DNA from: Candidatus Elulimicrobium sp.
GTDB lineage: Bacteria > Patescibacteriota > Minisyncoccia > Phycocordibacterales > UBA918
Assembly (NCBI GenBank): GCA_022730015.1
Contig: DZBU01000001.1
Span: 1,307 to 65,306 of the forward strand
DNA: 64,000 nucleotides
Direction: 5' to 3'
Of the stretch, positions 1-64,000 are shown piece after piece; positions within the stretch are counted from its first letter, which is position 1; every line of letters begins with the position of its first letter. Made by a program: the position numbers and the translations under genes. A model generated the notes under the pieces. That model saw nothing but the letters and a program-made list of their open reading frames with translations. It was not told the DNA's origin and made no database searches.

Positions 1-1
1 T

Positions 2-760
2 GAAGAGTTTACCGTCTCGGCCGAGACCATTAAGGATGGGCTTCAGTATGTGAGCGTTAGCTTCAAAAATCAGGTTGGTTGGGGAGCGGTCACCAATCGT
101 AAGCTCAAGATTGACACCACTGCACCAGAACCGTTTGCTATCAATGTGCAAGCAGGCAATTCTCCAACTTCATTCCCGCTTCTACGGTTTGAGGCAAAGG
201 ATCTTACTTCTGGAATCGAATACTACGAGATGACGATCGCGGACAAAGAACCGCTTCGCATCACTCCAGACGAGGCACGACTTGGGTACATGCTTAAGGA
301 GCTTGAAGATGGTACCTACACGGTGAAGGTGGTTGCGACTGATATGGCTGGTAATGTTCGAGAGAGTAGTGTTGCGGTTTTGATCACTGCTGGTTGGGTT
401 AAGCCGATTGAAGTAGTAGAGGAAAGTTCATTCTGGGATTTTCTTACTCCGATCAACCTCTTCATCTTCTTCTTGATCGTCATTATTCTGCTTCAGGTTA
501 TATACTTCTGGTACGAGCACAAGGCACTCAAGGAACGAGAAGAGAAGCTTCGTCGAGAGATACGTGAGATTCAAGACCAGATGGAAAAGATCTTCTCGGC
601 ACTTCGGGATGAGATCTACGACCAGATCAATATGATCACTAAGCGCAAGCGACTATCAGCCAAAGAAAAAGAAGCGGTTGAGGCGCTCACGCAAGCACTC
701 GAAGTCTCAGAAACACTCATCGAGAAGGAAATCAATGATGTGAAGACTGTACTAAAATAA
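2..760 (+). CDS. 5'-truncated CDS: C-terminal part of a surface protein (Ig-like domain + TM helix + cytoplasmic coiled-coil tail). Paralog of the C-terminal half of the cohesin-like protein at 28320..30080.
   Basis: The frame is open from nt 2 with no stop before the track's GTG at 50. 'FKNQVGWGAVTNRKL...TAPEP...GTYTVKVVATDMAGN' aligns with 'FKNDEGWGKVTHYRL...VKPTA...GYHAVIVEAFDKAGN' of 28320..30080. A hydrophobic helix (INLFIFFLIVIILLQVIYFW) is followed by a K/E/R-rich heptad-like tail. Confidence 0.6.
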   Translation, partial: EEFTVSAETIKDGLQYVSVSFKNQVGWGAVTNRKLKIDTTAPEPFAINVQAGNSPTSFPLLRFEAKDLTSGIEYYEMTIADKEPLRITPDEARLGYMLKELEDGTYTVKVVATDMAGNVRESSVAVLITAGWVKPIEVVEESSFWDFLTPINLFIFFLIVIILLQVIYFWYEHKALKEREEKLRREIREIQDQMEKIFSALRDEIYDQINMITKRKRLSAKEKEAVEALTQALEVSETLIEKEINDVKTVLK

Positions 761-867
761 GGTTTTGTTACGGCGTCTGCTCCGCGAGTGTGCTAGAATA
801 CATTGACCAACTCAATAACTAGTAGGGGAGTCATATTTACGGAGTGATTTCCACAGTAGCAAGGTAA

Positions 868-898
868 TACCGCGCGTTCCCGAAGGGAACGCGCGGTA
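868..898 (+). terminator. Perfect 14-bp GC-rich stem with a 3-nt loop (taccgcgcgttccc-gaa-gggaacgcgcggta). It has no downstream T-tract, so it is a terminator or regulatory hairpin between the upstream gene and the giant ORF.
   Basis: Read directly as a reverse-complement match. It lies 108 nt after the stop at 760. Confidence 0.45.
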
Positions 899-933
899 TA
901 CTTATACTGCACCTCATTATACCTGCATGGTAT

Positions 934-3900
934 TTGGTGCATTGTGTAGTGAAGAAAAAACATCCTTACAACACAAACGGAAACAGAATAATAACGATAT
1001 TTAAGGCGCCAAAATGGATATTGCAGCGTTTTTCTAGTGCCACGTATGTACTATTTTTGATATTTACCCTGTTGGTATTTACCCATGCTGAAACCGCTTT
1101 TTCTAAACGACCGCTCGAGATAACATTTGGCACTCAGCAAACTCTCAATTTATTCCCAACTCAGGTTAATACCACTGATTGGGCTGGTATTGAAAACGTG
1201 CTTATCCAAGACCTTACTGACACAGCGTTGTATCAAGATTTTGGTGCTCGTACCTCAGCATACGTACCACAAGAAAAGTTGATCATTCCGAGCTCAGCGG
1301 GAGTGCCTACTGAGTATGTTCCGGTAATCGAAGGCGCGACGGCATCGTCTGTCGTAGACGGTCAGGCTGTTCCTGAGGAGGGCGGGGCTGGTGTCATAGG
1401 AAGTCAACCTGAAGTAGTGGCTCCGATCGAACCTACTCCAGAACAACTACCAGTAGAGACACAAGTTTCACCAGAACCAGGAGCAGTCTTAGAACCACCA
1501 GCAAATGAAAGTGTTGTTGAGCCAGTATCGATGATCGAGCCGAGCTCGACAGCCGTTTTCGCACCAGCCTGGGGACTGTTTCCGCTAGCGCAATTATCAG
1601 TCGTGACTTCAACAGAGACTGCCGCTCAAGATATTGTGGATGTCGCAGCGCCTACCGAAACAGCACAAACACCTGATACAGCTATCGTTGAAGACCTCTC
1701 TCAGCCGATCAGTGGCGTCGAGCAGGTGGTGGGGGTCGTATCGACTTCATCTGAAAGCGCGGCACCAGAACAATCATCTGCTGAAACTACGGTTACTGAA
1801 GGATCTGTTGTACCGCTAGCAACGCCAGCTGCCGCTACTGTAGAAACAGAAGTTCACGAGATCACTCTTTCAAATTTTGGTAGTGCACCACTTGAGCCTG
1901 GTCAGTTTGTTAACGGTATGCGTTTGACTCTTTCACTCGCTGCGCAGCTTGAGCAGCCGGCATCGGGAAGAATTCCGTACATTGAAGTATTGTATGGTGC
2001 TTCAAGTACACCCGAAGTGGTTGGTATGATCTTGCTCGAGGACGAGGTTTCAAATGCACTCAATGGCGGATACTTTTTCTTTGCGTTGCCGACTGTCTCA
2101 GATGTCTCGGAACTAGCAGATAAGACAGTCACCTTGCGCTACCATGGTGCGCACGATGACCTTGACGGCATGTTCCTTGATGCGGTTTGGCTTGAGATCG
2201 ATACTCGCACTGTTACCAAAGAAGACCTTCGTGCTCGTGGAATTGCCGGAGCGCTTGCAGAGTTACAACTTCCTTCAGTTACTACGCTCATTAGTGAAAA
2301 ATCAAATTTCCGTCGCGACGAGAATCCGATTTTCAACCTTCGCTATAATTCTCAGCGTAATTTCATCGTCCGCGGCCTGCGTCATATGTTTGGTCGAGAG
2401 CTGGTGTCGGTGGAATCAGTTGAGGTGCGTCATCGGTCGTTTGGATCGCTCGGCATCGAGCCAGAACTCACTGTTACCAAAGACGGTCTTTTGACCATCG
2501 AAATTCCTGATGCTTCGCTCAAAAACATGCGTCCAGGAGCATACGAGATCACTCTTACACTCAACGAGGGAGGACGAGAATTCACTGACACTTTTGATTT
2601 CCAGTGGGGAATCTTGACCATGAACCCGAATAAGTCTGAGTACCAAACGGGAGAGACGGCACATATTTCAATCGGAGCGTTGACGCCAAATGGTCATACG
2701 ATCTGTGAAGCGGCTCTCGATCTCTATGTGACCGACCCGACAGGGATAATCTCTCGCTACGCTGTGAATCCATCGGGTCAGTGTAACGGTAACAATGTGG
2801 TCGATGTGCCTGATTTCAGTGCACTGGTACCGGTAGTTGAACCTGGTGTTTATGAATTATACCTAGAGCGTCTAGATGATGCTGGTGCGGTGCTTGGTTT
2901 TACTACTGATACATTTAACTCTGTTACAAATCAAGAGTTGTCAATCGAGCGCACTGGTCCAACTCGTATCTATCCACCAGCACCGTATCCGATGACGTTG
3001 ACCGTTTCAACGACTAAATCATTTATCGGTACACTCACTGAAACCGTACCAGCTAGCTTTGGTATTTATGATACTGACGCGTACATTGTTTCAGACGGTG
3101 TGTGGCAGACACTGACCTGGGATCTTTCTATCCTCGGCGCTGGTAAGGAGAGTGTGAGCTATCGCTTTGATGCCCCAGACATTTCACCGTATCTATTTAC
3201 ACTCGGTCCGGCACGACTCGATACTGAGAGAGTTGCTCCAGCCGACATACCAAACGCCTCGACTTCGGCTACAAGCTCACCAGGGATTTCTTCTCCAGGT
3301 ACGAACGTATTCATCGAACATCGCCGCTGGCAGATCGCTTCTGACGCGGTAGGTAAGATGTTGCTTTTCTGGCCAGACGGAGCGACCGTACCGGCCGGTT
3401 GGCTGTGTGTGTCGTGTACTTCTGGCGAGCCATTCTTCCAGCGTTTTGTCATGGGTAGCTCAACCTACAATACTACTGGTGGTGCAGCTACACATACTCA
3501 TACTGCAACTGGCTCGGTGCTTGCTACTTCAGACATCACAACTGAAAACACGGGATCAGGTGTAATCGCAATCGGTACGCACACCCATACGTATACTCCT
3601 ACGATTAGTGCCGTTTCTAATTTGCCAGCATACCGACAGTTACGAGTGATCCGCTACGATGCTGCAGCAGGGGAACCACCAACTATTCCAGCCGGCGCGA
3701 TTGGCGTCTTTGATGTTGCCTCTTCCTCGCTACCAAGTGGCTGGAATCGTTATGCAGCGCAAGATGGTCGGTACATTTATGGTGAAAACACGCCAGGTAC
3801 AACTGGAGGATCAAATACTCATACTCACACCATTACTGGTACAGTCGATGCTGCTTCAGGAGGAAGCTACCAGAGTCGCGGCCCTGACGCTGCGAACGGT

Positions 3901-6900
3901 TCATCGCCAACTCATACGCACACGGTGAGTAGTAGTACGGGCAGTGTTTCAAACGAACCACCATACATAGAGGTTTTGCTTGGACAGATCACTAGTGATG
4001 CAGTGCCGCCAAACGGTCTCATTGCTATGTGGGATGAGGCAGTCGATAGTGGTTGGCTAGATGTTTCTTCTGGTCCTACTGATCCATTCAATCAACGTTT
4101 TCTTAAAGCCTCGACCACATATGGCGGCACCAACGACACTCGTTCACATGCGCACAGTAATGTGACGGGACTCACGTCGTCTGTACCGAGTGTTACTGTC
4201 ACTACGGCTCGTGCTGGCTCGGGTGGTGCAAGTGATGTGCACACGCACTCCGTTTCGGTTACTGATTTTTCTATCAGTGATCATCTACCACCGTATCTCA
4301 CGGTAGTCTTTGGGAAACGACAAGGAAATGATCCTGTGTATCAGCAAGTGTCTTCACGTTGGTATACCAACACCAACGCAGAGACACCAACTGATGCGTG
4401 GCCAAGTGGCGCACTTAATCTTATTGAACGTGAGCCGATCACTGCAACGAGTACTCCGGTCAAGGATGGGGATGAAGTTCGATTACGTCTTAATGTTGGG
4501 GTGTTAAATGCGACCTCGACGGTTGGCAGTAGTTTTAAATTGCAGTACGCAGCAGCTGCGGTGTGTAGCACGGCAACTGGCTGGGCAGATGTTGGTGATA
4601 CGGCTTCAACGACTCTGTGGCGTGGCTATAACAATACCTCGGTAAATGATCATGTGACACTGTCGACTTTACTCTTGAGTTCTTCAACAGTTACCGCAAC
4701 GTATGAAGAAAATGGATACGCGACCAGTACCCCAAACAATATTCCTGTCGCTGGGTATGGTGAGTGGGATTTTGTCTTGCAGCAAAATGGCGCACTAGCG
4801 GGCACTAACTACTGTTTCCGTTTAGTAGAGAATGATGGAACAGCTTTCCTTTCCTATACACATTATCCGCAGCTTTACACCAACGAAGCGCCGGCTGCTC
4901 CAGCGCTCCAAAAATTATTTGATAACGAAAAAACGGCTTCTACCACCCCATGGTTCTACTTCCTTGCGACTGATGCTGAGGGTGAGAAGGTGCATTACGA
5001 GATTGAGATTGATAATGATTTTACCTTTGCTTCACCGGTTATTGATCGTAATACCATTTCTAATTCTGCAGAGTTTGAAAACCAAGTTCTCATTTCTGAT
5101 AAGGCACCGTTTAGACAAGGTGAGTTGATTGAATTTATCCCTACCACCGCACTCAGTAACGGCACGACATACTATTGGCGTGTACGTGGCCAAGATCCAG
5201 AAGGGTCAGCTGATTGGGGTGAGTGGTCGACTATTCGAAGCTTTACTATCGATAATACTCTCGACGCGAGCGCTTGGTACCAGACTCAAGATGAACAGTT
5301 TGATACAAATATACTTGCTGGCGTACAGACAGGAAGCGATCAGATGGTGCTTATCAGTGGTTCTTCAACTGGTTCGATGATCAGTACACCGATTGATTTC
5401 ACTGATGGTGATCGTGGTACTGCGTGGGATAGCTTAGTGTTTGCTGATACGGAAACCACTGGCTCGATCTCATACCAAATTCAGTATCTCGATAACACAA
5501 GTACGTGGACACTCGTTCCAGAGAGTGCGCTCCCAGGAAACGGTACTGGCTTCGGCACATCACCGGTGTCACTGCTTGGACTTGATGTCGGAGTATACTC
5601 ACAGTTGCGCATTATCGCGAACTTCACCAATACTGGCGGTTCACCATCACTACAAGATTGGACGCTATATTGGGGTTATCGAGTAGAGACTCCGATCATT
5701 GCAAAGCTTTTCCCGAATGAGCAAGTGGGTACTACCACGCCATCATTTGAATTCAGAACCAGTGATCCGCAAAGTGACAGTTTGACCTACCAAATACAAT
5801 GGTCGCTAACCCCAGATTTCGCAGCATCAACGACTCGCTCATCTGATGTTGATCTTGGTTTTTCAAATATTGATGCTGGTGCTGATCTTGACCCGTTTAA
5901 TTCGGATGACAGTATCCAATTTACACTTCAGTCTGCTGACGCGCTGACGGGTACGACTACCTACTGGTGGCGAGTACGCGCTAAGGACACGACCGGTGAT
6001 AACGCGTGGTCATTTTGGACAGATGCACAAAGCTTTACTGTCATTCCAGGTACTGAGGTCTCTACTTGGTTCCAAACTACCGAGGAGCAATTTGCCAGTA
6101 ACATTCTCTCTGGAACGATTGCTCTGGCCTCTGACGCGGTGTCAGTAGCTACTACCGCAAGTGAAGCGATGATCGTCTATGGTGAAGGAACCGAAACAGC
6201 GCCACGATACAGACAATGGGACGGTACGAATTTGAGTACGGAAAGCACGCTTCTCGATATTGGTGCGCCAACCAGATGGGCAGTCGTACGAGCTGCCACT
6301 ACTCGGGAAGAATATGTAGCAGCAACTGTAGGAACAGATGCTGACGTGAATGTCCAAGTGTTTGCCACTGGGGAATGGGGAAATCAGGTAGAACTGACAA
6401 CAAATGTTGGAAGTGTTGCTGCTCGTGGGATTGATGTCGCGTACGAGACAACTTCTGGTGATGCTTTGGTCGTCTACTGCGACGGAGATGCTGATCCTAG
6501 CTATTATCTATGGGACGGAACAAGTTGGACAAGTGGTGGCACCATTAATCTCGCGTCTACAAATAATTGTGAATGGATTAAACTAGCTTCAGATCCGGTT
6601 TCTAACGAGATCATCCTAATGGCCCGTGATTCAGATGGTACTGTAGCTACTTCCTATGAGTTACAAGTTTGGAACGGATCTGCGTGGGGTAACTCTACAA
6701 CGCAGGGTGGTGCACGAAACAGCGCGTACGAAACCATGGCGCTTGGCTATGAAGCTAGTGGCGGTCAGGCGCTCTCAGTTTCTGGCGATGGTAACCCAAT
6801 ACGATTTGAATATAACAGTTGGAACGGTACCGCTTGGGCCGGTCTTACTACGAATACTACGATTACGGATAACCTGATCTGGGCTGAATTGAGCAATGAT

Positions 6901-9900
6901 GATGGTACCGATAATATGGCGATGTGTTACGTCAACGAATCAACAAATATTGGAGCGATCCGTTGGAACGGTACTGCATGGACGGGACAAACTAATCTTG
7001 ATACGGCTGGCAATTCTATTGCAGATCGCTCAGTTTCTTGTGTCTATGAAACTACAGCTGGTCGTGATGGTAACCTGCTTGCTGTCTATAGCGACACAAC
7101 TAATGCCCGTTACCAGGTTTGGAATGGCACGACATGGTCAGCTGAGGCATCAATTGGTACGATTACAAGTGTGTCCACTATTCAGGCGATTCGAACGGGA
7201 GCAGGTAGTGTCCTTGGTCTATTTTACGATGATGTAAATGATCGTATCGACTTTTCAGCTTGGAACGGTACGACATGGAGTACAGCAGCAACGATCGAGG
7301 CAAATGGTTCAGTTGATGCGGCGCCATATGGACAACCATTCTTTGCTGCACCACGCAACGATGGTACTGAAGGTACCACCATTGTTAGCCCAGGTGTGGA
7401 TTTCAACGCCGGAGTAGGACCATACTGGAAGACATTCTCATGGAACGATACTGTGCCGGGAACAAGTCAAATTCTATATCATTTGCAGTATCAGACGGCG
7501 ACGGGCAGCTGGGCATTTATTCAGAATGCTGCCTTGCCGGGTAACGAAGTAGGAACGACGACTGGCCCGTTCGATCTTTCTGCTCTCGATACAAATACAT
7601 ACAATGTTATTCGACCGTATGCTGAACTTTCTTGTGACGGATCAGGAAACTGTCCTTCGATTGAAGATTGGAAGATCGAGTGGGCGGGTGGTATTACTAT
7701 TTCAGGTGCCATCCAAGGATATGACCAATCAACAAACGTAACGAGCGGTACCGTCGCTGTGTCGGTCAATGGTGTTTTACAAACTGGAAAGACAGGTGCT
7801 GTTAGTGGCGGTACATGGAGCATTAGTAACGTTACGGTATTCCCTGGGGATGTGGTTTCAGTTTTTGTTACCGCAGCAGCGGATTCGAATGAAGCAGTGG
7901 CAATCGCTCGGTACGATGGGCAAGGAGATATGGATGGTTTGGTTTTGTACGAACGACATCTCACGCTTGGCTCGAATGATGCGACAACCACACCATTCAC
8001 GAATGCTGACATTGGACTCTATGATTCCACAAACACGGAAGACGTATTTTTTGCTGTAACTACTGATACGCTTTCGGTCTGTGCTGCTGGTGACTGTACT
8101 GATGCTGAGTTGTTTATCAAATCGGGAGCATACTACACTCCGGGAGGACGTATCGTAACGCATGATTTTGAAAATAACGGTACTTTCACTGCCGGCTCAT
8201 TCACGCACGAAATAAATGGATCTTGGGACAATAATGCGACAACGACCATGACTGGTTCAGCTGTTGTCTTTGCTGCCACTAGTACAACCGAGACGATTGA
8301 TAGTACTGGGGCGGTAAGTGCAAGTTTCAACAATACTACCTTTGGTACTACGACGGGAAGTGGAGTATGGAATCTCCCTTCCGAACTAGATGTAAACGGC
8401 AATCTAACTGTGTCCCTCGGTACGTTGGCGCGCGGTTCAACTAGCATCACGATAGGTGGCAATTTGGTCACTGGCGCCAATGGATATTGGACCGGCATTG
8501 GCACTACGACTTTTGATGGTGGCACGGCTGCAACGTGGAATGATCAAAACACAACAAAACAAAATGTCGGGCGGGTGGTAATAGATGGTACTAGCAAGGC
8601 AGTCAGTTTGGCTGGCAATGTCGCGACTGAGTCTGTGACCATTGGTACCAATGACACCTTTGATGCTTCGACGGGTAGCTATGACATCATGGTCTATGAC
8701 AGTTGGCTCAATCAAAACAATTTCGTAGCACGTAGTGGTGAAGTTATCTTTGCCGCAACTTCTAGTGGTAAGACCATCACGACAACAGGAGATGCGTTCT
8801 ATGACTTGTCCTTCACTGGTGTAGGTGGCGGTTGGTCGTTCACCGAGTCGACGTTACTGGTGAATAATGATCTCACTATTGCGACCGGAACAGTGACATT
8901 ACCAACCGCCACCACAACTATTGCTGGATCATTCAATGCAACTGGTGGTTCGTTTGCACATAATAATGGAACGCTGTACTTCACTTCGGCGGCGGCAGAA
9001 ACAATCACCTTCAATGGCGGTTTATTCACCAACGTCGCCCACGATCTCACTTTTAATGGTGGTGGTAGCTGGACCGTGAATGATACTAATGCTACGAGCA
9101 CTAACGATGTACGGGTGACTCAAGGTACGCTTAATTTCCCGACTGGCGTCTTCGCAATCGGCGGTACGCTGGTAGATGGTGGTGGTGTGTACACAGGCGG
9201 TGTAGGAACGGTACTTTTTTACAGCAGTGCAGCTGAGGTGCTTACTCCTGGTGGTTCGAGTTTTAATAATGTCACGTTTGCTGGCTCCGGTTCCTGGTCG
9301 TTCTCAGACTCAAACGTAGATGCAAATGGTGATTTGGTGGTACAGCAAGGAATACTCACTTTGCCAAATGGCGCCTTTACCTTGGGTGGCTCATATGACA
9401 ACAATGCAACGGTTGTACCTGGTACTGGGGTGCTCACCTTTGATGCGGCGGGTACCGGTAGGACTGTCGATTTTGGTGCCTCGAGCTTGTATGACGTTGA
9501 CTTTAATAGTGCGACTGGTGGTTGGACCGTCACCGCACCAGCTACGACAACACGCAATTTCTCTCTCACAAATACCGATACATGGACACTTGCGAGCGGA
9601 CAAGTGCTTTCAGTTGCCGGTACGTTTAGTAATAGCGTGGGTGGTGCCTCTACTACCTGGACTGGTTCGGCACTCAGTCTAGAAGCTGGAAGCTATAGTC
9701 TCAATACCAAGACTAACAATGGAGACACTTACGAGACAGTGAGAATTGCAGCCGGCACAAACATAGCGATGTGGAATTCATCAGCTGCATCATATACGGT
9801 TGACGCTGCTGGCTCACTTTACTCACAAGACCATGCTGGAATCGATGGTGACCTATACATCTTTGGAGCGTATACAAGAGGTAGTGGCACAGAGTATTGG

Positions 9901-12900
9901 AGTTACACTCAAGACTTCGATGGCGCTAGTCTTTCTGGAAGTGAGCGTCAAGTTGATGTTCGCTTTGCCTCTGGTGCGAGTGCGACTTTTTCTGGGGCAA
10001 CAGTTGAAGTAATCGGAACAAGTACTGCTTCTACAACGATCGCCAACCAGGGCGCTGGTACTTACGCTGTAAATGTTAGTGGAGGCACAACAACGGCGCA
10101 GTATTATGAGTTCGCTGATCTTGGTTTAACTGGTGTAACTCTTAGTAATGCGGTACAAGTTTCTGAGCTCAGTGACGGTTCCTATACGGTTGCTGCTCCA
10201 GGGGGCACAGCACTCACGCTTTCTTCAACAACCATCGATGCGAACCCAGGCAAGCAGATATTTAACGTTACTTTTGCTACGACAACAGTTATTACGGCAA
10301 CAAACGTCACCCAAAATGATGGAGTACCGTCTTCGTTCTGGTGGTTCCGTGATGGCTACGGAAATCTCTACGGCGAGGGGTACGACAATGATACTGGCGA
10401 TCCTGGTTCAGTGCGCTTTGATGATAGTTCACTGGTGATCACTATTGTTGGTACGGTGTACAGTGATGCGGGAACGACACCTATTGTCGGTGGTACTTGT
10501 GACGGAATCACTCCGGTAGTACGAGTAATGGTTGGTGGAGTGCTTGCTACAACAACCAGCTGTAGTAATGTCGATGGTTCATACACAGCCTCTGGTGTGG
10601 TAGTGATTGGTGATCCAACTGTTACTGTTTTCCTCAATGACGCTTCGGGTGGACAAAAGGGAAGTACAATCACTCGGACACCAACTGGAGACATCCTCGA
10701 TATGGATATTTACACCAATCGTGTAATCGTTCGTAATGAAGATATTGATGCACTAACCATTGGAAACTTGGCTGCATATGATAGTAGTGATGATGCTGAC
10801 TTACGCTTCAGTGCGGCAACCTCTACTAGTGTTGATAGTTTGAATGTGTTTGCTGGCAATGAGCTCTTTGTCTTTGCTTCGTCGACTTTTACACCAGGTG
10901 GGGTAGTGACGCTCGCGGCGAATACGGCCGCCAATAGTTACGATGGTACGTTGTATCTAGCTGGTGATGCGACGTTCAACGCACACAGTACCTCGACCGT
11001 AACGATTGGCGGCCGCCTCGAACTCGAAGCTGGTGCGGTCTTCAATGCCGCGAGCACGACCGTACTTATGAACGCCACAACGTCTGGCAAGAGTATCACT
11101 GCACCGAGTGAGATTATGTTCAATGAGCTCGTCTTCAATGGGGTGAGTGGCGGTTGGAATCTAGGGGCTGACATTCGCGTGAATGGTGATATGACCATCA
11201 CAGCTGGTACGGTCACTGGTACTGGTGATATCTATCTGCCAAACGGTTCGCTCTACGGTAATGGTGTGCTTTCACTTGGTGCTGGTACAACCACGCTCGC
11301 GGCCGCTAATTCACTTGGTGGCAATAGTGCTTGGACCTTCTATGATCTTGAACTTGGAGACACGCTCCAGGTCGGTACTACCACACCACTTTTCACTAGT
11401 ACCACCACCGTCTCTGGTCGTCTTACTATCAATGCTGCTCATTATCTTGATGCTGGTAATACAAGTTGGGATCTCTCTGGAGCCGGCATCGTCTTTGTAG
11501 AGAATGGCACTTTTATCGAAGATACCAGCACGATCCGCTACAGTGGCGCCGGCGCCAGTGTGCTCGCTACTCAATATTACAACTTAGACATCAACGCTGG
11601 TGCCAGCTCACAAACCTACATCGCGACTGGTCTTGGACTTATCGTCGATAATGATCTCACGATTGGTGGTGACGCCGCATCAACATTCGATCTCGCTACC
11701 AACGATCCGCTGCTCGATGTCAATGGTGATGTGATCATTCACAGTAATGGCACTTTGGCTGCAAGCGATACGGGCACGTTCACCATTGCGGGGAGTTATG
11801 ATAATAATGGTGTTTTTACCAGTAACTCTGGAACAACTACTTTCGATGGTTCAGGTGCAACCACAATCGCTGCGGGAAGTAGCAGTTTTGGTTCGGTGCT
11901 TGTCAATGGGACTGGCAACGTGACCGTGAGTGAGCATGCAACGGCAACCAGCAACTTCACGTTAAATGCCGCCAATACCTTCACAGTCTCGAGTGGTCAG
12001 TCACTCGCGATCGGCACAAAATTCTTTAATGCGATTGGTGGTGCAGCGACCACTTGGACTGATTCGACCCTTCGTCTTTACGGTGGTGGTAACTACAGTA
12101 TCAATGTCGCAACTACCAGCGACACGTACGCTACGCTAGATATTGAAGGCACGACGCAGATACGCATGTGGAATTCTGATGCTGCTACCTACGATGTTGC
12201 TTCAACCGGTTCGCTGTACTCACAAGACCATGCCAGTGTTGATGGTGATCTGTATATCTGGGGTGCGTACAACCAAACTAATGCCAACGATTACTGGAGC
12301 TATGTGACTGACTTCGATGGTGCCGCACTAGGCAGCCCACGCAAGGTCGATGTGTACCTTGCCTCGGGTGCGAGTGTGACCGTGACTGGTGGCACCTTTG
12401 CAGTATTCGGCGGCACCACGGCATCAACAACAATCCAGAATCAGGGTTCTGGCTCATATGGAATCGTTGTTGGTGGCAATGCGTCGTCTTCGTTTGAATA
12501 TGCAGAGACGCGTGATATGAACAGCGCTGGCCTTACTTTTACTGGCGGAGCCAAGGTCAACAAACTCTCCTACAATGATTTTTCTGTTTCGCAAAACGGC
12601 GGCACCACAATTATGATCGGTGGCACTGTCATCACTGCCAATCCAGCTAAAAACTTTACTAATAATCGGTTTTGGCTTGATGGTGTTGGTAGCGGCTTCA
12701 ACGTGACAGCGACGGGTACTAGCGTCAGTTCATGGCGTTTCGTGAATCATTACGGTGACATTGACGGTGAGTCATTTGATGTAGATCCAAACGGCGACCC
12801 AGGCTACGTCGCGTGGGATAATTCTGCCGCTCTTATCACCATTTCAGGTAATGTGTACAGCGACGAGGGTTCGACTGTTTCGGGCGTTTGTGACGGAACG

Positions 12901-15900
12901 ACAGGCAATATTCGTCTGGTGGTGGCTGGACTTTCGTCTGCTACCTCAAGTTGTAATGCTAGTACCGGCTACTACCAATTCACTAATGTTGCGTACGGCC
13001 CGACCGATCCGTTGATTGTCTACATTGACGGGGAAACCGAAAAGGGAACTTCAGTCACTAAGGAACCAGTTTCTAACATCAACGATCTTCATGTTTATGA
13101 AAATCGAATTATCGTTCGACACGAAAATACCGATCCAATGACGGTCGCTGACATGGCAGTTTACGATTCATCAGATGATGCAGATGTTCCATTTACTGCA
13201 GTAGATTCTGGTACGGACACACTGACGCTTCCAACTAATCGTAAATTACTCGTCTGGACCAATAAGGAATTTGCACCAAATGGTAATGTCACGGTCAGTG
13301 GTGGTGGAGCCGGTGCAGCCTACGATGGCACTCTTGAGCTTCAAACTGGCGCGACTTGGTCTGGCTCGGGAGCTGAATCGCTAGATATTGGTGGTAGCTT
13401 ACTGGCTGGTTCTGGTGCAGCTTTTGTGTCTGCAAACAATGGTACGACAACATTTACTACGACTGGCGCTAATCGTACTATCGACCTCAATGCCGCTGAT
13501 CTCAATAATGCTGCCTTTACCGGAAGTGGCAGCTGGACGGTTACTGACACAACATTTACCGTTGGTGGCAATTTTACGCAAACTAATGGTGTCCTCACTT
13601 TCCCTACCGCAACGACAACTTTCGGTGGTTCATTACAGGTTAGCGGTGGTAGCTTTAATTCAAATAACGGAATCACCCTCTTTAACGGTAGTGGTGCTCA
13701 GGTGATTGCACTGGCTGGTTCTTCGCTGGCAGCGGTGCAGTTCGTGAGTGGTAATTACAGTTTTAGCGATACGGCAGCGACTACTACCAAGTCGATTACT
13801 ATCTTGGGTGGAACAGTAACACTCCCAAGTGGTACGCTCACTGTTGGTGGAGACTTCGAAAACGTTGCAGGCGTTATCGCACACAACACGAATGAACTTA
13901 TCATGACGAGCACAACTATCGCACTCGTGCAGGCGTCTAGTTCAGACTTATACAGTGTTCGCTTTACTGGCGGTGGTGCCTATGAATTTACCGATGATAG
14001 CATCGCGTTACTTGGTAGTCTTACAATTGATGCTGGAGCGGTGCAGCTGGCTTCGGGTACGCTTTCAATCGGTGGCACCTTTGACGCTGCTGGTGGCACA
14101 TTTGATCACGCCACTGGTACGATCCTTTTCAATTCAGCCGATGGGGGAGAGTTCGTCGATGCTGGTGTTAGTCCTTTCTATAATGTTTCATTTAGTGCAC
14201 CCGCAGGCGGATACACGCTTGTGAGTGACGCTACGACTACCAATCACTTCACCCTGTCAGCTGTGAACAGTTTCACCACCCTTAGTGGTACGACGCTGGT
14301 TGTACAAGGAGTCTTCCTCAATCAGGTTGGTGGTGCTAATACCAACTGGGCTGGTAGCACCCTAGTGCTTGATGGAGCAAATGCATACACAGTAAATACT
14401 AAAATCGCTGGCGGTGATCAGTACGATACGCTTATCGTTGGTGAAAATAGTGACATTCGATTCTGGAATTCGGCAGCTACTACGACTACAGTTAATCAAA
14501 GTGCTTCAGTGTACTCACAAGATCACGCTAGTGCTAACGGTAGCCTTTACATTTTTGGTGATTTCCATATAGGGACTACAACTGAATACTGGAGTTATGC
14601 GACTGATTTTGATGGTTCCTCACTTACTGGTAGTGAACGATTAGTAACTGTTGCACATGCAACCAACGCCACGACGTCAGTTGATGGTGGTACGCTTCGA
14701 ATAGTTGGTATTACTGGGAATGAGACGACAATCACTAATCAGGGTACTGGCACCTATGCACTCAATGTTTCGGCTGGTACCTTGTTGGCACAATATTACA
14801 AATTCCGAAATCTTAATATTGAGGGACTTGCTCTCACAGGAACTCCCGTCATATCATCACTTGCATACGGAGATTTCGAATTGGCAGTATCAGGAGGCAC
14901 ACTCATGACAGTGGCATCAACCACACTCAACGCAAACGCCTCAATGGTATTCACAGGAAATCGTTTTGCTACTACCACCGCGATCACTGGTTACAACGTA
15001 ACATTAGTTGGTTCAACGAGTAATGCGTGGACTTTTGTCTCACATACAGGCAACTTAGATGGAGAAGATTTCGACGCTGATGGTGTGACAGCTTGTGGTT
15101 CGATCCGCTGGAGTGACAGTGCGTGTCTTCTTACCCAGCAGACGAACTATCGCTGGCGCAATGATGATGGGGGGCTCGGAGTACCAAATAATGAGTGGTA
15201 TGACGCAAGCTGGGACGCCCGCACATTTATTCGTGTAAGAAATGTTGATGCTACGAGCTATACTGATGCGGTGGTGAAAGTACCGGTTACTTACGATAGT
15301 GACATGCAAGCAGACTTTGATGACCTTCGTTTCACTGCAGGCGATGGAACAACAGTGCTTTCACACTGGCTTGGTTCTTCAACGGATAGTATTGCAGCTG
15401 AAGTTTGGGTAAAGATCCCTACGCTTGCTGCTGAGAGTACGACAAACATCTTCATGTACTACAACAATCCGTCTGCTACGACGATCAGCTCGAGTACGGC
15501 AGTCTTTATTGCTGCTGACGATTTTGAAACTGGTTCACTTGCTGCCTACAGTGGTCAGACGAGTCTCTTTACCGTCGGTACCACTTTCGCCAATGACGGT
15601 GTGTATGGGCTCGATAACAGCGGTGATGAAAGTGGCAGAGCTAATACTGGTGGTATCTATCGTTTCGATCAGGTGGTTGGCCAAGGGGAAACTTTCCGCT
15701 ACGCTCAATATGTCGATACTGTCGCAGGTTCTGGCGATGAAACCTGTACACTTTTCGGTGTTCAGTCACCTGGTTCCACCAACGAAAATTATGCAGTCTG
15801 TATTGAGCAATTCGGAACAGATCGTCTATCGTTGGTCCGTGATGCGATCGATAATGACACCTCAGGTGTGGTTTTGGCTTCCACGACAGTGAGTTACGCA

Positions 15901-17424
15901 ACGGGTTGGTATACCGTGGAGGTTGATTGGGGAATTGACGACAGTTTCTTAGTCTCGCTATATGATGCCTCAGGGACTTTAGTTGCGACAACTTCCGCTA
16001 CCGATAGTAATTATTCTACTGGTGGTATTGGATTTACTTACTGGTTTCATTACGGTGGTTGGGATAGTGTCAGCTCTCGCCCAACATTAACAACGGAACC
16101 AACAATACTGCTTGGTGTAGAGCAGACTGATGGAGGCGCAACCTGGAAAGCAGCGCAAAACACTGCTGCTACTTATGATACGAGTGATGTTGCTCGACTG
16201 CGCTTCGCGATTGAAAATACCGGTCTTGCCATTGTTGATCAACAATTCCTTCTTGAGTATGCATCGATGGACAGCGCTCCAAGTTGTGAAGCGGTCGATC
16301 CAACTGCCTATATTTCAGTACCTGTACAGGCAAGTTGTGGTACTGCTCCAGTGTGTATGCAATCGTCCACGCTCATTACCAATGGTGCAGGAACGATTGA
16401 TCTTCTGACTGGGGTGGAAGGAGTGTTTGTTCCTGGCGAAGCTCGCGAAGATCCAACAAATATCACTAGCGCGATCGATATCGATCAGAATCAATACACT
16501 GAACTGGAATACGCAATCACTCCGACCACAAACGTTACTGATGAAAACCTTTGTTTCCGAGTTACCGATAATGGTGCTGAATACGATACGTATCTCCAGG
16601 TGGCTCAAATGAATCTGCGCTTCGTGCCGGTGGTCAGTACGATCACTTTGAATGATGGTCAACCGATCTCGCTCTTGCCAGGAACTACCACTAGGGTTTA
16701 TGCGACAGGTACCGTAAGTGATCTTAATGGCTATGCAGATTTGGTGTACGCGACTTCAACTATCTATCGTGGTGGTGTTGCTGGTGGAGCATCGTGTACA
16801 CCAAACAATAACAACTGTTACGTTTCTACGACAGAAACAGCGGCTTGTTCGTTTGTCGATTGTTTGGGTGAAAGTTGCACGGTCGAGTGTTTCGCTGATA
16901 TTTATTTCCACGCTGACCCAACCGATGCTGGTGATTACGTGGGACAAGAATGGTTTGCTTTTGTTGAAGTAGAGGACGCTACTGCTGGGTATGATTTTGC
17001 AACCTCACCTGGAGTGACCCTGAGCACTCTCCGAGCGATCGAAGTAAATGGTGCGATCGACTATGGTGCACTCGCGGTGAATGCTGATACTGGATCGTAC
17101 AATGCATCAACATCGATTTTAAATCTTGGTAATGTGGGAATCGATATTGAAATCACAGGTACTGATCTTTCGGACGGTCTCTCATCGGTTATTCCGGTTG
17201 ATAAGCAAAAGTTCGCTACCTCTACCTTTACGTACTCAGCCTGTGGTGCAAGTTGTGAATTGCTTTCAAGTACAACTCCAGTCTCGATTGATGTCGATCT
17301 TGGTAAACCAGCGACTGATAATCCACCAATTTCTGATGATGTCTATTGGGGTATCGCGGTACCGATCGGTGTCAGTAGTGTGCCTCACCAAGGAATTAAC
17401 GTCTTTACGCCAGTCACACCGTAA
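934..17424 (+). CDS. Giant secreted multidomain surface/adhesin-like protein (5,496 aa as tracked). The likely true start is TTG 1021, giving MQRFSSATYVLFLIFTLLVFTHA|ETAF as a signal peptide.
   Basis: Single uninterrupted ORF of 16.5 kb. It has a signal-peptide-like h-region, a P/E/V/T-rich linker, recognisable domains (see findings) and a C-terminal module shared with three other proteins in the window. Confidence 0.85.
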   Translation: MVHCVVKKKHPYNTNGNRIITIFKAPKWILQRFSSATYVLFLIFTLLVFTHAETAFSKRPLEITFGTQQTLNLFPTQVNTTDWAGIENVLIQDLTDTALYQDFGARTSAYVPQEKLIIPSSAGVPTEYVPVIEGATASSVVDGQAVPEEGGAGVIGSQPEVVAPIEPTPEQLPVETQVSPEPGAVLEPPANESVVEPVSMIEPSSTAVFAPAWGLFPLAQLSVVTSTETAAQDIVDVAAPTETAQTPDTAIVEDLSQPISGVEQVVGVVSTSSESAAPEQSSAETTVTEGSVVPLATPAAATVETEVHEITLSNFGSAPLEPGQFVNGMRLTLSLAAQLEQPASGRIPYIEVLYGASSTPEVVGMILLEDEVSNALNGGYFFFALPTVSDVSELADKTVTLRYHGAHDDLDGMFLDAVWLEIDTRTVTKEDLRARGIAGALAELQLPSVTTLISEKSNFRRDENPIFNLRYNSQRNFIVRGLRHMFGRELVSVESVEVRHRSFGSLGIEPELTVTKDGLLTIEIPDASLKNMRPGAYEITLTLNEGGREFTDTFDFQWGILTMNPNKSEYQTGETAHISIGALTPNGHTICEAALDLYVTDPTGIISRYAVNPSGQCNGNNVVDVPDFSALVPVVEPGVYELYLERLDDAGAVLGFTTDTFNSVTNQELSIERTGPTRIYPPAPYPMTLTVSTTKSFIGTLTETVPASFGIYDTDAYIVSDGVWQTLTWDLSILGAGKESVSYRFDAPDISPYLFTLGPARLDTERVAPADIPNASTSATSSPGISSPGTNVFIEHRRWQIASDAVGKMLLFWPDGATVPAGWLCVSCTSGEPFFQRFVMGSSTYNTTGGAATHTHTATGSVLATSDITTENTGSGVIAIGTHTHTYTPTISAVSNLPAYRQLRVIRYDAAAGEPPTIPAGAIGVFDVASSSLPSGWNRYAAQDGRYIYGENTPGTTGGSNTHTHTITGTVDAASGGSYQSRGPDAANGSSPTHTHTVSSSTGSVSNEPPYIEVLLGQITSDAVPPNGLIAMWDEAVDSGWLDVSSGPTDPFNQRFLKASTTYGGTNDTRSHAHSNVTGLTSSVPSVTVTTARAGSGGASDVHTHSVSVTDFSISDHLPPYLTVVFGKRQGNDPVYQQVSSRWYTNTNAETPTDAWPSGALNLIEREPITATSTPVKDGDEVRLRLNVGVLNATSTVGSSFKLQYAAAAVCSTATGWADVGDTASTTLWRGYNNTSVNDHVTLSTLLLSSSTVTATYEENGYATSTPNNIPVAGYGEWDFVLQQNGALAGTNYCFRLVENDGTAFLSYTHYPQLYTNEAPAAPALQKLFDNEKTASTTPWFYFLATDAEGEKVHYEIEIDNDFTFASPVIDRNTISNSAEFENQVLISDKAPFRQGELIEFIPTTALSNGTTYYWRVRGQDPEGSADWGEWSTIRSFTIDNTLDASAWYQTQDEQFDTNILAGVQTGSDQMVLISGSSTGSMISTPIDFTDGDRGTAWDSLVFADTETTGSISYQIQYLDNTSTWTLVPESALPGNGTGFGTSPVSLLGLDVGVYSQLRIIANFTNTGGSPSLQDWTLYWGYRVETPIIAKLFPNEQVGTTTPSFEFRTSDPQSDSLTYQIQWSLTPDFAASTTRSSDVDLGFSNIDAGADLDPFNSDDSIQFTLQSADALTGTTTYWWRVRAKDTTGDNAWSFWTDAQSFTVIPGTEVSTWFQTTEEQFASNILSGTIALASDAVSVATTASEAMIVYGEGTETAPRYRQWDGTNLSTESTLLDIGAPTRWAVVRAATTREEYVAATVGTDADVNVQVFATGEWGNQVELTTNVGSVAARGIDVAYETTSGDALVVYCDGDADPSYYLWDGTSWTSGGTINLASTNNCEWIKLASDPVSNEIILMARDSDGTVATSYELQVWNGSAWGNSTTQGGARNSAYETMALGYEASGGQALSVSGDGNPIRFEYNSWNGTAWAGLTTNTTITDNLIWAELSNDDGTDNMAMCYVNESTNIGAIRWNGTAWTGQTNLDTAGNSIADRSVSCVYETTAGRDGNLLAVYSDTTNARYQVWNGTTWSAEASIGTITSVSTIQAIRTGAGSVLGLFYDDVNDRIDFSAWNGTTWSTAATIEANGSVDAAPYGQPFFAAPRNDGTEGTTIVSPGVDFNAGVGPYWKTFSWNDTVPGTSQILYHLQYQTATGSWAFIQNAALPGNEVGTTTGPFDLSALDTNTYNVIRPYAELSCDGSGNCPSIEDWKIEWAGGITISGAIQGYDQSTNVTSGTVAVSVNGVLQTGKTGAVSGGTWSISNVTVFPGDVVSVFVTAAADSNEAVAIARYDGQGDMDGLVLYERHLTLGSNDATTTPFTNADIGLYDSTNTEDVFFAVTTDTLSVCAAGDCTDAELFIKSGAYYTPGGRIVTHDFENNGTFTAGSFTHEINGSWDNNATTTMTGSAVVFAATSTTETIDSTGAVSASFNNTTFGTTTGSGVWNLPSELDVNGNLTVSLGTLARGSTSITIGGNLVTGANGYWTGIGTTTFDGGTAATWNDQNTTKQNVGRVVIDGTSKAVSLAGNVATESVTIGTNDTFDASTGSYDIMVYDSWLNQNNFVARSGEVIFAATSSGKTITTTGDAFYDLSFTGVGGGWSFTESTLLVNNDLTIATGTVTLPTATTTIAGSFNATGGSFAHNNGTLYFTSAAAETITFNGGLFTNVAHDLTFNGGGSWTVNDTNATSTNDVRVTQGTLNFPTGVFAIGGTLVDGGGVYTGGVGTVLFYSSAAEVLTPGGSSFNNVTFAGSGSWSFSDSNVDANGDLVVQQGILTLPNGAFTLGGSYDNNATVVPGTGVLTFDAAGTGRTVDFGASSLYDVDFNSATGGWTVTAPATTTRNFSLTNTDTWTLASGQVLSVAGTFSNSVGGASTTWTGSALSLEAGSYSLNTKTNNGDTYETVRIAAGTNIAMWNSSAASYTVDAAGSLYSQDHAGIDGDLYIFGAYTRGSGTEYWSYTQDFDGASLSGSERQVDVRFASGASATFSGATVEVIGTSTASTTIANQGAGTYAVNVSGGTTTAQYYEFADLGLTGVTLSNAVQVSELSDGSYTVAAPGGTALTLSSTTIDANPGKQIFNVTFATTTVITATNVTQNDGVPSSFWWFRDGYGNLYGEGYDNDTGDPGSVRFDDSSLVITIVGTVYSDAGTTPIVGGTCDGITPVVRVMVGGVLATTTSCSNVDGSYTASGVVVIGDPTVTVFLNDASGGQKGSTITRTPTGDILDMDIYTNRVIVRNEDIDALTIGNLAAYDSSDDADLRFSAATSTSVDSLNVFAGNELFVFASSTFTPGGVVTLAANTAANSYDGTLYLAGDATFNAHSTSTVTIGGRLELEAGAVFNAASTTVLMNATTSGKSITAPSEIMFNELVFNGVSGGWNLGADIRVNGDMTITAGTVTGTGDIYLPNGSLYGNGVLSLGAGTTTLAAANSLGGNSAWTFYDLELGDTLQVGTTTPLFTSTTTVSGRLTINAAHYLDAGNTSWDLSGAGIVFVENGTFIEDTSTIRYSGAGASVLATQYYNLDINAGASSQTYIATGLGLIVDNDLTIGGDAASTFDLATNDPLLDVNGDVIIHSNGTLAASDTGTFTIAGSYDNNGVFTSNSGTTTFDGSGATTIAAGSSSFGSVLVNGTGNVTVSEHATATSNFTLNAANTFTVSSGQSLAIGTKFFNAIGGAATTWTDSTLRLYGGGNYSINVATTSDTYATLDIEGTTQIRMWNSDAATYDVASTGSLYSQDHASVDGDLYIWGAYNQTNANDYWSYVTDFDGAALGSPRKVDVYLASGASVTVTGGTFAVFGGTTASTTIQNQGSGSYGIVVGGNASSSFEYAETRDMNSAGLTFTGGAKVNKLSYNDFSVSQNGGTTIMIGGTVITANPAKNFTNNRFWLDGVGSGFNVTATGTSVSSWRFVNHYGDIDGESFDVDPNGDPGYVAWDNSAALITISGNVYSDEGSTVSGVCDGTTGNIRLVVAGLSSATSSCNASTGYYQFTNVAYGPTDPLIVYIDGETEKGTSVTKEPVSNINDLHVYENRIIVRHENTDPMTVADMAVYDSSDDADVPFTAVDSGTDTLTLPTNRKLLVWTNKEFAPNGNVTVSGGGAGAAYDGTLELQTGATWSGSGAESLDIGGSLLAGSGAAFVSANNGTTTFTTTGANRTIDLNAADLNNAAFTGSGSWTVTDTTFTVGGNFTQTNGVLTFPTATTTFGGSLQVSGGSFNSNNGITLFNGSGAQVIALAGSSLAAVQFVSGNYSFSDTAATTTKSITILGGTVTLPSGTLTVGGDFENVAGVIAHNTNELIMTSTTIALVQASSSDLYSVRFTGGGAYEFTDDSIALLGSLTIDAGAVQLASGTLSIGGTFDAAGGTFDHATGTILFNSADGGEFVDAGVSPFYNVSFSAPAGGYTLVSDATTTNHFTLSAVNSFTTLSGTTLVVQGVFLNQVGGANTNWAGSTLVLDGANAYTVNTKIAGGDQYDTLIVGENSDIRFWNSAATTTTVNQSASVYSQDHASANGSLYIFGDFHIGTTTEYWSYATDFDGSSLTGSERLVTVAHATNATTSVDGGTLRIVGITGNETTITNQGTGTYALNVSAGTLLAQYYKFRNLNIEGLALTGTPVISSLAYGDFELAVSGGTLMTVASTTLNANASMVFTGNRFATTTAITGYNVTLVGSTSNAWTFVSHTGNLDGEDFDADGVTACGSIRWSDSACLLTQQTNYRWRNDDGGLGVPNNEWYDASWDARTFIRVRNVDATSYTDAVVKVPVTYDSDMQADFDDLRFTAGDGTTVLSHWLGSSTDSIAAEVWVKIPTLAAESTTNIFMYYNNPSATTISSSTAVFIAADDFETGSLAAYSGQTSLFTVGTTFANDGVYGLDNSGDESGRANTGGIYRFDQVVGQGETFRYAQYVDTVAGSGDETCTLFGVQSPGSTNENYAVCIEQFGTDRLSLVRDAIDNDTSGVVLASTTVSYATGWYTVEVDWGIDDSFLVSLYDASGTLVATTSATDSNYSTGGIGFTYWFHYGGWDSVSSRPTLTTEPTILLGVEQTDGGATWKAAQNTAATYDTSDVARLRFAIENTGLAIVDQQFLLEYASMDSAPSCEAVDPTAYISVPVQASCGTAPVCMQSSTLITNGAGTIDLLTGVEGVFVPGEAREDPTNITSAIDIDQNQYTELEYAITPTTNVTDENLCFRVTDNGAEYDTYLQVAQMNLRFVPVVSTITLNDGQPISLLPGTTTRVYATGTVSDLNGYADLVYATSTIYRGGVAGGASCTPNNNNCYVSTTETAACSFVDCLGESCTVECFADIYFHADPTDAGDYVGQEWFAFVEVEDATAGYDFATSPGVTLSTLRAIEVNGAIDYGALAVNADTGSYNASTSILNLGNVGIDIEITGTDLSDGLSSVIPVDKQKFATSTFTYSACGASCELLSSTTPVSIDVDLGKPATDNPPISDDVYWGIAVPIGVSSVPHQGINVFTPVTP
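3300..4330 (+). repeat. Three tandem phage tail-collar (MdpB-like) domain repeats inside the giant ORF.
   Basis: Three units of the form '...P.GW(L)...C..C/...FxQRF..GxxxxYGGT...THTHT' each end in 'PPY[IL]xVL/VFG': 'PAGWLCVSCTSGEPFFQRFVMGSSTYNTTGGAATHTHT', 'LPSGWNRY...GGSNTHTHT...PPYIEVLLG', 'DSGWLDVSSGPTDPFNQRFLKASTTYGGTNDTRSHAHS...PPYLTVVFG'. Confidence 0.6.
6160..7330 (+). repeat. Seven ~50-aa 'W[ND]GTxW' repeats, a predicted 7-bladed beta-propeller, inside the giant ORF.
   Basis: YRQWDGTNL, YLWDGTSWT, QVWNGSAWG, NSWNGTAWAG, IRWNGTAWTG, YQVWNGTTWS, SAWNGTTWS occur at regular ~50-55 aa spacing. Confidence 0.5.
8070..15120 (+). repeat. Three divergent tandem intragenic super-repeats (~2.3-2.4 kb each; the third is truncated). 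Each is a PATR-like parallel beta-helix section, then a 'W[TA][GD]S.L.L.G..Y..N......Y.T..........WNS.A.......S.YSQDHA...G.LYI[FW]G' domain, then a carboxypeptidase-regulatory-like 'VYSD.G...V...CDG' domain.
   Basis: Protein-level register anchors: WTGSALSLEAG at nt ~9660, WTDSTLRLYGG at ~12052, WAGSTLVLDGA at ~14348. All three copies contain 'SLYSQDHA', and the DNA shows 'tactcacaagaccatgc' and variants. The beta-helix parts show 'NVTFAGSGSWSF...GTLTLP.G.F..GG' type ~25-aa periodicity. Confidence 0.55.
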
Positions 17425-17451
17425 GTAATGGTATGATTACTGATAAATAGT

Positions 17452-19014
17452 ATGCAGCAGTTCATCAGCTTCGTTTCTCTTGTGATTCTTGTTTTTACTA
17501 ATCAGCCAGGTTTTTTGTTTGCACAAACAACAGACAAGGAAGCTCCAGATATCACCAACGTCGAGGTCTCACAAGTTTCCGAGACTAGTGTCACCGTCAC
17601 TTGGGAGACCGACGAATCTTCAGATTCAACGGTTAACTATGGTTTACAGCCTGACTACGGTATCGTCCGCATACCGGTTGCTGATCGAACACAGCACTCC
17701 ATCACGCTAGATCGGCTAGAACCTGGACGAGTCTATTATTTCCGTGTGGTGTCTGCCGACGATAGTGGTAACCAAGGAATTTCAGCTGATTATCGAGTAC
17801 AGACATCAGGTACACCGCAGACTGGTGAGGGAAGTGGTACAGGGCAGTCAACGGCTCAGGGGCAAGGACAGGGAGCAATGGCTGGTGATGGTAGTAGTAG
17901 CCAAACTCAATCTGAAACGGAATCAACGACCAGCTCACAATCACAGTCTCAAACTCAAACGACACAAGAGATCGTTGAACAGATCAATCAAATCACTGAT
18001 CCGCAGCAGCTTAAAGAGATCGTCAACGAAACCGTAAAAGCGATTCAGGGTATTACAGAGGACCTTACTATTGTTGGTCCTCCAACCGTTATTCCAGAGA
18101 CAACTACTGCGCTTGTACGCTGGACAACTGATCGAGAGGCGTCATCTAAAGTCATCTTTTCTCCATCGCGTGGTTTTGATGGAGCAACTTTTGCATACGC
18201 ACAGGAATCAACACAAGGAAACACTACTGATCATGAGGTGCAACTGATCGGACTGTCTGCCTTTACTGATTACAGTTTTAAAGTGATTTCAACCGATACC
18301 TACGGTATTACGGGTGAAAGTCGCACGTTCACCTTTCAGACAAAAGCCACCATGCCAGAAATTCGAAATTTGCGAGTGCTAAAAGTGGAAGAAGATGCAG
18401 CTACCTTGGCCTGGGATACAAACGTACCAACCAAAGCCTTGATTGAGTATCAAGATCAAACTACTGGAGAACAGCAATCAGTGGGAAGACCAACCCTTGC
18501 AACCACGCACCAGATGCGTCTGTCTAACCTAACGCTTGGTACACGTTACGTTGCTTTCGTGACTGCTGAAAACTCAGGTGGTGACCGAGTGCGAAGTCAA
18601 CCGGTCCAGTTCATTACAGTTCGTGACACCGCAGCGCCGATCATTACTAACGTGACCAATGAATCAACTCTTTTCCCGGGTGGAGAATCACGTATTCAAA
18701 CTATCGTGGCGTGGGACACCGACGAATCATCGTCGTGTCTGATGACTTATCAGGAAGGTGTCGCAGGAGGTACTGAAGCGTACACGATTGAAAAAGAACA
18801 AATATCATATAACACGAAACACGTTGAAGTGATTGTCGATTTTGCACCGGCAACGGTATACCAGTTTTATCTAACTTGTACCGATGAGGCAGGAAATGCG
18901 GTAAAGTCAGAGAATTTTGTGCTGTTCACTCCGATTCAAGAGAAGAACATCATTGACTTGATCCTAGAAAACTTCCAAAGCACATTTGGGTGGGTTAAAA
19001 ATATCGGAGGCTAA
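17452..19014 (+). CDS. Secreted protein with four fibronectin-III / purple-acid-phosphatase-N-like domains and a Q/S/T/G-rich linker.
   Basis: Signal peptide MQQFISFVSLVILVFTNQPGFLFAQT. Repeated 'VTVTWETDESSDS.V.YG...HS..L..L.PGR.YYFRV.S.D..GN' units. Confidence 0.8.
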   Translation: MQQFISFVSLVILVFTNQPGFLFAQTTDKEAPDITNVEVSQVSETSVTVTWETDESSDSTVNYGLQPDYGIVRIPVADRTQHSITLDRLEPGRVYYFRVVSADDSGNQGISADYRVQTSGTPQTGEGSGTGQSTAQGQGQGAMAGDGSSSQTQSETESTTSSQSQSQTQTTQEIVEQINQITDPQQLKEIVNETVKAIQGITEDLTIVGPPTVIPETTTALVRWTTDREASSKVIFSPSRGFDGATFAYAQESTQGNTTDHEVQLIGLSAFTDYSFKVISTDTYGITGESRTFTFQTKATMPEIRNLRVLKVEEDAATLAWDTNVPTKALIEYQDQTTGEQQSVGRPTLATTHQMRLSNLTLGTRYVAFVTAENSGGDRVRSQPVQFITVRDTAAPIITNVTNESTLFPGGESRIQTIVAWDTDESSSCLMTYQEGVAGGTEAYTIEKEQISYNTKHVEVIVDFAPATVYQFYLTCTDEAGNAVKSENFVLFTPIQEKNIIDLILENFQSTFGWVKNIGG

Positions 19015-19075
19015 GCAGACTACATCTGTGGATGGAAGAGAGTGATATTTGTGTGGGCGATGCAATAATAGGGTA

Positions 19076-20398
19076 ATGGCAAAACCACTCATTGTTGCTC
19101 GTGATCTTTCGATCATCTATAACAAAGGAAAATCAAATGAGTTTAAAGCCCTGCAGGGTGTAAATACTGATATCTATGAAGGTGAATACATCATTTTGTT
19201 CGGCCCGTCTGGTTGTGGCAAGTCGACACTTATGTACTCCATTCAAGGGTCACTTCCACCTGGTGAAGGGACACTCCTGATTAAGGGTGACGATGTGTAT
19301 TCATATCCGCCGTCAGAGCGCGTGTATTTTCAACGATATGTGATGGGAATTATTTTCCAATCTTTCAATCTTATCGGTTCGCTTTCCGTACTCGACAACG
19401 TTGCGCTACCGATGATCTTTTGTGATACCGACAAGACCACGCGCAACCGTCGCGCGCAATCACTGCTTGATCGATTTGGGGTAGGACATGTTTCTCACAA
19501 ACTTCCGGCTATGCTTTCGGGGGGTCAGCAGCAGCGTGTGTCAGTAGCTCGGTCGATGGTTAACGATCCAAAGATCCTTCTGGCTGACGAACCAACTGGA
19601 AACCTGGACTCAGTTTCAACGCAACAGGTAATGGATAAGATTGATGAGATAAATACGTTCGATCGTCGAACTATTATTATGGTGTCTCACAACGCTGCTC
19701 ACTTGAGTTACGCACACCGAGTATATTATTTGAAGGATGGTTTTATTGTCCGTGAGGTTGTTAATCCACAGCGCAAACAGATCAAACCAGTGCGCGAAGG
19801 TGAAACCATTGTGACAGAGCTTGAGCAGCTTGCTCGACTGTATCCTTATGACTCAGTGGAGACTTTACGAGTAAAGAGCATGGTAAATTTCCTGACTCAG
19901 GAGTTCACATTTGATCAGATCATTCGTATTGAACGAGCGATTGGGTTGTTTATTCAGGGACGAGTTGACCGAGATAGTCTGATCAAAAGTTTGATTCTAT
20001 CACCGGAACGCGGGGGAGTTGGTATCTCAGAGCGTGAAGCGAGGGCGATGGCAACCACGGCCGAAAAAATGATTGATCGTTCGGCTGACATCAAGCGTTT
20101 TCGTGCTCGTAAAGACAACGACAATATTTTCTTCAGTCAGCACAAACTAGCAGAACGAATGCGAGACCATTTGGTACACGAGTTCAGGATCAAGCTCACA
20201 AAAGAACAGGATGAAAACTTGATTGAACTCATTGCTGATCGCGTGACCGGTGTGGTCACTCAAGAAGAATTAAACGAACGTCTTGCAAAAGGGGTGCGAG
20301 CTCGCGGTTTGGCTTTGAGTGAAAAAGAGGCTGATACGATGACTCGTTATTTCGAGAAAATCATCGCCCAGGGAGTAGATGTGAGTTACAAGAATTAA
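19076..20398 (+). CDS. ABC transporter ATP-binding protein (MacB/FtsE/LolD-like NBD) with an unusual ~220-aa helical C-terminal extension.
   Basis: Walker A GPSGCGKST, ABC signature LSGGQQQRVSVARS, Walker B ILLADEPTGNLD, H-loop SHN. I prefer ATG 19076 (MAKPLIVARDL) over the tracked 19049 start. Confidence 0.85.
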   Translation: MAKPLIVARDLSIIYNKGKSNEFKALQGVNTDIYEGEYIILFGPSGCGKSTLMYSIQGSLPPGEGTLLIKGDDVYSYPPSERVYFQRYVMGIIFQSFNLIGSLSVLDNVALPMIFCDTDKTTRNRRAQSLLDRFGVGHVSHKLPAMLSGGQQQRVSVARSMVNDPKILLADEPTGNLDSVSTQQVMDKIDEINTFDRRTIIMVSHNAAHLSYAHRVYYLKDGFIVREVVNPQRKQIKPVREGETIVTELEQLARLYPYDSVETLRVKSMVNFLTQEFTFDQIIRIERAIGLFIQGRVDRDSLIKSLILSPERGGVGISEREARAMATTAEKMIDRSADIKRFRARKDNDNIFFSQHKLAERMRDHLVHEFRIKLTKEQDENLIELIADRVTGVVTQEELNERLAKGVRARGLALSEKEADTMTRYFEKIIAQGVDVSYKN

Positions 20399-20427
20399 TT
20401 ATTGCGCTGGTGTGCGATAATGGATGA

Positions 20428-21642
20428 GTGAGAGTGCAAGATCTAGCACAACTTTCGACACGTATGTTCAAAACCAACCCGCTACGAACGTGGTTGACGA
20501 TTTTAGGTATGGGCGTTGGTACAGGAGCAGTGGTTGTTTTGGTAGGGCTGGGGTTCGGTTTGCAGCAGATCATTCTAGAGCAGATCGTGTTCGGTGAGAC
20601 ACTGCTTTCGCTGGGGGTATCGTCGACCGGTGCTCAGGGGTTGCGACTAACTCCCGAGACAGTCGCTGAATTTGAAGCACAGGATGCAGTTCTTGATGCG
20701 GCGCCGCTCGCACGTTTCCCTGCGCTTGTCACCTATAAGGGTCTTACTGGAAACGTGTTCGTGCAAGGTGTCGAGCCACCGTATTTGCGCTTCGCTGGGG
20801 TGACAGCGGAAGCTGGGGATGTGTTTACTGACGATGATGCCGGTGACACTTCCAGTATCATGCTTTCTCCAGCGGTCTTAAAACTTTTTGGTATTGCTGA
20901 TGAGGAGGTTGCTAATTTTATTGGTCAAAAAGTATCCTTGCGACTTCTAGTGCCTGCCAATGACGGTACAGACAATGTCAATGAAATTCCAATTGATAAA
21001 GAGTACGTAGTCCGTGGTATTACCAAGGAACAGGGAGTTCTTAATGTCATGATGATGCTTCCTGAGCTTCGTAATTATGTTGCTGTTAATGAATACGAGC
21101 GGATCCAGGTACGAGTTGATTCAAATGAAAATCTACCGTTGGTTGAAAAAGCATTGATAGAGGAAGGGTATCGAGTATCCGCACTGTCAAAAACTGTTGA
21201 GCAAGCGTCAAAAATATTCCAAGGAATCCAGATCGTCTTGGCGACTTTTGGTGGTATCGCACTCATTGTGTCAGCGATCGGTATGTTCAACACGATGACC
21301 GTGACCTTGCTCGAGCGCACTAAAGAAATCGGTATTATGCGCACGATCGGTGCTTCTCCCAATGACGTAAAGTACCTGTTCGTTTCAGAATCGATCGTGG
21401 TGGGTTTTTTGGGAGGAGTGAGTGGTATTCTGATGGGGCTTACTATTGGAATTACAGTTAATTTGTTTTTGAATTTTATTGCCGGTCAATTCGGGGGACA
21501 GGCAGTAAAATTATTTTCATTTCCACTCGATTTCCTAACTTTTATTGCGCTCTTTTCAGCTGGAGTTGGTTATCTTACCGGGGTCTTTCCAGCCCGTCGA
21601 GCCTCAAAACTCAATCCGCTTGATGCTATCAAGTATGAATAG
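20428..21642 (+). CDS. ABC transporter permease, FtsX/MacB-like, with one N-terminal TM helix, a large extracytoplasmic domain and a 3-TM FtsX C-terminal domain.
   Basis: It directly follows the NBD gene. The N-terminal TM is LRTWLTILGMGVGTGAVVVLVGL. The C-terminus 'IALIVSAIGMFNTMTVTLLERTKEIGIMRTIGAS' is a typical FtsX motif region. Confidence 0.8.
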   Translation: MRVQDLAQLSTRMFKTNPLRTWLTILGMGVGTGAVVVLVGLGFGLQQIILEQIVFGETLLSLGVSSTGAQGLRLTPETVAEFEAQDAVLDAAPLARFPALVTYKGLTGNVFVQGVEPPYLRFAGVTAEAGDVFTDDDAGDTSSIMLSPAVLKLFGIADEEVANFIGQKVSLRLLVPANDGTDNVNEIPIDKEYVVRGITKEQGVLNVMMMLPELRNYVAVNEYERIQVRVDSNENLPLVEKALIEEGYRVSALSKTVEQASKIFQGIQIVLATFGGIALIVSAIGMFNTMTVTLLERTKEIGIMRTIGASPNDVKYLFVSESIVVGFLGGVSGILMGLTIGITVNLFLNFIAGQFGGQAVKLFSFPLDFLTFIALFSAGVGYLTGVFPARRASKLNPLDAIKYE

Positions 21643-21745
21643 ACATGAATATCCCTGTGTATAAATAGGTAAAATCATGTGTATAACTTGGTAATTACTC
21701 TCGCGCACCCTGTAAAATATGTATAAAGCTAATTAGTTATTTATT

Positions 21746-23602
21746 ATGTCGTACAACAACGAGAATCTGCCGCACTACGTTCGAACAGCAGGAAAGATAA
21801 CCATGATCACTGCCGTCGCAGGACTCCTGGTGTTCTTGTTTGCCTTCGTTTTTGATATTGGTACTCAGGAGCTCAATCGTGTCTCAGCTCAAACAGCCAC
21901 CACGACACTGACCGTGCTCAACACTCCTCCGGCATTCACTCTTAATCCGTATGAAGTTATTGAATCCTCGACATCAACTCCAACAAACTCAGGGAGCGTC
22001 ATTCAATGGTCTGCGATAGGTACAGATGCCAACGGTGCTGACTATTGGCTTCTGATCTGTAGCACAAGCGCTGTACCGACTCCCAATGCATCAGCAGCTC
22101 CGACCTGTGGTGCTGGTGCAGTGCAGTGGGGTGTCTCTGCACAAACGACAAGTGGAGCTCTCGCTACTGTTTCGACTACTACCCAGCAGTGGGGAGTTGG
22201 TCAGTTTGCAGAAGTGAATGTATGGTACGCATATGTTTGTGACGGTGACGCAGTAGACCCACGTTGTATCATTACACCAGAGCAGGGTGATTACGCGACA
22301 AGCTCTTCACCATTTAATATCAACAATCGTCCGGTGCTTGCCAACTTTGTCAATGACGGACCAGTAGACCCAGCCGGAGTATTGAATTTCTCCTCAACAT
22401 CAAGCGACCCTGACACAGCGGGTGGTGAAGACGACATACTCCTTGTAGTTTGTGGAACAAACACTGATTACAATGCAACCACTAACACCTGTAACAGTAA
22501 CTTCATTGCATCGACAACAATCAGTATGACTAGTGACGCGAGTGCGACCTACACCCTAGCGTCAATCGTTCGAGATGACACGTACGGAGCATACGGCTAC
22601 ATTGTTGACCAACACGGCCATGAAGCAACCGCAAACCCTCTCAATGCAGACTTTAACGTTAACAACGTTGCTCCGACTGTTCTTGGTGGTGATATAGACC
22701 TTAATGGAGGAGTGAATCTTTCTCTTTCAATTCCTGGTGGAGAAACTACCGGATTCACGCTTGGTTTTACAATTAGAGATGCCAATAGCTGTTTGAACGC
22801 TGCTTCTACAAGTGAGATAACTGCTTACGACGTTGCACTATTTAGATCTAGCTACGGAACTACCACCTGTAATGGTACCGGTGGATCATATGATCCAAAC
22901 TACTGTTATCCAAATGGCATTGCTACAACAACATGGAATCTGTCGTGTGCACCTACTACTACTTGCGCAAGTCCGCTCCAAGATTACATGGATTACACTT
23001 GTACCTTCCCACTATGGTTCGTAGCTGATCCAACCGATCCAGGACCTAATACGCCAGCATTATTTGCAGGTGACAATTGGTCAGTCGGTATTGCTGGGGA
23101 AGATGACGACACCTTGGTTGGAGCGATGTCGACCACCTCTAGTCCAGTTGAGTTGGTAAGCTTTAGTGCAATTGATATCCTCGATGCGCAAATCGCCTAC
23201 GGTGGGATTGAACCAGGAAACGATTCTGGAACCCTGTCCTCAACTTCTACTGCTCAAAACGTTGGTAATACCGGTCTTGATCAAGAAATCGTCGGTGAAT
23301 CCATGTGTGGTACCTTCTCAGTTTCAAATGAATGTATTACCTCAGCAACTTCAACTATTCCGGAGGATCAACAAAAATTCTCGACTACGTCTCTCGCTTA
23401 CGTAAGTCCGTTTGCCCAGATCCTTTCATCGACTACGCCAAACGAACTTGAACTTAACGTACCGAAGACAACATCAACATCAACTCCTAATGAGGGTACT
23501 ACTTACTGGGGTATCGCAGTTCCGATCACCATTACTCTGGCTGGAAACTACCAAGGTCTCAACACCTTTACTGCGGTAACGGCAGAAGCAGCAAACTGGT
23601 AA
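21746..23602 (+). CDS. Secreted/membrane-anchored Cys-rich surface protein with a WxL-like C-terminal module.
   Basis: N-terminal hydrophobic anchor ITMITAVAGLLVFLFAFVF and many paired Cys. The C-terminus '...AQNVGNTGLDQEIVGES...QQKFSTTSLAYVS...TTYWGIAVPITI...NTFTAV' is shared with the C-termini of 934..17424, 26030..27148 and 33372..38894. Confidence 0.7.
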   Translation: MSYNNENLPHYVRTAGKITMITAVAGLLVFLFAFVFDIGTQELNRVSAQTATTTLTVLNTPPAFTLNPYEVIESSTSTPTNSGSVIQWSAIGTDANGADYWLLICSTSAVPTPNASAAPTCGAGAVQWGVSAQTTSGALATVSTTTQQWGVGQFAEVNVWYAYVCDGDAVDPRCIITPEQGDYATSSSPFNINNRPVLANFVNDGPVDPAGVLNFSSTSSDPDTAGGEDDILLVVCGTNTDYNATTNTCNSNFIASTTISMTSDASATYTLASIVRDDTYGAYGYIVDQHGHEATANPLNADFNVNNVAPTVLGGDIDLNGGVNLSLSIPGGETTGFTLGFTIRDANSCLNAASTSEITAYDVALFRSSYGTTTCNGTGGSYDPNYCYPNGIATTTWNLSCAPTTTCASPLQDYMDYTCTFPLWFVADPTDPGPNTPALFAGDNWSVGIAGEDDDTLVGAMSTTSSPVELVSFSAIDILDAQIAYGGIEPGNDSGTLSSTSTAQNVGNTGLDQEIVGESMCGTFSVSNECITSATSTIPEDQQKFSTTSLAYVSPFAQILSSTTPNELELNVPKTTSTSTPNEGTTYWGIAVPITITLAGNYQGLNTFTAVTAEAANW

Positions 23603-23623
23603 TTGCTTTCAAAAGCATATAGC

Positions 23624-23675
23624 ACAACAACCATTGTTATTCGACAATGGTTGTTGCTTTTTATGCTCTTTTTTT
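23624..23675 (+). terminator. Rho-independent terminator.
   Basis: 12-bp stem acaacaaccattg/caatggttgttg with an 8-nt loop, followed by ctttttatgctcttttttt. Confidence 0.65.
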
Positions 23676-23696
23676 CGATAATAAGGAAACATATAC

Positions 23697-24644
23697 ATGG
23701 TTAAAATCCTGCGTAATCTCCTGATGATTGTTCTTCTAATGCCAGTGCTTTTTGTGAGCCTTGGTGTCACAGAAGTATTTGCCGGTTTCGGAATTACGCC
23801 TCCTTATGTTAGTAATACTAGCCTGACTAGAAATTCTACTTACGAACAGCAAGTCCTTCTAGTTCGTAGTGAAACTAACATTTCGCAGAAAGCGGAAATT
23901 ACTATTGATGCACCTGAGATACAAGATTGGATTCAAATTGTTGAAGGTGATGTCATCAAGATGCCTCGAGGTGAACAAAAGGTCCCAATGACCGTCCGTA
24001 TCACGGTACCTGAGGATGCTGAATTCAAGGATTATAAAGGAGCTATCCGTATCAGAACACTTCCTGATGACGATCAGGTTGCGCCTGGTGCAGTTAGTAT
24101 TTCTCTTGGTGCTCTGGTCGATATTGATCTGTCAGTCATTGATCGAAAGATCTTTGATTTTAGTGTGCGTAAGATCTCAGCTGCTGACCTCAATGAAGGA
24201 CATAAGCTTTTCTGGTTGTTCTTCCCTGGAAAGATCAATTTCGATATGATGATTGAGAATACGGGTAACGTCGATATTGTTCCGAGTAAAGTAGAATTCC
24301 GTATCTTTGATCGAGCTGGGAAGGTGTTGCTCGAAGAAACAAAGAATATTGGTAAAATCAAAAAGATTAAACCGTACGCCACGGAAACGGTGACGGCAGA
24401 ACTCCCAACCCGTTTACCCGCAGGTAGTTATGTGGCACGTTACCGAGTCTTCAACGGTGAGGATGTCAAACATGAAGGTGATATTAGTTTAAATATTCTT
24501 GCGGCGGGTACATTAGAGACTGCTAATTTCGGTTTTGCTGGACTCTCAATTGCTCATAAGGTATCAGTCTTGCTGCCTGTGTTTGCTCTTATCATTGCTG
24601 CAATCTATATCTGGCACATGCGTCGTCGATCATCAAGAAGGTAG
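23697..24644 (+). CDS. DUF916-like cell-surface protein: signal peptide, ~270-aa ectodomain, C-terminal TM helix and a short basic tail.
   Basis: N-terminus MVKILRNLLMIVLLMPVLFVSLGVTEVFA. The ectodomain starts 'GFGITPPYV...' in the same pattern as the 38900 and 39894 proteins. C-terminus VSVLLPVFALIIAAIYIWHMRRRSSRR. Confidence 0.65.
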   Translation: MVKILRNLLMIVLLMPVLFVSLGVTEVFAGFGITPPYVSNTSLTRNSTYEQQVLLVRSETNISQKAEITIDAPEIQDWIQIVEGDVIKMPRGEQKVPMTVRITVPEDAEFKDYKGAIRIRTLPDDDQVAPGAVSISLGALVDIDLSVIDRKIFDFSVRKISAADLNEGHKLFWLFFPGKINFDMMIENTGNVDIVPSKVEFRIFDRAGKVLLEETKNIGKIKKIKPYATETVTAELPTRLPAGSYVARYRVFNGEDVKHEGDISLNILAAGTLETANFGFAGLSIAHKVSVLLPVFALIIAAIYIWHMRRRSSRR

Positions 24645-24645
24645 T

Positions 24646-25752
24646 ATGAGACTATTCTGGCTACTTTTTTTAGGCACTATGATAGTGACGCCAGAAGCCG
24701 TCACTGCCCAGACTAATTTATATTCTACGACCACCCTGACAGTCAGTATCTGTGGTAATGAAATCGTTGATGATGGTGAACAGTGTGATGTACTAGGAGA
24801 AACTGGCGTGTACAGTCAGACGATTGCTGGACGACAGTGTACGGTCTCCTGCATGTTTGGGCCCTATTGCGGAGACGGTATTCTGCAAACTCTTAACGAG
24901 GAAGAGTGTGACGATGGTAACAATGATAATTTAGACTTCTGTTCTGCCCTATGTAAGATCGAACCGGCCGGTTCCGGTGGTGGTGGTTCGTCAGGTGGTG
25001 GTTCTGGCGGCGGCGGGGGAAGCTCTCGCGATCTTGGGGATACTATCATTAGTGTAATTGGACGTGCGTATCCTTCGCGAACAATTAATTTTTTACTTGA
25101 TACGGTTTCGGTCGGTTCCGTGCGTTCGAGTAGTGACGGACGCTTTGAATTTTCGACTGCTGCTTCGCCTGGTACTGCGACGCTTGGTATTTGGGCAACA
25201 GACGCTGATGGCAATCGTTCGATCACGCTCAACAATACCTTTGATATCACACAAGGTGCTATCACAAACCTTAACGGTATTATTCTTCCACCAACCCTAC
25301 GTGTGCCGTCACAAAATATTGATCCAGGTGCGGTGCTCATTGTCTCTGGTGAGAGTGTGCCGAATGCCTCGGTTGAACTGCATGTTGATAATAGTGCGAT
25401 AGTAGAAAGCGCCGCTGTTGGCGCGGATGGAAAATGGACCGTCTCACTTAATACCAGTCGTTTATCGATTGCGGAACATACGCTACGAGCACGCACTATA
25501 GTTGGCACCCCACCACTTACCACTACAAGTAGTTTCAGTTCGTCAATGCAACTATTTGTTGGTGTTGAAGGTCGTGCAACATCACCTTCTGACCTTAACC
25601 GAGACGGATCGGTCAATTTGATCGACTTTTCTATTATGATCTTTTGGTGGGGAACCAATGGTGGAGATTCTGATCCACCAGCTGACATAAATGGTAATGC
25701 TAGAGTCAGTCTTGAGGACTTTTCTATTCTACTGTTCAACTGGACTGGATGA
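24646..25752 (+). CDS. Secreted dockerin-bearing protein: Myxococcus-type Cys-rich repeats, a Gly/Ser linker, Ig-like region(s) and a C-terminal type-I dockerin-like pair.
   Basis: True start ATG 24646 (MRLFWLLFLGTMIVTPEAVTAQ), which overlaps the preceding stop. 'CGDGILQTLNEEECDDGNNDNLDFCSALC', 'GSGGGGSSGGGSGGGGGSS'. Dockerin repeats 'DLNRDGSVNLIDFSIMIFWW' and 'DINGNARVSLEDFSILLFNW'. The TGA stop shows the standard code. Confidence 0.75.
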   Translation: MRLFWLLFLGTMIVTPEAVTAQTNLYSTTTLTVSICGNEIVDDGEQCDVLGETGVYSQTIAGRQCTVSCMFGPYCGDGILQTLNEEECDDGNNDNLDFCSALCKIEPAGSGGGGSSGGGSGGGGGSSRDLGDTIISVIGRAYPSRTINFLLDTVSVGSVRSSSDGRFEFSTAASPGTATLGIWATDADGNRSITLNNTFDITQGAITNLNGIILPPTLRVPSQNIDPGAVLIVSGESVPNASVELHVDNSAIVESAAVGADGKWTVSLNTSRLSIAEHTLRARTIVGTPPLTTTSSFSSSMQLFVGVEGRATSPSDLNRDGSVNLIDFSIMIFWWGTNGGDSDPPADINGNARVSLEDFSILLFNWTG

Positions 25753-25759
25753 TGAAGTA

Positions 25760-25785
25760 AAAACAGCTGCCATGGCAGCTGTTTT
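25760..25785 (+). terminator. Rho-independent terminator (perfect palindrome aaaacagctgccatggcagctgtttt, then T-rich).
   Basis: Read directly. It follows the stop at 25752. Confidence 0.6.
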
Positions 25786-26029
25786 GTGTATAAGTGACAC
25801 ATAAATTTCTTTCGGCATCGTACAATGAATGAGTATCTGCAAAGGAGGTAATCAATTAGTATTACTGCACGCGCTTTTTTAGCACGTGAGCACTTCAGCC
25901 GAGTGTGACTTTGTAGGTATACTTACAGTACGCATACATTAGAAGCGGAGTGGAGACCACTTCTAAGCACGATATTTCGTCTGAATCCTCACTATATAAA
26001 TTCAGGCTGTAAGGTAATACAACGTAGAT

Positions 26030-27148
26030 ATGCACAGAGCGTCAAACACGTTCTCAGTGCTCCAAGCTACCGCAGCGATAGTTGCCATGGCCATCATTCT
26101 TTGGTCCCTTGGCATCTCATCGATCCGCTTCGCGGAAGCTGCAAATGTCACCTCATTTAGTGATACACTGTCGAGCTCAGCTCCGACAGTCGCATCAGAC
26201 CACACCATTACGTTTACTACTCCTACTGGAGTAACAAACGGACAGACGATCACTGTTGATTTCTCAAATGGTCCATTTGTAGTCGGTTCAGTTGATTTTA
26301 CTGATATCGACGTCGCAACAACCTCTGGTGAATTTACTCTAGCCGCTGACTGTGCAGGCACAGACATGGCTAGTGCAGCATTTGCTGGAACTCTTCTTAC
26401 CATCACGATGTGTGCTGGTGACGGAGGTCTTATTGTTGCAAATGGAACTACTACCATTCAGATTGGTTTGAATGCAGCTGGCGGTAACGCTCAGCTCACA
26501 AATCCAGCTATTGGTTCTTACGAAATCAATTTGACCGCTGGTGCGTCTGACTCAGGTTCGACTCGAGTAGCAATCATCAGTACAGTTAACGTCACTGCTT
26601 CTGTTGATACCCTCTTTACCTTCTCGGTAACTGGTGTCGCAGGAAACCAAACAGTGAACGGAACTACTACTGGAGCTACTACTACAGCAACACTCATTCC
26701 ATTTGGAGTGCTTGATGCTGGCGTAGCTAGTACTGCTGCTCAAGATCTTTCCATTGTCACAAACGCACGAAATGGTTTCGTCGTTACTGTGACTGCAGAC
26801 GGGCAGCTCGATTCATCAACCGGTGCTGACATTGATGGTTTCCGTAATGGAAACTACGCTGCAACACCAGTTGCGTGGGAAGGACCAAGTTCTGCAGTTG
26901 GCTCAGAAGAGACGTATGGTCACTGGGGTCTAACCTCAGACGATACTGACCACTTCGCAGCCACACAGACCTATGTGTCAGCCTCAACCACACCGGTTGA
27001 AGTGTTTACACACTCGGGTCCGACAGATGGAACAACTACCGGCCAGGGTACTACCCGCGTCGGATACACCGTACAAATCGGCTCGCTTCAAGAAGCAGCT
27101 GATGACTACACTGCTACGCTGACATACGTAGCAACGCCAGTTTTTTAA
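26030..27148 (+). CDS. Secreted protein with a WxL-like C-terminal module. The N-terminus resembles a SipW-cognate/TasA-type signal ('...IRFAEA|ANVTSFSDTLSSS').
   Basis: The signal has n/h/c regions. 'IVTNARNGFVVTVTADGQL', 'HWGLTSDD', and the C-terminus 'DDYTATLTYVATPVF' is comparable to 'AGDYQTSIVYMSIPVF' of the 33372 protein. Confidence 0.7.
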   Translation: MHRASNTFSVLQATAAIVAMAIILWSLGISSIRFAEAANVTSFSDTLSSSAPTVASDHTITFTTPTGVTNGQTITVDFSNGPFVVGSVDFTDIDVATTSGEFTLAADCAGTDMASAAFAGTLLTITMCAGDGGLIVANGTTTIQIGLNAAGGNAQLTNPAIGSYEINLTAGASDSGSTRVAIISTVNVTASVDTLFTFSVTGVAGNQTVNGTTTGATTTATLIPFGVLDAGVASTAAQDLSIVTNARNGFVVTVTADGQLDSSTGADIDGFRNGNYAATPVAWEGPSSAVGSEETYGHWGLTSDDTDHFAATQTYVSASTTPVEVFTHSGPTDGTTTGQGTTRVGYTVQIGSLQEAADDYTATLTYVATPVF

Positions 27149-27149
27149 A

Positions 27150-27215
27150 AAATTGGCTCCAAGCTTGGAGTAAAACAAAAAACCCTATCTCCCACCACGA
27201 GACGGGTTTTTTGTA
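27150..27215 (+). terminator. Terminator region: palindrome ctccaagcttggag plus the hairpin ccctatctcccaccacgagacggg followed by ttttttg.
   Basis: Read directly after the stop at 27148. Confidence 0.5.
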
Positions 27216-27263
27216 TGTGTACAGGACAGCGAGGAGACGTTAATCCACTGCTATACTAGTATC

Positions 27264-28310
27264 ATGAAATGGAACCTTACCTTTTTATCGCTGCTTTTTT
27301 TTGGGTTTGTAATTACGACACTTCCGCAGACAGTGACTGCTGCTTCACTCTATATTGATCCAGCGACCAGTGTCGTCAATCGTGGCGACTCGATTACCCT
27401 GGCAGTTCGCCTCGATACTGACGAGGAAAATGGTGAATGTGTAAACACTGTTGACGGAACCATAAAATATTCAGAAAACATTGAAGCAGTAGATACTTCA
27501 ATTGGTGATTCTATATTTCGTTTGTGGATAGAAGCGCCCACTATTAATCCTGCCGATCGTACGATTACTTTTGCTGGGGGGATACCAAATGGTTACTGTG
27601 GTCGAGTCGCTGGAGATCCACGTTTGACCAATGTGCTATTTGAGATTGTTTTGCAGTCACCAGGCTTTTCAGTGGGAAGCGGAGGAACAACGGCTACGAT
27701 CGATTTTGCTCCAGAAAGCTCAGCGCTTTTAAATGATGGGTTTGGTACTAAAGCTGAGCTCGTAACGTATCCTGCGAAAATTGAGCTTGATCCGCGACCT
27801 GGTACATCGCTACAAAATCCGTGGCGTGAAGAAGTGTTGACTGACAGTGTTCCACCAGAAGAATTTGTTATAAGCCTTCAGTTAAAAGGTGAAGTAAATG
27901 CTGATAAGCACTACATCACCTTTAGTACAAATGATAAACAAACTGGTATAGATCATTATGAAGTAATAGAAGAACCGCTGACACAGTTTGGCTCATTTCA
28001 GTGGGGGAGGGCGGATGCACCGTGGGTGATTGTAAATGAACCAGAAAATATAAGGTATGTTCTTAATGACCAGTCACTGAATAGTATCATTCGGGTTAAA
28101 GCGATCGACAAGGCTGGCAATGAGTATGTCGCAACGTTAATTCCAGATGATTCACTCCGAACAGTTTCAGGTGATCAGTTGCTCATCATCGTTGCTGGAG
28201 TTGGTGTTGTCATTTTGTTTGCTGTGATTGGATTAGTGGTCTGGTCACGAATACGAAATCGCCGCAAGACAATCGACGTTGCGTCTACAAAAAATGATGA
28301 GCAAGCATAA
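27264..28310 (+). CDS. Cohesin-domain surface protein (signal peptide, cohesin-like module, Ig-like region, C-terminal TM, short basic tail).
   Basis: Signal MKWNLTFLSLLFFGFVITTLPQTVTA. The cohesin-like 'ITLAVRLDTDE...VDGTIKYSENIEAVDTSIGDSIF...ITFAGGIPNGY...TNVLFEIVLQSPG' resembles the Pfam cohesin consensus as I recall it ('ikYDpsvLevvsv..G'). TM LIIVAGVGVVILFAVIGLVVW. Confidence 0.75.
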   Translation: MKWNLTFLSLLFFGFVITTLPQTVTAASLYIDPATSVVNRGDSITLAVRLDTDEENGECVNTVDGTIKYSENIEAVDTSIGDSIFRLWIEAPTINPADRTITFAGGIPNGYCGRVAGDPRLTNVLFEIVLQSPGFSVGSGGTTATIDFAPESSALLNDGFGTKAELVTYPAKIELDPRPGTSLQNPWREEVLTDSVPPEEFVISLQLKGEVNADKHYITFSTNDKQTGIDHYEVIEEPLTQFGSFQWGRADAPWVIVNEPENIRYVLNDQSLNSIIRVKAIDKAGNEYVATLIPDDSLRTVSGDQLLIIVAGVGVVILFAVIGLVVWSRIRNRRKTIDVASTKNDEQA

Positions 28311-28319
28311 AAAATCATT

Positions 28320-30080
28320 ATGAGCAGCACAACAAATAAACCACTACTTCAGATCACTCGTGCTGTTGCCGTGTTTGGGCTTTTGATTGCACTTTATTTA
28401 GGTGTTCCTAGTAATGCTGATGCTGCTTCACTAGGTTTGTCACCGAGTACTGGCGTTTATACTGCTAATGGAACATTCACTGCACGTGTCATTGTTAATA
28501 CGGATGGAAAATCAGTTAATGCAGCTGAAGGAACACTCTCTTTTAACCCACGTGAATTGTCGGTTGTTTCAGTCAATCGATCTGGTTCCATCTTTAACCT
28601 CTGGGTGACCGAACCAACCTTTTCAAATAGCGCAGGTACTATTTCGTTCAGTGGGGGACTCCCGTCAGGGTACACGGGATCTGCCGGAACGATCATGAAT
28701 GTCACTTTTCGAGCAGCCGGCGCGGGAACCGCTCGAGTAAATTTTAAAAATGGGTCAGTCTTAGCAAATGATGGGCGAGGGACCAATATTCTTACAACAA
28801 TGAATGGCGGCAACTACACCATTCAGGCCCAAGCGACTACTCCTGTGCCGGAAGAAATTGAGTATGTAGCTCCTGCCAACACGCCAGCAGCTCCGCAGGT
28901 CACTTCTTCTACCCACCCGGATCAGGCCGCTTGGCACCAGATGAAGGAGGCAACACTTACCTGGAATGTTCCTGTCGGAGTTACTGCAGTTCGGACATTA
29001 CTCGATCAAAATTCTACTTCGATCCCAACCAAAGTTTATGACGATCCGATCAGATCAATTACGTTATCTGACTTGCCTGAAGGTGTTTCTTATTTTCATA
29101 TACAGTTCAAAAACGATGAAGGTTGGGGTAAGGTAACACATTACCGTCTCGCGGTTGATTCAGTGAAGCCGACCGCCATAGATATCAAGCTGGCCGCTGA
29201 CGATCTTAGTAACCCACAGCAGTCACTCAAGATTACTGTTACTGATGAGACATCGGAAGTAACTAATTTTAAAGTTAAACTTGACGCAAGTGAACCGTTC
29301 GAATTTGTTGAAGAAACCGCTTCGTCAACGATTCCTCTGCCAGCGTTAGAGCCTGGATACCATGCAGTCATCGTAGAAGCGTTTGATAAGGCCGGAAACA
29401 GTATCGTGGGTACACATTCGTTTACGATCGAGGCGTTTGATCGACCACGATTTATTGAGTACCCACAGGAGATAAGCGAAGATGTCATCCCACTTATTAA
29501 AGGTCAAACTCGTCCAAATGCCCAGGTAGATATTTTTGTAACACCACTCGGCGCTGAGTCAGTGACATATTCGATAACTGCTAATGAGACTGGGGAATTC
29601 ATCTTTATCCCAAGCGGACGTTTTACAACCGGTGTCTATGAGATTGCTGCTCAAGCAACTGATACCTTTGGAGCCAGAAGTGATATCTCCGAGTCGATTC
29701 GAATTGCGGTACAGCAACCTGGCTTTATTCGCATCGGTTCGCTGATCGTTAATGTGCTCTCGGTGCTTATACCGCTCATTGTCCTCGCTGCGATACTTAT
29801 TATTGGTGTCTGGTATCTTATAGTCTATGCTCGACGATTCCGTCGACAGGTGACTGTAGAATCAATTGAGGCACTTGAGATGTTGCGTCGTGAGTTCACT
29901 GAACTCCAAACAACACTTTCTCATCAGGAGAACATTTTAGCTGATACTCGGACGGCAAAGAAGTTAACCAAAGCTGAATCAGCAATGATCGAAGCAATCG
30001 GTATTGCACTCAAATCTTCCCAGCAAAAAGTAGAAAAGGAAATCAAAGATATTACGGCACTGACTAATAAGAATAAGTAA
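28320..30080 (+). CDS. Cohesin-domain surface protein 2 (signal, cohesin-like module, Ig-like domains, TM, cytoplasmic coiled-coil tail).
   Basis: 'ARVIVNTDGKSVNAAEGTLSFNPRELSVVSVNRSGSIFNLWVTEP...ISFSGGLPSGYTGSAGTIMNVTFRAAGAG'. TM LIVNVLSVLIPLIVLAAILIIGVWYLIVY, then a heptad-like K/E tail. It lies 9 nt after the preceding gene, so the two are likely one operon. Confidence 0.75.
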   Translation: MSSTTNKPLLQITRAVAVFGLLIALYLGVPSNADAASLGLSPSTGVYTANGTFTARVIVNTDGKSVNAAEGTLSFNPRELSVVSVNRSGSIFNLWVTEPTFSNSAGTISFSGGLPSGYTGSAGTIMNVTFRAAGAGTARVNFKNGSVLANDGRGTNILTTMNGGNYTIQAQATTPVPEEIEYVAPANTPAAPQVTSSTHPDQAAWHQMKEATLTWNVPVGVTAVRTLLDQNSTSIPTKVYDDPIRSITLSDLPEGVSYFHIQFKNDEGWGKVTHYRLAVDSVKPTAIDIKLAADDLSNPQQSLKITVTDETSEVTNFKVKLDASEPFEFVEETASSTIPLPALEPGYHAVIVEAFDKAGNSIVGTHSFTIEAFDRPRFIEYPQEISEDVIPLIKGQTRPNAQVDIFVTPLGAESVTYSITANETGEFIFIPSGRFTTGVYEIAAQATDTFGARSDISESIRIAVQQPGFIRIGSLIVNVLSVLIPLIVLAAILIIGVWYLIVYARRFRRQVTVESIEALEMLRREFTELQTTLSHQENILADTRTAKKLTKAESAMIEAIGIALKSSQQKVEKEIKDITALTNKNK

Positions 30081-30086
30081 ATCATT

Positions 30087-30773
30087 ATGAAGCCATCACA
30101 ATTTTCAAAAAAAACAACGTTAACTATCGTAGGTATTGCTTCGGTGATTGTGATGTTGGGGATCGTTCTCGTTACTGTAATGGTAAATGCTCGTCTAGAA
30201 TCTCTTGAGCAAAATATTAGACTTACCATTGCAGATCAGGAGTCAACTTTGGTTGCGATCGCAGAGATCACCGCACGCAACGGAGCGGATGTTGTCACGG
30301 AATCAGTCATAAAAGATTGTACGACAGCCGAACGAGGAGAATTTGATGATCTTCTTGGTCGACTCAATAGTGGTCTTTCACGAACTGAGCTTGTTACTCT
30401 TGAGCGTTTATTCGGTCGATGCGGATCATTCTACGCAGAGCGAAAAGCGATCATGGTTGCTCGTTTGTCGCGAGAGATCGAAGTGTATACGGCTTATGTG
30501 GCTCAGCTCAGTGCAATACGTAATGAGGATCTTCTGGTTAGTTTTAAAGTAGAACGCTGGGAGGCACTTGCTACCGAGGAGCGTAAACAAAGTCAGCTAT
30601 TTGCTGAACTGGTGGCACTACAAGACCAAATTATTTCCACATTGCTCTCAGGTAAAAGCACTGCTTCACCTGAAATGCAAGAGATACTACAACAAGCACG
30701 CGAGACACAGGAAACGTTACTGGTCGCAAATAAGCAAACAGGAACTATCCGTGCAGAACTGATTTCATTGTAA
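30087..30773 (+). CDS. Small membrane-anchored coiled-coil protein (N-terminal TM, then an alpha-helical E/Q/L-rich region).
   Basis: TM LTIVGIASVIVMLGIVLVTVMV. It sits 6 nt after the previous stop and 5 nt before the next start, so it is operon-internal. Confidence 0.55.
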   Translation: MKPSQFSKKTTLTIVGIASVIVMLGIVLVTVMVNARLESLEQNIRLTIADQESTLVAIAEITARNGADVVTESVIKDCTTAERGEFDDLLGRLNSGLSRTELVTLERLFGRCGSFYAERKAIMVARLSREIEVYTAYVAQLSAIRNEDLLVSFKVERWEALATEERKQSQLFAELVALQDQIISTLLSGKSTASPEMQEILQQARETQETLLVANKQTGTIRAELISL

Positions 30774-30778
30774 TCGCC

Positions 30779-31522
30779 ATGGACACGATCCGTCGTCATA
30801 TTCAATCGTATACAAAGGCTAGGACGGGGAGTGCCACTGTTCATTTTTTATACCCCACTTTTTTCATGACGGCGATCATCTTTGCCATCGCGGTCACGAC
30901 TGGAAATGATGTCTCATATGTTCGCCTCGAAACTTCGGCGGCTACCGTTGAAGCTGGTAGCCGCTTCACTGTTGATGTGTATGCGTACGCTCATGTTCCG
31001 GTAAATGCCGTTGACATAACTTTACGCTTTGACTCCGCCGCGGTTGAGGTGCTAGAGGTTGATCGTGGACAGTCAGTGTTAACTATTTGGACAGAAGATC
31101 CAGTGATCGAAAAAGATAGGGTTATTCTCCGTGGGGGCACTTTTAGACGAGGGTTTATTAAAGAACATAAGATTGCCTCTATCGATCTAAAAGCAAAACA
31201 AACTGGTCAAAGTGACTTTAAAGCAACGGATGTCATGCTACTCGCGGGTGATGGAGCTGGTACCCCTGTCTCAGTGGCTGAAGCTCTCGATTCAGCGGTT
31301 AGCTTGTATATCTATGATGAAAATACTAGTCCCGAGAGTATCGGGGTGGATGTAAACGTCAAGATCCTTACTGATCTTGATGGTGACGGGAAGGTTACGC
31401 TTAAAGATATCAGCGCCTTCATGTCCTCATGGCATACAAAAGATAAAATGTATGATTTTAATGGCGATGGACGAATGAGTTTTCGTGATTTTTCGATAAT
31501 TTTAGCTACTTTCTTTTTTTAG
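30779..31522 (+). CDS. Membrane-anchored protein carrying both a cohesin-like module and a C-terminal dockerin-like pair (adaptor-type).
   Basis: 'TVDVYAYAHVPVNAVDITLRFDSAAVEVLEVDRGQSVLTIWTEDP'. Dockerin repeats 'DLDGDGKVTLKDISAFMSSW' and 'DFNGDGRMSFRDFSIILATF'. Confidence 0.75.
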   Translation: MDTIRRHIQSYTKARTGSATVHFLYPTFFMTAIIFAIAVTTGNDVSYVRLETSAATVEAGSRFTVDVYAYAHVPVNAVDITLRFDSAAVEVLEVDRGQSVLTIWTEDPVIEKDRVILRGGTFRRGFIKEHKIASIDLKAKQTGQSDFKATDVMLLAGDGAGTPVSVAEALDSAVSLYIYDENTSPESIGVDVNVKILTDLDGDGKVTLKDISAFMSSWHTKDKMYDFNGDGRMSFRDFSIILATFFF

Positions 31523-31635
31523 AGACTAACTCCTGTTGATAGTTTTACTCAAAAACCGTTTGGTCACCTGTTATTATTAGTTTGTGGTGTGCCTCGCCAC
31601 AACAACGTACAACGTAGAGCGTATTCATTCTTGTA

Positions 31636-33360
31636 ATGCGCTCGCAAAAACATTTTGGTACAAATCGGGGGAGCCACCATGCGTGGTTGTATTCTCTTGT
31701 GTTTAAAGGAAGATTCTCAGCGTTTGCTGTGGCTTTTTTGTTTTTGTCTTTTTTGATACAACCATTCCACCAAGCACTGGCCAACGAAGCGATTGAAGAA
31801 GTAGAAACTGAAGCTGTTTTGCCTGAAGAAGTTGCCGAGCAACTACCAAGTGTTGTTATTGAAGGAGAGACAGAGGAATTGACGACAGTTGATGAACTAA
31901 TAGAAGGGCAATCAGATTTAAATATTGAGGAGTCTGCGCCCGAGAGTATAGAGCAAGAGTTTTCTGTTGACCCTGTAATCAATGATGAATCTGCTGCTTC
32001 ACCAAACACGGGGACGAGCAATGATGGTGCGGAAATAATCGTGAATGAACAGCTTTCTGAACCATCTGTAATTTCTAAAGAAGAACAGCTTCCTGATGTT
32101 GTAACTACTGAAGCAAGTGAGTCAGCTGGTGGAGATTCCGGTTTAGATATCAGCGCAGAAGAGCAAGTGTCGAGCTCAAATATTGAAGATGACGATACCC
32201 CTTCAACATCCAATGAGCTAATCGACGAAAAAGCTATCGAAGCCGGAGTCAATGACCTGGTTGGTAGTGTGGTTAATGAAGTGGTTACGCTGACGAGGCA
32301 AATGGTAACTGAAGAGAATTTCTATCAGTTTAGTCGGCAGTCGTGTGTGGCAGTTGGTGACGGTACCTTTCACTGTACTTCTAAGGAGCGCGCTACGTTA
32401 GACCCAGATAGCGCTGTCTATGCCGATCGTGATGAGGCAGGAGATATGGAAATATACATGCGAACCTCAAAAGGCGATATTAAGCAGCTTTCTGATAATG
32501 ACTACGATGATACTGCTCCAGATATGGACCTCGCTTCTATGCGGGCAGTGTGGCAACGATTGGTTGACGGTCGTTATCAAATTATTTCGTATGATCTTGA
32601 GGAACGAAAAGAGACACAGCTTACATTTTCTCGTACCAACAGCATGGAGCCAAAAGTGGCAAAGGAGGGGGTGGTGTGGCAGGCGTGGGATGGTAATGAT
32701 TGGGAAATAATGTTTTTCGATGGTCAGGTCACTGATCAGATCACTGATAATGAAATACAAGATGTAACACCCGTTATCGAAGATGGCTACGTGCTATGGA
32801 GTGTCCTTGGAGGAGAAGCGTCAGAAGCTAGGGTCTACTCAATAGAAAGCGGAGAGCTCATGACCATTACTGGACATGAAGGTGGTGCTGTAGCAAACCC
32901 GCGCTTTGTGCTTGTGTACGATACTAAGTTCGATAATGGTGATGTGATCACGCAGGGTTTTGATCCAGTGACTGGTTTGGCGACACCGCTCTCATCAAAG
33001 CCCGCTGAGCTTCCGTTCAATATTCCAGAACCAGACCCAGTAGGTGAGATTAGAGCGTTGATACAAAATAAATCAACGCAAAAAGATAAAGAGGTGATAA
33101 CCGTACCGGTGACGACCGATGGAGGTGATTTAAATCTTGCCAGTACGAGCGTCACCACCACTGATACCCTCGTGCTTAGTGGTACAACTGATCTTGGTGA
33201 TGAGACGGCGATACTTTATACAGAGCCAGAACCAGATTTTGAACTGACTGAATATGACTTGGTGATCACTAAAGAGGCTAGTTCAACTAACTCTGTATTG
33301 AATCGACAATTTTATCTAGATATCGGAGCAGTTGAAAGTGCCTCAAGTACACAGCGCTAA
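31636..33360 (+). CDS. Secreted acidic (D/E/S-rich) protein with a C-terminal beta-propeller-like region. The likely true start is TTG/GTG near 31690-31705, giving the signal ...FSAFAVAFLFLSFLIQPFHQALA|NE.
   Basis: There is no internal Met after the tracked start. The N-terminal hydrophobic segment is followed by ~180 aa of acidic low complexity. Then 'VVWQAWDGNDWEIMFFDG', 'YVLWSVLGG' and 'RFVLVYD' type blade-like repeats. Confidence 0.6.
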   Translation: MRSQKHFGTNRGSHHAWLYSLVFKGRFSAFAVAFLFLSFLIQPFHQALANEAIEEVETEAVLPEEVAEQLPSVVIEGETEELTTVDELIEGQSDLNIEESAPESIEQEFSVDPVINDESAASPNTGTSNDGAEIIVNEQLSEPSVISKEEQLPDVVTTEASESAGGDSGLDISAEEQVSSSNIEDDDTPSTSNELIDEKAIEAGVNDLVGSVVNEVVTLTRQMVTEENFYQFSRQSCVAVGDGTFHCTSKERATLDPDSAVYADRDEAGDMEIYMRTSKGDIKQLSDNDYDDTAPDMDLASMRAVWQRLVDGRYQIISYDLEERKETQLTFSRTNSMEPKVAKEGVVWQAWDGNDWEIMFFDGQVTDQITDNEIQDVTPVIEDGYVLWSVLGGEASEARVYSIESGELMTITGHEGGAVANPRFVLVYDTKFDNGDVITQGFDPVTGLATPLSSKPAELPFNIPEPDPVGEIRALIQNKSTQKDKEVITVPVTTDGGDLNLASTSVTTTDTLVLSGTTDLGDETAILYTEPEPDFELTEYDLVITKEASSTNSVLNRQFYLDIGAVESASSTQR

Positions 33361-33371
33361 CATAGGTTTTT

Positions 33372-36300
33372 ATGGCGAGCTCACGTAAAATCAAGGAACC
33401 TATGACTTGGAGTAAGCGACAGCGAGATCGTTTGCTTTCGCCAGTGGCGGGGTTTATGATCGCGCTCCTTGCCACTCAGATGCTGCATGAGCTACTACCG
33501 ACACTTGTTCCACCGCTCGTACGCACTGTTGAAGCAGCGACTGCAACCATCGATCCAAATGGCGATATTGGTACTAATACCGGCACCCGTGTCACCTGTA
33601 CCGGCACGGTCTATTTTGAATGTCTTAATGATGCCGTACGTGATCCGTCAACTCCTAGCACAGCAGGTGATTATGTTGAGTATGCTGGCGGCAATCAGAC
33701 GAACTCGGACATGACATCGGTAACAAATGTTGCCACTGCTACGGCAATAGCCGTGAAGACGTACCATCAGGAAACGGGTACTAACATGACTCTGTCTGTT
33801 TCCTTGGTGAACGCAGCCGGTACGGTGATCGCTGGGCCGACAAGCGTCACTAATCGTGCTGTCACGCAGTGGGACACTATCACCTTCTCTGGTTTAACCT
33901 TAAATCAGGCAACGCTCGATGGTCTGTGGGTGCGCCAAACCTGTACACGCTCGGGTGGTAGCTCGGCCAACCGCTGTCGATCATTTGCCATGTACGCTGA
34001 TGTTACCTACGATCCGGTCATTAATGTAACCGTAAGCTCATTAGGAACTCAGCAAGATCTCGGTATCGCCACTTCTTCTGCTTATGTCGGAGGTAGCTTT
34101 GCCATTATTGAAAATACCTCTAGCCGCAGTATCACTTCGGTCACAGTCGCCGAACAGGGAACAGTTGATGCTCAAAATAGTTTGGACAACATAAAGCTCT
34201 ACTATGATTTAGACACTTCTAGTCCATATAACTGCTCGAGTGAATCATACGCCGGAACTGAGACGCAGTATGGAACTACTGACACTGATGGTTTTTCTAG
34301 TTCAAACGGCACCTCAGTGTTTACGGGCTCGGTGACCATCAGTACGACCCAGGCAATGTGTGTGTATGTCGTACTCGATGTTCTCAGCACGGCTACTGCA
34401 GGGGAGACCTTGGAAGTACAGATCACTGATCCGACTCTAGATGTGGTGGGAAGTGGTTCGCCGGTCATTAGTCCAGCGACAGCTGTGCTCCTTCCTGGGA
34501 CAACGACTCTGCGTAAGCCACTGCTGACGCAGGAGAACTATCACTGGCGAAATGATGACGGTAATGAAACCGCTGCTAGCTCAGCCACCGGAGGCAGTGA
34601 GAATACTTCGTACGCTACTTTTCCCAAAGCAGTCACTAAACGACTGCGCGTTGCGGTTTCCAATGAGGGAAATGCTGATTCAGCTGCCTCCCAATTTAGG
34701 CTTGAGTACGCGCAGAAAGTGACGACCTGTAGCGCGGCGACCGGCTGGACTGATGTCGGCGCGAGTACTGATGATTTTGATATGTCGCCAACTGGCAATA
34801 TTACTGACGGTGATAATTCAACAGATATCTCCAATGCCATTGGCGGTGTGACCAACCCTAACAGTAGTCTCTTGAGTTCAAACGGTGGTCTTCGTGATAC
34901 CAACTCGCAGACTGGTTCACTGACCTTGACGAGTACGCAGTTTGTCGAACTTGAGTATGCAATCATCGCAAGTAGTGGTCTTACCGACGGAACGACGTAC
35001 TGCTTCCGTGTGACCAATGCCGGTACGCCACTCCCGGCGTACACCAACTACCCAGAGGCCACCATTGCGGCAGATGTGCTGGTCGACTCGATCGGTTCGC
35101 AGACCACCACGGTCACCATTCCTACTACTGGTCAGTATGCTGGCGGAGCCTTCCGGGTCACCGACCTCACTGCGGGCGCTGGGACGATATCAAGTATTGC
35201 CATCACCGCCAGTGGGAGCATCGATATTCAAAATGATGTAGCAACTATCACGCTTCGTTACGACCTCGACACGAGTAATCCCTATACCTGTGACGATGTT
35301 TCGTATGCCAATACTGACGCGTCGTTTGGCAGTACGGTTGCAAATTTTAATGGTAGTAACAAAGCGACCTTCACCGGTTCAGTCAGTAATTCACCGACAC
35401 AAACGGTGTGTCTCTATGTCGAATACAACGTGGGCACGGGCGCCAGTAACGGTGAGTTGCTCGACCTTCGTATTGTTGATCCATCGAGTGAAGTGGTGAT
35501 CAGCGGTTCATCTGTGTCGCCTAATACTCCGGTCGATATCGGGGATGTGACAACTTTTGCGGCGCCGTATGTGGAGCAAGTTAACTATCACTGGCGTAAC
35601 AACGATGGTTCGGAAACAACCGCTAGCTCTGCCACGGGTGGGACACAGAACACTCCGCTCACTGAGGTGGCCAAGAATTCTACGTACCGACTGCGTTTTG
35701 CAGTGGCCAATACTGGTCTCACGACAGCACCAGAAACGCGCTATCAGCTCGAATGGGCGCAAAAGGTGAGCACGTGTAGCGCGGTGCCGGATATCGACTG
35801 GGAGCGTGCTGATACAATACTTGATGCCTGGCAAATGTCACCGACTGGTAACCTTACTGAAGGAAACGACACGACTGACATTGTAGAGAGTACGGGAGGG
35901 GTGGGGAACCCAGCTGCAACGTTTCTGGTTAATAATAACGGTGTCAACGATACGACAGACCTAACTGCCTCTTCGACATTGCCAGCTGACAATTACCTCG
36001 ACTTAGAATATTCGATCAGCGCCACCGATGATTCAGTGCAGGGGGCGACCTACTGTTTCCGAGTGAGTGCAGCTGGTAGTGCGTTAGTAAATTATACGAA
36101 TTATCCTGAGGTGAGTATCAAACTCGATACCGACTTCAAGGTACAACGAGGAGTATCGACGATTACTGGTGACACACTGACTATCACTGCTGGAGTTGAG
36201 TACGAGGCGCCACTTACCTCGAGTAGCTCGTTCATTCGTATCACCAACACGCAACTTACCGGTGCTGGGCCGAACACTGGCAACACCAACAGCAACGCCG

Positions 36301-38894
36301 ATGACGTGACGGTGTACATCACCAACCCGTCCAACATTTTGAGTAGCATTACTTTCGCACGCGGTATTGGTGCAGTGAGTAATACTCGCGTTTCTTGGGA
36401 GATCATCGAGTACACCGGTGTAGCTGGCGGTGAGAATGAGATCATTGTGCGGCAACAGGAGGCGATCTCGTACGGAGCAGCGAATACAGCAGTTAGTGGT
36501 ACAGTGACCAACACCATTGTGGATGATACCGATGTGGCCGTGTTCATCACTGGCCAGTTCAACGCTGATACAGGTCGTAACGCCTATGGTCAGGGATTTT
36601 CAATTGCCGCTTGGAACACTACCAATAATCAAGTAGACCTTACCCGTGGGCTTTCTGGTTCAGTTTCTAGTGTCAGCTATGCGCTCGTTGAGTTTACTGG
36701 AACCAACTGGAAGATCCAGCGAATTTCACATACGTACACAGCGGCTGGTGCAGTGGAGACCAGTGCCATGACTGCAGTGAATAGTCTCTCTCGTACCTTC
36801 ACACACACGCAAAAACTAACACCTTCGAACAACCACGCTGACATTGGTCACGAGGTCTGGCTCTCGGGTATTGGCCAGGTGTCATTCTTACTCGATGCGG
36901 CAGCGGCCACTCCAAGTGGACATACCTCAGTCGCATGGGTCATTGAGAATACCCAAACGCAAGGGTTGATCATGAAGGTGTCGCGTGCCAACAGCTCGCT
37001 TGCAGCGGGTGCCACAGCCCCCGAGACAAATAATCTCAATATCGGTGTCACTATTGCTGACCTTTCTACTGCTTCGCTATTTGTGAATAACCGCAGCGAT
37101 GGTGCGACCCGTTCCTTTCCAGAACCGATCCTGGGAGCACGATTGATTTCTACAACGCAGTACGAGCTCTGGCGAAGTGACACGAGTTCAAATCTTAACT
37201 ATCGTACCGAAGTGGTCGAGTGGCCAACCGCGGCACGAAAACTTGAACAAAACTATTTCCGCTTGTACGAGGATAACAATGCTCTCACTCCAACTGTTGC
37301 TTGGCCCGCGAGTGTGGGTACTCTCGGTGAAAATACGGAAATGACTGCCGATGACAACCCGCTGGCGCTTGGTGATACTGTGCGTATTAGAATGACCATT
37401 TCTGTCACAAGTTCAGTGATGCCATCTGCGCTGGATGCATTCCGTCTTGAGTATGCTGAACGAGTGACCACTTGTTCAGCAATTTCCACTTGGAGTGAAC
37501 TCGGCGAAGTTGGTAGTACAACCGCGTCATGGCGCGGAACCAATAACGCTCCGGTTGACGGTACGGCACTTTCGACTGAGCCTCCAACCGGTGGTGATCT
37601 TTTGATCTCGATCGCGACTGTGGCGGGTACGTACGAAGAAGAAAATAACTCTGCTCTCAACCCGTACATTGCATTCCCAGGAGATGAGGTCGAATACGAC
37701 TGGGTGGTGCAACATAACGGTGCCAAGGATAAAACTGCATACTGCTTCCGCATGGTGGAATCAACCGGAACTACGTTTGAAAACTATAATTTCTATCCAG
37801 TCATTAGAACGGTTGGCTATGAGCCGATCCTCAAAACGTGGCGTTGGTATGGAGATGAAAATAATCTCACACCAACCTCAGCCCTAGCGGCGGAAAACGT
37901 GGCGCCGATCGACATTCCAAACGAGGACATCATCAAGCTGCGGCTCACTCTGCGGGAAAGTTCTGGTGCAGCTGGAAATAACAATAAGTTTATCGTCCAG
38001 TACTCCGAATATGCAGATTTTTCAGTTGGAGTGCACACCCTCACCAGTACGAGCACCTGTCTTGAAAATTCATTGTGGTGTTACGCTGATGGAGCGGGAG
38101 TAGATAATCAGCTTATCAATGCTGCGGTTATTTCAGATGCCGCTACATGCACGGCTGGTGTTGGTGTTGGTTGTGGTACGCACAATGAAGGTACGAGTAC
38201 TGCCACTGCAACTTTTGATCAGGTGGCGTTTACTACCACGGAGTATGAATTTACTTTGCAACACGCGGGTGCACGTGCCAGTGCGGTGTACTACTTCCGA
38301 CTCTACGATAGTACTACGGCAGAGCTAGTCGGACTTGGAGCAACCTCTACGTACCCTTCACTTGTGACAGAGGGTGCACAACTTGTATCGACGCTAGCGG
38401 GTGTAGATGCAGGAACTGCTGTGGCGGGGATCATTGCTGATGCTACTACTACTCCAACTTCTATTGGTTTCGGCTCGTTGCCGTTTAATAATTCCTATGA
38501 AGCCGTGCAACGCATTACTGTGACTACCAACGCCACGGAGGGCTATCAGTTATTGATGTATGCAACACAGCAGTTGACAAATACATATGGCGATGTCGTT
38601 CCTCCTGTCACGAGTACCAATGCCGCGCCAGCTGGTTGGTCAAGTGGATGTGCGGCACCAGCGATCGGCTGTTTTGGCTATCACACCACAGATGCGACCT
38701 TAGAGGGCGGGTCCGGTCGATTTGCGCCGATTGATTCTTATGCTGCACTTGATACTGCGGCACAGGAGATAATGTACAGTTCGATTCCAGCTACTGACAC
38801 TCATGACATCGTGTATCGAGTACTTGTGACGGAACAACAACCAGCCGGAGATTATCAGACGAGTATTGTCTATATGTCCATCCCCGTTTTTTAA
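33372..38894 (+). CDS. Large (1,840 aa) secreted surface protein built from about four copies of an unnamed ~180-aa module and ending in a WxL-like C-terminal module.
   Basis: N-terminal TM/signal VAGFMIALLATQMLHELLPTLVPPL. Module starts ENYHWRNDDGNE, VNYHWRNNDGSE, NYFRLYEDNN and TWRWYGDENN, each containing 'RLR..V.N.G', 'LEYA.[KR]V.TCSA' and 'YCFR[VM]'. C-terminus '...GWSSGCAAPAIGC...DYQTSIVYMSIPVF'. Confidence 0.85.
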   Translation: MASSRKIKEPMTWSKRQRDRLLSPVAGFMIALLATQMLHELLPTLVPPLVRTVEAATATIDPNGDIGTNTGTRVTCTGTVYFECLNDAVRDPSTPSTAGDYVEYAGGNQTNSDMTSVTNVATATAIAVKTYHQETGTNMTLSVSLVNAAGTVIAGPTSVTNRAVTQWDTITFSGLTLNQATLDGLWVRQTCTRSGGSSANRCRSFAMYADVTYDPVINVTVSSLGTQQDLGIATSSAYVGGSFAIIENTSSRSITSVTVAEQGTVDAQNSLDNIKLYYDLDTSSPYNCSSESYAGTETQYGTTDTDGFSSSNGTSVFTGSVTISTTQAMCVYVVLDVLSTATAGETLEVQITDPTLDVVGSGSPVISPATAVLLPGTTTLRKPLLTQENYHWRNDDGNETAASSATGGSENTSYATFPKAVTKRLRVAVSNEGNADSAASQFRLEYAQKVTTCSAATGWTDVGASTDDFDMSPTGNITDGDNSTDISNAIGGVTNPNSSLLSSNGGLRDTNSQTGSLTLTSTQFVELEYAIIASSGLTDGTTYCFRVTNAGTPLPAYTNYPEATIAADVLVDSIGSQTTTVTIPTTGQYAGGAFRVTDLTAGAGTISSIAITASGSIDIQNDVATITLRYDLDTSNPYTCDDVSYANTDASFGSTVANFNGSNKATFTGSVSNSPTQTVCLYVEYNVGTGASNGELLDLRIVDPSSEVVISGSSVSPNTPVDIGDVTTFAAPYVEQVNYHWRNNDGSETTASSATGGTQNTPLTEVAKNSTYRLRFAVANTGLTTAPETRYQLEWAQKVSTCSAVPDIDWERADTILDAWQMSPTGNLTEGNDTTDIVESTGGVGNPAATFLVNNNGVNDTTDLTASSTLPADNYLDLEYSISATDDSVQGATYCFRVSAAGSALVNYTNYPEVSIKLDTDFKVQRGVSTITGDTLTITAGVEYEAPLTSSSSFIRITNTQLTGAGPNTGNTNSNADDVTVYITNPSNILSSITFARGIGAVSNTRVSWEIIEYTGVAGGENEIIVRQQEAISYGAANTAVSGTVTNTIVDDTDVAVFITGQFNADTGRNAYGQGFSIAAWNTTNNQVDLTRGLSGSVSSVSYALVEFTGTNWKIQRISHTYTAAGAVETSAMTAVNSLSRTFTHTQKLTPSNNHADIGHEVWLSGIGQVSFLLDAAAATPSGHTSVAWVIENTQTQGLIMKVSRANSSLAAGATAPETNNLNIGVTIADLSTASLFVNNRSDGATRSFPEPILGARLISTTQYELWRSDTSSNLNYRTEVVEWPTAARKLEQNYFRLYEDNNALTPTVAWPASVGTLGENTEMTADDNPLALGDTVRIRMTISVTSSVMPSALDAFRLEYAERVTTCSAISTWSELGEVGSTTASWRGTNNAPVDGTALSTEPPTGGDLLISIATVAGTYEEENNSALNPYIAFPGDEVEYDWVVQHNGAKDKTAYCFRMVESTGTTFENYNFYPVIRTVGYEPILKTWRWYGDENNLTPTSALAAENVAPIDIPNEDIIKLRLTLRESSGAAGNNNKFIVQYSEYADFSVGVHTLTSTSTCLENSLWCYADGAGVDNQLINAAVISDAATCTAGVGVGCGTHNEGTSTATATFDQVAFTTTEYEFTLQHAGARASAVYYFRLYDSTTAELVGLGATSTYPSLVTEGAQLVSTLAGVDAGTAVAGIIADATTTPTSIGFGSLPFNNSYEAVQRITVTTNATEGYQLLMYATQQLTNTYGDVVPPVTSTNAAPAGWSSGCAAPAIGCFGYHTTDATLEGGSGRFAPIDSYAALDTAAQEIMYSSIPATDTHDIVYRVLVTEQQPAGDYQTSIVYMSIPVF

Positions 38895-38899
38895 ATGGT

Positions 38900-39925
38900 A
38901 TGATAAAAAATATGCCTAAGAGAGTCCTAATTTTAGTTGCCCTTCTGCCACTTTTTTTGTTTACGCCAGTTTCTGTTTTGGCTGGGTCAGAGATATCTAT
39001 CAGACCACTACTTATTGATGAGGTGCTTGCTCCACGTGGGGTGGTCGAGAATACTGTCACGATCAAAAGCATATATGATTATCGTAAGGCGGTGGTATTT
39101 GCGACAGTCAATGAAATTACCCTAGATACTGCCGGTGAAATAAAAGAATTCGTCTCACCAGTAATGACTGACCGCACCAATACAGTAACCAGCTGGATCG
39201 AGGTCACTCGGGGGCGAATTGAGATTCCCGCTGGTGAGACTGCTGAGATCCCGCTAACCATCCGCGTACACCCATACGCAGAACCAGGGGAGTACCATGT
39301 TTTTGTTGGCTTTGTGGAAGCAGCAAATAGACCCAGCGCCGAAGCTAGTGCACTCGCGGGGGAAGCTAAAGGTGTCATTGTCAAAGTGGTGGTCGCTGAT
39401 GAGCGTGTCGACAGCATGCGCATTTCAAGTTTTGTTGTTGATCGCTTTGTCATCGACGATGCTGATCGAACGATCGCTGTCGAAGTTGAAAACAATGGTG
39501 ATATTGCCTCGGTACCGACTGGAGAGATTATTTTTTACGATTCACGAGGGATTGAGCTCACTTCAGTTCCAGTAAACGAAGCGGCCACGAGCGTCGCTCC
39601 AAGTGAAAAGATTACCTTGCAGACTACCATTCCGCTTCAAAATAACCTTGGAAAATATAAAGCGAACGTGTTCTTAAAATATGGGAAAGACCAGCAATCC
39701 TCACTGTACGACACAGCCTATTTTTATTTAATGCCGATTCACTTACTTTTGCTTGTATTTGGTGGTACGCTGGTCATTGCTATATTGATCGCACTTTTAT
39801 TCCGTCGTGTTTTTTTTCATCACGAGGAAGACCCGGAGTTTCAGGAGGTACCAATGTATGTTCGTGATGGTAATGATTCACAACCCAAAGACCATGATAT
39901 CGATCTCAAAAACATTTCTCAGTAG
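38900..39925 (+). CDS. DUF916-like cell-surface protein (signal peptide, ectodomain, C-terminal TM, charged tail).
   Basis: 'MIKNMPKRVLILVALLPLFLFTPVSVLAGSEISIRPLLIDEVLAPRG...' follows the DUF916 N-terminal pattern. TM LLLVFGGTLVIAILIALLF. It lies 5 nt after the 33372 gene. Confidence 0.7.
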   Translation: MIKNMPKRVLILVALLPLFLFTPVSVLAGSEISIRPLLIDEVLAPRGVVENTVTIKSIYDYRKAVVFATVNEITLDTAGEIKEFVSPVMTDRTNTVTSWIEVTRGRIEIPAGETAEIPLTIRVHPYAEPGEYHVFVGFVEAANRPSAEASALAGEAKGVIVKVVVADERVDSMRISSFVVDRFVIDDADRTIAVEVENNGDIASVPTGEIIFYDSRGIELTSVPVNEAATSVAPSEKITLQTTIPLQNNLGKYKANVFLKYGKDQQSSLYDTAYFYLMPIHLLLLVFGGTLVIAILIALLFRRVFFHHEEDPEFQEVPMYVRDGNDSQPKDHDIDLKNISQ

Positions 39926-41522
39926 CATCGCGTTCTTGTTTCTGCTTGTCATATTTCCGACAGCGGTACATGCACAAACCGAGACATTGACACTCAGTGT
40001 ATCGCCGACGCTATTTGAGATGACTGCCAATCCAGAGCAAGAATGGCTTAGTACTATTCGTGTTATCAATGCCAATCCCTACGATATAACCATTTACACT
40101 GATGTGGTTAATTTTGCACCACAGGGGGAGTCGGGGCAGGGTAAATTCTTACCAGTTCTTGACGAAGAAGCGGGTGGACAAACATTTGCTGAGTGGGTAA
40201 CACTTGATCAAACTGAATTGACGATACCAGCTGAACAAACCGCAGAGATACCGTTTCGGATCAAAGTCCCTGATAATGCACCACCTGGAGGACACTTTGG
40301 AGCAATTCTTATTGGGACAAAATCACTTGATACTGGATCGGGACAGACCGTAGTAGAAACATCACAGGTTGTTACGTCATTGGTCTTTCTTCGAGTAACA
40401 GGAGACATCATTGAGGATGGTGTTATTCGTGAATTCCGTAGCACGAAACTGATTGCAGAAAGACCAGAGATGGATTTTGAGTTACGTTTCCAAAACAAAG
40501 GAAACGTACATATATTGCCGCAAGGGGAGATCAAGATTTTTAATATGTGGGGAGAAGAGCGCGGTCTCATTCCAGTCAATCGACAGACATTGTTTGGCAA
40601 TGTTTTGCCGGATAGCATTCGAAAATATTCGTTCAGTTGGTCTGGTGAGTGGTCTTTGGCTGACATTGGTAGATATACTGTCGTAGCAACTTTGGCGTAC
40701 GGAGAGGGAAGTCGGCAGTTTGCTAGTGCCGAAACCGCCTTTTGGGTCATACCATGGAAGATTACCTTGACTGTACTTGCGATCCTTTTTGCATTCATAA
40801 CGTTCTTGGTTTGGTCGATCAAGTTATACATCAGAAAAATGCTGAAGATAGCAGGTGTATCAGCAGATTCACAACAAGTAAACCGCGTCGACTATCGTGT
40901 TAAGAAAAACAGAAGCGTGTCAATGGTAGCTCCCATCGAGGAGGGAATACTTGATCTGCGGGCTCGTTTCCAAGACTCAGACTCGCTCAGAGAAAAACTC
41001 TCGAGTACATTGGCTTTTGTTTCAAAATATCGAATATTCTTCTCGTTGCTGATCCTGGTAGTGCTATTTGTGATCGCAATTATTTGGTATATCACCGCCG
41101 CCTCGACAAGTGACCGACCGTACGAAGTCGTTATTGAGGGTCTCGAGCAAGATGTCACAATTTCTTCTGAACAGCTCCAATACGAGGCGCGTAAGGAAGA
41201 AGTTGCAGCCGACAATCCTGATCTATCAGCAAAAGAATTTCCTCCTATTAAGATCGTGAACCAGAGTGGTGTTCCAGGACTAGCGGCTGACTTGCGAATA
41301 AAGTTGGAAGCGGCTGGATATCCAGTGGCAGAACTTTCTACAGATTTGGAACGAATTGAAGCAAATACTGTTGTTGTGTATGCGCCAGAGTATGACACGC
41401 AAGCACTGGAACTGAGTGCTCAAGTATATGGTGCTCTGCTTTCTTCTTACGCCGAAGCTTCAGGTACCGAAACTCCTATCATCATATATGTCGGCAAAGA
41501 TCTCGAAAATGCGGTACAATAG
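39894..41522 (+). CDS. Second, larger DUF916-like membrane protein (signal peptide, DUF916-like ectodomain, TM, ~250-aa C-terminal domain).
   Basis: Preferred start ATG 39894 (MISISKTFLSSIAFLFLLVIFPTAVHA|QTETLTLSVSPTLFEMTANPEQEWLSTIRVINANPYDITI), which overlaps the preceding gene by 32 nt in another frame. Mid-protein TM ITLTVLAILFAFITFLVWSI. Confidence 0.65.
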   Translation: MISISKTFLSSIAFLFLLVIFPTAVHAQTETLTLSVSPTLFEMTANPEQEWLSTIRVINANPYDITIYTDVVNFAPQGESGQGKFLPVLDEEAGGQTFAEWVTLDQTELTIPAEQTAEIPFRIKVPDNAPPGGHFGAILIGTKSLDTGSGQTVVETSQVVTSLVFLRVTGDIIEDGVIREFRSTKLIAERPEMDFELRFQNKGNVHILPQGEIKIFNMWGEERGLIPVNRQTLFGNVLPDSIRKYSFSWSGEWSLADIGRYTVVATLAYGEGSRQFASAETAFWVIPWKITLTVLAILFAFITFLVWSIKLYIRKMLKIAGVSADSQQVNRVDYRVKKNRSVSMVAPIEEGILDLRARFQDSDSLREKLSSTLAFVSKYRIFFSLLILVVLFVIAIIWYITAASTSDRPYEVVIEGLEQDVTISSEQLQYEARKEEVAADNPDLSAKEFPPIKIVNQSGVPGLAADLRIKLEAAGYPVAELSTDLERIEANTVVVYAPEYDTQALELSAQVYGALLSSYAEASGTETPIIIYVGKDLENAVQ

Positions 41523-41553
41523 CTGAACGATTACTCATTTAACACATAAAACT

Positions 41554-42036
41554 ATGAGTCAAAGATCTATTATTCTTATCGTCAGCTTTTTTGTGCTGAT
41601 CGTGGTAGGTATGTTCATGTACGCTAATCTAAAGAAATCTGAGCTGGAACAAGCTGCTGTTATTCCACCTGTAATTGAAGAAACCCAAGAGATTCCTTAC
41701 GCAGACATCACTCGAATTGACGCAAAGCACTATTACATTGACGGTGTGCACACTCTAGTCGGTGAACTTGCTTTTCCAACCCCGTGTGACCTGCTCCAGG
41801 CTGATGCGAGAGTGATGGAATCATATCCAGAGCAAGTCGTTGTCGATTTTACCGTGATTAACACCGCTGATATGTGCGCACAGGTAATCACAAATCAACG
41901 TTTTCGAGTTGATTTCTCTGCTGCAAGCCAGGCGAGTATAAGCGCCCGTTTTATGGGTCGTGACATAGAACTTAACCTTATTCCAGCGGGGCCAGAAGAA
42001 CGACCAGAGGATTTTGAATTATTTATAAAAGGCTAG
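41554..42036 (+). CDS. Small membrane-anchored protein of unknown function.
   Basis: N-terminal TM IILIVSFFVLIVVGMFMYA. It contains two Cys and has no family I recognise. Confidence 0.5.
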   Translation: MSQRSIILIVSFFVLIVVGMFMYANLKKSELEQAAVIPPVIEETQEIPYADITRIDAKHYYIDGVHTLVGELAFPTPCDLLQADARVMESYPEQVVVDFTVINTADMCAQVITNQRFRVDFSAASQASISARFMGRDIELNLIPAGPEERPEDFELFIKG

Positions 42037-42041
42037 ATCCA

Positions 42042-42611
42042 ATGAAGCAGTTCTCTCGAGACAGGGTCGCGACATTCATTGTAATTGGAGTAATTCTCCT
42101 CGTTGCTTTGGTGTACACACTGTTTGTGATCAGTCAAAACAAACGAGAACAAGCTAATGACAATCCTGCCAACCAGGCTTTGCAGGTGGCTGCTGATGAA
42201 GTGCCCTACACTGACCTTGCTGGGAATCCGCTGTCCTTAGATGAGTATGTAGGAAAGGTGTTGGTTGTTAATTCATGGGCAAGCTGGAGTCCAGATTCTG
42301 CTACTGAGCTAAAAATCTTTGCCGCACTTCGCTCAAAATATGACCTTGATGAAGTTGTGATACTGGCGATCAATCGCGCGGAACCCCAAACTACTGCTGA
42401 GCGCTACCTGCGTACCTTAGCGGTGTCTGATCAGGTGCAGCTAGTTCTTGATCCGACTGATCGATACTATCGATCAATTGGCGGCTTCGCGATGCCAGAA
42501 ACGATCATTTACGATCGAAAGGGAGGTATCGTTCACCATCAGCGCGGCCCGCTAACCGCAGATCAAGCGTCCGTCTATATTGACCAAGCACTGTCCAAAC
42601 AAGATGAGTAG
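42042..42611 (+). CDS. Membrane-anchored TlpA/ResA-like thioredoxin-fold protein whose CxxC active site is replaced by SxxS (WASWSPDS). It is probably redox-inactive.
   Basis: N-terminal TM. 'KVLVVNSWASWSPDSATELKIF...VVILAINRAEP' matches the TlpA-family 'V.VNFWA.WC.PC..E.P' region except that both Cys positions are Ser. Confidence 0.7.
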   Translation: MKQFSRDRVATFIVIGVILLVALVYTLFVISQNKREQANDNPANQALQVAADEVPYTDLAGNPLSLDEYVGKVLVVNSWASWSPDSATELKIFAALRSKYDLDEVVILAINRAEPQTTAERYLRTLAVSDQVQLVLDPTDRYYRSIGGFAMPETIIYDRKGGIVHHQRGPLTADQASVYIDQALSKQDE

Positions 42612-42617
42612 GGTGTG

Positions 42618-42645
42618 CTTTACAGACAGTTAACTCATGATATAA
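42618..42645 (+). promoter_or_regulatory. Sigma70-type promoter: -35 TTTACA, 16-nt spacer, extended -10 TGaTATAAT.
   Basis: Read directly: tttaca 42618-42623, tgatataat 42637-42645. Confidence 0.5.
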
Positions 42646-42736
42646 TTTGCACGGATTGGCAAGAGTCCGTTCGCGACCATCCACCTTTACGTGGAGCCTC
42701 TGTCGAAAGAGGTTTCAAAGTCGCAAGTGAGAAGGT

Positions 42737-42892
42737 ATGTTCAAAGCCATCGGATTCTTGATAGTTCTTTATGGACTGTCACATTTCTTTTCCTCAGCAT
42801 TTATAGCTCTCGATAGTGCTGCGAGCGCATCATTTAAAACACTCGAGACTGCGGCAATCGTGTCGCAAATGCAACTGCAGGAGAAATTGTAG
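42737..42892 (+). CDS. Candidate 51-aa small hydrophobic protein (MFKAIGFLIVLYGLSHFFSSAFIALDS...), not in the ORF track because it is under 60 aa.
   Basis: ATG at 42737 follows GAGAAGG. One predicted TM helix. It is flanked by the promoter at 42618-42645 and a hairpin plus T-run at 42903-42935. Confidence 0.3.
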   Translation: MFKAIGFLIVLYGLSHFFSSAFIALDSAASASFKTLETAAIVSQMQLQEKL

Positions 42893-42902
42893 ATATAGAG
42901 GA

Positions 42903-42935
42903 TCATGCCTGTGCATGGTCCTTTTTGTATCCATA
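42903..42935 (+). terminator. Hairpin ggatcatgcc-tgt-gcatggtcc followed by tttttg.
   Basis: Read directly. The stem has one mismatch. Confidence 0.4.
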
Positions 42936-42957
42936 GGGAATACTGTATACTAGCAAT

Positions 42958-44013
42958 ATGCAACTTAGTCGTGTGGTTCAATACGTATTTTTCTTCGCGC
43001 TGCTGCTGCTTGCGGGGTACATGGTATGGCTCATCATGCAGCCCTTTGTAACCGCATTAGCACTCTCGCTCATTATTGTTACGATCTGTCACCCGCTTTA
43101 CATGCAAATTAAGAAACGAGTGCCTAGGCAAAATAAATCGATTGCTGCATTCTTGACAACGTTTTTAGTGTTACTGGTTATTATTATTCCAGTCATCCTC
43201 CTTTCTTCGCTGGTAGTGCGAGAGATTGTTACTTTTTATCAGGATCTTGACGCTGGTAACCTTTCGCTCCAGTCGGGAATTACGACAATTGAAGCCCGCA
43301 TTCAAGCCTTCGTTCCTAATTTTAAGATTGATCTCAACGAACAAATAAAACAAACGGCCCAATGGTTAACTGGTAGTTTGGGGGCAATATTCAAAGGAAC
43401 ACTTTCTACTATTTTCATATTCTTCATATCGCTGATCGGTTCGTTCTATTTTTTTCGTGACGGCAGAGACTTTCTGCAGGTGTTGATTAAGGCTAGCCCG
43501 CTTCCAGATCGCGAAGATCAGGCGATTTTACAGCGGTTAGCTAAAGCAATTCGAGCCGTTGCGACTGGGACAGTGCTTGTTGCTCTGATTCAGGGGTCTC
43601 TGGTTGCTATCGGGTTCACCATCTTTGGTGTAGATCGAGCTATTCTTTGGGGTTCAATAGCAGCATTGGGGGCACTTATGCCAGGTCTTGGTACAACCAT
43701 CGTGACAGCGCCAGCCATCGTTTACCTCTTCTACGTAGGTGAGCTTTTCAGTGCTTTTGGTTTGCTGATCTGGTCAATGCTCATCGTTGGTCTGGTCGAC
43801 AACCTCATTGGTCCGTATCTCATCGGTCGAGGTAATAATCTTCATCCGTTCATTGTACTCATCTCAGTACTTGGTGGTATTGCGCTATTTGGACCGATTG
43901 GATTTATTATTGGCCCAGTTATAGTGACGCTTTTTTTGGTCTTGCTTGAAATATATAATCAGTATGTTGTGCAGGATAAATCAATCGACGAAGCTGTTAA
44001 AATCAAACTATGA
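42958..44013 (+). CDS. AI-2E family transporter (PerM/YhhT/TqsA-like, UPF0118) membrane protein.
   Basis: About 8 predicted TM segments in ~350 aa. The characteristic C-terminal region is 'GGIALFGPIGFIIGPVIVTLFLVLLEIY'. Confidence 0.75.
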   Translation: MQLSRVVQYVFFFALLLLAGYMVWLIMQPFVTALALSLIIVTICHPLYMQIKKRVPRQNKSIAAFLTTFLVLLVIIIPVILLSSLVVREIVTFYQDLDAGNLSLQSGITTIEARIQAFVPNFKIDLNEQIKQTAQWLTGSLGAIFKGTLSTIFIFFISLIGSFYFFRDGRDFLQVLIKASPLPDREDQAILQRLAKAIRAVATGTVLVALIQGSLVAIGFTIFGVDRAILWGSIAALGALMPGLGTTIVTAPAIVYLFYVGELFSAFGLLIWSMLIVGLVDNLIGPYLIGRGNNLHPFIVLISVLGGIALFGPIGFIIGPVIVTLFLVLLEIYNQYVVQDKSIDEAVKIKL

Positions 44014-44429
44014 TCTCACGAAAACACGTCGAAACTATTCTTAAAATTAACGGTGTTTCACCAACGTCAGAAGACGAGCAGATAAGATCAATTCTACTAA
44101 GTGCTCGTTACTCAAAAGATGAAGTTGACACTGCGCTCATGGTTTTGCGTGAGGATACGAAAACTAAGGTCACTAGAGTAGATGGTTTACATAAAGTATT
44201 TCGAACAGGAGAATCTCTTCGATCAGAAGAGATTGCAAATCTCCTTGGAATTGAAGTAACAATGGAAGATCGAATCGAAGAGCGAAATAAGCAACGCGCC
44301 ATCTCTTTTGCGCAGTATTTATCAGTATGGATACTATCCGTAGTTCTTGCGGTTTCGGGGATACTTTTTTACATGTACTTGCATAAAGTTGGTGTTTTTC
44401 ATCCCAGCGTCCAGTTAACACATCTATGA
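44010..44429 (+). CDS. Small protein with a C-terminal TM helix, unknown function. Its start overlaps the previous stop (ATGA coupling).
   Basis: ATGA overlap at 44010-44013. C-terminal TM YLSVWILSVVLAVSGILFYMYL. Confidence 0.5.
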   Translation: MISRKHVETILKINGVSPTSEDEQIRSILLSARYSKDEVDTALMVLREDTKTKVTRVDGLHKVFRTGESLRSEEIANLLGIEVTMEDRIEERNKQRAISFAQYLSVWILSVVLAVSGILFYMYLHKVGVFHPSVQLTHL

Positions 44430-45562
44430 TGCCTGCTGTTGTGTCACAGTCAGTCTCAGTTTTGCTGTTCGTTTTACTAATAGTTCAATTAGTGTCCCTC
44501 GAGCAAACGTTTTTATTGCCACAGCAAAGTTATGGTGTCGTTAAGGATGTGAAGACTGCAGCCTGGGAAAGTGCAGACACCAGCATGCCGACTGCCTTAT
44601 TTGCGTCAAATCCACTCGAGCGAGACTCACTTTTGTTTGTCGGGGACGTGCTATTAGCAAGAAACATTGAATCCTTAATGTTACGAAACGGTGAAAATTA
44701 TCCGTTTGCTGGTATTGACCTCGCTTCGTTCTCGCGATCAGGATACGTGATTGGAAACTTTGAATCGAGTGTTCCAGAAATACATCAACCAACAGCGACA
44801 GGAGAATTGCAGTTTTCAGTTAATGAAAAAATTTTACCCAGCCTAAGACAAGCAGGTTTCACGCATCTTTCACTTGCCAATAATCATGCTCTGGATTTCG
44901 GAGCAAAGAATTTTACTTACACAACGCAGGCTCTAACAAAGAGCGACATTATCACCTTCGGCCATCCTTCAAAAATTAACAATGATTCAGTTGTCTTTCT
45001 TGAAGCAGAGGAAGTCATCGTGGCACTGATCGGCATACATACGCTCACACACAAACCAACAGCTGCTGCGCTTGCCGAAATTTTTTCGTATGCCAGCGCC
45101 AGAAGTGATCTGCAGATCGCCTACGTCCACTGGGGTACAGAATATAAAAAAAGTAATGATCAGTCGCAACGAAATTTTGCAGAAGCGCTTGTTGCGGCCG
45201 GTGCAGATCTGATCATCGGACATCACCCACATGTAGTACAGAACGTTGACCTCATAGGTGATGTCCCAGTTTTTTACTCACTCGGAAACTACATTTTTGA
45301 TCAATATTTCTCAGCAGAGACACAAGAAGGGCTTGTGTTACATCTTGATCTAGCGACTGAGCCAATGTTGTACCTGCTTCCCGTCACCAGCCAAGCATCA
45401 CTTTCGCAGCCTCAGCTGATGAATGAACAAGAACATTTCTCGTTCTTGCAAAAACTGGCAACACAAAGCGATCCAAAACTCGCTGAGGGTATTGCGCAGG
45501 GTATCTTGCCGCTGAATAGTTTGGTTGCAACTTCATCAAAAATAGCTATGATGGTGAGATAA
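44426..45562 (+). CDS. CapA/PgsA-like metallophosphatase-fold protein (poly-gamma-glutamate capsule biosynthesis CapA family).
   Basis: N-terminal TM. Motifs 'FVGDVLLAR', 'LSLANNHALDFG', 'IGHHPHVVQ' and 'SLGNYIFDQ' match the CapA-family metal-binding motifs. Confidence 0.7.
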   Translation: MMPAVVSQSVSVLLFVLLIVQLVSLEQTFLLPQQSYGVVKDVKTAAWESADTSMPTALFASNPLERDSLLFVGDVLLARNIESLMLRNGENYPFAGIDLASFSRSGYVIGNFESSVPEIHQPTATGELQFSVNEKILPSLRQAGFTHLSLANNHALDFGAKNFTYTTQALTKSDIITFGHPSKINNDSVVFLEAEEVIVALIGIHTLTHKPTAAALAEIFSYASARSDLQIAYVHWGTEYKKSNDQSQRNFAEALVAAGADLIIGHHPHVVQNVDLIGDVPVFYSLGNYIFDQYFSAETQEGLVLHLDLATEPMLYLLPVTSQASLSQPQLMNEQEHFSFLQKLATQSDPKLAEGIAQGILPLNSLVATSSKIAMMVR

Positions 45563-45572
45563 ATCATCGTGT

Positions 45573-46124
45573 ATGTTTAATAAATTTGAATTGATGGGAG
45601 CAGCCGCTAGTGTATTTTTAATGCTTCTTGGGTTATATCTGGTTGAGGTGAAAACTACGCTGTTTCGACCTTTGGAGACCAATATGAAAGCCCAAGTGGT
45701 TAGCACTATTGATCCAGGAGTTGTGGTGGTTGGCCAGACAGATGATGTCCAAGCTGCTCGCACGGAGGCGTATTTAGAAGCAACTAATAGTCAAGGTAAT
45801 TTCTATCGTATGGTCATTGATGATATTAAATTTGGAACCGGCGCTGAGGTTCAGGAAGGTGATACTGTTTCTGTGCATTACATTGGTACATTGCAAAATG
45901 GTCAGGAGTTTGATAATTCCAACAAACGCGGCATACCATTTGAATTCACCGTTGGTGCTGGTCAGGTGATTGAGGGTTGGGAGAAGGGGGTTCTTGGGAT
46001 GAAAATCGGAGGACAGCGTACACTCGTCATACCACCCGAAATGGCGTACGGAGAACAGGGGGTTGGACCAATTCCTGGGAACGCTACCTTGGTCTTTGTG
46101 ATCGAGCTGCTAGCTATTAAGTAG
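45573..46124 (+). CDS. Membrane-anchored FKBP-type peptidyl-prolyl cis-trans isomerase.
   Basis: N-terminal hydrophobic anchor, then the canonical FKBP domain 'GDTVSVHYIGTLQNGQEFDNS...FEFTVGAGQVIEGWEKGVLGMKIGGQRTLVIPPEMAYGEQG'. Confidence 0.85.
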   Translation: MFNKFELMGAAASVFLMLLGLYLVEVKTTLFRPLETNMKAQVVSTIDPGVVVVGQTDDVQAARTEAYLEATNSQGNFYRMVIDDIKFGTGAEVQEGDTVSVHYIGTLQNGQEFDNSNKRGIPFEFTVGAGQVIEGWEKGVLGMKIGGQRTLVIPPEMAYGEQGVGPIPGNATLVFVIELLAIK

Positions 46125-46140
46125 GTTTGTTTAAAGAAGA

Positions 46141-46180
46141 GATCAAGTATTACGATACACCGGCCCTGAAAGGCCGGTGT
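46141..46180 (+). terminator. Perfect 17-bp stem with a 6-nt loop (attacgatacaccggcc-ctgaaa-ggccggtgtatcgtaat) and no T-tract. It is a terminator or attenuator-like hairpin that overlaps the tracked 5' extension of tgt.
   Basis: Read directly as a reverse-complement match. Confidence 0.45.
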
Positions 46181-46206
46181 ATCGTAATGGAGTCGAAAAG
46201 TTGTCT

Positions 46207-47409
46207 ATGAACACATCACCAATATCCTTCACTATAGAAAAACGTATACCAGGTACGCTCGGTCGGGCTGGTGTCATTCATACTCCACACGGCGATATTG
46301 AAACACCAGCTTTTGTGGCTGTCGGAACAAAAGGTACGGTAAAAAGCATTAAGCCGGAGGACATGCGAGATTACGTAGGTAATCAAGTTGCTCTCGCTAA
46401 CACCTATCATCTATTTTTGCAGCCAGGAGCGGATGTCATAAAAGAGGCGGGAGGGCTACATGCTTTTGCTAATTGGCAGCTACCTACTATGACGGACAGT
46501 GGAGGGTTTCAAGTGTTTTCACTCGGTGCAGCATTTGGAAAAGGAGTGACTAAATTTGCGAAGGGAGAAGCCGCTGAGACAACTGAAAAACAAAGTCTTA
46601 ATGTGTACTCCAAAGAATTGGCAGCGGAACACGGGAAATTGTGTGTAATTGACGAAGAAGGGGTGACCTTCACATCACATCTTGATGGCTCAATGCACCG
46701 CTTTACTGCAGAACGTTCGATTGAGATTCAACATCAGATCGGGGCTGATATCATCATTGCTTTTGATGAATGCACCAGTCCAACTGCAAGCAAGGAGTAC
46801 CAACGTGAAGCGATGGATCGGACGCATCGTTGGGCAAAGCGCAGTATTCTGGCACATAAACAAGATTATGCTTCTCTCAAGAAGCAAGGTCTGTACGGTG
46901 TAGTGCAAGGAGGTAGACATCTTGATTTGCGTGAGGAGAGTGCACGAGCGCTTTCAGCGATGGATTTTGATGGGTTCGGGATTGGAGGCAGCTTCACTAA
47001 AGAAGATCTGGGAGACGCCCTGCGCGTCGTTAATGAAATTCTTCCTGAAGATAAGCCTCGGCATTTGCTTGGTATTGGAGAACCGGAAGATATTACAGAG
47101 GGGGTGAAGCTTGGTTGTGACACCTTTGACTGTGTTGCGCCAACGCGAATCGCGCGAACCGGCACGATCTATGAGCGGACAAATCAGGGTCATCAGCGTA
47201 CAAATCTCCTCAATAGTCGATATCAGCGAGATTTTAGTAAACCAGACGAGTCATGCGATTGCTACGTTTGTAAAAATTATACGAAAGCCTATCTGGCACA
47301 CCTGTTTAGGAGTCAGGAAATGCTTGGGGCACACCTAGCGTCTCTACATAACCTTTACTACATTGTAAATTTTACCAAGCGCCTCCGGGAAGAGATCTTA
47401 AGCAGATAG
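46207..47409 (+). CDS. tgt: Queuine tRNA-ribosyltransferase.
   Basis: 'LGIGEPEDITEGVKLGCDTFDCVAPTRIARTG' and the Zn-site 'CDCYVCKNYTKAYLAHLF...H'. ATG 46207 (MNTSPISF) is preferred over the tracked start, which runs through the hairpin. Confidence 0.88.
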   Translation: MNTSPISFTIEKRIPGTLGRAGVIHTPHGDIETPAFVAVGTKGTVKSIKPEDMRDYVGNQVALANTYHLFLQPGADVIKEAGGLHAFANWQLPTMTDSGGFQVFSLGAAFGKGVTKFAKGEAAETTEKQSLNVYSKELAAEHGKLCVIDEEGVTFTSHLDGSMHRFTAERSIEIQHQIGADIIIAFDECTSPTASKEYQREAMDRTHRWAKRSILAHKQDYASLKKQGLYGVVQGGRHLDLREESARALSAMDFDGFGIGGSFTKEDLGDALRVVNEILPEDKPRHLLGIGEPEDITEGVKLGCDTFDCVAPTRIARTGTIYERTNQGHQRTNLLNSRYQRDFSKPDESCDCYVCKNYTKAYLAHLFRSQEMLGAHLASLHNLYYIVNFTKRLREEILSR

Positions 47410-47475
47410 AGGCAAAACTTGATTTCTTACAAAACTATGGCATTGTGTACGTAGTTAACTTTCAAGGAGTCCATC

Positions 47476-48123
47476 ATGGACATCGTTCTTAATGACCTCA
47501 GACGGGTTATCGATAAACATCGATACCGACATCAACTAGAAAGGCGAGTTTCAAGGATCTTTGGCGAAGGTTCTGATAAGTATTGTGTGATCATGTTAAC
47601 CATTGATTTGGTGGCAGAAACACACAACAACGGTCTTCGGAACAACGGGGACCTTCTAAAATCACATGAGTTTGCGATGTTTACTATTGCACTTGTCTAT
47701 TGTGGAATAAGAGACCTATCAATACTTTTGGCCATACTTTTACACGACATGATCGAGGATTATCCAGAGATCTGGTCACCTTGGCTCATTGCCGAGCGTT
47801 TTGGTCAGGAAGTGCTCAGGATTGACCTTGCCGTCACAAAGCCCGATAAAAGCACCTTCACCACTGAAGCGGAGTACGAAGAAGTAATTTTTGATAGTGT
47901 TCTATCCGGTGGGTGGAAAGCGGTTGTCGTCAAGTGTATTGATCGTCTTCACAACATGCTGACTCTCTATGGCGGCAAAGATAAGATGGTTAATAAGGTG
48001 TTGCAAACCATTAAGTTCGTTCTTCCGATGTCGGCGAATATCCAATTCCTAACCTTCGAACTCATGTCAGCAACGACAGAGCAAATGAGTCGTCTAGAAA
48101 TGGAACAAGACCGATTCCTGTAG
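47476..48123 (+). CDS. HD-domain hydrolase of the RelA/SpoT (ppGpp hydrolase) type, stand-alone.
   Basis: 'LLHDMIEDYPE' (HD motif) and 'KCIDRLHNMLTL' (compare the SpoT/RelA hydrolase 'K.ADRLHNMRTL'). Confidence 0.6.
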   Translation: MDIVLNDLRRVIDKHRYRHQLERRVSRIFGEGSDKYCVIMLTIDLVAETHNNGLRNNGDLLKSHEFAMFTIALVYCGIRDLSILLAILLHDMIEDYPEIWSPWLIAERFGQEVLRIDLAVTKPDKSTFTTEAEYEEVIFDSVLSGGWKAVVVKCIDRLHNMLTLYGGKDKMVNKVLQTIKFVLPMSANIQFLTFELMSATTEQMSRLEMEQDRFL

Positions 48124-48153
48124 CCAAGACACATCGTGTCTTGGCTTTTTTTA
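48122..48153 (+). terminator. Rho-independent terminator: agccaagacac-atc-gtgtcttggct followed by ttttttatt.
   Basis: Read directly. The 11-bp perfect stem starts at the stop codon of the HD gene. Confidence 0.65.
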
Positions 48154-48180
48154 TTTACTATCGCGGGGTATAGTAGCAAC

Positions 48181-50202
48181 GTGAAATTCAATATCTCAAC
48201 TGAAAAAACTCCGGCGGGAGATCAACCGCAAGCCATCGCGTCTCTGCTCGATGGTATTGCTGCTGGACATAAGCATCAGACGCTTTTAGGTGTGACTGGA
48301 TCTGGTAAGACTTTTACTGCGGCCAACGTCATTCAGGCTGTGCAGAAACCGACCCTAGTGATCGCGCACAATAAAACATTGGCCGCACAATTAGCGCAGG
48401 AATACCGTGATTTCTTTCCTGAAAACGCGGTGCACTATTTCGTTTCGTATTATGACTATTATCAACCAGAGGCCTACATGCCGACGAGTGATACTTATAT
48501 AGAAAAAGAAGCGCAGATCAACGAAGAGATCGATCGCCTTCGGCACGCGTCCACACAGGCATTACTTACCAGAAAAGACGTTATTATTGTAGCTTCTGTT
48601 TCCTGCATCTATGGACTTGGTTCACCGGCTGAATACGAACGAAAACATCTTAAGATCGAGCGGGGATTCATGACGACACGTACCGATATGCTGCGAACAC
48701 TGGTTGATCTCTATTTTGAGCGAACTAACGCTGATCTTTCACCAGGCCAATTCCGGGCAGTTGGTAATACGGTTGAGATCATGCCAACAAACGAACGGGT
48801 CATCTGTCGTCTTGGCTTTAACGCAACGGGAGTTGCTTCAATAACCAAGATCGATGCTGTGACCCGTGCAATCATCGATGAACCTGATCGATTTTTCCTT
48901 TTTCCAGCAAAACACTTCGTCACTCCAGAAGATGAGCGAAAAGTTGCCATTGCTGACATCAAGCTTGAACTTGATGAACAGCTTAAGAAATTTAAAAAAG
49001 AAGGAAAGATCCTAGAAGCGGAACGCCTCAGACGTCGCACCGAACACGACCTCGCACTGATCAGAGAGATCGGATACTGTAATGGTATTGAAAATTACTC
49101 ACGTCATTTTGACCGCCGCAAACCTGGAGAAGCGCCATATACGCTACTTTCGTATTTTCCACACACAGAAAATGGCGACCCAGATTTTCTAACAATTATT
49201 GATGAATCACACGTTACTATCCCGCAGCTCAACGGTATGTATGCTGGTGATCGTTCTCGAAAAAATACTCTCGTTGAATTTGGCTTTCGACTTCCGAGTG
49301 CTGTCGATAACCGACCACTACAGTTTCCTGAGTTTGAAGAGCGAGTGGGGCAGGTGATCTATACCACAGCAACGCCTGGTAAGTACGAATATGTAAAACT
49401 GCAAGAACTTGACAGTAAACCAGTTGAACAAATTATTCGACCGACGGGACTAATCGACCCCGAGATTGATGTTCGTGGTGTTATCGAGAAGGGTATATAT
49501 CCTGGTCAGGTTAAAGATTTCATTGAAGAATCAGTTGCGGTGATCAAAAGAAGTGCTCGCGTGCTTGTTACAACACTTACTAAGCAGATGGCTGAAGACC
49601 TAGCTGAATTTCTTACTGAAAAAAATGTGAAAGCCAAGTACATTCATAGTGACGTTGGTACTATGGAACGAATTGAGATCCTTACTGCTTTCAGAAAAGG
49701 CGATTTTGATTGTTTGGTGGGCGTTAACCTTTTACGAGAAGGACTTGATCTTCCCGAGGTAGAATTGGTGGCGATAATGGATGCGGATAAAGAAGGATTT
49801 CTCCGCAGTGAGACTGCTCTCATCCAAACTATTGGACGCGCAGCTCGCAACGTGAACGGTCGTGTCATTTTGTATGCTGATGAATCCACTAAAGCACTTG
49901 AATATGCGATAGGGGAAACCAACCGCCGCCGGGCTATTCAGCTAGTGTACAACAAAACACATAACATTACTCCAAAGACAATTATAAAAGAAATTCGTTC
50001 AATCGCAGATCAGATGCGAACAGAACACCAAGAGACAGTTGACACGCTTCTTAAAATTGACCGTGAGTTATATAAGAAAAACCCTAAAAAGGTTATCAAA
50101 GAAAAGCGCAGACAGATGGAGGAAGCTGTAGCTGCTCTAGACTTTGAAACAGCAGCTATCGTTCGAGATGAAATTCTTTACCTCGAAAAATCAAATCAGT
50201 AG
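48181..50202 (+). CDS. uvrB: Excinuclease ABC subunit B.
   Basis: 'KTPAGDQPQAI..L..GI..G...Q.LLGVTGSGKTFT', helicase motifs, 'YVSYYDYYQPEAY' and the C-terminal UVR motif 'AAALDFETAAIVRDEI'. GTG 48181 is the preferred start. The tracked 48136 start runs through the terminator. Confidence 0.9.
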   Translation: MKFNISTEKTPAGDQPQAIASLLDGIAAGHKHQTLLGVTGSGKTFTAANVIQAVQKPTLVIAHNKTLAAQLAQEYRDFFPENAVHYFVSYYDYYQPEAYMPTSDTYIEKEAQINEEIDRLRHASTQALLTRKDVIIVASVSCIYGLGSPAEYERKHLKIERGFMTTRTDMLRTLVDLYFERTNADLSPGQFRAVGNTVEIMPTNERVICRLGFNATGVASITKIDAVTRAIIDEPDRFFLFPAKHFVTPEDERKVAIADIKLELDEQLKKFKKEGKILEAERLRRRTEHDLALIREIGYCNGIENYSRHFDRRKPGEAPYTLLSYFPHTENGDPDFLTIIDESHVTIPQLNGMYAGDRSRKNTLVEFGFRLPSAVDNRPLQFPEFEERVGQVIYTTATPGKYEYVKLQELDSKPVEQIIRPTGLIDPEIDVRGVIEKGIYPGQVKDFIEESVAVIKRSARVLVTTLTKQMAEDLAEFLTEKNVKAKYIHSDVGTMERIEILTAFRKGDFDCLVGVNLLREGLDLPEVELVAIMDADKEGFLRSETALIQTIGRAARNVNGRVILYADESTKALEYAIGETNRRRAIQLVYNKTHNITPKTIIKEIRSIADQMRTEHQETVDTLLKIDRELYKKNPKKVIKEKRRQMEEAVAALDFETAAIVRDEILYLEKSNQ

Positions 50203-50255
50203 TTCCTGTGGGTTAGTGACTGAACTCTATTCGGCTAAAATGATACTATACAAGC

Positions 50256-51068
50256 ATGTCAATACTCACTAATAAAAACGTCCTCATAATAACTGGTGAA
50301 GGAAATTCTTTGCTTGATGAATTGAGTGAGTCACTCGAAGCTCATGGGGCAAAGGTGACAAAAATTTTATGCTCGAAACTTTCTTCCGCTCTGCTTGAAG
50401 AACAACAGCCTGATGTAATGCTTTGTAACTGCATGCGTGCGTCAGATGATGAGTTCTCAACAACCTTCGATGTATTACGTGAGTTCGCTACGCGTGATCC
50501 AATACCAGTTTTCACCCTTATCCAAGACACACCCGAGACGATCCAGAACGCTTTATCGCTCGGTGTTACTGACTACATCACCCCACAGGAAGATGTTCGT
50601 TCAATCCTCGCTAAGATCAAGGCTGTTTTTGGTGAGGGGGACATGTTCTCGGGTAATGCTGCTATAGACATTACTCCCAATGAAGCTCATGTTACCACTT
50701 CAGGCATCCGTGTCTTTGTCGTAGAAGATGATCCGTTGCTTAGGAATCTTCTCTCTATGAAGCTTGATAGATCTCGTTTTCCTTATGAATTTAGTAATGA
50801 TGGCAGTGACGCTGTTCCCTTGATGTATCAGTTTAAACCTGATGTCATCATATTGGACCTTATGCTACCGGGGCGAAGTGGATTTGAAGTGCTTGCGGAA
50901 ATTAAAGCAGATGAAAAATTGAAAGACATTCCAGTCATTGTATTTTCTAATCGTGATGGTCGAGAAGACAGACAAAAAGCGAGTGAGCTTGGTGCTAGAG
51001 GTTTTTACGTAAAGGCGATGACAGATCTTTCAGAGCTGATAGAAACTATAGAATCGCTGGTTGCGTGA
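50256..51068 (+). CDS. Response-regulator receiver protein with no output domain: a degenerate N-terminal pseudo-receiver plus a canonical C-terminal REC domain.
   Basis: The second domain 'VFVVEDDPLLRNLL...PDVIILDLMLPGRSGFEVL...IPVIVFSNR...GARGFYVKA' has the conserved D, D and K. The first domain has 'DVMLCNCM' where the phospho-acceptor Asp is expected. Confidence 0.7.
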   Translation: MSILTNKNVLIITGEGNSLLDELSESLEAHGAKVTKILCSKLSSALLEEQQPDVMLCNCMRASDDEFSTTFDVLREFATRDPIPVFTLIQDTPETIQNALSLGVTDYITPQEDVRSILAKIKAVFGEGDMFSGNAAIDITPNEAHVTTSGIRVFVVEDDPLLRNLLSMKLDRSRFPYEFSNDGSDAVPLMYQFKPDVIILDLMLPGRSGFEVLAEIKADEKLKDIPVIVFSNRDGREDRQKASELGARGFYVKAMTDLSELIETIESLVA

Positions 51069-51105
51069 TTTATCGACAGTCGACGTCGGTTCTGTCGTCT
51101 AGGTC

Positions 51106-53472
51106 GTGTATACTTTTAATAATATGACTATCGCTAAGAATCCGCGACAAAATACACGAAGTGTAAAATCTAGCACGACCTCTGCTGCAAAAAAAACGGG
51201 CGGTATTGTAGCAAAGTCAAAGTCACGTTCTGCCATTGATACACGCGTGCGTACTAAAAAGACAATTGCGTCACCTCGCAAAAAAAATCCAACTTCAGCG
51301 AAACGGACACATATTGAGAAGGATAAGCAGAATACTAAACTGCCACCGGTGCACCTCCCAACAAACATGAGCAAACGGGCAGTAGAGAAAAGTGCTGTGC
51401 TGATGCAAGAGTTTGAACACTATTTTAGCGATGCTATGTATCGTATCGCGTATGTTGCTGGTCTTTGTTTCATTTTAGTTGGTGCCACATATGCCTCGAT
51501 TGGTTTGATTGAAAATCCGATTCAACAAAAGGCGACCTTGACTGAAGCTGTCGATTTAAGCAGTGAAGGATTGGTTGCTGAACCGGTAAATACGATTGTA
51601 GAACAAATACCACCTTCCGAGTTCGAGTATCTCACAGACGTTCCTAAAAACATCACTGAGGCGACAGAAGTTTATTTCGAAGTTTCGCATGCCGATGAGA
51701 TAATACCCAAGCTTGTAGTAGTGGGTAAGATTGGTTTTATAGATTTACCAGCTGAAAAAATTTCAGACTTAAAGTATAGAGTCATTATTCCGGTCAAATC
51801 ACTTGCAACAAACTATTATGAACTGCGCGTTTATGTTAAACCAGCTGACGGATCCGATCAGTACGTTGAGCGCACGAACCAATTTTTCGTTGGAAGTACT
51901 GATGTTGAAAAGTGGTTTAATGAGCAACTTCTTAAAGAAGCTGTCCTTGACGAGGAAGGCAATATAGCTGAAGGCACATCGAACAACACAGGAAATGTAA
52001 CAGATGCTGCAGATACTGATGGACAAGGTGATACACCTATCAATGGAACAGGTCAGACAGAGGTGTCAAAATTTGAGATAAAATCTCGAGCTTCTGTTTT
52101 GGTGGGTATTGCAAATGTCGACGTAGCAGTGTCTGAAGATGCAACCGATATTACTTTGTACGCGAGACGCATTGACGAACAAAACTCCTCTCTAGTTGAT
52201 ATAGCAGAAAAACATTTTGAGAATAGTTGGATATTTACGTTCGATTCCACTAAACTTCTAAATGGTGAATATGAATTTTTTGCGCAGACAAAGATTGGCG
52301 TTGGCACGCGACTTTCAAATTCACTAAAGCTTTCTGTCAGTAACGTTGTTACTAATAAAAGTGGTGATGATTTCCAAATCGAACTACCTAACAAACTGGA
52401 AGAACCTGAAGCTTCCGACAGCAGTACTGAGCCATACACTCCTACGGTTACTTTTGATGAAAGAGTGTCAGACGAGACAAAAGCGCTCATTGCTGACAAT
52501 CGGGAAGATTTCAACGAACTATTAACTAATTATGCTGCTGCTAAGCAGGCAGGGGATGAGTCACTGATCAGAGTCGCAAAAGAAGCGCTTGACGCTCTAC
52601 AGGAGACAATCCTTCTTGATGTTCATCGCGAGGATCGCGTGCGTGATATTTCAGATACGATTAGTGACGAGCTTGCTAATCGCGTTCTTGATCTACAAAA
52701 CAGAATTGATACGTTTGATGAGTTGCGTAAGCAGCGTTCGAACGGAGCTATTACAGTCGACACAGATGGTGATGGTGTTTCGAATATGGATGAATCAAAA
52801 CTTTACAAAACAGACCCTGGTTTAGCTGATACTGATGACGATGGTGTAGCAGATGGTATTGAGATCATGCGAGGTTACAATCCAAGCGATGCAACGCCAG
52901 AGGCTGTCATCCGTTTTGAATCGCCCAAAGAAACATTTGGTCTAACTCGTCATGATGCGCTTGAAATCGCTGAGGTGATCCCACTAATTACTAATGGTAT
53001 TACTGATGAGCAGACATCTGTTGCGGCTGAGATAAGGGGTAAAGGTTTGCCAAATAGTTTTGTAACTTTATATGTATTCAGTACTCCGACAGTGGTCACG
53101 GTCAAAACTGATGCAGATGGTTACTTTGTATACACTTTTGATAAAGAGCTTGAGGATGGGCAACACGATGTTTATGTAACTCTAACAGATAATGTTGGCG
53201 CGATCATTGCACAAAGTAATCCGTTTACTTTTGTGAAGGAAGCACAGGCATTTACTCCAGTTTCTGCTGCCGACGAAGCAGCACTCTCTCCTCAACCGAT
53301 CACTGAGGATCCGGGGAAGGGGTATGCTTTAGCTATTGGTGTCGGCATCCTCGGGTTTGGGCTGATCTTGTTAATGCTTGGCATTAGCCTTCGAAAAGAA
53401 GAGAATGGTGAAGTTATTATCATAGAAAAACCGCTGCCTCCTGAAAAAAACGTGACTTCTGAAAGTCTATGA
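51106..53472 (+). CDS. Bitopic/secreted large protein: basic N-terminal tail, TM, ~650-aa extracytoplasmic region with thrombospondin-type-3-like Ca-binding repeats, C-terminal TM.
   Basis: TM IAYVAGLCFILVGATYASIGLI. 'DTDGDGVSNMDESKLYKTDPGLADTDDDGVADGIE'. C-terminal TM GYALAIGVGILGFGLILLMLGI. Confidence 0.65.
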   Translation: MYTFNNMTIAKNPRQNTRSVKSSTTSAAKKTGGIVAKSKSRSAIDTRVRTKKTIASPRKKNPTSAKRTHIEKDKQNTKLPPVHLPTNMSKRAVEKSAVLMQEFEHYFSDAMYRIAYVAGLCFILVGATYASIGLIENPIQQKATLTEAVDLSSEGLVAEPVNTIVEQIPPSEFEYLTDVPKNITEATEVYFEVSHADEIIPKLVVVGKIGFIDLPAEKISDLKYRVIIPVKSLATNYYELRVYVKPADGSDQYVERTNQFFVGSTDVEKWFNEQLLKEAVLDEEGNIAEGTSNNTGNVTDAADTDGQGDTPINGTGQTEVSKFEIKSRASVLVGIANVDVAVSEDATDITLYARRIDEQNSSLVDIAEKHFENSWIFTFDSTKLLNGEYEFFAQTKIGVGTRLSNSLKLSVSNVVTNKSGDDFQIELPNKLEEPEASDSSTEPYTPTVTFDERVSDETKALIADNREDFNELLTNYAAAKQAGDESLIRVAKEALDALQETILLDVHREDRVRDISDTISDELANRVLDLQNRIDTFDELRKQRSNGAITVDTDGDGVSNMDESKLYKTDPGLADTDDDGVADGIEIMRGYNPSDATPEAVIRFESPKETFGLTRHDALEIAEVIPLITNGITDEQTSVAAEIRGKGLPNSFVTLYVFSTPTVVTVKTDADGYFVYTFDKELEDGQHDVYVTLTDNVGAIIAQSNPFTFVKEAQAFTPVSAADEAALSPQPITEDPGKGYALAIGVGILGFGLILLMLGISLRKEENGEVIIIEKPLPPEKNVTSESL

Positions 53473-54827
53473 TTTCTCAGCTCTTACAAATTTTAGAAAG
53501 AGGCTTCAAGGTCATGCGTCTAAGTTCCCGCATGTTCCTGGTAGGGATTTTGGTATTCGTTTTTCCTCTTTTATACATTTGGGCCGCCCAAACCTTCTAT
53601 AGCACTGCTTATGATAATGTTCAAACTATACTCAAGTACGAAGTTGGAATCGTTAGTGATAGCCTGCAAGCCGTATTGGTCAGTACTAACGCAGACAAGG
53701 ATGTCTTGAATGCAGCGATAAAAGTCATTGTGAGTGAGAATGTTGAAACTGACCCTGTGGATATCACAGCCATTCGTATCTATACTGAGACTGCCAACGG
53801 AATGGTAGTTTTGGCTGCCGATCGTGACGAGTTTGTCGGGGAATTCGATCCATCAGCTGAAGACTTAAAAGAGATGGGTTTTACTAATACTAGACCATTT
53901 CATCAACGTGAGTCAGTGTCAAATGGTGATCGTATCTGGAGTGCATACAAACGCGTGGAAGTAGACAATCATTTCTATTACATCACCTCGGAATTTAATT
54001 TAGCTCAACTAGATAAGACTATGGCTTTTCGAAAACAGCAATCATATCTAGGTCTTACAGGGATATTTCTTTTTTTGATTGCACTAGCCTACTGGCTAAA
54101 TCGCCAGGTGCACTGGGAAAAACGTTATGAAAGACAAGTTGAGCTTTTAAATGAACGAGATCTCTTCTCGAACATGATTGCACACGAGTTTCGGTCACCG
54201 CTGACGGCAATCAAAGGATATGCGAGTTTTTTAGAGGAGTCTCAAACATTGCTCCCAGACGAGCGTCGTTTTGTTGGTAACATTAGACAATCGGCGGAAC
54301 ATCTAGTTGCCCTCGTCAGTGATTTTCTGGAGGTCGCTCGCCTGCAATCGGGTAAACTAAAAATTGAAAGACAGGACATCGATGTGAGAACGGTTGTTTT
54401 CACTGTGCTCGAAAACTTACGTGGTATGGCAACTGAAAAGGGTCTTAAACTCGAAGTTGATCCAATGTCAGATCCAATCATGTTTAAAACTGACCCAGCT
54501 CGACTGCAACAAGTTTTGACAAATTTGGTGACAAATTCTATCAAATACACCCAAACAGGCTCGATACGACTACGTTGTTCAGTCGATTATAAAGCAGTTA
54601 GTGTTCGTGTCATGGACACTGGCATGGGCATTAGTGCCGAGGATCAGCAAAAGCTTTTTGCTCCCTTTACACGAGTTGGTGGTGTTGATGCAAGCTCGAT
54701 CACTGGTACTGGCCTCGGCATGTACATCACTAAGCAGCTGGTAACCTTGCTTGGTGGTACGATCGGGGTTGAATCAATAAAGGGAGTTGGTAGTCATGTC
54801 GTTGTAACTCTTTCAGAATCAAAATAA
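53469..54827 (+). CDS. Sensor histidine kinase with two TMs flanking a ~170-aa extracytoplasmic sensor domain. Probable start ATG 53514.
   Basis: H-box 'HEFRSPLTAIKGYASFL'. N-box 'LTNLVTNSIKYT'. G-boxes 'MDTGMGIS' and 'GTGLGMYITKQLVTLLGGTIGVES'. Confidence 0.8.
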   Translation: MISQLLQILERGFKVMRLSSRMFLVGILVFVFPLLYIWAAQTFYSTAYDNVQTILKYEVGIVSDSLQAVLVSTNADKDVLNAAIKVIVSENVETDPVDITAIRIYTETANGMVVLAADRDEFVGEFDPSAEDLKEMGFTNTRPFHQRESVSNGDRIWSAYKRVEVDNHFYYITSEFNLAQLDKTMAFRKQQSYLGLTGIFLFLIALAYWLNRQVHWEKRYERQVELLNERDLFSNMIAHEFRSPLTAIKGYASFLEESQTLLPDERRFVGNIRQSAEHLVALVSDFLEVARLQSGKLKIERQDIDVRTVVFTVLENLRGMATEKGLKLEVDPMSDPIMFKTDPARLQQVLTNLVTNSIKYTQTGSIRLRCSVDYKAVSVRVMDTGMGISAEDQQKLFAPFTRVGGVDASSITGTGLGMYITKQLVTLLGGTIGVESIKGVGSHVVVTLSESK

Positions 54828-54856
54828 TTGCTCATATTGTAGTTATTTGTATAATG

Positions 54857-54866
54857 ACGACATACA
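54857..54866 (+). promoter_or_regulatory. Extended -10 element tTGTATAAT upstream of uvrA.
   Basis: Read directly. It lies ~73 nt upstream of ATG 54939. Confidence 0.4.
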
Positions 54867-54938
54867 AACCTTCACCGTCATGTGGAGGTGTTGTGGTATG
54901 GAGACAACTGGTTTACTAGGAGATATTTAGAAAAACAC

Positions 54939-57587
54939 ATGGCTGAAGCACGTAAAAAGCAAGTGAAGACAAAATGGGAAGAGCCAGCTGGTGCTGAAGT
55001 CCCGAAGATTATTGTTCGTGGTGCACGAACACATAATTTAAAAAATATCGACGTGGAAATGCCGCGAGGAAAGATGATCGCAATCACCGGACCCTCTGGC
55101 TCTGGAAAATCCTCGCTAGCATTTGATACTATTTTTGCTGAGGGGCAGCGACGTTATGTTGAATCACTTTCTCCGTACGCCCGACAATTTCTTAATAAGA
55201 TGCAAAAACCAGACGTTGACGAGATTTCTGGTTTGTCACCAGCGATCTCAATCGACCAGAAATCTGCATCAAGAAACCCGCGGTCAACCGTTGCTACTAT
55301 CACCGAAATCTACGACTATCTTCGTATTGTCTATGCCCGCATTGGCCAGCCATACTGCCTTGATGTGGATACGCCCATTCAGCGACTTTCTCAAGATGAA
55401 ATATTAAATTTAGTACTGAAATCAATTGAGGACAAGGAAGTGAAGGCGGCTACCAAAAAACAGTCAGAGCAGGTATTGGGAATAGAAGTTTCCAAGGGAA
55501 GAGTAGCGATCTTTTCACCACTGGTGGTTGGCCGAAAAGGAGAATACTATCAATTACTTTACGACCTGCTCGGGAAGGGTTACGAAACAGTCAAGATCGA
55601 TGGTCAGATTAAGCAGCTTCGAGAACGAATTGAGCTCTCAAAGACCAAGCGTCATGACATCGATGTTTTGATTGATGAGATTTACGTAAGTGAATTTACA
55701 TTTGATCCAAAAGGTTCCCGGGAGCGTCTTTCTGAAGCTGTCGAGCTGGCGCTCCATGAGTCTAATGGTTTGGTAAAAATAGAAAGCCCAGACGGTGCAG
55801 AGCGTATTTTGTCGGCAAAATTTATCTGCCCAGTTGATGGCTCCTCGTTCCCCGAGGTCGAACCACGCCTCTTTTCCTTTAACTCACCGTACGGTGCCTG
55901 TCAGGAGTGTAATGGTCTTGGGGTCGTTGGTATTTTTCAAAATGATGAGTGTCCTGTATGTAAAGGAGCTCGCCTACGCCGCGAAGCGCTTCGCGTGTAT
56001 CTTGGCGGTGATGGTACAAAAAATCTCGGAACAAACATCGTTGATTTTACTAGAATGACAGTAGCCGAAGCGGCTGACTTTGTCGAAAATTTAAAGCTGA
56101 CTAAAAAACAGGAAGAGATTGCCTGGCCAGCACTGCGAGAAGTCATCGAGCGCCTCGATTTCATGAAGGATGTAGGTATTGAATACCTGACGCTAGACCG
56201 TCGTGCAAACACGCTTTCAGGGGGTGAAGCTCAGCGTATCCGCCTGGCTTCACAGCTCGGGTCTGGCTTGGTGGGTGCATTGTATGTGCTCGATGAACCA
56301 ACGATCGGTCTACATCAACGAGATAATGACAAGTTAATAAAAACACTACGAGAACTACGTGATCTCGGGAATACCATCATTGTCGTCGAGCATGATGAGG
56401 ACACTATTCATGCTTCAGATTACCTAATTGATATCGGACCAGGGGCTGGGGTGCACGGAGGAAATGTTATTGTTTCTGACTACTTACAGAAGCTGCTTTC
56501 AGATAAGAAAAATAAGTCTGGTTCGGTAACACTCGACTATCTGCGAGGTGACCGAAGGATTGAGATTCCCGAACGCCGAACCGGCGAAAAAGGGAAGATA
56601 CAGATTAAAGGTGGAAAGGCGTTCAATATAAAAAATATGAATGTCGATATCCCACTCGGTCGTTTAATATGTGTCACCGGCGTCTCAGGCTCTGGAAAAT
56701 CAACCTTCATGTATGAAATCGTCGACAGAAATCTTAAGGCGAGACTTGAAAAGCGGTATCGAACAGCTAAGACGTACAACTGCACCAGTTTTATAGGTAC
56801 TGAATATTTAGGTCGCTCCGTGCTGATTGATCAGTCTCCGATTGGTCGTACACCGCGTTCCAACCCAGCTACTTACACTGGGTCGTTTACCCACATTAGA
56901 GATCTCTTTGCGGCGACCAGTGAAGCTAAAGCACGTGGCTGGAAACCAGGACGCTTTAGCTTCAACGTAAAAGGCGGTCGCTGTGAAGCATGTCAGGGAA
57001 ACGGCGAAATCGCGGTAGAAATGCACTTCTTGCCGACAGTATATGTCACGTGCGATGTGTGTGATGGTAAGCGTTTTACCAAAGAGACTCTGGAGATCTA
57101 CTACAAAAAGAAAAATATCTATGAAGTGCTTCATATGACCATCGAGGAAGCGCATGATTTTTTCATCGACGTTCCTGCCATTGAAGAGCGCCTACGATCG
57201 TTGCTTGATGTTGGACTGGGATACCTCGAACTTGGTCAAAGTGCTACTACGCTCTCTGGCGGTGAAGCACAACGAGTAAAGATCGCTTCTGAGCTTTATC
57301 GTCCACACACGCAAAAAACTATTTACCTGCTTGATGAACCGACGATCGGACTGCACTATGAAGATGTTCGAAAATTAATCGAGATATTGCAGCAACTAGT
57401 TAACCAGGGAAATACTGTAATGGTCATTGAGCACAATCTCGATCTTGTTAAAAGCGCTGACTATCTCATTGATATCGGACCTGAAGGTGGAACGGGCGGA
57501 GGAGAGATAGTTGCTAAAGGAACTCCTGAACAAGTGGCTGAAAATCCAAAGTCCCATACCGGTCGCTATTTGAAACGCATCCTATAA
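54939..57587 (+). CDS. uvrA: Excinuclease ABC subunit A (tandem ABC ATPase with Zn-finger insertions). At ~882 aa it is slightly short.
   Basis: Two Walker A sites ([19 protein letters not shown]), two ABC signatures ([24 protein letters not shown]) and CxxC pairs (CQECNG...[14 protein letters not shown]...CDVCDG). Start ATG 54939 (MAEARKKQ). Confidence 0.9.
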
Positions 57588-57592
57588 AGCCC

Positions 57593-58828
57593 ATGAAAAG
57601 AGTTGACCTAACTGTAAGAAACCTACCGGATGCACCAGGGGTGTACTTCTTTTTGGGAGCCAGAAAAAAAATCTTATACATTGGAAAAGCGACATCATTG
57701 CGCAATCGCGTTCGAAGCTATTTCTCAGAGGATATAAAAGAAAAACGTTCTGAGTTGATCGAGAAGATGGTGGCTGAGGCAGCTACGGTTGAGTGTACAG
57801 AGACAGACAGCGTGCTTGAAGCATTGATCCTCGAGACTAATCTGATTCGTACACATAAACCGCTCTATAATACCCGAAGCAAAGATGATAAGAGCTACAA
57901 TCATCTCGTTATCACAAACGAGGAGTGGCCTCGAGTCATGGTCGTTCGGGGTAAGGATCTCACAAACGATTTCATGAAGTATGAAGTCAAGTACCATTTC
58001 GGGCCGTTCCCTAGTGGGACACTCCTTCGTGATGCGCTTAAAATAGTTAGAAAATTATTTCGTTTTTATGATACAAAAGTGCCACTCAGTGAGGCAAAGA
58101 GTAAACTACATAAAGGCAAGATCGATTTCAATCGTCAGATTGGTCTTTACCCTGATCAAGTGTCAAAGAAAGAATACGCTCGTACAATCAAGCATTTGAA
58201 GCTCTTTTTTGAAGGAAAAAAAACACAGATCATAGCTGAGCTTGAAAGGGAGATGATGCGACATGCTAAGGCTGAACGTTTTGAAGAAGCACAACAAGCG
58301 AAAAGTCAGATCTTTGCTTTGCAGCATATCCAAGATATTGCCCTGATTAAAAACGAGTCACGGGTGTATCGTGATGAGAAACGAGTTCGGATTGAAGCCT
58401 ACGATATTGCTCACCTGCAAGGCACCGATATGGTGGGGGTGATGACGGTGATAGAAAGTGGCGAACCTGTAAAGGGTGAATATAGAAAATTTAAGATTGA
58501 ATCACTGACCAATGCGAACGATCCTGCAGCATTGAAGGAAGTATTATCTCGTAGACTGACTCATGAGGAATGGCCACTGCCGCAAGTAATCGTTGTCGAT
58601 GGTGCTGTTATACAGAAAAACGTAGCTGAACGAGTGCTTAAAGAATACAGTTTAGTAATTCCTGTGGTTGCGGTCGTCAAAGACGACCGTCACAAACCAA
58701 TTCGACTGATTGGTTCGAAGGAACTTCTTGAAACACATCAACAATCAATACTTCTTGCTAATGCTGAATCACACCGCTTCGCCATCAGTTACCATCGTGA
58801 AAAGCGTCGCAAGCGAACACGAGCGTAA
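57593..58828 (+). CDS. uvrC: Short UvrC-type excinuclease subunit (GIY-YIG + UVR + RNase-H-like domains; no C-terminal (HhH)2).
   Basis: GIY-YIG 'GVYFF...ILYIGKATSLRNRVRSYF'. UVR-like 'EREMMRHAKAERFEEAQQAKSQIFALQHI'. C-terminus '...VVVDGAVIQ...ANAESHRFAISYHREKRRK'. It is 411 aa against the usual ~600. Confidence 0.75.
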   Translation: MKRVDLTVRNLPDAPGVYFFLGARKKILYIGKATSLRNRVRSYFSEDIKEKRSELIEKMVAEAATVECTETDSVLEALILETNLIRTHKPLYNTRSKDDKSYNHLVITNEEWPRVMVVRGKDLTNDFMKYEVKYHFGPFPSGTLLRDALKIVRKLFRFYDTKVPLSEAKSKLHKGKIDFNRQIGLYPDQVSKKEYARTIKHLKLFFEGKKTQIIAELEREMMRHAKAERFEEAQQAKSQIFALQHIQDIALIKNESRVYRDEKRVRIEAYDIAHLQGTDMVGVMTVIESGEPVKGEYRKFKIESLTNANDPAALKEVLSRRLTHEEWPLPQVIVVDGAVIQKNVAERVLKEYSLVIPVVAVVKDDRHKPIRLIGSKELLETHQQSILLANAESHRFAISYHREKRRKRTRA

Positions 58829-58859
58829 CCTGCGTAGATTTAACACAGTTTCAAACAAC

Positions 58860-59759
58860 ATGAATCAAAAAAGTACGACAATAGGATTTATTGGACAGGG
58901 TTGGATCGGCAGGCATTATGCAGATGATTTTGAAAACCGCGGATATGTGACTGTTCGCTACGCACTAGAGGAACCTTATAAGCAAAATCAGGCAAGGATC
59001 GCTACCTGTCGCATCACGCTTATTGCTGTACCCACGCCGACTACTCCACATGGTTTTGATGACAGTATCCTCAAGGATGCACTGCTCAATATTGGTGCAG
59101 GAAACATTGCTGTTATTAAGTCGACAACAACTCCTGGCCTCGTGGCACAACTACAAAATGAGTTTCCTAACATATTCATTCTCCATAGTCCTGAATTCTT
59201 GGTTGAAAGAACAGCCGCTTATGATGCCGCTTATCCAAATCGTAATATTATTGGTGTTCCTGTTGATACGGAAGAATATCGAGCCCTGGCAAAAGAAATC
59301 CTTGCTGTACTTCCAAAAGCTCCATATGAAGCGATTATGACAACCCACGAATCAGAGCTAGTAAAATATGCAGGAAATTGCTTTCTTTATACTAAAGTAC
59401 TATTCATGAATATCTTGTACGATGTGGTAACCAAAGGTGGCGGTAATTTTGAGTCCGTTCGTGACGCACTTGCGCATGATCCGCGTATCGGGGAAAGCCA
59501 CACCAAACCAATCCATTACAGCGGTCACCAGGAAAATATCGGCGAAATAAAGCGTGGTGCTGGTGGACATTGCTTCATTAAAGATTTCGAGGCCTTTAGA
59601 CACCATTATCAGGGTGTCATTGGTTCTGACACTGGCTATGAACTTCTATCAAAGATGGTTGAGTTTAATAATGAATTACTGCGTACTTCAGGGAAAGACC
59701 TAGATCTGCTTGAAGGTGTGTACGGCAGTGGAGTGCTGAAGTCTGATCATTGCCTATAA
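58860..59759 (+). CDS. Nucleotide-sugar (UDP-glucose/GDP-mannose) dehydrogenase family protein, short form lacking the usual C-terminal domain.
   Basis: Rossmann 'IGFIGQGWIG'. Central-domain motif 'ESELVKYAGNCFLYTKVLFMNILYDV'. The catalytic-Cys motif 'GAGGHCFIKD' matches the canonical 'GGSCFPKD'. Only ~55 aa follow it. Start ATG 58860; the tracked 5' extension overlaps uvrC. Confidence 0.6.
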   Translation: MNQKSTTIGFIGQGWIGRHYADDFENRGYVTVRYALEEPYKQNQARIATCRITLIAVPTPTTPHGFDDSILKDALLNIGAGNIAVIKSTTTPGLVAQLQNEFPNIFILHSPEFLVERTAAYDAAYPNRNIIGVPVDTEEYRALAKEILAVLPKAPYEAIMTTHESELVKYAGNCFLYTKVLFMNILYDVVTKGGGNFESVRDALAHDPRIGESHTKPIHYSGHQENIGEIKRGAGGHCFIKDFEAFRHHYQGVIGSDTGYELLSKMVEFNNELLRTSGKDLDLLEGVYGSGVLKSDHCL

Positions 59760-59770
59760 GATGATATACT

Positions 59771-60742
59771 TTGAGCACTATGAAACGTGTCGCTGTTTTG
59801 CGAGGTGGTCCAAGTGACGAATATGCTGTCTCCATGCAGACTGGACGGGGTGTACTCGAAGCTTTGCAACAGCTAGAGTATCCGAGTAAAGACATTGTGA
59901 TAACAAAAAGAGGCGAGTGGCTTGAGGATGGGTACGTCAAACAGCCAGAGCGAGCATTAGAAGCAATCGATGTGGTCTTTGTGGCACTCCACGGTACCTA
60001 CGGTGAAGACGGTCAGATACAACGTATTCTCGAGCGAAAACTAGTCCCTTTTACTGGCAGTCGAGCCTTACCTTCGGCCATAGCCTTCAATAAAGAACTT
60101 ACCAAACATACACTTTTGCCACATGGCATACGCATGCCCAAGCATCGTAAACTACGTCGTGTTGACTTTACTGGTACCGAGAGTGAACGAGCACTACTTT
60201 TTGCTGAAATTGGCCCCGAGCTTTTTATAAAACCAGTAGCAAGCGGCTCATCATTCGGGGCCCGTTATGTTCCCAATGATGAAATCCTTCAAATAGCACT
60301 GCAGGACATATTCACCCAGTATGAGCAAGTCTTAGTTGAAGAATATATTCGAGGAAGGGAAGCGACGGTTGGAGTTTTGAGTGATTTCAGGTCGGAACAA
60401 AGCTATGTTCTGCCAACGATTGAGGTTGTTCCGCCAAATGGTGAGCCATTCTTTTCTCATGAAAATAAGTACAATGGTATGACACAAGAAATAATTCCAG
60501 GCAGGTTCTCATACCACGAGAAAGCAGAATTATCTCGCCTTGCTGCTTTAGTTCACAATGTTATCGATTGTCGACACTACTCAAGAAGTGATTTCATTAT
60601 TCGGGATGAAGAGGTTTATTTCCTTGAAGTTAATACCCTCCCTGGCCTCACTAATGAATCGCTATTTCCCAAAGCGGCTGCTGCGGTAGGACTTTCCTAT
60701 ACAGATCTAATCGGTCATCTGGTCGAGCGCGCCACTTGGTAA
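59771..60742 (+). CDS. ddl: D-alanine--D-alanine ligase.
   Basis: 'VAVLRGGPSDEYAVS', 'VFVALHGTYGEDGQIQRILE', 'FIKPVASGSSFG', 'EVNTLPGLTNESLFPK': the Ddl N-terminal, ATP-grasp and C-terminal motifs. Confidence 0.85.
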   Translation: MSTMKRVAVLRGGPSDEYAVSMQTGRGVLEALQQLEYPSKDIVITKRGEWLEDGYVKQPERALEAIDVVFVALHGTYGEDGQIQRILERKLVPFTGSRALPSAIAFNKELTKHTLLPHGIRMPKHRKLRRVDFTGTESERALLFAEIGPELFIKPVASGSSFGARYVPNDEILQIALQDIFTQYEQVLVEEYIRGREATVGVLSDFRSEQSYVLPTIEVVPPNGEPFFSHENKYNGMTQEIIPGRFSYHEKAELSRLAALVHNVIDCRHYSRSDFIIRDEEVYFLEVNTLPGLTNESLFPKAAAAVGLSYTDLIGHLVERATW

Positions 60743-60769
60743 TATTGGTGGCAAAAATACCTTGACTTC

Positions 60770-60798
60770 AGAGTTAGAGACCCGTATTATGGTGCGAC
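60770..60798 (+). promoter_or_regulatory. Near-consensus sigma70 promoter TTGACT-17 nt-TATTAT, driving a ~95-nt structured leader before tRNA-Ala.
   Basis: Read directly. The leader contains the GNRA-capped hairpin cagtaagc-GAAA-gcttgctg. Confidence 0.55.
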
Positions 60799-60900
60799 TT
60801 GAGTTTGTCTCAGGTAGTGCTGGCCCCCAGTAAGCGAAAGCTTGCTGACCCAGCTCGATGAGTGAATGTGAATGCAAGCATTCCCACTTCTCATCTCGCT

Positions 60901-60973
60901 GGGCCCGTAGCTCACTTGGTAGAGCGCCTCATTTGCACTGAGGAGGCAGGGAGTTCGAATCTTCTCGGGTCCA
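60901..60973 (+). tRNA. tRNA-Ala (anticodon TGC).
   Basis: Manual cloverleaf. Acceptor GGGCCCG/CGGGTCC has the G3:U70 Ala identity pair. D-arm GCTC-ACTTGGTA-GAGC. Anticodon arm CCTCA-TTTGCAC-TGAGG. T-arm GGGAG-TTCGAAT-CTTCT has two G:U pairs. Discriminator A. CCA is not encoded. Confidence 0.8.
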
Positions 60974-60976
60974 CAA

Positions 60977-61015
60977 TGAAGGCCGGTGAAACGTAAGTTT
61001 TACCGGCCTTTGTTA
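60977..61015 (+). terminator. Terminator hairpin aggccggtgaaac-gtaa-gttttaccggcct followed by a T-rich tract.
   Basis: Read directly. One G:U pair in the stem. Confidence 0.55.
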
Positions 61016-61087
61016 TTGCGGGTGTTTGTATCACTGATCCTTAGGGCCAGTTGCCTAGTAAAAACTATTGAAATTATTGCGTTAGTC

Positions 61088-61110
61088 TTGCGAGATTCGT
61101 GAAAACGTGT
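61088..61110 (+). promoter_or_regulatory. Promoter TTGCGA-17 nt-(TGt)CATAAT, ~14 nt upstream of the 61124 start codon (very short leader).
   Basis: Read directly. Confidence 0.45.
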
Positions 61111-61123
61111 CATAATTAAAACA

Positions 61124-61813
61124 ATGAATAACTTCAAATCAAGTGGTCCGGGAGGATTACGAGGCCGTCGTGAATTTATCGGTGGGCGTCCAAAATCGGA
61201 TGGGGAGTACGGGCCAAAGAAGCAGTTTGATAAGAAGCCTTTTGGTGGAAATCGTGGTGGCTTCGGAGGAGGAAATCGTGGTGGAGATCAGGGTAGAGGT
61301 CGTGGCAATTTTGGAGGAGGAAATCGTGGTGGAGATCGTCGCGATGTAGAGATGCATAAAGCAATTTGTTCTACTTGCGGCAAGCCATGTGAGGTACCGT
61401 TTCGACCAGACGGATCAAAGCCTGTGCTCTGTAGTGAATGTTTTGGAAAAACAAAATCTGATGACCGAGGTGGTTTTGAGAATCGTGATCGTTTCTCGAG
61501 TCATCGGCCGCAGCGTGACAATGATCGAAAATTTGATGCTCCACAAAAAGATCGAACCCCGAGCCCGGAGATGAAGGCATTGCAACAGCAAGTTTCATCT
61601 TTAGAGAATAAGCTAGATGAAATTCTTTTAATTTTAAAGAACCCCTCTCCAGAGAAAGTTATAAAAGAAAAAGGGGCAACAACACCAGTTCAAGAAGTGG
61701 TTTCAGCCAAACCTGACACCAAGAAAAAAGTTGCAAAGAAAGTTGCTGTGAAGAAAACAGTAGCAAAGAAGGCTGTGAAGAAAGTTGCAAAAAAGGTGGT
61801 GAAAAAGAAATAG
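61124..61813 (+). CDS. Gly/Arg-rich (RGG-box) protein with a central C4 zinc ribbon and a Lys/Ala/Val-rich histone-H1-like C-terminal tail. Probably binds nucleic acid.
   Basis: 'GGNRGGFGGGNRGGDQGRGRGNFGGGNRGGDRR', 'CSTCGKPCEVPFRPDGSKPVLCSEC', and a tail of 'KKVAKKVAVKKTVAKKAVKKVAKKVVKKK'. Confidence 0.7.
   Translation: MNNFKSSGPGGLRGRREFIGGRPKSDGEYGPKKQFDKKPFGGNRGGFGGGNRGGDQGRGRGNFGGGNRGGDRRDVEMHKAICSTCGKPCEVPFRPDGSKPVLCSECFGKTKSDDRGGFENRDRFSSHRPQRDNDRKFDAPQKDRTPSPEMKALQQQVSSLENKLDEILLILKNPSPEKVIKEKGATTPVQEVVSAKPDTKKKVAKKVAVKKTVAKKAVKKVAKKVVKKK
61265..61337 (+). repeat. Two perfect 25-nt direct repeats (ggaggaggaaatcgtggtggagatc) 48 nt apart, encoding the GGGNRGGD units.
   Basis: Read directly: 61265-61289 and 61313-61337. 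Confidence 0.7.
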
Positions 61814-61845
61814 GCTCTATATTGCAAACCATAAATCGCTCAAAA

Positions 61846-61872
61846 AGACGGCCTTCTGGTCGTCTTTTTGTT
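61846..61872 (+). terminator. Rho-independent terminator agacggcc-ttct-ggtcgtct followed by ttttgttg.
   Basis: Read directly. One G:U pair. Confidence 0.6.
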
Positions 61873-61956
61873 GCGTCTTCTTCCTGACAGGGGTGGTCGT
61901 GAATGATATACTAAGGAAATTACAATTTATATTCTGATTTCTAGATACGAAACTAT

Positions 61957-62727
61957 ATGCAGAAACCTTTAAAAATACTTCTACTTCTTCTCGCCGGCAT
62001 TCTCTTGGTACTGGTCGTACTTTGGATAAGCAATAAAAATAATGAGACCTCAACAGAAACTGTTGACACCTCCGAAATTGTTCCCGTTGAAGACCCACTT
62101 GATACTGTTTTAACTTTTTACAACGATTGGCTGCAAGCAGAGCAGAGTACAACAACTGATCCAATTCTAGCTGGTCTCCTCGATAGTCAAGTCTTATCAC
62201 CTGAAGTACGTGCAAATCTGGAAAAAGCACTAGCAGAGCAGTCCGAAGGATCCCTGAATCCTGTACTATGTCAGCCTACTGTACCTGCCAGAATTGGTGC
62301 TAAAGTGCTGTTTACTTTGGATACGCAGGCACAGATTATGGTGCTTGCTCGTGGGGGAGAAGAAAAATCAGCATACCAAGCAGTGGTAACCCTCAAAGCA
62401 GTAGACGGCATGTGGCGTATTGCTGAAATCGCTTGTGCAGAGGGAGATGTGGCACCTGAACGAGAGCACGATTTTGAACGAGAGGGCTTCCTTCTCAAGA
62501 GCGTACCACCGCCACTTGATCCACAGTACTGGCACCTAGTATACGAGGAAAACGGACAGCTTGGTCACACTGTTCCACTACTTTTTAGCAACGAAAGCAT
62601 CTGTGTCACTGCAAATGGGAGTGAATCAAATTGTGATGTCTCACAATTTACTGAAGCAGCAAGGGTACTCCTTCAAGCTGATATGATTGAGGTTGGTGCA
62701 CAAGTAAAACGAATTCAGTTCAAGTAA
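61957..62727 (+). CDS. N-terminally membrane-anchored protein of unknown function.
   Basis: TM ILLLLLAGILLVLVVLWI. It has four Cys. An extended -10 tgatatact lies upstream at ~61897. Confidence 0.55.
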   Translation: MQKPLKILLLLLAGILLVLVVLWISNKNNETSTETVDTSEIVPVEDPLDTVLTFYNDWLQAEQSTTTDPILAGLLDSQVLSPEVRANLEKALAEQSEGSLNPVLCQPTVPARIGAKVLFTLDTQAQIMVLARGGEEKSAYQAVVTLKAVDGMWRIAEIACAEGDVAPEREHDFEREGFLLKSVPPPLDPQYWHLVYEENGQLGHTVPLLFSNESICVTANGSESNCDVSQFTEAARVLLQADMIEVGAQVKRIQFK

Positions 62728-62750
62728 TAACATTTATACCTTTTCTGAGT

Positions 62751-63026
62751 GTGACAAAAGACCAACTCAATGAAATTGACAAAAATATGGTGCTACTGGT
62801 GGATATTCGTGAGCCAGAAGAACTTTGTGTGACGCCAACGGTACCCGGAGCAATCAACATTCCAATGAGCAAGCTTGGCGAAGTAATAGGAACTCTCACC
62901 CTTCCTCAAGACAAGAAGATTGTAACGATCTGTCGAAGCGGCGGGCGTTGCTTTATGGTAAATCAAGTCCTAAAAGCACACGGTTACGATGTTGATTATC
63001 TGGAAGGAGGTGTTATTTCTCTGTAA
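62751..63026 (+). CDS. Single-domain rhodanese-like sulfurtransferase.
   Basis: 'LVDIREPEE...GAINIP...KKIVTICRSGGRC' with the active-site Cys in the CRSGGR loop. Confidence 0.8.
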   Translation: MTKDQLNEIDKNMVLLVDIREPEELCVTPTVPGAINIPMSKLGEVIGTLTLPQDKKIVTICRSGGRCFMVNQVLKAHGYDVDYLEGGVISL

Positions 63027-63074
63027 AGCTAGTAGCTAGAGGTTTTGGTATTTTGTGCTACAATTTTGCCGCTT

Positions 63075-63147
63075 GGGCCCTTAGCTCATTCGGTAGAGCG
63101 CTTCCATGGCATGGAAGAGGCGAGCGGTTCGAATCCGCTAGGGTCCA
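63075..63147 (+). tRNA. tRNA-Ala (anticodon GGC).
   Basis: Manual cloverleaf. Acceptor GGGCCCT/AGGGTCC with G3:U70. D-arm GCTC-ATTCGGTA-GAGC. Anticodon arm CTTCC-ATGGCAT-GGAAG. T-arm AGCGG-TTCGAAT-CCGCT. Discriminator A. An extended -10 tgctacaat lies at 63056-63064. Confidence 0.85.
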
Positions 63148-63152
63148 CAAAT

Positions 63153-63182
63153 AAAATTGCGCTCGTCAGCGCAATTTTTTGT
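63153..63182 (+). terminator. Rho-independent terminator aaattgcgc-tcgtca-gcgcaatttttt. It can serve bidirectionally for the convergent minus-strand gene.
   Basis: Read directly. Confidence 0.65.
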
Positions 63183-63190
63183 TATAAATA

Positions 63191-63901
63191 TTAATCAAGT
63201 AACTCACGTAACTTGCTATACGTGTCGTTGTGGTCTTTAACTGCCACTGTTTCAATCACTCCAATGACTGCCTCATCGTTACCGCCGGGATAGAGTCCAT
63301 CTCCAAAATAGATACATTCATCCTTGTCCCAGCTCATGAGATCGATCAGTCTCTGTACGTTTGTACCTTTGTGACGATCCTTATGAATATAATCAAGGCT
63401 GGTTGATCCACCAATTTTCACGATTAATTCTGCTGATTGAAATGGTATTTGTGCCATGAGCGCTTCTCGCTTTTTACGATCGGGATCATAGGCCACTTTA
63501 TGTTCTACTGGTGCGGTGTTACCAATCGGACTGAAAGTGATCTGAGAACCACGATCCTCGATCGGTGTCCAGTCGTGATTGAGGTCGTGATCAAGAATAG
63601 TAATTATTGATTGTATATGATCCATGATCTCAGCACGATGTGCCTCATCAAGGGGGATATTCCAAAGCTCATTATTCTCAATGTCAGTCGCATGATTTCC
63701 ATTTTGGCCAAGTGTATATGAAGGCAGATCTTTGCTCTGCCACATGATTTTCTGAACTTCTTGACCAGAGACAATAATGATATCGTGTGGTAGCTCGTTA
63801 AGAAGAGAGTACATTTCAGGCAGGATCGGTTGTCGTGCTGGCGCGATCGTTTGATCCATATCAAAAAAGAAGTGTTTGTATTGTTTCATCCCCTGTAGCA
63901 T
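63191..63901 (-). CDS. HAD-superfamily hydrolase (phosphatase/phosphomutase-like).
   Basis: Motif I 'FFFDMDQTI' (DxDxT). Motif IV-like 'YFGDGLYPGGNDE'. It is the only convincing minus-strand gene in the window. Confidence 0.7.
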   Translation of the reverse strand: MLQGMKQYKHFFFDMDQTIAPARQPILPEMYSLLNELPHDIIIVSGQEVQKIMWQSKDLPSYTLGQNGNHATDIENNELWNIPLDEAHRAEIMDHIQSIITILDHDLNHDWTPIEDRGSQITFSPIGNTAPVEHKVAYDPDRKKREALMAQIPFQSAELIVKIGGSTSLDYIHKDRHKGTNVQRLIDLMSWDKDECIYFGDGLYPGGNDEAVIGVIETVAVKDHNDTYSKLRELLD

Positions 63902-64000
63902 ATACGATTTTTATATTCAGTAAATACACAACCACGGGTAACTATTGTCTATGGTACTTGCTATTATTTAGCCATGACACTATTTCTCGCTTTCGTTTCG

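Follow-up and report, generated by a model that had tools for sequence, protein, structure and literature searches.

The giant gene of the window, i.e., the whole stretch of 64,000 nucleotides that was analysed, on balance probably encodes a long attachment fiber by which a Parcubacteria/Paceibacterota cell holds host or partner cells. This reading follows from the conservation of the protein from end to end, the conserved surface gene cluster that it heads, and a histidine-rich HxH module shared with putative receptor-binding proteins of a phage. A host-attachment adhesin had been proposed in an earlier, sequence-only reading of the same DNA, and it is still the most reasonable function that we infer. 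Surface proteins of very large size in Patescibacteria have been interpreted likewise in previous studies (PMC11809585; PMC13059738). The features are collected in Table 1.

Table 1. Features of the giant gene and of the genes that follow it (positions in the window)
Feature	Position (nt)	Strand	Evidence or remark
Giant gene	949..17424	+	probable start GTG949; frame open from TTG934; callers GTG937; stop 17422-17424
N-terminal segment	949..1092	+	basic N-region, hydrophobic helix, site between THA and ET
Low-complexity linker, V/T/A/P/E-rich, aa 61-310	1114..1863	+	composition, ortholog alignment
Two conserved beta-rich modules, aa 311-790	1864..3303	+	ortholog alignment
Three-unit HxH module, aa 793-1135	3310..4338	+	repeat, profile, model, and Foldseek evidence
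Domain X, copy 1, aa 1136-1318	4339..4887	+	sequence recurrence
Two FN3-like units (Ig_Rha78A_N) and intervening module	4888..6048	+	Pfam, self-repeats
Eight W(N/D)G(T/S)xW repeats of ~50 aa, putatively propeller-like	6049..7368	+	pattern only
~100-aa module, copy 2, aa 2146-2252	7369..7689	+	repeat of aa 1481-1580
T/G/N/S-rich repeat region, aa 2253-4740	7690..15153	+	self-repeats
Super-repeat core 1, aa 2791-3168	9304-10437	+	
Super-repeat core 2, aa 3601-3967	11734-12834	+	
Super-repeat core 3, aa 4351-4740	13984-15153	+	
DUF2341 domain	15154..15558	+	Pfam match aa 4794-4869
Jelly-roll/LamG-like candidate, aa 4876-5050	15559..16083	+	weak SO2946-like_C match; position in P0159
Three predicted all-beta sandwich domains	16084..17421	+	model and ortholog alignment
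Gene 2, secreted FN3 protein, 520 aa	17452..19014	+	27 nt past giant stop; co-conserved
Gene 3, ABC ATPase	19049..20398	+	co-conserved
Gene 4, MacB_PCD + FtsX permease	20428..21642	+	co-conserved
Gene 5, 618 aa, N-terminal hydrophobic segment	21746..23602	+	co-conserved
Gene 6, 315 aa, signal peptide, C-terminal TM helix then basic tail	23697..24644	+	co-conserved
Gene 7, secreted protein, 372 aa	26030..27148	+	co-conserved; last 170 aa similar to the C-terminal end of the 1,840-aa ORF

Reading frame and assembly

A single ORF (934..17424, + strand) was found to be uninterrupted up to its stop at 17422-17424, with 5,496 codons counted from the first in-frame start. With a GC content of approximately 48%, a frame this long cannot have arisen by chance. 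Gene callers placed the start at GTG937, i.e., a product of 5,495 aa, and the identical 5,495-aa product was called in both the NCBI and Logan assemblies. The N-terminus of the ortholog P0001 (MKKKH...) aligns at GTG949, which is the probable start of the gene and gives approximately 5,491 aa. TTG1021, from which the protein had been read previously, is probably too far 3', considering the callers' choice and the P0001 alignment.

The JGI 3300000228 contig corresponds to window positions 7452-27586 with one mismatch, which is located outside the giant gene, and no gaps. The gene part of it (7452-17424) is an exact match. The super-repeats showed only approximately 70-75% identity at the DNA level, over short seeds, and therefore assembly collapse or expansion is unlikely. 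The very large frame reported at first is intact, in agreement with the other assemblies.

N-terminal region

The protein starts with a basic N-region of approximately 30 aa, in which the motif I-x-I-F-K/R-A-x-K is conserved. A hydrophobic segment was found at aa 32-57. It is the sole one in the whole protein, with no hydrophobic window past aa 57, and an equivalent N-terminal segment is present in all orthologs. From its sequence, the N-terminus is a predicted signal peptide or signal anchor. A signal peptide had been claimed earlier, and the hydrophobic segment of this claim is confirmed. The LPXTG motif or another C-terminal anchor was looked for in the giant protein and was absent; the C-terminus reads ...GINVFTPVTP.

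A P/E/V-rich stalk had also been described, and the corresponding linker is present and variable. Among orthologs, it shows 13-20% identity and 16% gaps, and no other part of the protein is poorly conserved. Relatives aligning with aa 441-1331, a stretch that begins in the conserved beta-rich modules, showed a precomputed Pfam MG2 match.

HxH module and its phage relatives

Three repeats of approximately 110 aa were found at aa 793-1121, with mutual identity of 31-37%. Each unit carries G-W, TGGxxTHTHT, HTH, and N-x-PPY, i.e., two HxH motifs per unit and six in total. The His residues of the six motifs are invariant or near-invariant. The AF2 model of the module (pLDDT 82.7, pTM 0.78) agrees with a single compact body.

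Homologs of the HxH module were found within Pas28 and Pas29 of phage phiAsp2. In a Foldseek search of the model against BFVD, these two proteins were the top matches (E approximately 1e-14, TM 0.60), and those next in rank were annotated as 'tail fiber protein' (3e-3) and 'tail collar domain containing protein' (3e-2). In hhalign, the probability was 98.8-99.0% (E-values of 4e-17 and 3e-18), and the HxH, GW, and PPY motifs were aligned. Pas29 has the GenBank note 'possible receptor recognizing protein; contains HXHY motifs', and its gene adjoins tail genes.

The sequence-only reading had assigned three tail-collar-like domains to this part. The three units and the link to phage were recovered, but the collar identity was not. 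Pfam Collar (PF07484) gave no match at E<=1 in the giant tiles and none at E<=10 in 18 module sequences, and hhalign against T4 gp12 showed a probability of 5.7% over a 25-column motif only (gp12 335-360). In PHROGs, a tail-fiber family was matched by one of the 18 module sequences (9e-4). Gly_rich_2 (PF21722) was rejected as the identity of the module; in relatives, it is an insertion between HxH units.

The module was detected in 3,462 cluster representatives, nearly always with all three units, and is an unannotated family without a name. Its phage relatives are rare, i.e., phiAsp2 alone among 50,697 phage records, plus three IMG/VR contigs. By tblastn, no match to the module was found in the 50,697 phage genomes, and the similarity to Pas28 and Pas29 is undetectable in this way. 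An IMG/VR scan queried with a single HxH-module protein gave no relatives.

FN3-like units and W(N/D)G repeats

Domain X, placed behind the HxH module, recurs at aa 5051-5232 of the giant protein and in an ORF of 1,840 aa (33372-38894). The two FN3-like units are located at approximately aa 1323-1445 and 1586-1705, with a module of approximately 100 aa (aa 1481-1580) between them, which recurs at aa 2149-2250. Ig_Rha78A_N (PF25788) matched two stretches at 45.8 bits, above the gathering cut-off of 27.4, and was also found in 8 of 10 ortholog fragments. The FN3-like units noticed previously are thereby supported. Seven WNGTxW repeats had been counted in the next tract, but eight W(N/D)G repeats are present. 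The tract may be called propeller-like by its pattern. No Pfam match and no PDB profile match, including the blade profile, was obtained for these repeats.

Repeat region

Three super-repeats organized as a beta-helix had been claimed. The three super-repeats are present and diverged. Each is composed of a spacer domain of approximately 150 aa, solenoid-like repeats with a period of approximately 75 aa, and a conserved core of approximately 380 aa with the motif SLYSQDH..GDLYI.G..YWSY..DFDG. The three cores are 41-47% identical between copies in the giant protein, whereas orthologous copies are 58-60% identical, and therefore the repeats are old.

The so-called beta-helix tract (aa 2253-4740) is broken by the three non-solenoid domains of approximately 150 aa. 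The 75-aa repeats are G/T/N-rich, and BLOSUM autocorrelation showed periodicity at a modest level (z 3-4). The Beta_helix, NosD, and Pectate_lyase profiles were not matched in the giant protein, and no beta-helix match was found in the orthologs either. Two routes to a beta-helix through relatives were rejected. In P0248, PATR scores best in a stretch that the alignment with the giant protein does not include, and the Ice_binding domain of P0194 and P0105 is outside the aligned segments. In PDB sequence searches with the core profile, no solved enzyme was found.

DUF2341 and C-terminal cassette

DUF2341 (PF10102) was matched well above the gathering cut-off (65.8 bits against 23.4), as the first reading suggested, and is also found in 33 of 44 relatives. 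Its LamG-like partner is a weak candidate. In P0159, DUF2341 (80-143) and Laminin_G_3 (197-375) are followed by the three C-terminal domains of the giant protein, i.e., the candidate may have the equivalent position, and SO2946-like_C gave weak matches (0.005 and 0.0006). However, the alignment with the LamG part of P0159 is weak (28%), and Laminin_G_3 (PF13385) had no match in the giant protein nor in the 44 relatives.

The C-terminus begins with the second copy of domain X, continues with an Ig-like, Cys-rich domain in which six Cys are invariant, and closes with a domain that ends in YWGIAVP...G.N.FT. These are modelled as three Ig-like sandwiches, with predicted resemblance to integrin legs, pilins, and S-layer proteins. 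A WxL domain has two W-x-L motifs in a C-terminal domain of approximately 160-200 aa. The conserved C-terminal tryptophans of the giant protein are in W-F-A and W-G-I. WxL (PF13731) was not matched (E<=1 to 10) in its C-terminus, in 43 cassette relatives, or in the neighbors. The WxL-like C-terminal module proposed at first was rejected, with fold matches being generic Ig arrays.

Searches of the whole protein

NCBIfam gave nothing on all giant tiles. PDB sequence searches with both halves and with the HxH, C-terminal, N-terminal 2,300-aa, core, and blade profiles gave nothing useful. None of the matches pointed to a ligand-binding family whose ligand is known. T1SS RTX/HemolysinCabind was not matched, and the neighboring ABC transporter is of the MacB_PCD/FtsX type. 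Hemagglutinin/FhaB, TPS, PT-VENN, and toxin domains were not found in the giant protein.

Conserved family and neighboring genes

At least six full-length orthologs were found (P0283, P0303, P0297, P0342, P0365, and P0319). They are 5,515-6,229 aa long, collinear, and 43-54% identical. From aa 450 to the end, the modules showed 36-53% mean identity with 0-3% gaps; the putative propeller-like tract showed 10% gaps. All of the related loci (56/56) belong to Patescibacteria, and one of them is on a chromosome of 994,774 bp. The claim of a mosaic giant protein, secreted or anchored, in a small-genome lineage is therefore upheld.

In approximately 45 of the 56 loci, the frame is open for at least 3,780 aa, as far as the limit of the flank. 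At the same loci, it is followed by the genes for FN3, ABC, FtsX, and the homologs of genes 5 and 6 (o21746 and o23697), in unchanged order. In three loci (L014, L026, and L027), the first gene of the cluster encodes only 985-1,287 aa and the rest is kept; the long shaft is therefore dispensable for the basic function of the cluster. The C-terminal domain of gene 5 is 33% identical to aa 5294-5495 of the giant protein.

The giant gene is located within an island of approximately 40 kb that encodes secreted proteins resembling Ig, cohesin, and dockerin types. Other neighbors in the window are UvrB, TGT, tRNAs, and envelope genes, and no phage genes were found.

Alternative explanations

The protein could be a surface-displayed machine that degrades polysaccharide or wall, with the three cores as tailspike-like depolymerases on a solenoid scaffold, which would digest envelope or matrix polymers of the host for feeding or entry. 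The residues S-x-x-H, YWSY, DFDG, R, and E of the core are invariant, and its motif is kept strictly in each copy as well as in distant relatives. P0246, a distant relative sharing aa 369-805, two spacer domains, and short solenoid stretches, has a Polysacc_lyase domain. In addition, giant genes have been connected with the breakdown of cell walls by predatory bacteria (10.1101/2023.11.21.568195). However, the alignment with the giant protein does not cover the lyase domain of P0246, profiles of glycoside hydrolases, lyases, and peptidases had no match in the giant protein or its orthologs, and the matches of the core profile included no solved enzyme; we consider such a machine unlikely. We give about the same low credit to a structural envelope part, i.e., an S-layer-associated protein, sheath, or cell-cell tether that is assembled by ABC/FtsX and recognizes no host. 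The secreted-protein island, the tight synteny with membrane proteins, and the predicted likeness of the C-terminal Ig-like domains to S-layer and pilin folds, among others, agree with it. The three loci with a short first gene and an otherwise kept cluster argue against it, as does a module common to phage proteins encoded among tail genes.

For FhaB-domain giant proteins of Patescibacteria, a role like that of FhaB/CdiA exoproteins in contact-dependent toxin delivery has been proposed (PMC11809585), and the long beta-rich shaft would suit it. It is very unlikely here, because the FhaB, TPS, PT-VENN, and toxin domains are missing, the C-terminus consists of three conserved Ig-like domains and not of a variable toxin, and the next gene encodes the FN3 protein, with no immunity-like small gene. 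A prophage or tailocin remnant, an assembly artefact, or a pseudogene is the least credible of all. Although the HxH module is common with phiAsp2 and repeats within a gene are a potential source of misassembly, the window has no phage genes, the gene order is kept in approximately 45 genomes, full-length orthologs exist, other assemblies are identical, and the repeats are old. The attachment fiber is the reading that we prefer.

Proposed function

In an attachment fiber, the basic N-terminal region and the single helix, a segment that was observed, would carry the protein through the membrane or hold it there. The variable P/E/V/T-rich stretch would span the wall as a spacer. Approximately 5,000 residues of beta-rich modules would make an extended shaft in the order of 100 nm. 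The shaft may display candidate ligand modules, i.e., the HxH module, the eight-repeat propeller-like tract, the three aromatic-rich cores, and the DUF2341/jelly-roll/Ig cassette. The six HxH motifs, in three units of one chain, may form two His6 metal sites; a single chain would then mimic the iron sites that trimeric phage fibers build from HxH motifs.

The downstream genes, i.e., the FN3 protein, the MacB-type ABC pair, the membrane protein with the same C-terminal domain, and the membrane-anchored partner, would aid assembly or anchoring. The C-terminal domain shared with the 618-aa protein could be a docking element instead of a tip. Most likely, the fiber would attach to host or partner cells, or recognize them, at their surface.

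A wider idea is that the widespread HxH family of CPR, Chloroflexota, and DPANN-type archaea is a single-chain, metal-clamped counterpart of the trimeric receptor-binding tips of phage fibers, and that the conserved seven-gene cluster of Parcubacteria builds a host-attachment organelle. We hold this to be doubtful. If true, ultrasmall episymbionts would choose their hosts with phage-type receptor-recognition hardware.

Hardly any Parcubacteria/Paceibacterota are cultured, and the giant protein, the operon, and the HxH module are targets for the question of host attachment. The module is defined, compact, and abundant, and it suits structural, metal-binding, antibody/cryo-ET, and metaproteomic work.

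Comparison with known systems

Pas28 and Pas29 are tail-region proteins of the Actinoplanes phage phiAsp2, and the receptor role of Pas29 is a putative annotation. As in the giant protein, the repeated unit is G-W ... TGGxxTHxHT ... HTH ... N-PPY. However, they are 936 and 1,291 aa long, their remainder is unrelated, and their units have longer insertions. The fiber tips of T4 gp37 and gp12 share HxH motifs and threefold repetition with the module, and the opening motif of the module (T-I-P-x-G-A-I...LPSxW) resembles the surroundings of gp12 residues 335-360. As cited in PMC11705849, the HxH motifs of gp37 bind iron. There was no significant profile match with the T4 proteins, which are homotrimers, whereas the giant protein has its three units in one chain.

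With the WxL (Csc) loci of Firmicutes, the window shares one protein that carries LytR_C and WxLIP_PGBD, the latter with a score equal to the gathering cut-off, and its paralog. Both proteins lie 22 kb downstream. The giant protein differs from these loci in having no WxL domain and a C-terminal motif of W-G-I, not W-x-L.

The large surface proteins of other episymbiotic Patescibacteria, such as Absconditicoccaceae (PMC13059738), are similar to the giant protein in being signal- or TM-bearing, very large, and FN3-containing, with a proposed role in host recognition. They combine FN3 with concanavalin-type domains. They belong to another class of the phylum, and no operon or HxH module was described there.

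The architecture had been taken as undescribed, which holds in part. Patescibacteria proteins that exceed 4,000 aa and carry DUF2341 and/or FhaB were already reported (PMC11809585), and the giant protein belongs to this class by its approximately 5,490 aa, its relatives in Patescibacteria only, and its DUF2341, with FhaB absent. In the literature searched, neither this collinear family nor its operon nor the HxH module was described. The reported giants share the phylum, the size class, DUF2341, and the inferred role in adhesion or host interaction with this family. For those giants, full-length homologs were not found, and rapid domain shuffling was suggested (PMC11809585). In contrast, the present family has no FhaB, is collinear over approximately 5,000 aa in at least six orthologs, and has a conserved operon. 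Giant genes in these genomes of 1 Mb can be stable and vertically conserved, whereas the literature had suggested rapidly shuffled mosaics.

Reading frame and gene start

The giant gene was found as a single forward frame of 5,496 codons (934..17424) with zero stops, and a chance origin is impossible for this length at the 47-50% GC of the region. Residues were numbered from TTG934, i.e., nt = 934 + 3(aa-1). A 5,495-aa product starting from GTG937 was called in NCBI GCA_973318325.1 (103.7-kb contig) and in Logan SRR407182. JGI assembly 3300000228 was equal to window 7452-27586 without gaps, including all three super-repeats, and its sole difference was one base at 18657 (C in the window, T in JGI and Logan). 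Position 21118 is G in the window and A in the NCBI assembly. Both differences lie outside the giant gene and probably reflect strain variation or the way each consensus was built. The three assemblies are independent, but all may derive from the same reads. The cross-assembly sequence check spans 7452-17424, and the remainder of the gene is supported by the identical gene call of 5,495 aa.

DNA similarity among the super-repeats was limited to 56-nt seeds with 71-75% identity. Their cores were 58-60% identical to the orthologous copies of relative P0303, whereas paralogous copies were 41-47% identical, so the triplication is old. The low DNA identity and the old triplication make collapse or expansion by an assembler unlikely. 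The intact frame and the three super-repeats noted in the sequence-only reading were upheld. The start proposed there, TTG1021, falls within a conserved basic N-region and is probably too far downstream. Orthologue P0001 (N-terminus MKKKH...) aligns from aa 6 onward, which makes GTG949 the likeliest start.

The basic N-region (window 949-1040, aa 6-36) showed I-x-I-F-(K/R)-A-x-K-x-W in many orthologues and had no Pfam match. It is reminiscent of the specialised signal peptides found in giant Gram-positive adhesins. At 867-899, 50 nt upstream of GTG949, lies a GC-rich hairpin of 15 perfectly paired bp, which has a GAA loop and lacks a U-tract. It folds with -34.8 kcal/mol (z -6.3 vs shuffles) and could act either in terminating the upstream gene or in regulation.

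Module architecture

The anatomy of the protein was obtained from self-comparison, composition and Pfam profiles.

Modules of the giant protein (aa) and genes of the adjoining cluster (nt of the window)
Feature	Position	Strand	Evidence or remark
Basic N-region (~30 residues), hydrophobic helix, THA/ET	aa 6-57	+	only helix of this kind in the protein
V/T/A/P/E-rich stretch	aa 61-310	+	13-20% identity; sole weakly conserved part
Two conserved beta-rich modules	aa 311-790	+	MG2 match in relatives aligned here
Three ~110-aa units (HxH module)	aa 793-1135	+	31-37% identical, self-comparison
Domain X	aa 1136-1318	+	recurs at aa 5051-5232 and in 1,840-aa ORF 33372-38894
Two FN3-like units flanking ~100-aa module	aa 1319-1705	+	Ig_Rha78A_N, 45.8 bits vs 27.4
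Eight ~50-aa W(N/D)G(T/S)xW repeats	aa 1706-2145	+	pattern; degenerate one at W1815
~100-aa module, second copy	aa 2146-2252	+	self-comparison
T/G/N/S-rich region, three super-repeats	aa 2253-4740	+	self-comparison
DUF2341	aa 4794-4869	+	65.8 bits vs 23.4
Domain after DUF2341	aa 4876-5050	+	weak SO2946-like_C match only
Three beta-sandwich domains	aa 5051-5496	+	AF2 model and Foldseek
FN3 protein	17452-19014	+	cluster gene after giant
ABC ATPase	19049-20398	+	conserved cluster
MacB_PCD/FtsX permease	20428-21642	+	conserved cluster
618-aa protein	21746-23602	+	conserved cluster; carries giant's last domain
315-aa membrane-anchored protein	23697-24644	+	conserved cluster
372-aa secreted protein	26030-27148	+	usually kept in cluster

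The secretion or anchor topology signal was found at the N-terminus only, and the signal peptide and P/E/V-rich stalk of the sequence-only reading agree with the helix and the stretch after it. The FN3-like units were likewise recovered, above the Ig_Rha78A_N cut-off. The WNGTxW repeats are present, but they had been counted as seven and the degenerate copy was overlooked.

Each super-repeat consists of a ~150-aa spacer domain, solenoid-like repeats with a ~75-aa period and a ~380-aa core with the invariant motif SLYSQDH..GDLYI.G..YWSY..DFDG. In the cores (9304-10437, 11734-12834 and 13984-15153), W, S..H (YSQDH), YWSY, D..G, R and G..GE..D were invariant, including in distant relatives, and could form a catalytic or sugar-binding site. 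The collar-like units, repeats, cores and C-terminus had no Pfam, NCBIfam or PDB sequence match, even with orthologue-built profiles, so the propeller and beta-helix folds are predictions from the repeat pattern.

HxH module

Each unit carries G-W, F..RF.RG, YG.TGG..THTHT, a second HTH and N.PPY, and all six HxH motifs were invariant or nearly so in an alignment of 18 diverse copies. The units had been called three tail-collar-like domains. Their number stood, but Pfam Collar was not matched and hhalign against T4 gp12 gave a probability of 5.7%. Only a 25-column motif, TIPAGAI..FD..LPSGW, aligns with gp12 (335-360), which explains the collar impression.

The AF2 model was confident (pLDDT 82.7, pTM 0.78) and suggests that the three units pack as a single body. 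In Foldseek against predicted viral structures, the module matched Pas29 (E 1e-14) and Pas28 (E 3e-14) of Actinoplanes phage phiAsp2 at TM 0.60, with a 'tail fiber protein' next at 3e-3 and a 'phage tail collar domain containing protein' at 3e-2. Profile-sequence comparison with Pas28 and Pas29 brought the motifs into register (probability 98.8% and 99.0%, E 4e-17 and 3e-18) and confirms homology to these tail-region proteins. In the phiAsp2 genome, pas28 and pas29 follow a putative major tail protein gene, and the depositors described Pas29 as 'possible receptor recognizing protein; contains HXHY motifs; similar to phage TuIa tail fiber'.

Among phages the module is rare, with phiAsp2 the sole carrier in 50,697 phage records and three IMG/VR contigs in addition. 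In cells it is common, the cluster representatives numbering 3,462 at E<=1e-3 and 562 at E<=1e-30. All three units are nearly always present together, in proteins of 325 to 7,246 aa, and named carriers of the cellular form include Parcubacteria, Saccharibacteria, Chloroflexota and Woesearchaeota. In trimeric phage fibres such as T4 gp37, HxH motifs coordinate iron octahedrally (PMC11705849). Whereas the gp37 sites lie in a trimeric fibre, the giant protein has three units in one chain, and by analogy two HxH in each could make two octahedral-type metal sites.

C-terminal cassette

Three all-beta domains were seen in the AF2 model (pLDDT 84.3) built for aa 5040-5496 from an alignment of 44 sequences. 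Foldseek against PDB gave generic tandem Ig-like arrays, i.e., integrin legs, macroglobulin MG domains, CfaB pilin, RbmA and an archaeal S-layer protein. DUF2341 was found in 33 of the 44 cassette sequences, SO2946-like_C in 2, and WxL or Laminin_G in none. The genes neighbouring the giant gene did not match WxL either, and the sole WxL-related signal of the window was WxLIP_PGBD, exactly at gathering score, in ORF 39807-41522, 22 kb away. The proposed WxL-like module was therefore rejected. In the proposed DUF2341 and LamG pair, DUF2341 was secure and LamG was not recognized. Relative P0159 has a recognised Laminin_G_3 between DUF2341 and the same three C-terminal domains, which makes the LamG-like label positionally plausible for aa 4876-5050. 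The C-terminal 757 aa had >60 homologues with 42-69% identity at full coverage.

Orthologues and conserved gene cluster

Homologues were searched by profile against 1.84 billion cluster representatives, and collinearity was assessed by BLAST. Several relatives were collinear across ~5,000 residues: P0283 (5,649 aa, 46% identity, single HSP 463-5643 vs 325-5491 of the giant), P0303 (5,625 aa, 54%), P0297 (5,997 aa, 43%), P0342 (6,229 aa, 43%), P0365 (5,714 aa, 43%) and P0319 (5,515 aa, 45%). In the seven-sequence alignment, all modules from aa 450 to the end showed 36-53% mean identity and 0-3% gaps, except 10% in the propeller-like tract. This is a signature of purifying selection over the whole length, and the gene is not an orphan mosaic.

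By scanning one genome per species, the cassette was found at 56 loci, all in Patescibacteria (Paceibacterota, Parcubacteria, Kaiser-, Nomura-, Lloyd-, Jorgensenbacteria and others), one of them on a 994,774-bp chromosome. At ~45 of the 56, the frame ran for 3,780 aa or more without interruption, a lower bound set by the fetched flank, and was followed by homologues of the next window genes in the same order. Intergenic gaps in the window cluster are 27-103 nt. The 618-aa protein is 33% identical to aa 5294-5495 of the giant, with the common ending ...YWGIAVP...G.N.FT. In three genomes the first cluster gene encodes only 985-1,287 aa and retains the cassette. More distant lineages still have, next to homologues of the 618-aa and 315-aa proteins, a short protein with the C-terminal domain. 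The six downstream genes (17452-27148), with their fixed order, look like a conserved surface-apparatus operon.

Other genes in the window

Several secreted mutual paralogues with weak cohesin, dockerin/EF-hand and Big_13 matches were found at 24646-25752 and 27264-31522. To our knowledge, such a cohesin-dockerin-like set is unusual for a CPR genome. Upstream of the giant gene, partial ORF 50-760 is similar to two parts of ORF 28320-30080 (aa 261-360 and 486-578). ORF 33372-38894, a secreted protein without Pfam match, has several stretches matching domain X. It shares its C-terminal 170 aa with ORF 26030-27148, both ending ...Y..(S/T).(V/L).Y...P(V)F. Two paralogous envelope proteins lie at 38900-41522, the second with WxLIP_PGBD and LytR_C. 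Since the annotated ORFs of this pair overlap at 39807-39925, a miscalled start in one of them is probable. TGT, UvrB and a 901-aa ORF occupy the 3' third of the window, and these housekeeping genes confirm a cellular chromosome. Two tRNA-Ala genes 2 kb apart, with anticodons TGC and GGC, were located at 60901-60974 and 63075-63148.

Proposed function

The giant protein comprises a variable linker and conserved beta-rich modules spanning ~5,000 aa, one of them homologous to phage tail-region proteins. Its conserved operon encodes an ABC pair of MacB type as well as membrane proteins, among them one with the giant's C-terminal domain. We infer that the protein may form an extended fibre displaying binding modules, that the gene cluster would assemble or anchor it, and that its purpose would be attachment to another cell. 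The earlier adhesin reading gained the N-terminal topology signal, the phage-homologous module and the operon in its favour. Attachment itself is proposed here, as it was likewise inferred for large Patescibacteria surface proteins (PMC11809585, PMC13059738).

The fibre could instead bear a depolymerase, a reading favoured by the conserved motif of the super-repeat cores, but no enzyme profile matched the giant protein. It could also serve as an envelope scaffold. Toxin delivery is a further alternative, but no toxin was found in the protein and its C-terminus is conserved. A phage remnant or artefact was ruled out by genomic context and conservation.

Comparison with known giant proteins

The architecture had been regarded as undescribed. 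This holds for the collinear giant family, the conserved cluster of seven genes, and the HxH module together with its phage homologues, of which literature searches found no description, but not for the kind of protein. In Patescibacteria, 149 of 2.1 million proteins exceed 4,000 aa, and 82 of these have FhaB and/or DUF2341 (PMC11809585). Giant DUF2341 proteins are therefore already known as a kind, and the protein of the window likewise carries DUF2341.

What the first reader, a model, noticed from the sequence alone, without database searches (positions are those of the whole stretch)
8070..15120. Three ~2.3-kb divergent intragenic super-repeats (beta-helix + 'SLYSQDHA' domain + CarbopepD-like domain)
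Protein-level alignment shows the same ~780-aa cassette three times. Register anchors are at nt ~9660, ~12052 and ~14348, and the third copy is cut short at ~15120. Repeat copy-number change by recombination would lengthen or shorten the stalk, which is a classic phase/length variation route for adhesins. The amino-acid divergence is probably ~40-50%, which argues the duplications are old and selected rather than an assembly artefact.
Basis: seen in the sequence. Interest (0 to 1): 0.55.

Follow-up and report, generated by a model that had tools for sequence, protein, structure and literature searches.

The report
Fixed triple beta-helix cassette, giant protein
A 5,496-residue surface protein of an ultra-small (Patescibacteria/CPR) bacterium contains three ancient, strongly diverged copies of one Ig-plus-beta-helix module, and because the number three is conserved in every related genome examined, this is a fixed-length shaft and not a length-variable adhesin.

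Summary
ORF 934..17424 (+, 5,496 aa) holds three tandem copies of a ~770-920-aa cassette. Between copies, BLASTP gives 265-342 bits, against at most 26 bits for shuffles. The true bounds are nt 7684-15126. The 'SLYSQDHA domain' is the conserved C-terminal third of the same beta-helix, not a separate fold.

The triplication is old and is not an artefact:
- Copies are 35-37% identical overall.
- Their SLYS domains mostly group by position across genomes.
- An independent assembly of this population matches with no gaps.

Copy-number change by recombination is not supported:
- The longest in-register exact DNA match in the window is 17 nt.
- 96 of 96 related loci with complete flanks, and about 30 full-length homologues, all have exactly three cassettes with near-constant spacing.
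- Three relatives show 467-711-nt conversion tracts between cassettes 2 and 3, yet still keep three cassettes.

Most likely role (inferred): the fixed-length central shaft of a conserved, N-terminally anchored extracellular fibre of Patescibacteria. Its gene sits in a conserved gene cluster with an fn3 protein and a MacB-type ABC transporter. The fibre probably serves attachment to a host or a glycan.

The parts
934..17424 (+). Giant ORF, 5,496 aa from the first TTG. The true start codon is uncertain, and public gene calls give 5,495 aa.
1036..1098 (+). The only strongly hydrophobic segment (aa ~35-55). It is a putative signal peptide or N-terminal membrane anchor, followed by a P/E/T/V-rich linker.
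   Evidence: Kyte-Doolittle windows above 1.6 occur only at aa 32-39 onwards; the role is inferred
7684..10437 (+). Cassette A (aa 2251-3168, 918 aa): Ig-like 7684-7962, linker 7963-8142, beta-helix 8143-9510, conserved SLYS segment 9511-10434. Its helix is longer than in B and C.
10438..12825 (+). Cassette B (aa 3169-3964, 796 aa): Ig-like 10435-10725, linker 10726-10896, beta-helix 10897-11907, SLYS segment 11908-12828. It was modelled with AlphaFold2 (pLDDT 89, pTM 0.78).
12826..15126 (+). Cassette C (aa 3965-4731, 767 aa): Ig-like 12826-13110, linker 13111-13278, beta-helix 13279-14199, SLYS segment 14200-15126. Its tail, TACGSIRWSDSAC, carries the Cys residues specific to third copies.
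9820..9837 (+). YSQDHA motif of cassette A. The equivalent motifs lie at 12217 (B) and 14512 (C). Together with the invariant WSYxxDFDG...R it forms the family signature.
15313..15540 (+). DUF2341 domain (Pfam PF10102, E 1.5e-17), just after cassette C. It opens the conserved ~766-aa C-terminal part.
17452..19014 (+). fn3-domain protein. It lies downstream of the giant gene in 111 of 116 loci.
19049..20398 (+). ABC transporter ATPase. It is found in the same relative position in 108 of 116 loci.
20428..21642 (+). MacB_PCD + FtsX permease. It is found in the same relative position in 92 of 116 loci.
21746..23602 (+). 618-aa ORF with no Pfam match. It is found in the same relative position in 115 of 116 loci.

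Best explanation
The region encodes three ancient tandem copies of one structural cassette. Each cassette has a ~95-aa Ig-like (transthyretin-like) module with a conserved Cys pair (in cassettes B and C), a ~56-aa linker, and a ~600-700-aa right-handed parallel beta-helix. The last ~300 residues of the helix carry an invariant signature (YSxDH ... WSYxxDFDG ... R ... GE..D).

Together the cassettes form the central shaft of a ~5,500-aa extracellular protein. The protein has a single N-terminal hydrophobic anchor or signal and a DUF2341/LamG-type C-terminal part. It is conserved in Patescibacteria (CPR; the related MAGs are labelled Parcubacteria, Paceibacteria, Kaiserbacteria and the like). 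Its gene heads a conserved gene cluster: giant gene, fn3 protein, ABC ATPase, MacB/FtsX permease, 618-aa ORF.

Shown here: the triplication predates the divergence of most of these lineages. The number three and the lengths of cassettes 2 and 3 are under strong constraint.

Inferred: the cassettes act as a rigid spacer of fixed length. About 25 rungs at 0.48 nm give about 12 nm per helix, or roughly 45-50 nm for the three cassettes with their Ig modules. This is an estimate from the model's strand count and the textbook rise per rung. Each cassette would present one copy of a conserved polar site. The whole protein most likely mediates attachment to a host cell or a surface glycan. It does not work as a recombination-driven variable repeat.
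For: Anatomy: self-similarity; module HMMs recover Ig-link-SLYS three times in frame.

Fold:
- The AF2 model of cassette B has pLDDT 89 and pTM 0.78 and is all-beta.

Fixed number and length:
- 96 of 96 complete loci have three cassettes.
- About 30 full-length homologues of 5,310-7,696 aa all have three.
- Cassette 2 is 789-810 aa in 87 of 88 loci.
- The Ig-to-SLYS distance of cassette 3 is 453-484 aa in 110 of 110 loci.
- All three cassettes lie in one open frame in 116 of 117 loci, and the C-terminal tail is 754-773 aa.

Age: SLYS domains group by position, with nearest neighbours in the same position for 248 of 264. Position-specific C-terminal tails are visible.

Constraint on a site: 17 columns are 100% invariant across all 264 SLYS domains, including DFDG, R, E, two W and two Y.

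Extracellular location: one N-terminal hydrophobic segment only, and paired Cys in the Ig modules of cassettes B and C.

Gene cluster: conserved order downstream.

Context: giant (>4,000 aa) DUF2341- or FhaB-bearing proteins of Patescibacteria have been noted and proposed as adhesion or host-interaction factors (PMC11809585). Pili-like appendages connect ultra-small cells to hosts in cryo-TEM images (PMC7906910).
Against: No function has been tested, and no characterised homologue exists at the sequence level. Pfam and NCBIfam give nothing, and the PDB profile search gives only E~0.08 to a PL3 pectate lyase.

The beta-helix fold is shared by adhesins and by glycan-degrading enzymes, so the fold alone cannot separate binding from catalysis.

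Surface localisation, oligomeric state and the rod-length estimate are all inferences. The role of the adjacent MacB-type transporter is unknown.

The relatives were found through the conserved SLYS motifs. Divergent family members with a different cassette number could therefore be under-sampled, and paralogues with one or two cassettes do exist.
Confidence: 0.6

Rival explanations
1. One reading: a length- or phase-variable adhesin stalk. Homologous recombination between the three cassettes would add or remove copies and so change stalk length within populations.
For: The cassettes are direct tandem repeats of one module. In three relatives, cassettes 2 and 3 share exact tracts of 711, 473 and 467 nt (L137, L041, L049). 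Intragenic recombination, at least gene conversion, therefore does occur in this family. A paper on another Patescibacteria giant protein speculated about domain reshuffling and antigenic variation (PMC11809585).
Against: In the window, the longest in-register exact match is 17 nt. The A-versus-C comparison gives no blastn HSP at all. Copy number is three in 96 of 96 loci and in about 30 full-length proteins. Spacing is almost invariant. Even the relatives with conversion tracts keep three cassettes of normal length. An independent assembly of this population shows no structural difference.
Confidence: 0.04
2. Enzymatic shaft: each beta-helix cassette is an active polysaccharide depolymerase, lyase or hydrolase of the tailspike / pectin-lyase-fold type. 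The protein would be a three-site machine that degrades host envelope glycans, not a passive fibre.
Confidence: 0.22
3. Cell-envelope scaffold: the protein is a structural component of the cell's own envelope or of an appendage that depends on the MacB-type transporter. The fixed length would set an envelope or appendage dimension, and host binding would not be its role.
For: Length is under very strict constraint. The gene is tightly linked to a highly conserved MacB/FtsX ABC transporter, with ~76-81% amino-acid identity across loci. The protein is widely conserved and is not variable, which is unusual for host-range determinants.
Against: There is no direct evidence. The N-terminal 2,000-3,800 aa vary greatly among lineages, which suits a variable distal part better than a housekeeping scaffold.
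Confidence: 0.12
4. Assembly artefact: the repeats were created by mis-assembly of a shorter gene.
For: None beyond the general risk that repeats pose in metagenome assemblies.
Against: The copies are only 35-37% identical, so assemblers cannot confuse them. The NCBI MAG, Logan and JGI contigs agree, and the JGI contig spans the whole array with 1 mismatch and 0 gaps. The same architecture is found in more than 100 unrelated assemblies.
Confidence: 0.01

Closest known systems
Giant (>4,000 aa) DUF2341- and/or FhaB-domain proteins of Patescibacteria, noted in the Patescibacterium danicum paper (PMC11809585)
   Same: Same phylum and size class, a DUF2341 domain is present (E 1.5e-17), and the proposed role is adhesion or host interaction.
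   Different: That paper found no full-length homologues for its own proteins and speculated about rapid domain reshuffling. This family is the opposite. It is widely conserved, with a fixed three-cassette architecture and a conserved gene cluster. The Pfam scans found no FhaB domain here.
Beta-helical adhesins of diderm bacteria: autotransporter passengers (Ag43, pertactin, Hbp, Pet) and TPS exoproteins (FHA, HMW1, EtpA)
   Different: The Pfam scans detect no autotransporter beta-barrel and no TPS secretion domain. Instead there is an N-terminal hydrophobic anchor or signal. The helix is broken into three Ig-separated cassettes. Sequence identity is 9-13%.
Beta-solenoid adhesins of monoderm bacteria: the L. 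reuteri SRRP binding region (5nxk) and Caldicellulosiruptor tapirins (6n2b, 6n2c)
   Different: Those proteins have a single small solenoid (~200-350 aa), not three ~650-aa helices in tandem. There is no sequence similarity.
Phage tailspike or tail-fibre depolymerases and pectin-lyase-fold CAZymes (PL6, GH28, GH87, GH110)
   Different: No significant sequence match to any such family. Trimerisation and catalysis were not tested.
Length-variable tandem-repeat surface proteins (for example staphylococcal SasG/Aap, streptococcal Rib/alpha-C).
   Same: Tandem intragenic repeats in a surface protein.
   Different: In those proteins the repeats are nearly identical at the DNA level, and copy number differs between strains. 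Here DNA identity is essentially lost (longest exact match 17 nt) and the number is fixed at three.

Membership tests
Recombination-driven length-variable repeat adhesin | Repeat units are near-identical at the DNA level and so provide a substrate for homologous recombination or slippage | tested here: not met
   The longest in-register exact match is 17 nt. The best blastn HSPs are 64-70% identical over 119-426 nt, and A versus C gives none.
Recombination-driven length-variable repeat adhesin | Repeat number differs among strains or close relatives | tested here: not met
   There are three cassettes in 96 of 96 complete loci and in about 30 full-length homologues. Another assembly of the same population has the identical structure. 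Within-population read data were not available.
Right-handed parallel beta-helix (pectin-lyase-like) fold | Stacked three-strand rungs forming a right-handed solenoid | tested here: met
CarboxypepD_reg (Pfam PF13620) | Sequence match to the Pfam model above its gathering score | tested here: not met
   The three Ig-like modules give no hit, even at E<=10. There is only a weak fold-level resemblance to transthyretin (Foldseek probability 0.91, E 0.46).
Autotransporter (type Va) or two-partner-secretion exoprotein | A C-terminal beta-barrel translocator, or an N-terminal TPS (haemagglutination activity) domain | tested here: not met
   Pfam scans of the whole protein detect only Ig_Rha78A_N and DUF2341.
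DUF2341-containing giant proteins of Patescibacteria | More than 4,000 aa, with a DUF2341 domain, encoded in a Patescibacteria genome | tested here: met
   The protein is 5,496 aa. DUF2341 matches at E 1.5e-17. The closest loci are almost all MAGs labelled Patescibacteria, Parcubacteria, Paceibacteria or Kaiserbacteria.
Polysaccharide lyase / glycoside hydrolase of the beta-helix class | Family-specific catalytic residues or motifs and measurable activity | not testable with these tools
   There is no significant sequence match. Invariant D, R and E residues exist, but their geometry and any activity could not be assessed.

The most novel reading that the evidence does not exclude
The giant protein is a conserved host-contact apparatus of Parcubacteria/Paceibacteria-type CPR bacteria. 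Its three position-orthologous beta-helix cassettes would each carry an active glycan-binding or glycan-cleaving site (the invariant YSxDH / DFDG / R / E signature). Their fixed number and length would act as a molecular ruler that sets the distance between symbiont and host. Assembly or function would depend on the co-conserved fn3 protein and the MacB-type ABC transporter.
Probability: 0.15. Interest if true: 0.65.

Novelty: new member of a known kind. Interest (0 to 1): 0.33.

Why it matters
Patescibacteria have tiny genomes and are mostly thought to live attached to other cells. How they attach is largely unknown beyond type IV pili. In such a genome a 16.5-kb gene is a large investment.

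This gene keeps the same three-cassette architecture, near-constant cassette lengths and the same downstream genes across at least 79 species-representative genomes. That makes it a good candidate for a core surface structure.

Showing that the repeats are fixed changes the experiment one would do. The useful work is binding or activity assays on a single cassette, and cryo-ET for a fibre of defined length. Strain-level repeat typing would not help.

The cassette also defines a domain family that neither Pfam nor NCBIfam covers. It has 364 representatives among 1.84 billion proteins.

Tried and rejected
- A whole-protein BLASTP self-hit returned only the identity HSP. I replaced it with chunked queries.
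I rebuilt the alignment from window copies plus substrings of homologous-protein hits (A4, A5).
- The word-indexed protein search found only 13 and 25 hits, mostly fragments. The exhaustive search was needed to see the full-length giants.
- Pfam at E<=10 on separate modules, NCBIfam, and a PDB profile search gave no usable family assignment.
- The SLYS segment modelled alone was of lower quality (pLDDT 69). Its last ~80 residues are unreliable. I therefore used it only to ask whether the fold is distinct, and it is not.
- UPGMA clustering of SLYS domains did not split cleanly into three positional clusters. This is because one subclade has homogenised copies, so the claim that copies group by position rests on nearest neighbours and position-specific tails.
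- Literature searches for this family, its gene cluster or a triple cassette found nothing specific.
- Assembly artefact and the autotransporter/TPS classes were considered and rejected (see rivals and membership tests).
Full report
**Observation.** The region lies inside one very long ORF, 934..17424 on the + strand, 5,496 aa. A plain self-BLASTP collapses into the identity hit. I therefore queried 400-aa chunks against the whole protein. Three strong off-diagonals appear:

| Offset | Segments | Identity | E-value |
|---|---|---|---|
| ~+800 aa | 2813-3200 vs 3614-3997 | 47% | 2e-89 |
| ~+765 aa | 3613-3973 vs 4374-4738 | 40% | 2e-68 |
| ~+1565 aa | 2801-3170 vs 4363-4734 | 44% | 2e-84 |

The motif YSQDHA occurs at nt 9820, 12217 and 14512. 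The similarity is not a composition effect of this T/G/S/A-rich protein. Real inter-copy scores are 265-342 bits. Forty global shuffles and forty local-window shuffles reach at most 26 bits, and cassette B against the rest of the protein gives about 20 bits.

**Register and boundaries.** Weaker hits showed that aa 2251-2530 resemble 3169-3427 and 3965-4252. A three-way alignment starting at these points is collinear end to end. Each unit has four parts:
- an Ig-like module of ~95 aa;
- a ~56-aa linker containing 'IVRxED...YDSSDDAD';
- a beta-strand-rich stretch of variable length;
- a conserved ~308-aa segment holding the SLYSQDHA motif.

HMMs built from these modules recover exactly Ig-link-SLYS three times, in one frame:

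| Cassette | nt | Length |
|---|---|---|
| A | 7684-10437 | 918 aa |
| B | 10438-12825 | 796 aa |
| C | 12826-15126 | 767 aa |

The third copy is therefore not truncated. Pairwise identity is 35-37% overall and 42-48% in the SLYS segment.

**DNA level.** The copies are nearly unrecognisable as DNA. There is one 426-nt HSP at 64% (A/B), one 119-nt HSP at 70% (B/C) and none for A/C. The longest exact in-register match is 17 nt, inside the YSQDHA codons. Codon-shuffled controls give 14-15 nt.

**What the cassette is.** Pfam finds only Ig_Rha78A_N (aa 1604-1702) and DUF2341 (nt 15313-15540) in the whole protein. It finds nothing in the repeat zone, even module by module at E<=10. NCBIfam finds nothing. 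A profile of the three copies against PDB sequences gives only E~0.08 to a PL3 pectate lyase.

AlphaFold2 on cassette B used a 32-row alignment of window copies and database fragments. It gives a confident all-beta model with pLDDT 89 and pTM 0.78. Residues 1-100 form a small sandwich. From ~155 to 796 there is an unbroken run of ~74 short strands.

**Relatives.** Pattern scans with the SLYS alignment returned 79 loci from species-representative genomes and 80 from metagenomes. Almost all of the genome loci come from MAGs labelled Patescibacteria, Parcubacteria, Paceibacteria or Kaiserbacteria. Many carry an automatic 'Saccharibacteria' label.

Scanning all loci with the module HMMs gave these results:
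- Every one of the 96 loci with at least 3 kb of flank on both sides has three cassettes. Five apparent exceptions are SLYS domains split into two hits. Four have 0.7-1-kb insertions in SLYS1, and L036 has SLYS1 and SLYS3 split with frame changes.
- Start-to-start spacing has medians of 2394 and 2301 nt. The window has 2397 and 2295.
- Cassette 2 is 789-810 aa in 87 of 88 loci.
- The Ig-to-SLYS distance of cassette 3 is 453-484 aa in 110 of 110 loci.
- All three cassettes lie in one open frame in 116 of 117 loci, and the part after cassette 3 is 754-773 aa (window: 766).

An exhaustive profile search of 1.84 billion representatives finds only 364 proteins. The ~30 full-length giants (5,310-7,696 aa) all have Ig-link-SLYS three times. 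Their length differences come from the N-terminal 1,700-3,900 aa. Smaller paralogues with one or two cassettes exist. The cassette is therefore a duplicable unit over deep time, but its number is frozen at three in this orthologous family.

**Age and recombination.** Among 264 SLYS domains from 88 genomes, the nearest neighbour occupies the same position in another genome in 248 cases. Mean identity is 52.6% for same position in different genomes, against 48.0% for different positions in the same genome. The C-terminal tails are diagnostic: 'GDPGY.VWDNS' in second copies and '.ACGS.RW.DS.C' in third copies. The triplication therefore predates most of the sampled divergence.

One subclade departs from this, with within-genome identities of 55-87%. 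At the DNA level, cassettes 2 and 3 of L137, L041 and L049 share exact tracts of 711, 473 and 467 nt. This is the signature of recent gene conversion. Collapse by the assembler cannot be fully excluded. Even there, the number and lengths of cassettes are unchanged. Recombination between copies does happen in the family, but unequal outcomes are not seen.

For the window itself, the same fn3 neighbour is found on five contigs. An NCBI MAG (GCA_973318325.1) is 100% identical over the 5.6 kb compared. A JGI contig is collinear with window 7452-27586 with one mismatch and no gap. These may derive from the same reads, so this rules out assembler artefacts but not population variants.

**Where length does vary.** Cassette 1 falls into discrete classes of about 610, 950 and 1,300 aa between Ig and SLYS. 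The extra ~340-aa steps are DUF2341-like modules inserted into its helix, with up to three in P0070. The N-terminal third of the protein varies much more.

**Context and likely function.** The protein has a single strongly hydrophobic segment at aa ~35-55, followed by a P/E/T-rich linker. The Ig modules of cassettes B and C carry a nearly invariant Cys pair. Both features fit an extracellular, N-terminally anchored protein, but this is inferred.

Downstream, the order fn3 protein, ABC ATPase, MacB_PCD/FtsX permease, 618-aa ORF is kept on the same strand in 92-115 of 116 loci.

Seventeen SLYS columns are 100% invariant across all positions and genomes. They include Y, W, YS, W, DFDG, R and E. 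That is more than a solenoid needs for folding and suggests one conserved binding, metal or catalytic site per cassette.

With ~25 rungs at 0.48 nm per rung, each helix would be about 12 nm long, and the three cassettes with their Ig modules roughly 45-50 nm. This is an estimate from the model's strand count and textbook geometry.

My best reading is a fixed-length rigid shaft of a conserved surface fibre used for attachment to a host or a glycan. An enzymatic (depolymerase-like) version is the main rival. Giant DUF2341/FhaB proteins in Patescibacteria have been noted and proposed as adhesins (PMC11809585). Pili-like links between ultra-small cells and hosts have been imaged (PMC7906910). I found no paper describing this family, its triple cassette or its gene cluster.

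**Verdict.** The repeats are real, ancient and conserved. The domain parsing needed correction. The proposed recombinational length variation is not supported for this gene and is contradicted by the comparative data.

As a kind of thing, it is a new and uncharacterised member of the known class of giant beta-helical surface proteins with internal domain duplication. It is of moderate interest, mainly as a well-defined candidate for the attachment biology of CPR bacteria.

Noticed in passing
window 3310-4430 (aa ~793-1165 of the giant ORF): Three to four ~110-aa internal repeats, each with His-Thr runs (THTHTATG, GTHTHTYTPT, NTHTHTITGT, PTHTHTVSS, DVHTHSVSV). Self-hits are 793-927 vs 1011-1165 and 807-999 vs 921-1108. 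There is no Pfam match. The HxH pattern recalls metal-binding HxH motifs of phage tail fibres, but that comes from memory and was not tested. This region was found in only 34 of 116 related loci (most loci may not reach that far upstream).
   Followed up: partly
window ~6112-7290 (aa ~1727-2120): A series of ~50-100-aa repeats with the motif W(N/D)G(T/S)xW. The self-hit offsets are ~100 and ~206 aa. This may be a beta-propeller-like domain. There is no Pfam match.
   Followed up: no
window ~4900-7680 (aa 1323-1483 vs 1587-1747; aa 1476-1580 vs 2144-2250): Two further duplicated module pairs lie upstream of the cassettes. One is an Ig_Rha78A_N/fn3-like 'TTYYWRVRA' domain, and the other is a ~105-aa domain that also sits directly before cassette A.
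   Followed up: no
L137, L041, L049 (cassettes 2 and 3): Exact identical DNA tracts of 711, 473 and 467 nt link cassettes 2 and 3 within one gene. They indicate recent gene conversion in a subclade, yet the cassette number and lengths are unchanged.
   Followed up: yes
L001, L007, L009, L088, L101 (first SLYS domain); P0047 aa ~3619-4190: In several lineages a 0.7-1-kb insertion interrupts the first SLYS segment near HMM position ~260-290. In P0047 the insert appeared, by eye, to be extremely Gly-rich ('GGGGGGSATGF...GGGGAGG').
   Followed up: partly
P0044, P0048, P0058, P0066, P0070, P0073 (cassette 1): DUF2341-like modules are inserted into the beta-helix of cassette 1, with one to three per protein. 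They produce the discrete length classes of ~950 and ~1,300 aa.
   Followed up: yes
window 24535-25752, 28320-30080, 30779-31522: Small proteins just downstream of the conserved gene cluster have weak cohesin and dockerin/EF-hand matches plus bacterial Ig domains. They hint at a cohesin-dockerin-type surface assembly in this CPR genome.
   Followed up: no
window 33372-38894: A second large ORF (1,840 aa, + strand) has no Pfam match at all.
   Followed up: no
window 1-64000: Almost every long ORF is on the + strand, and the cumulative GC skew rises nearly monotonically across the whole 64 kb. The window seems to lie within one replichore and shows very strong gene-strand bias. Two tRNA-Ala genes lie at 60901-60974 and 63075-63148.
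   Followed up: no
L036, L064, L080: Three loci with the typical three-cassette gene sit in MAGs labelled Acidimicrobiales, Neomarinimicrobiota and Gammaproteobacteria. One protein fragment (P0002) is also labelled Gammaproteobacteria. These are probably binning contamination, not horizontal transfer. L036 also carries frameshifts.
   Followed up: no
L001 (GCA_964455445.1) and L002: In these two relatives the giant gene is split over three reading frames and was called as several ORFs. In 116 of 117 other loci the three cassettes lie in one open frame. Sequencing or assembly indels, or pseudogenisation, could explain the splits.
   Followed up: partly

What the first reader, a model, noticed from the sequence alone, without database searches (positions are those of the whole stretch)
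17030..17424. Shared WxL-like C-terminal module on four secreted proteins
Four proteins end with a related ~120-aa module: 934..17424, 21746..23602, 26030..27148 and 33372..38894. Motif 1 is 'ILNLGNVGIDIEITG', 'AQNVGNTGLDQEIVG', 'IVTNARNGFVVTVTA' and 'VTTNATEGYQLLMYA' (compare the WxL domain 'V.D.RG...GW.L.V'). Motif 2 is 'VYWGIAVPI', 'TYWGIAVPI', 'TLTYVATPVF' and 'SIVYMSIPVF' (compare the WxL 'LTW.L..AP'). Several copies also have a central 'HWGL'/'GWSSG' Trp motif. In Firmicutes the WxL domain mediates non-covalent peptidoglycan attachment of cell-surface-complex proteins. A divergent version in which the first Trp is replaced, in a CPR-like genome, would be a new variant of that anchoring system.
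Basis: partly seen in the sequence, partly recalled or inferred. Interest (0 to 1): 0.75.

Follow-up and report, generated by a model that had tools for sequence, protein, structure and literature searches.

The report
Pilus-like docking modules with WxLIP chaperones
The four secreted proteins carry two different C-terminal Ig-like modules rather than one, and each pair sits beside a membrane-anchored relative of the Firmicute WxL-interacting protein. The locus therefore looks like two chaperone-assisted surface-fibre systems of the recently described CPR "Pam pilus" kind, not a plain cell-wall anchor.

Summary
The quoted motifs are all present, but they define two modules, not one. A and B share one module (blastp E=2e-28). 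C and D share another (blastp 2e-10; profile-profile E=3e-47). Profile comparisons between A/B, C/D and genuine WxL domains score no better than comparisons with unrelated Ig domains. No member of either family hits Pfam WxL (0 of 213).

The C/D module is a distant relative of the NCBIfam "CPR_Pam_pilin_C" domain. All 34 D-type and 37 of 77 C-type sequences hit it, but below its cut-off. C also folds as a Pam-type pilin: signal peptide, nine-strand N-terminal domain, conserved linker, C-terminal domain.

Three paralogous genes lie directly downstream of B and D. They are true homologues of Firmicute WxLIP (DUF916-DUF3324-TM): hhalign 97.6%, E=3e-12, and one passes Pfam's threshold for PF06030. 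The order large protein, small protein, WxLIP-like gene recurs for both modules in other Patescibacteria.

Small A/B-type proteins also carry a conserved mature N-terminal strand that the giant ones lack.

Most likely the modules are subunit-docking (donor-strand acceptor) domains of chaperone-assisted fibres, with the giant proteins as distal adhesins. This is a new variant of a known kind.

The parts
934..17424 (+). Protein A, a 5496-aa giant secreted protein and candidate distal adhesin. It has a signal-like N-terminus, an Ig_Rha78A_N domain, a DUF2341 domain and repeated 'YCFRV' modules. It lacks the N-terminal strand motif of the small subunits.
   Evidence: the 7750-aa orthologue in Kaiserbacteria CP060228.1 occupies the same position
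16915..17424 (+).
   Evidence: HMM domain 5350-5516 of the ORF; blastp to B E=2e-28
21746..23602 (+). Protein B, 618 aa, the small A/B-type subunit with a signal anchor and Ig-like middle region.
   Evidence: the 627-aa orthologue is syntenic in L001
21893..21931 (+). Mature N-terminal strand of B, 'TATTTLTVLNTPP', a candidate donor strand (N-terminal extension).
   Evidence: The motif [ST]T.V.V.N..P occurs in 12 of 22 small complete family members and in 0 of 21 giants. It occurs only 16 times in about 289,000 residues.
23030..23602 (+). A/B-type C-terminal module of B.
23697..24644 (+). ch1, a WxLIP-like protein with a signal peptide, two Ig-like domains and a C-terminal TM helix. It lies directly downstream of B.
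   Evidence: blastp to ch2 4.6e-5 and to ch3 1.3e-5; chaperone-family HMM E=2e-64; TM segments
26030..27148 (+). Protein C, 372 aa, a Pam-type two-domain pilin candidate. Signal peptide 1-37, nine-strand N-terminal domain 43-182, linker 183-195, C-terminal domain 196-372.
   Evidence: AF2 pLDDT 87.6; more than 1397 homologues, 63-85% identical among the best 120; 37 of 77 hit NF058581
26576..26614 (+). Interdomain linker of C, 'ISTVNVTASVDTL', a candidate donated strand. Hydrophobic positions are conserved in alternation, and the segment is coil in the monomer model.
   Evidence: in PamA/B the donated linker is among the most conserved regions (bioRxiv 10.64898/2026.03.03.709456)
26600..27148 (+). 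C/D-type C-terminal module of C (Pam-pilin-C-like).
   Evidence: HMM domain 195-376; hhalign C versus D families E=2.9e-47
33372..38894 (+). Protein D, 1840 aa, a large secreted protein and candidate tip adhesin of the C/D system.
   Evidence: orthologues of 1400-2150 aa lie upstream of ch2 in 33 genomes
38355..38894 (+). C/D-type C-terminal module of D.
   Evidence: NF058581 CPR_Pam_pilin_C E=4.7e-5 covering profile positions 3-148 of 148; 34 of 34 D-type modules hit it, best 1.1e-11
38900..39925 (+). ch2, a WxLIP-like protein (signal peptide, two Ig-like domains, C-terminal TM helix), directly downstream of D.
   Evidence: blastp to ch3 3.5e-13 over 298 aa; hhalign of the family versus Firmicute WxLIP E=3.3e-12; conserved D-ch2-ch3 triad
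39873..41522 (+). ch3, a WxLIP-like protein with a second TM helix and a C-terminal LytR_C domain. The start is taken from the public gene call; the ORF could start between 39807 and 39933.
   Evidence: Pfam PF06030 WxLIP_PGBD 27.5 bits against a cut-off of 27.3, and LytR_C 2e-8; about 15 of the listed orthologues carry PF06030; gene call in L046

Best explanation
The window, from a Paceibacteria/Kaiserbacteria-like CPR genome, holds two paralogous chaperone-assisted surface-fibre or adhesin systems. They are of the kind described in 2026 as the CPR 'Pam pilus', and their chaperones are homologues of the Firmicute WxL-interacting protein WxLIP.

Each system has three parts: a giant secreted protein (A or D), a small secreted subunit (B or C), and one or two membrane-anchored two-Ig-domain proteins (ch1; ch2 and ch3).

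The shared C-terminal modules are Ig-like subunit-docking domains, most likely incomplete folds whose groove accepts a beta-strand. After Sec export, the membrane-anchored WxLIP-like protein would cap the module by strand complementation. A strand from the next subunit would then replace it. That strand would be the interdomain linker in C, as in PamA/B, and the mature N-terminal 'TT.V.V.N..P' strand in B-type subunits, as in classical chaperone-usher pilins.

The giant proteins lack the donor strand. They would therefore sit at the distal end as adhesins, on a stalk of C or B subunits.

Shown here:
- the two module families and their strictly C-terminal position;
- WxLIP homology of ch1-3;
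- conserved gene order;
- the sub-threshold match of C/D to the Pam pilin C domain;
- the Pam-like two-domain fold of C;
- the N-terminal strand restricted to small subunits.

Inferred: strand exchange itself, the order of subunits, and the roles of the MacB-type ABC pair and the cohesin/dockerin proteins in the locus.
For: 1. C/D module and Pam. NF058581 CPR_Pam_pilin_C is hit by D (E=4.7e-5, full profile), by 34 of 34 D-type modules (best 1.1e-11) and by 37 of 77 C-type proteins (best 6.3e-7). No other family recurs.

2. Fold of C. AF2 (pLDDT 87.6) gives a nine-strand N-terminal sandwich, a linker and a C-terminal domain. This matches the PamA/B description. The linker 182-200 has alternating invariant hydrophobic residues and is coil in the monomer.

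3. Chaperone candidates. ch1-3 are paralogues with a signal peptide and a TM helix after about 275 aa. Their family aligns to genuine WxLIP at hhalign 97.6%, E=3.3e-12, over 258 columns spanning both domains. ch3 passes the PF06030 gathering score. The best PDB sequence hits of the family profile are EfmWxLIP1, 9i25/9i1y. PamC/D are described as PapD-like chaperones with a C-terminal TM helix. WxLIP is predicted to insert a strand into WxL (PMC10599100).

4. Gene order. D-type protein, ch2, ch3 occurs in 33 of 34 species genomes. A large A/B-type protein, a small A/B-type protein and a chaperone-like gene occur in that order in the distant locus L044. A small A/B-type protein followed by a chaperone-like gene also occurs in L045 and L048 (E 1e-14 to 1e-19). 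The whole locus is syntenic in CP060228.1.

6. N-terminal strand motif. Present in 12 of 22 small subunits and in 0 of 21 giants.
Against: - No oligomer or chaperone complex could be modelled, so strand exchange is untested.
- All Pam-model scores lie below NCBI's cut-off (20-23 bits for D against 55).
- I identified no clear PamT, PamE or PamR equivalent. Only 2 of 34 D-type modules weakly hit the PamT model.
- C is 63-85% identical across genera. That is unusually conserved for an exposed pilin and would also fit a sheath or S-layer-like protein.
Confidence: 0.6

Rival explanations
1. One reading: the modules are divergent WxL domains whose job is non-covalent attachment of the proteins to peptidoglycan. 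The WxLIP-like proteins would stabilise them on the wall, as proposed for Firmicutes.
For: WxLIP homologues lie adjacent. The grammar of large protein, small protein and WxLIP is that of WxL clusters (PMC10599100). C/D resemble WxL at motif level in three blocks, in the same order. hhalign with a low mact setting aligns C/D and WxL over 152 columns with the motifs in register (E=0.007).
Against: Pfam WxL is hit by 0 of 213 sequences. Profile-profile scores equal those of decoys. The Trp residues of both WxL motifs are replaced. Genuine WxL proteins do not hit the Pam model. No LPXTG partner or sortase is in the locus. The nearest named family, Pam, forms free filaments by strand exchange. The two readings are not mutually exclusive, because WxL itself may work by strand complementation.
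Confidence: 0.15
2. The modules are C-terminal sorting or retention domains, analogous to the T9SS C-terminal domain or to S-layer anchoring domains. A membrane machine, perhaps the MacB-type ABC pair with the WxLIP-like proteins, would recognise them to export or tether giant adhesins. No filament would form.
For: The position is strictly at the extreme C-terminus in 2277 representative clusters, many on proteins of 5000-7700 aa. A conserved ABC ATPase and MacB/FtsX permease lie between A and B. The partners are membrane-anchored.
Against: The ABC pair is not part of the minimal A/B clusters in L044, L045 or L048, nor of the D-ch2-ch3 triad. C matches the architecture of a proven filament subunit. 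The donor-like N-terminal strand restricted to small subunits has no role in a pure sorting model.
Confidence: 0.15
3. The four-way resemblance is only the generic sequence pattern of terminal beta-strands in extracellular Ig-like domains. A/B and C/D would then be unrelated domains with unrelated functions that happen to be neighbours.
Against: Each family is independently coupled to its own paralogue of the same WxLIP-like protein, in several lineages. This argues for a common mode of action even if the modules themselves cannot be shown to be homologous.
Confidence: 0.1

Closest known systems
Pam pilus of Candidatus Mycosynbacter amalyticus (PamA/PamB pilins, PamC/PamD chaperones; Troman et al., bioRxiv 10.64898/2026.03.03.709456; NCBIfam NF058581, NF058579)
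   Same: Restricted to CPR bacteria. C has a signal peptide, a nine-strand N-terminal domain, a conserved linker and a C-terminal Ig-like domain, and is about 34 kDa mature (PamB is 38.7 kDa). The C/D module hits the Pam pilin C model over its full length. The same operon encodes membrane-anchored two-Ig-domain proteins with a C-terminal TM helix. There is no usher and no sortase.
   Different: Scores lie far below the NCBIfam cut-off. The lineage is Paceibacteria (Kaiserbacteria/Nomurabacteria), whereas the preprint reports mainly Saccharimonadia and Microgenomatia. The module also sits on proteins of 1840-2150 aa. No clear PamT, PamE or PamR was found. The locus contains a second, unannotated module family (A/B), a MacB-type ABC pair and cohesin/dockerin proteins. 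No ATP synthase genes are nearby.
WxL / Csc cell-surface clusters of Lactobacillales and Listeria (small WxL, large WxL, WxLIP = DUF916-DUF3324-TM, LPXTG CscD)
   Same: The WxLIP homologue is demonstrable (E=3e-12; PF06030). There is a small and a large secreted protein sharing a C-terminal domain, with genes adjacent. WxLIP is predicted to insert a strand into its partner. C/D show motif-level likeness to both WxL motifs.
   Different: There is no significant match to the WxL domain itself, and the Trp residues of the motifs are replaced. There is no LPXTG partner or sortase. The large proteins are much bigger. ch3 carries an extra TM helix and a LytR_C domain.
Classical and archaic chaperone-usher pili (Pap/Fim, Csu, CupE/SCPU)
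   Different: The host is monoderm, with no outer-membrane usher. The chaperone is membrane-anchored. The subunits are multi-domain and the adhesins are giant. No sequence similarity is detectable.

Membership tests
WxL domain (Pfam PF13731) | Match to the family HMM | tested here: not met
   0 of 77 C-type, 0 of 34 D-type and 0 of 102 A/B-type sequences, and none of the four window proteins, at E<=10. HMMER's speed filters may hide very weak matches.
WxL domain (Pfam PF13731) | Two Trp-x-Leu motifs, the distal one within YxxxLTWxLxxxP | tested here: not met
   C has 'GFVV' and 'YTATLTYVATP'. D has 'GYQL' and 'YQTSIVYMSIP'. A/B have 'GIDI'/'GLDQ' and 'Y.G.NTFTA'. The spacing is similar to WxL but both Trp residues are replaced.
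WxL domain (Pfam PF13731) | Profile-profile similarity to genuine WxL domains | tested here: not met
   hhalign scores are 20.2 (C/D) and 17.0 (A/B), against 10-21.7 for decoy Ig domains. The WxL profile was built from only 13 plasmid-borne sequences, so a deeper profile could change this.
WxL cluster (at least one WxLIP plus two proteins sharing the C-terminal domain, within four genes) | Adjacent WxLIP (DUF916-DUF3324-TM helix) | tested here: met
   hhalign 97.6%, E=3.3e-12, 258 columns; PF06030 at 27.5 bits against a cut-off of 27.3; TM helix after about 275 aa
WxL cluster | Small and large secreted proteins with the same C-terminal domain in one cluster | tested here: met
   The pairs are A with B, and C with D. 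The same order is seen in L044 and in 33 D-ch2-ch3 loci. C and D are six genes apart.
WxL cluster | Non-covalent peptidoglycan binding | not testable with these tools
   Needs recombinant protein and cell-wall pull-down.
Pam pilus pilin (NCBIfam NF058581 CPR_Pam_pilin_C) | HMM score above the curated cut-off (55 bits) | tested here: not met
   D scores 20-23.5 bits and C alone gives no hit. At family level, 34 of 34 D-type (best E 1.1e-11) and 37 of 77 C-type sequences hit it. These are remote relatives, not members by NCBI's rule.
Pam pilus pilin | Signal peptide, nine-strand N-terminal beta-sandwich, linker strand and C-terminal Ig-like domain | tested here: met
   In the AF2 model of C, nine strands span residues 43-182, the linker is 183-195 and the C-terminal domain is 196-372, compared with the description. 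This does not apply to A, B or D.
Pam pilus pilin | Assembly by donor-strand exchange of the linker into the next subunit's C-terminal domain | not testable with these tools
   Only indirect evidence is available: the linker is highly conserved, has alternating hydrophobic residues, and is unpaired in the monomer.
Pam pilus system | Operon-encoded PapD-like chaperones with a C-terminal TM helix | tested here: inconclusive
   The architecture is met by ch1-3.
Pam pilus system | Restricted to CPR bacteria | tested here: met
   All named homologues of C, ch1-3 and D are from Patescibacteria.
Chaperone-usher pili | Outer-membrane usher | tested here: not met
   No usher-like gene is in the window or in syntenic loci.

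The most novel reading that the evidence does not exclude
Firmicute WxL/Csc clusters and CPR Pam pili are two branches of one ancient monoderm fibre system that has a chaperone but no usher, with WxLIP equivalent to PamC/D. The A/B module found here, in about 2300 clusters at 50% identity and often on proteins of 5000-7700 aa, would be a third, unannotated branch using a classical N-terminal donor strand. Giant CPR 'orphan' surface proteins would then be tip adhesins of such fibres. WxL proteins of lactic acid bacteria and enterococci would be pilus-like polymers rather than simple wall-bound proteins.
Probability: 0.3. Interest if true: 0.8.

Novelty: new variant of a known kind. Interest (0 to 1): 0.6.

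Why it matters
CPR bacteria are thought to live attached to host cells, yet most of their giant surface proteins have no annotation.

If the reading is right, it assigns a role to two very common C-terminal modules. C has more than 1397 close homologues and the A/B module about 2300 representative clusters. The role would be docking onto chaperone-assembled fibres.

It would also extend the newly described Pam pilus to Paceibacteria and to giant adhesins.

Finally, it connects the Pam pilus, through demonstrable WxLIP homology, to the long-unresolved WxL surface clusters of enterococci, listeriae and lactobacilli. The function of those clusters is still described only as peptidoglycan binding. 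The Pam preprint does not mention WxL or DUF916.

Tried and rejected
- **PDB sequence searches.** Searches with C, the D C-terminus, the B C-terminus, ch2, ch3 and the profiles A2 and A3 gave nothing meaningful. Only the chaperone profile A5 put EfmWxLIP1 on top, and weakly (E=0.07).
- **AFDB.** afdb50 would have held WxL models, but it was not installed.
- **hhalign across families.** The apparent E-values of 0.007-0.09 looked encouraging, but a decoy test with unrelated Ig domains gave the same scores, so I discarded them. A column-shuffle null timed out.
- **NCBIfam on genuine WxL proteins.** No Pam hit.
- **NCBIfam and Pfam on the A/B family.** No recurrent family.
- **Weak Pfam hits rejected as chance.** The 'Tad' hit on B's N-terminus is just the hydrophobic anchor. 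DUF680 and fn3_5 hits on C were also rejected.
- **FN3 protein 17452..19014 as a PamR equivalent.** Rejected, because it has four FN3 domains and no C-terminal TM helix.
- **Look-ups of two window proteins by exact sequence.** These failed.
- **PamC/PamD sequences.** I could not retrieve them.

Full report
**Observation**

The four ORFs exist as described: A 934..17424 (5496 aa), B 21746..23602 (618 aa), C 26030..27148 (372 aa) and D 33372..38894 (1840 aa). All the quoted peptide strings are present at their C-termini. Each protein has an N-terminal hydrophobic signal or anchor segment, and none has a C-terminal TM helix or LPXTG motif.

Pairwise blastp of the last 220 residues splits them into two pairs. 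A and B align at E=2e-28 (33% identity over 215 aa). C and D align at E=2e-10 (28% over 181 aa). Every cross-pair has E>1. An HMM census of all window ORFs finds no further copies.

**The C/D module**

C has more than 1397 homologues. The best 120 are 63-85% identical, come from Kaiserbacteria, Nomurabacteria and other Parcubacteria, and are all unnamed.

I extracted D-type C-termini from 33 species genomes. With these, the C and D families align by hhalign at 100% probability, E=2.9e-47, over 175 columns.

The only recurrent database family is NCBIfam NF058581, 'CPR_Pam_pilin_C':
- D hits it at E=5.7e-4 to 4.7e-5 over the whole 148-position profile.
- 34 of 34 D-type modules hit it (best 1.1e-11).
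- 37 of 77 C-type proteins hit it (best 6.3e-7).
- All scores lie below the curated 55-bit cut-off.

The model refers to the Pam pilus of Ca. Mycosynbacter amalyticus (bioRxiv 10.64898/2026.03.03.709456). In that system:
- the pilins have a nine-strand N-terminal sandwich, a linker strand that is donated to the neighbouring subunit, and a truncated Ig-like C-terminal domain;
- the chaperones PamC/D are PapD-like and anchored by a C-terminal TM helix;
- there is no usher.

The AF2 model of C (pLDDT 87.6) reproduces that architecture: nine strands in 43-182, an unpaired linker at 183-195, and a C-terminal domain at 196-372. The stretch 182-200 shows alternating invariant hydrophobic residues and is among the most conserved parts of the family. 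The same is reported for the donated linker of PamA/B.

**The A/B module**

A profile search of 1.84 billion representatives finds 2277 clusters (1002 at E<=1e-30). The module is almost always at the extreme C-terminus, on proteins from about 300 to 7696 aa. No Pfam or NCBIfam family recurs.

**Is it one module, and is it WxL?**

No member of either family hits Pfam WxL.

I obtained 12 annotated WxL-domain proteins, one unannotated putative one, and seven WxLIPs from Enterococcus, Lactococcus and Lactiplantibacillus plasmids. hhalign gives C/D versus WxL 20.2, A/B versus WxL 17.0, and A/B versus C/D 23.4. Comparisons with unrelated Ig-like domains (the C N-terminal domain and the two chaperone domains) give 10-21.7. 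There is therefore no signal above decoys. Genuine WxL proteins do not hit the Pam model.

By eye, C/D resemble WxL in three blocks in the same order. One is 'VTNARN-GFVVTVTADGQL' against 'VTDNRGSNAGWRLSVKQNGQF'. Another is a central G.G.W block. The third is 'DYTATLTYVATP' against 'YTTTLTWVLSDTP'. I treat this as a lead only.

'YWGIAVP' is the penultimate strand, and the terminal strand of A/B is 'Y.G.NTFTAV'.

**The neighbours decide the matter**

Directly downstream of B lies ch1 (23697..24644). Directly downstream of D lie ch2 (38900..39925) and ch3 (about 39873..41522).

They are paralogues: ch2 and ch3 align at 3.5e-13 over 298 aa, ch1 and ch2 at 4.6e-5, and ch1 and ch3 at 1.3e-5. Each has a signal peptide and a TM helix after about 275 residues. 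ch3 passes Pfam's gathering score for PF06030, WxLIP_PGBD/DUF916, as do about 15 of its listed orthologues.

The family profile aligns to the genuine Firmicute WxLIP alignment with 97.6% probability, E=3.3e-12, over 258 columns covering both Ig domains. Its best PDB sequence hits are EfmWxLIP1.

WxLIP is the third obligatory component of WxL clusters, together with a small and a large WxL protein. It is predicted to insert a strand into WxL (PMC10599100).

**Conservation of the grammar**

- D-type protein, ch2, ch3 is found in 33 of 34 species genomes.
- The whole 40-kb locus is syntenic in the complete Kaiserbacteria genome CP060228.1.
- In the distant locus L044, a large A/B-type protein and a small A/B-type protein are followed by a chaperone-like gene. 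In L045 and L048, a small A/B-type protein is followed by one as well (E 1e-14 to 1e-19). A further contig, for which no DNA was available, shows a large gene directly before the small one.

So each module type travels with its own WxLIP-like paralogue.

**A donor strand for the A/B system**

Complete small A/B-type proteins carry '[ST]T.V.V.N..P' immediately after the signal peptide. In B this is 'TATTTLTVLNTPP'. The motif occurs in 12 of 22 small proteins and in 0 of 21 giant ones. It occurs only 16 times in about 289,000 residues overall.

This is the pattern expected if small subunits donate an N-terminal strand and giant proteins only accept one, so that the giants sit at the tip.

**Conclusion**

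The finding is real but composite. There are two distinct Ig-like C-terminal docking modules. One is a remote Pam-pilin C domain and the other is unannotated. Each is coupled to WxLIP-type membrane-anchored proteins.

The best explanation is a pair of Pam-like, usher-less, chaperone-assisted fibre or adhesin systems (confidence about 0.6). The WxL interpretation fails at domain level but is right about the kind of gene cluster. Strand exchange, subunit order and any peptidoglycan binding remain untested.

The link between Pam and WxL systems through WxLIP is not mentioned in the Pam preprint. It is the most interesting lead, and PamC/D sequences are needed to confirm it.

Noticed in passing
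L003 3516-5792; L005 5170-5757; L007 5124-5822; L009 7717-8352 (Firmicute plasmids): The N-terminal ~60 residues of genuine WxL proteins (signal peptide plus an 'SNGxITF' strand and a Pro-rich linker) hit NCBIfam NF053819, the small LPXTG protein of the same clusters (E down to 8e-7). A strand shared between the WxL proteins and the wall-anchored partner would fit a donor-strand and terminator logic in WxL clusters.
   Followed up: no
window 24640..25752, 27264..28310, 28320..30080, 30779..31522: Cohesin- and dockerin-type proteins lie inside the locus. One has DUF4215 Cys-rich repeats, Big_6 and a dockerin. Two are paralogous cohesin-like proteins with C-terminal TM helices (E=9e-18). One has a cohesin plus a dockerin/EF-hand. 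They are conserved in Kaiserbacteria (L001) and suggest a cohesin-dockerin tethering layer in a CPR bacterium.
   Followed up: partly
window 17452..21642: A 4xFN3 secreted protein and a MacB-type ABC pair lie between A and B. The pair consists of an ATPase with a long C-terminal extension and a MacB_PCD/FtsX permease. They are syntenic in CP060228.1 but absent from the minimal A/B clusters L044, L045 and L048. Their role is unknown.
   Followed up: partly
window 39873..41522: ch3 is a WxLIP-like protein extended by a second TM helix and a LytR_C domain (E=2e-8). This fusion is conserved in hundreds of Patescibacteria and is sometimes annotated only as 'LytR C-terminal domain-containing protein'.
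   Followed up: partly
window 934..17424 and 33372..38894: A and D share repeated modules ending in 'Y[CY]FR[VL]..N.G'. A also has DUF2341 and Ig_Rha78A_N domains. The many 100-170-aa ORFs on the minus strand inside A and D are almost certainly not genes.
   Followed up: no
window 38355..38894 and alignment A7: D-type modules have two invariant cysteines ('GC...ATGCFGYH') and C has two nearly invariant cysteines in its N-terminal domain (C108, C128). These are likely disulfides, as reported for PamA/B.
   Followed up: no
CP069367.1 102183-102474 (hit H1): A plasmid labelled Klebsiella pneumoniae carries an unannotated stretch 74% identical at protein level to E. faecium WxLIP1. The host label is odd and the record may be mis-assigned.
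   Followed up: no
L010, L012, L017, L024, L029, L035, L036, L039, L041, L042: MAGs titled 'uncultured Candidatus Saccharibacteria' carry the same D-ch2-ch3 triad, at 35-69% ch2 identity, as Kaiserbacteria and Nomurabacteria genomes. The taxonomic labels of these TPA assemblies may be unreliable.
   Followed up: no
L032 1..9996: Two large C/D-module proteins lie in tandem upstream of ch2. The number of large adhesins per cluster therefore varies.
   Followed up: no
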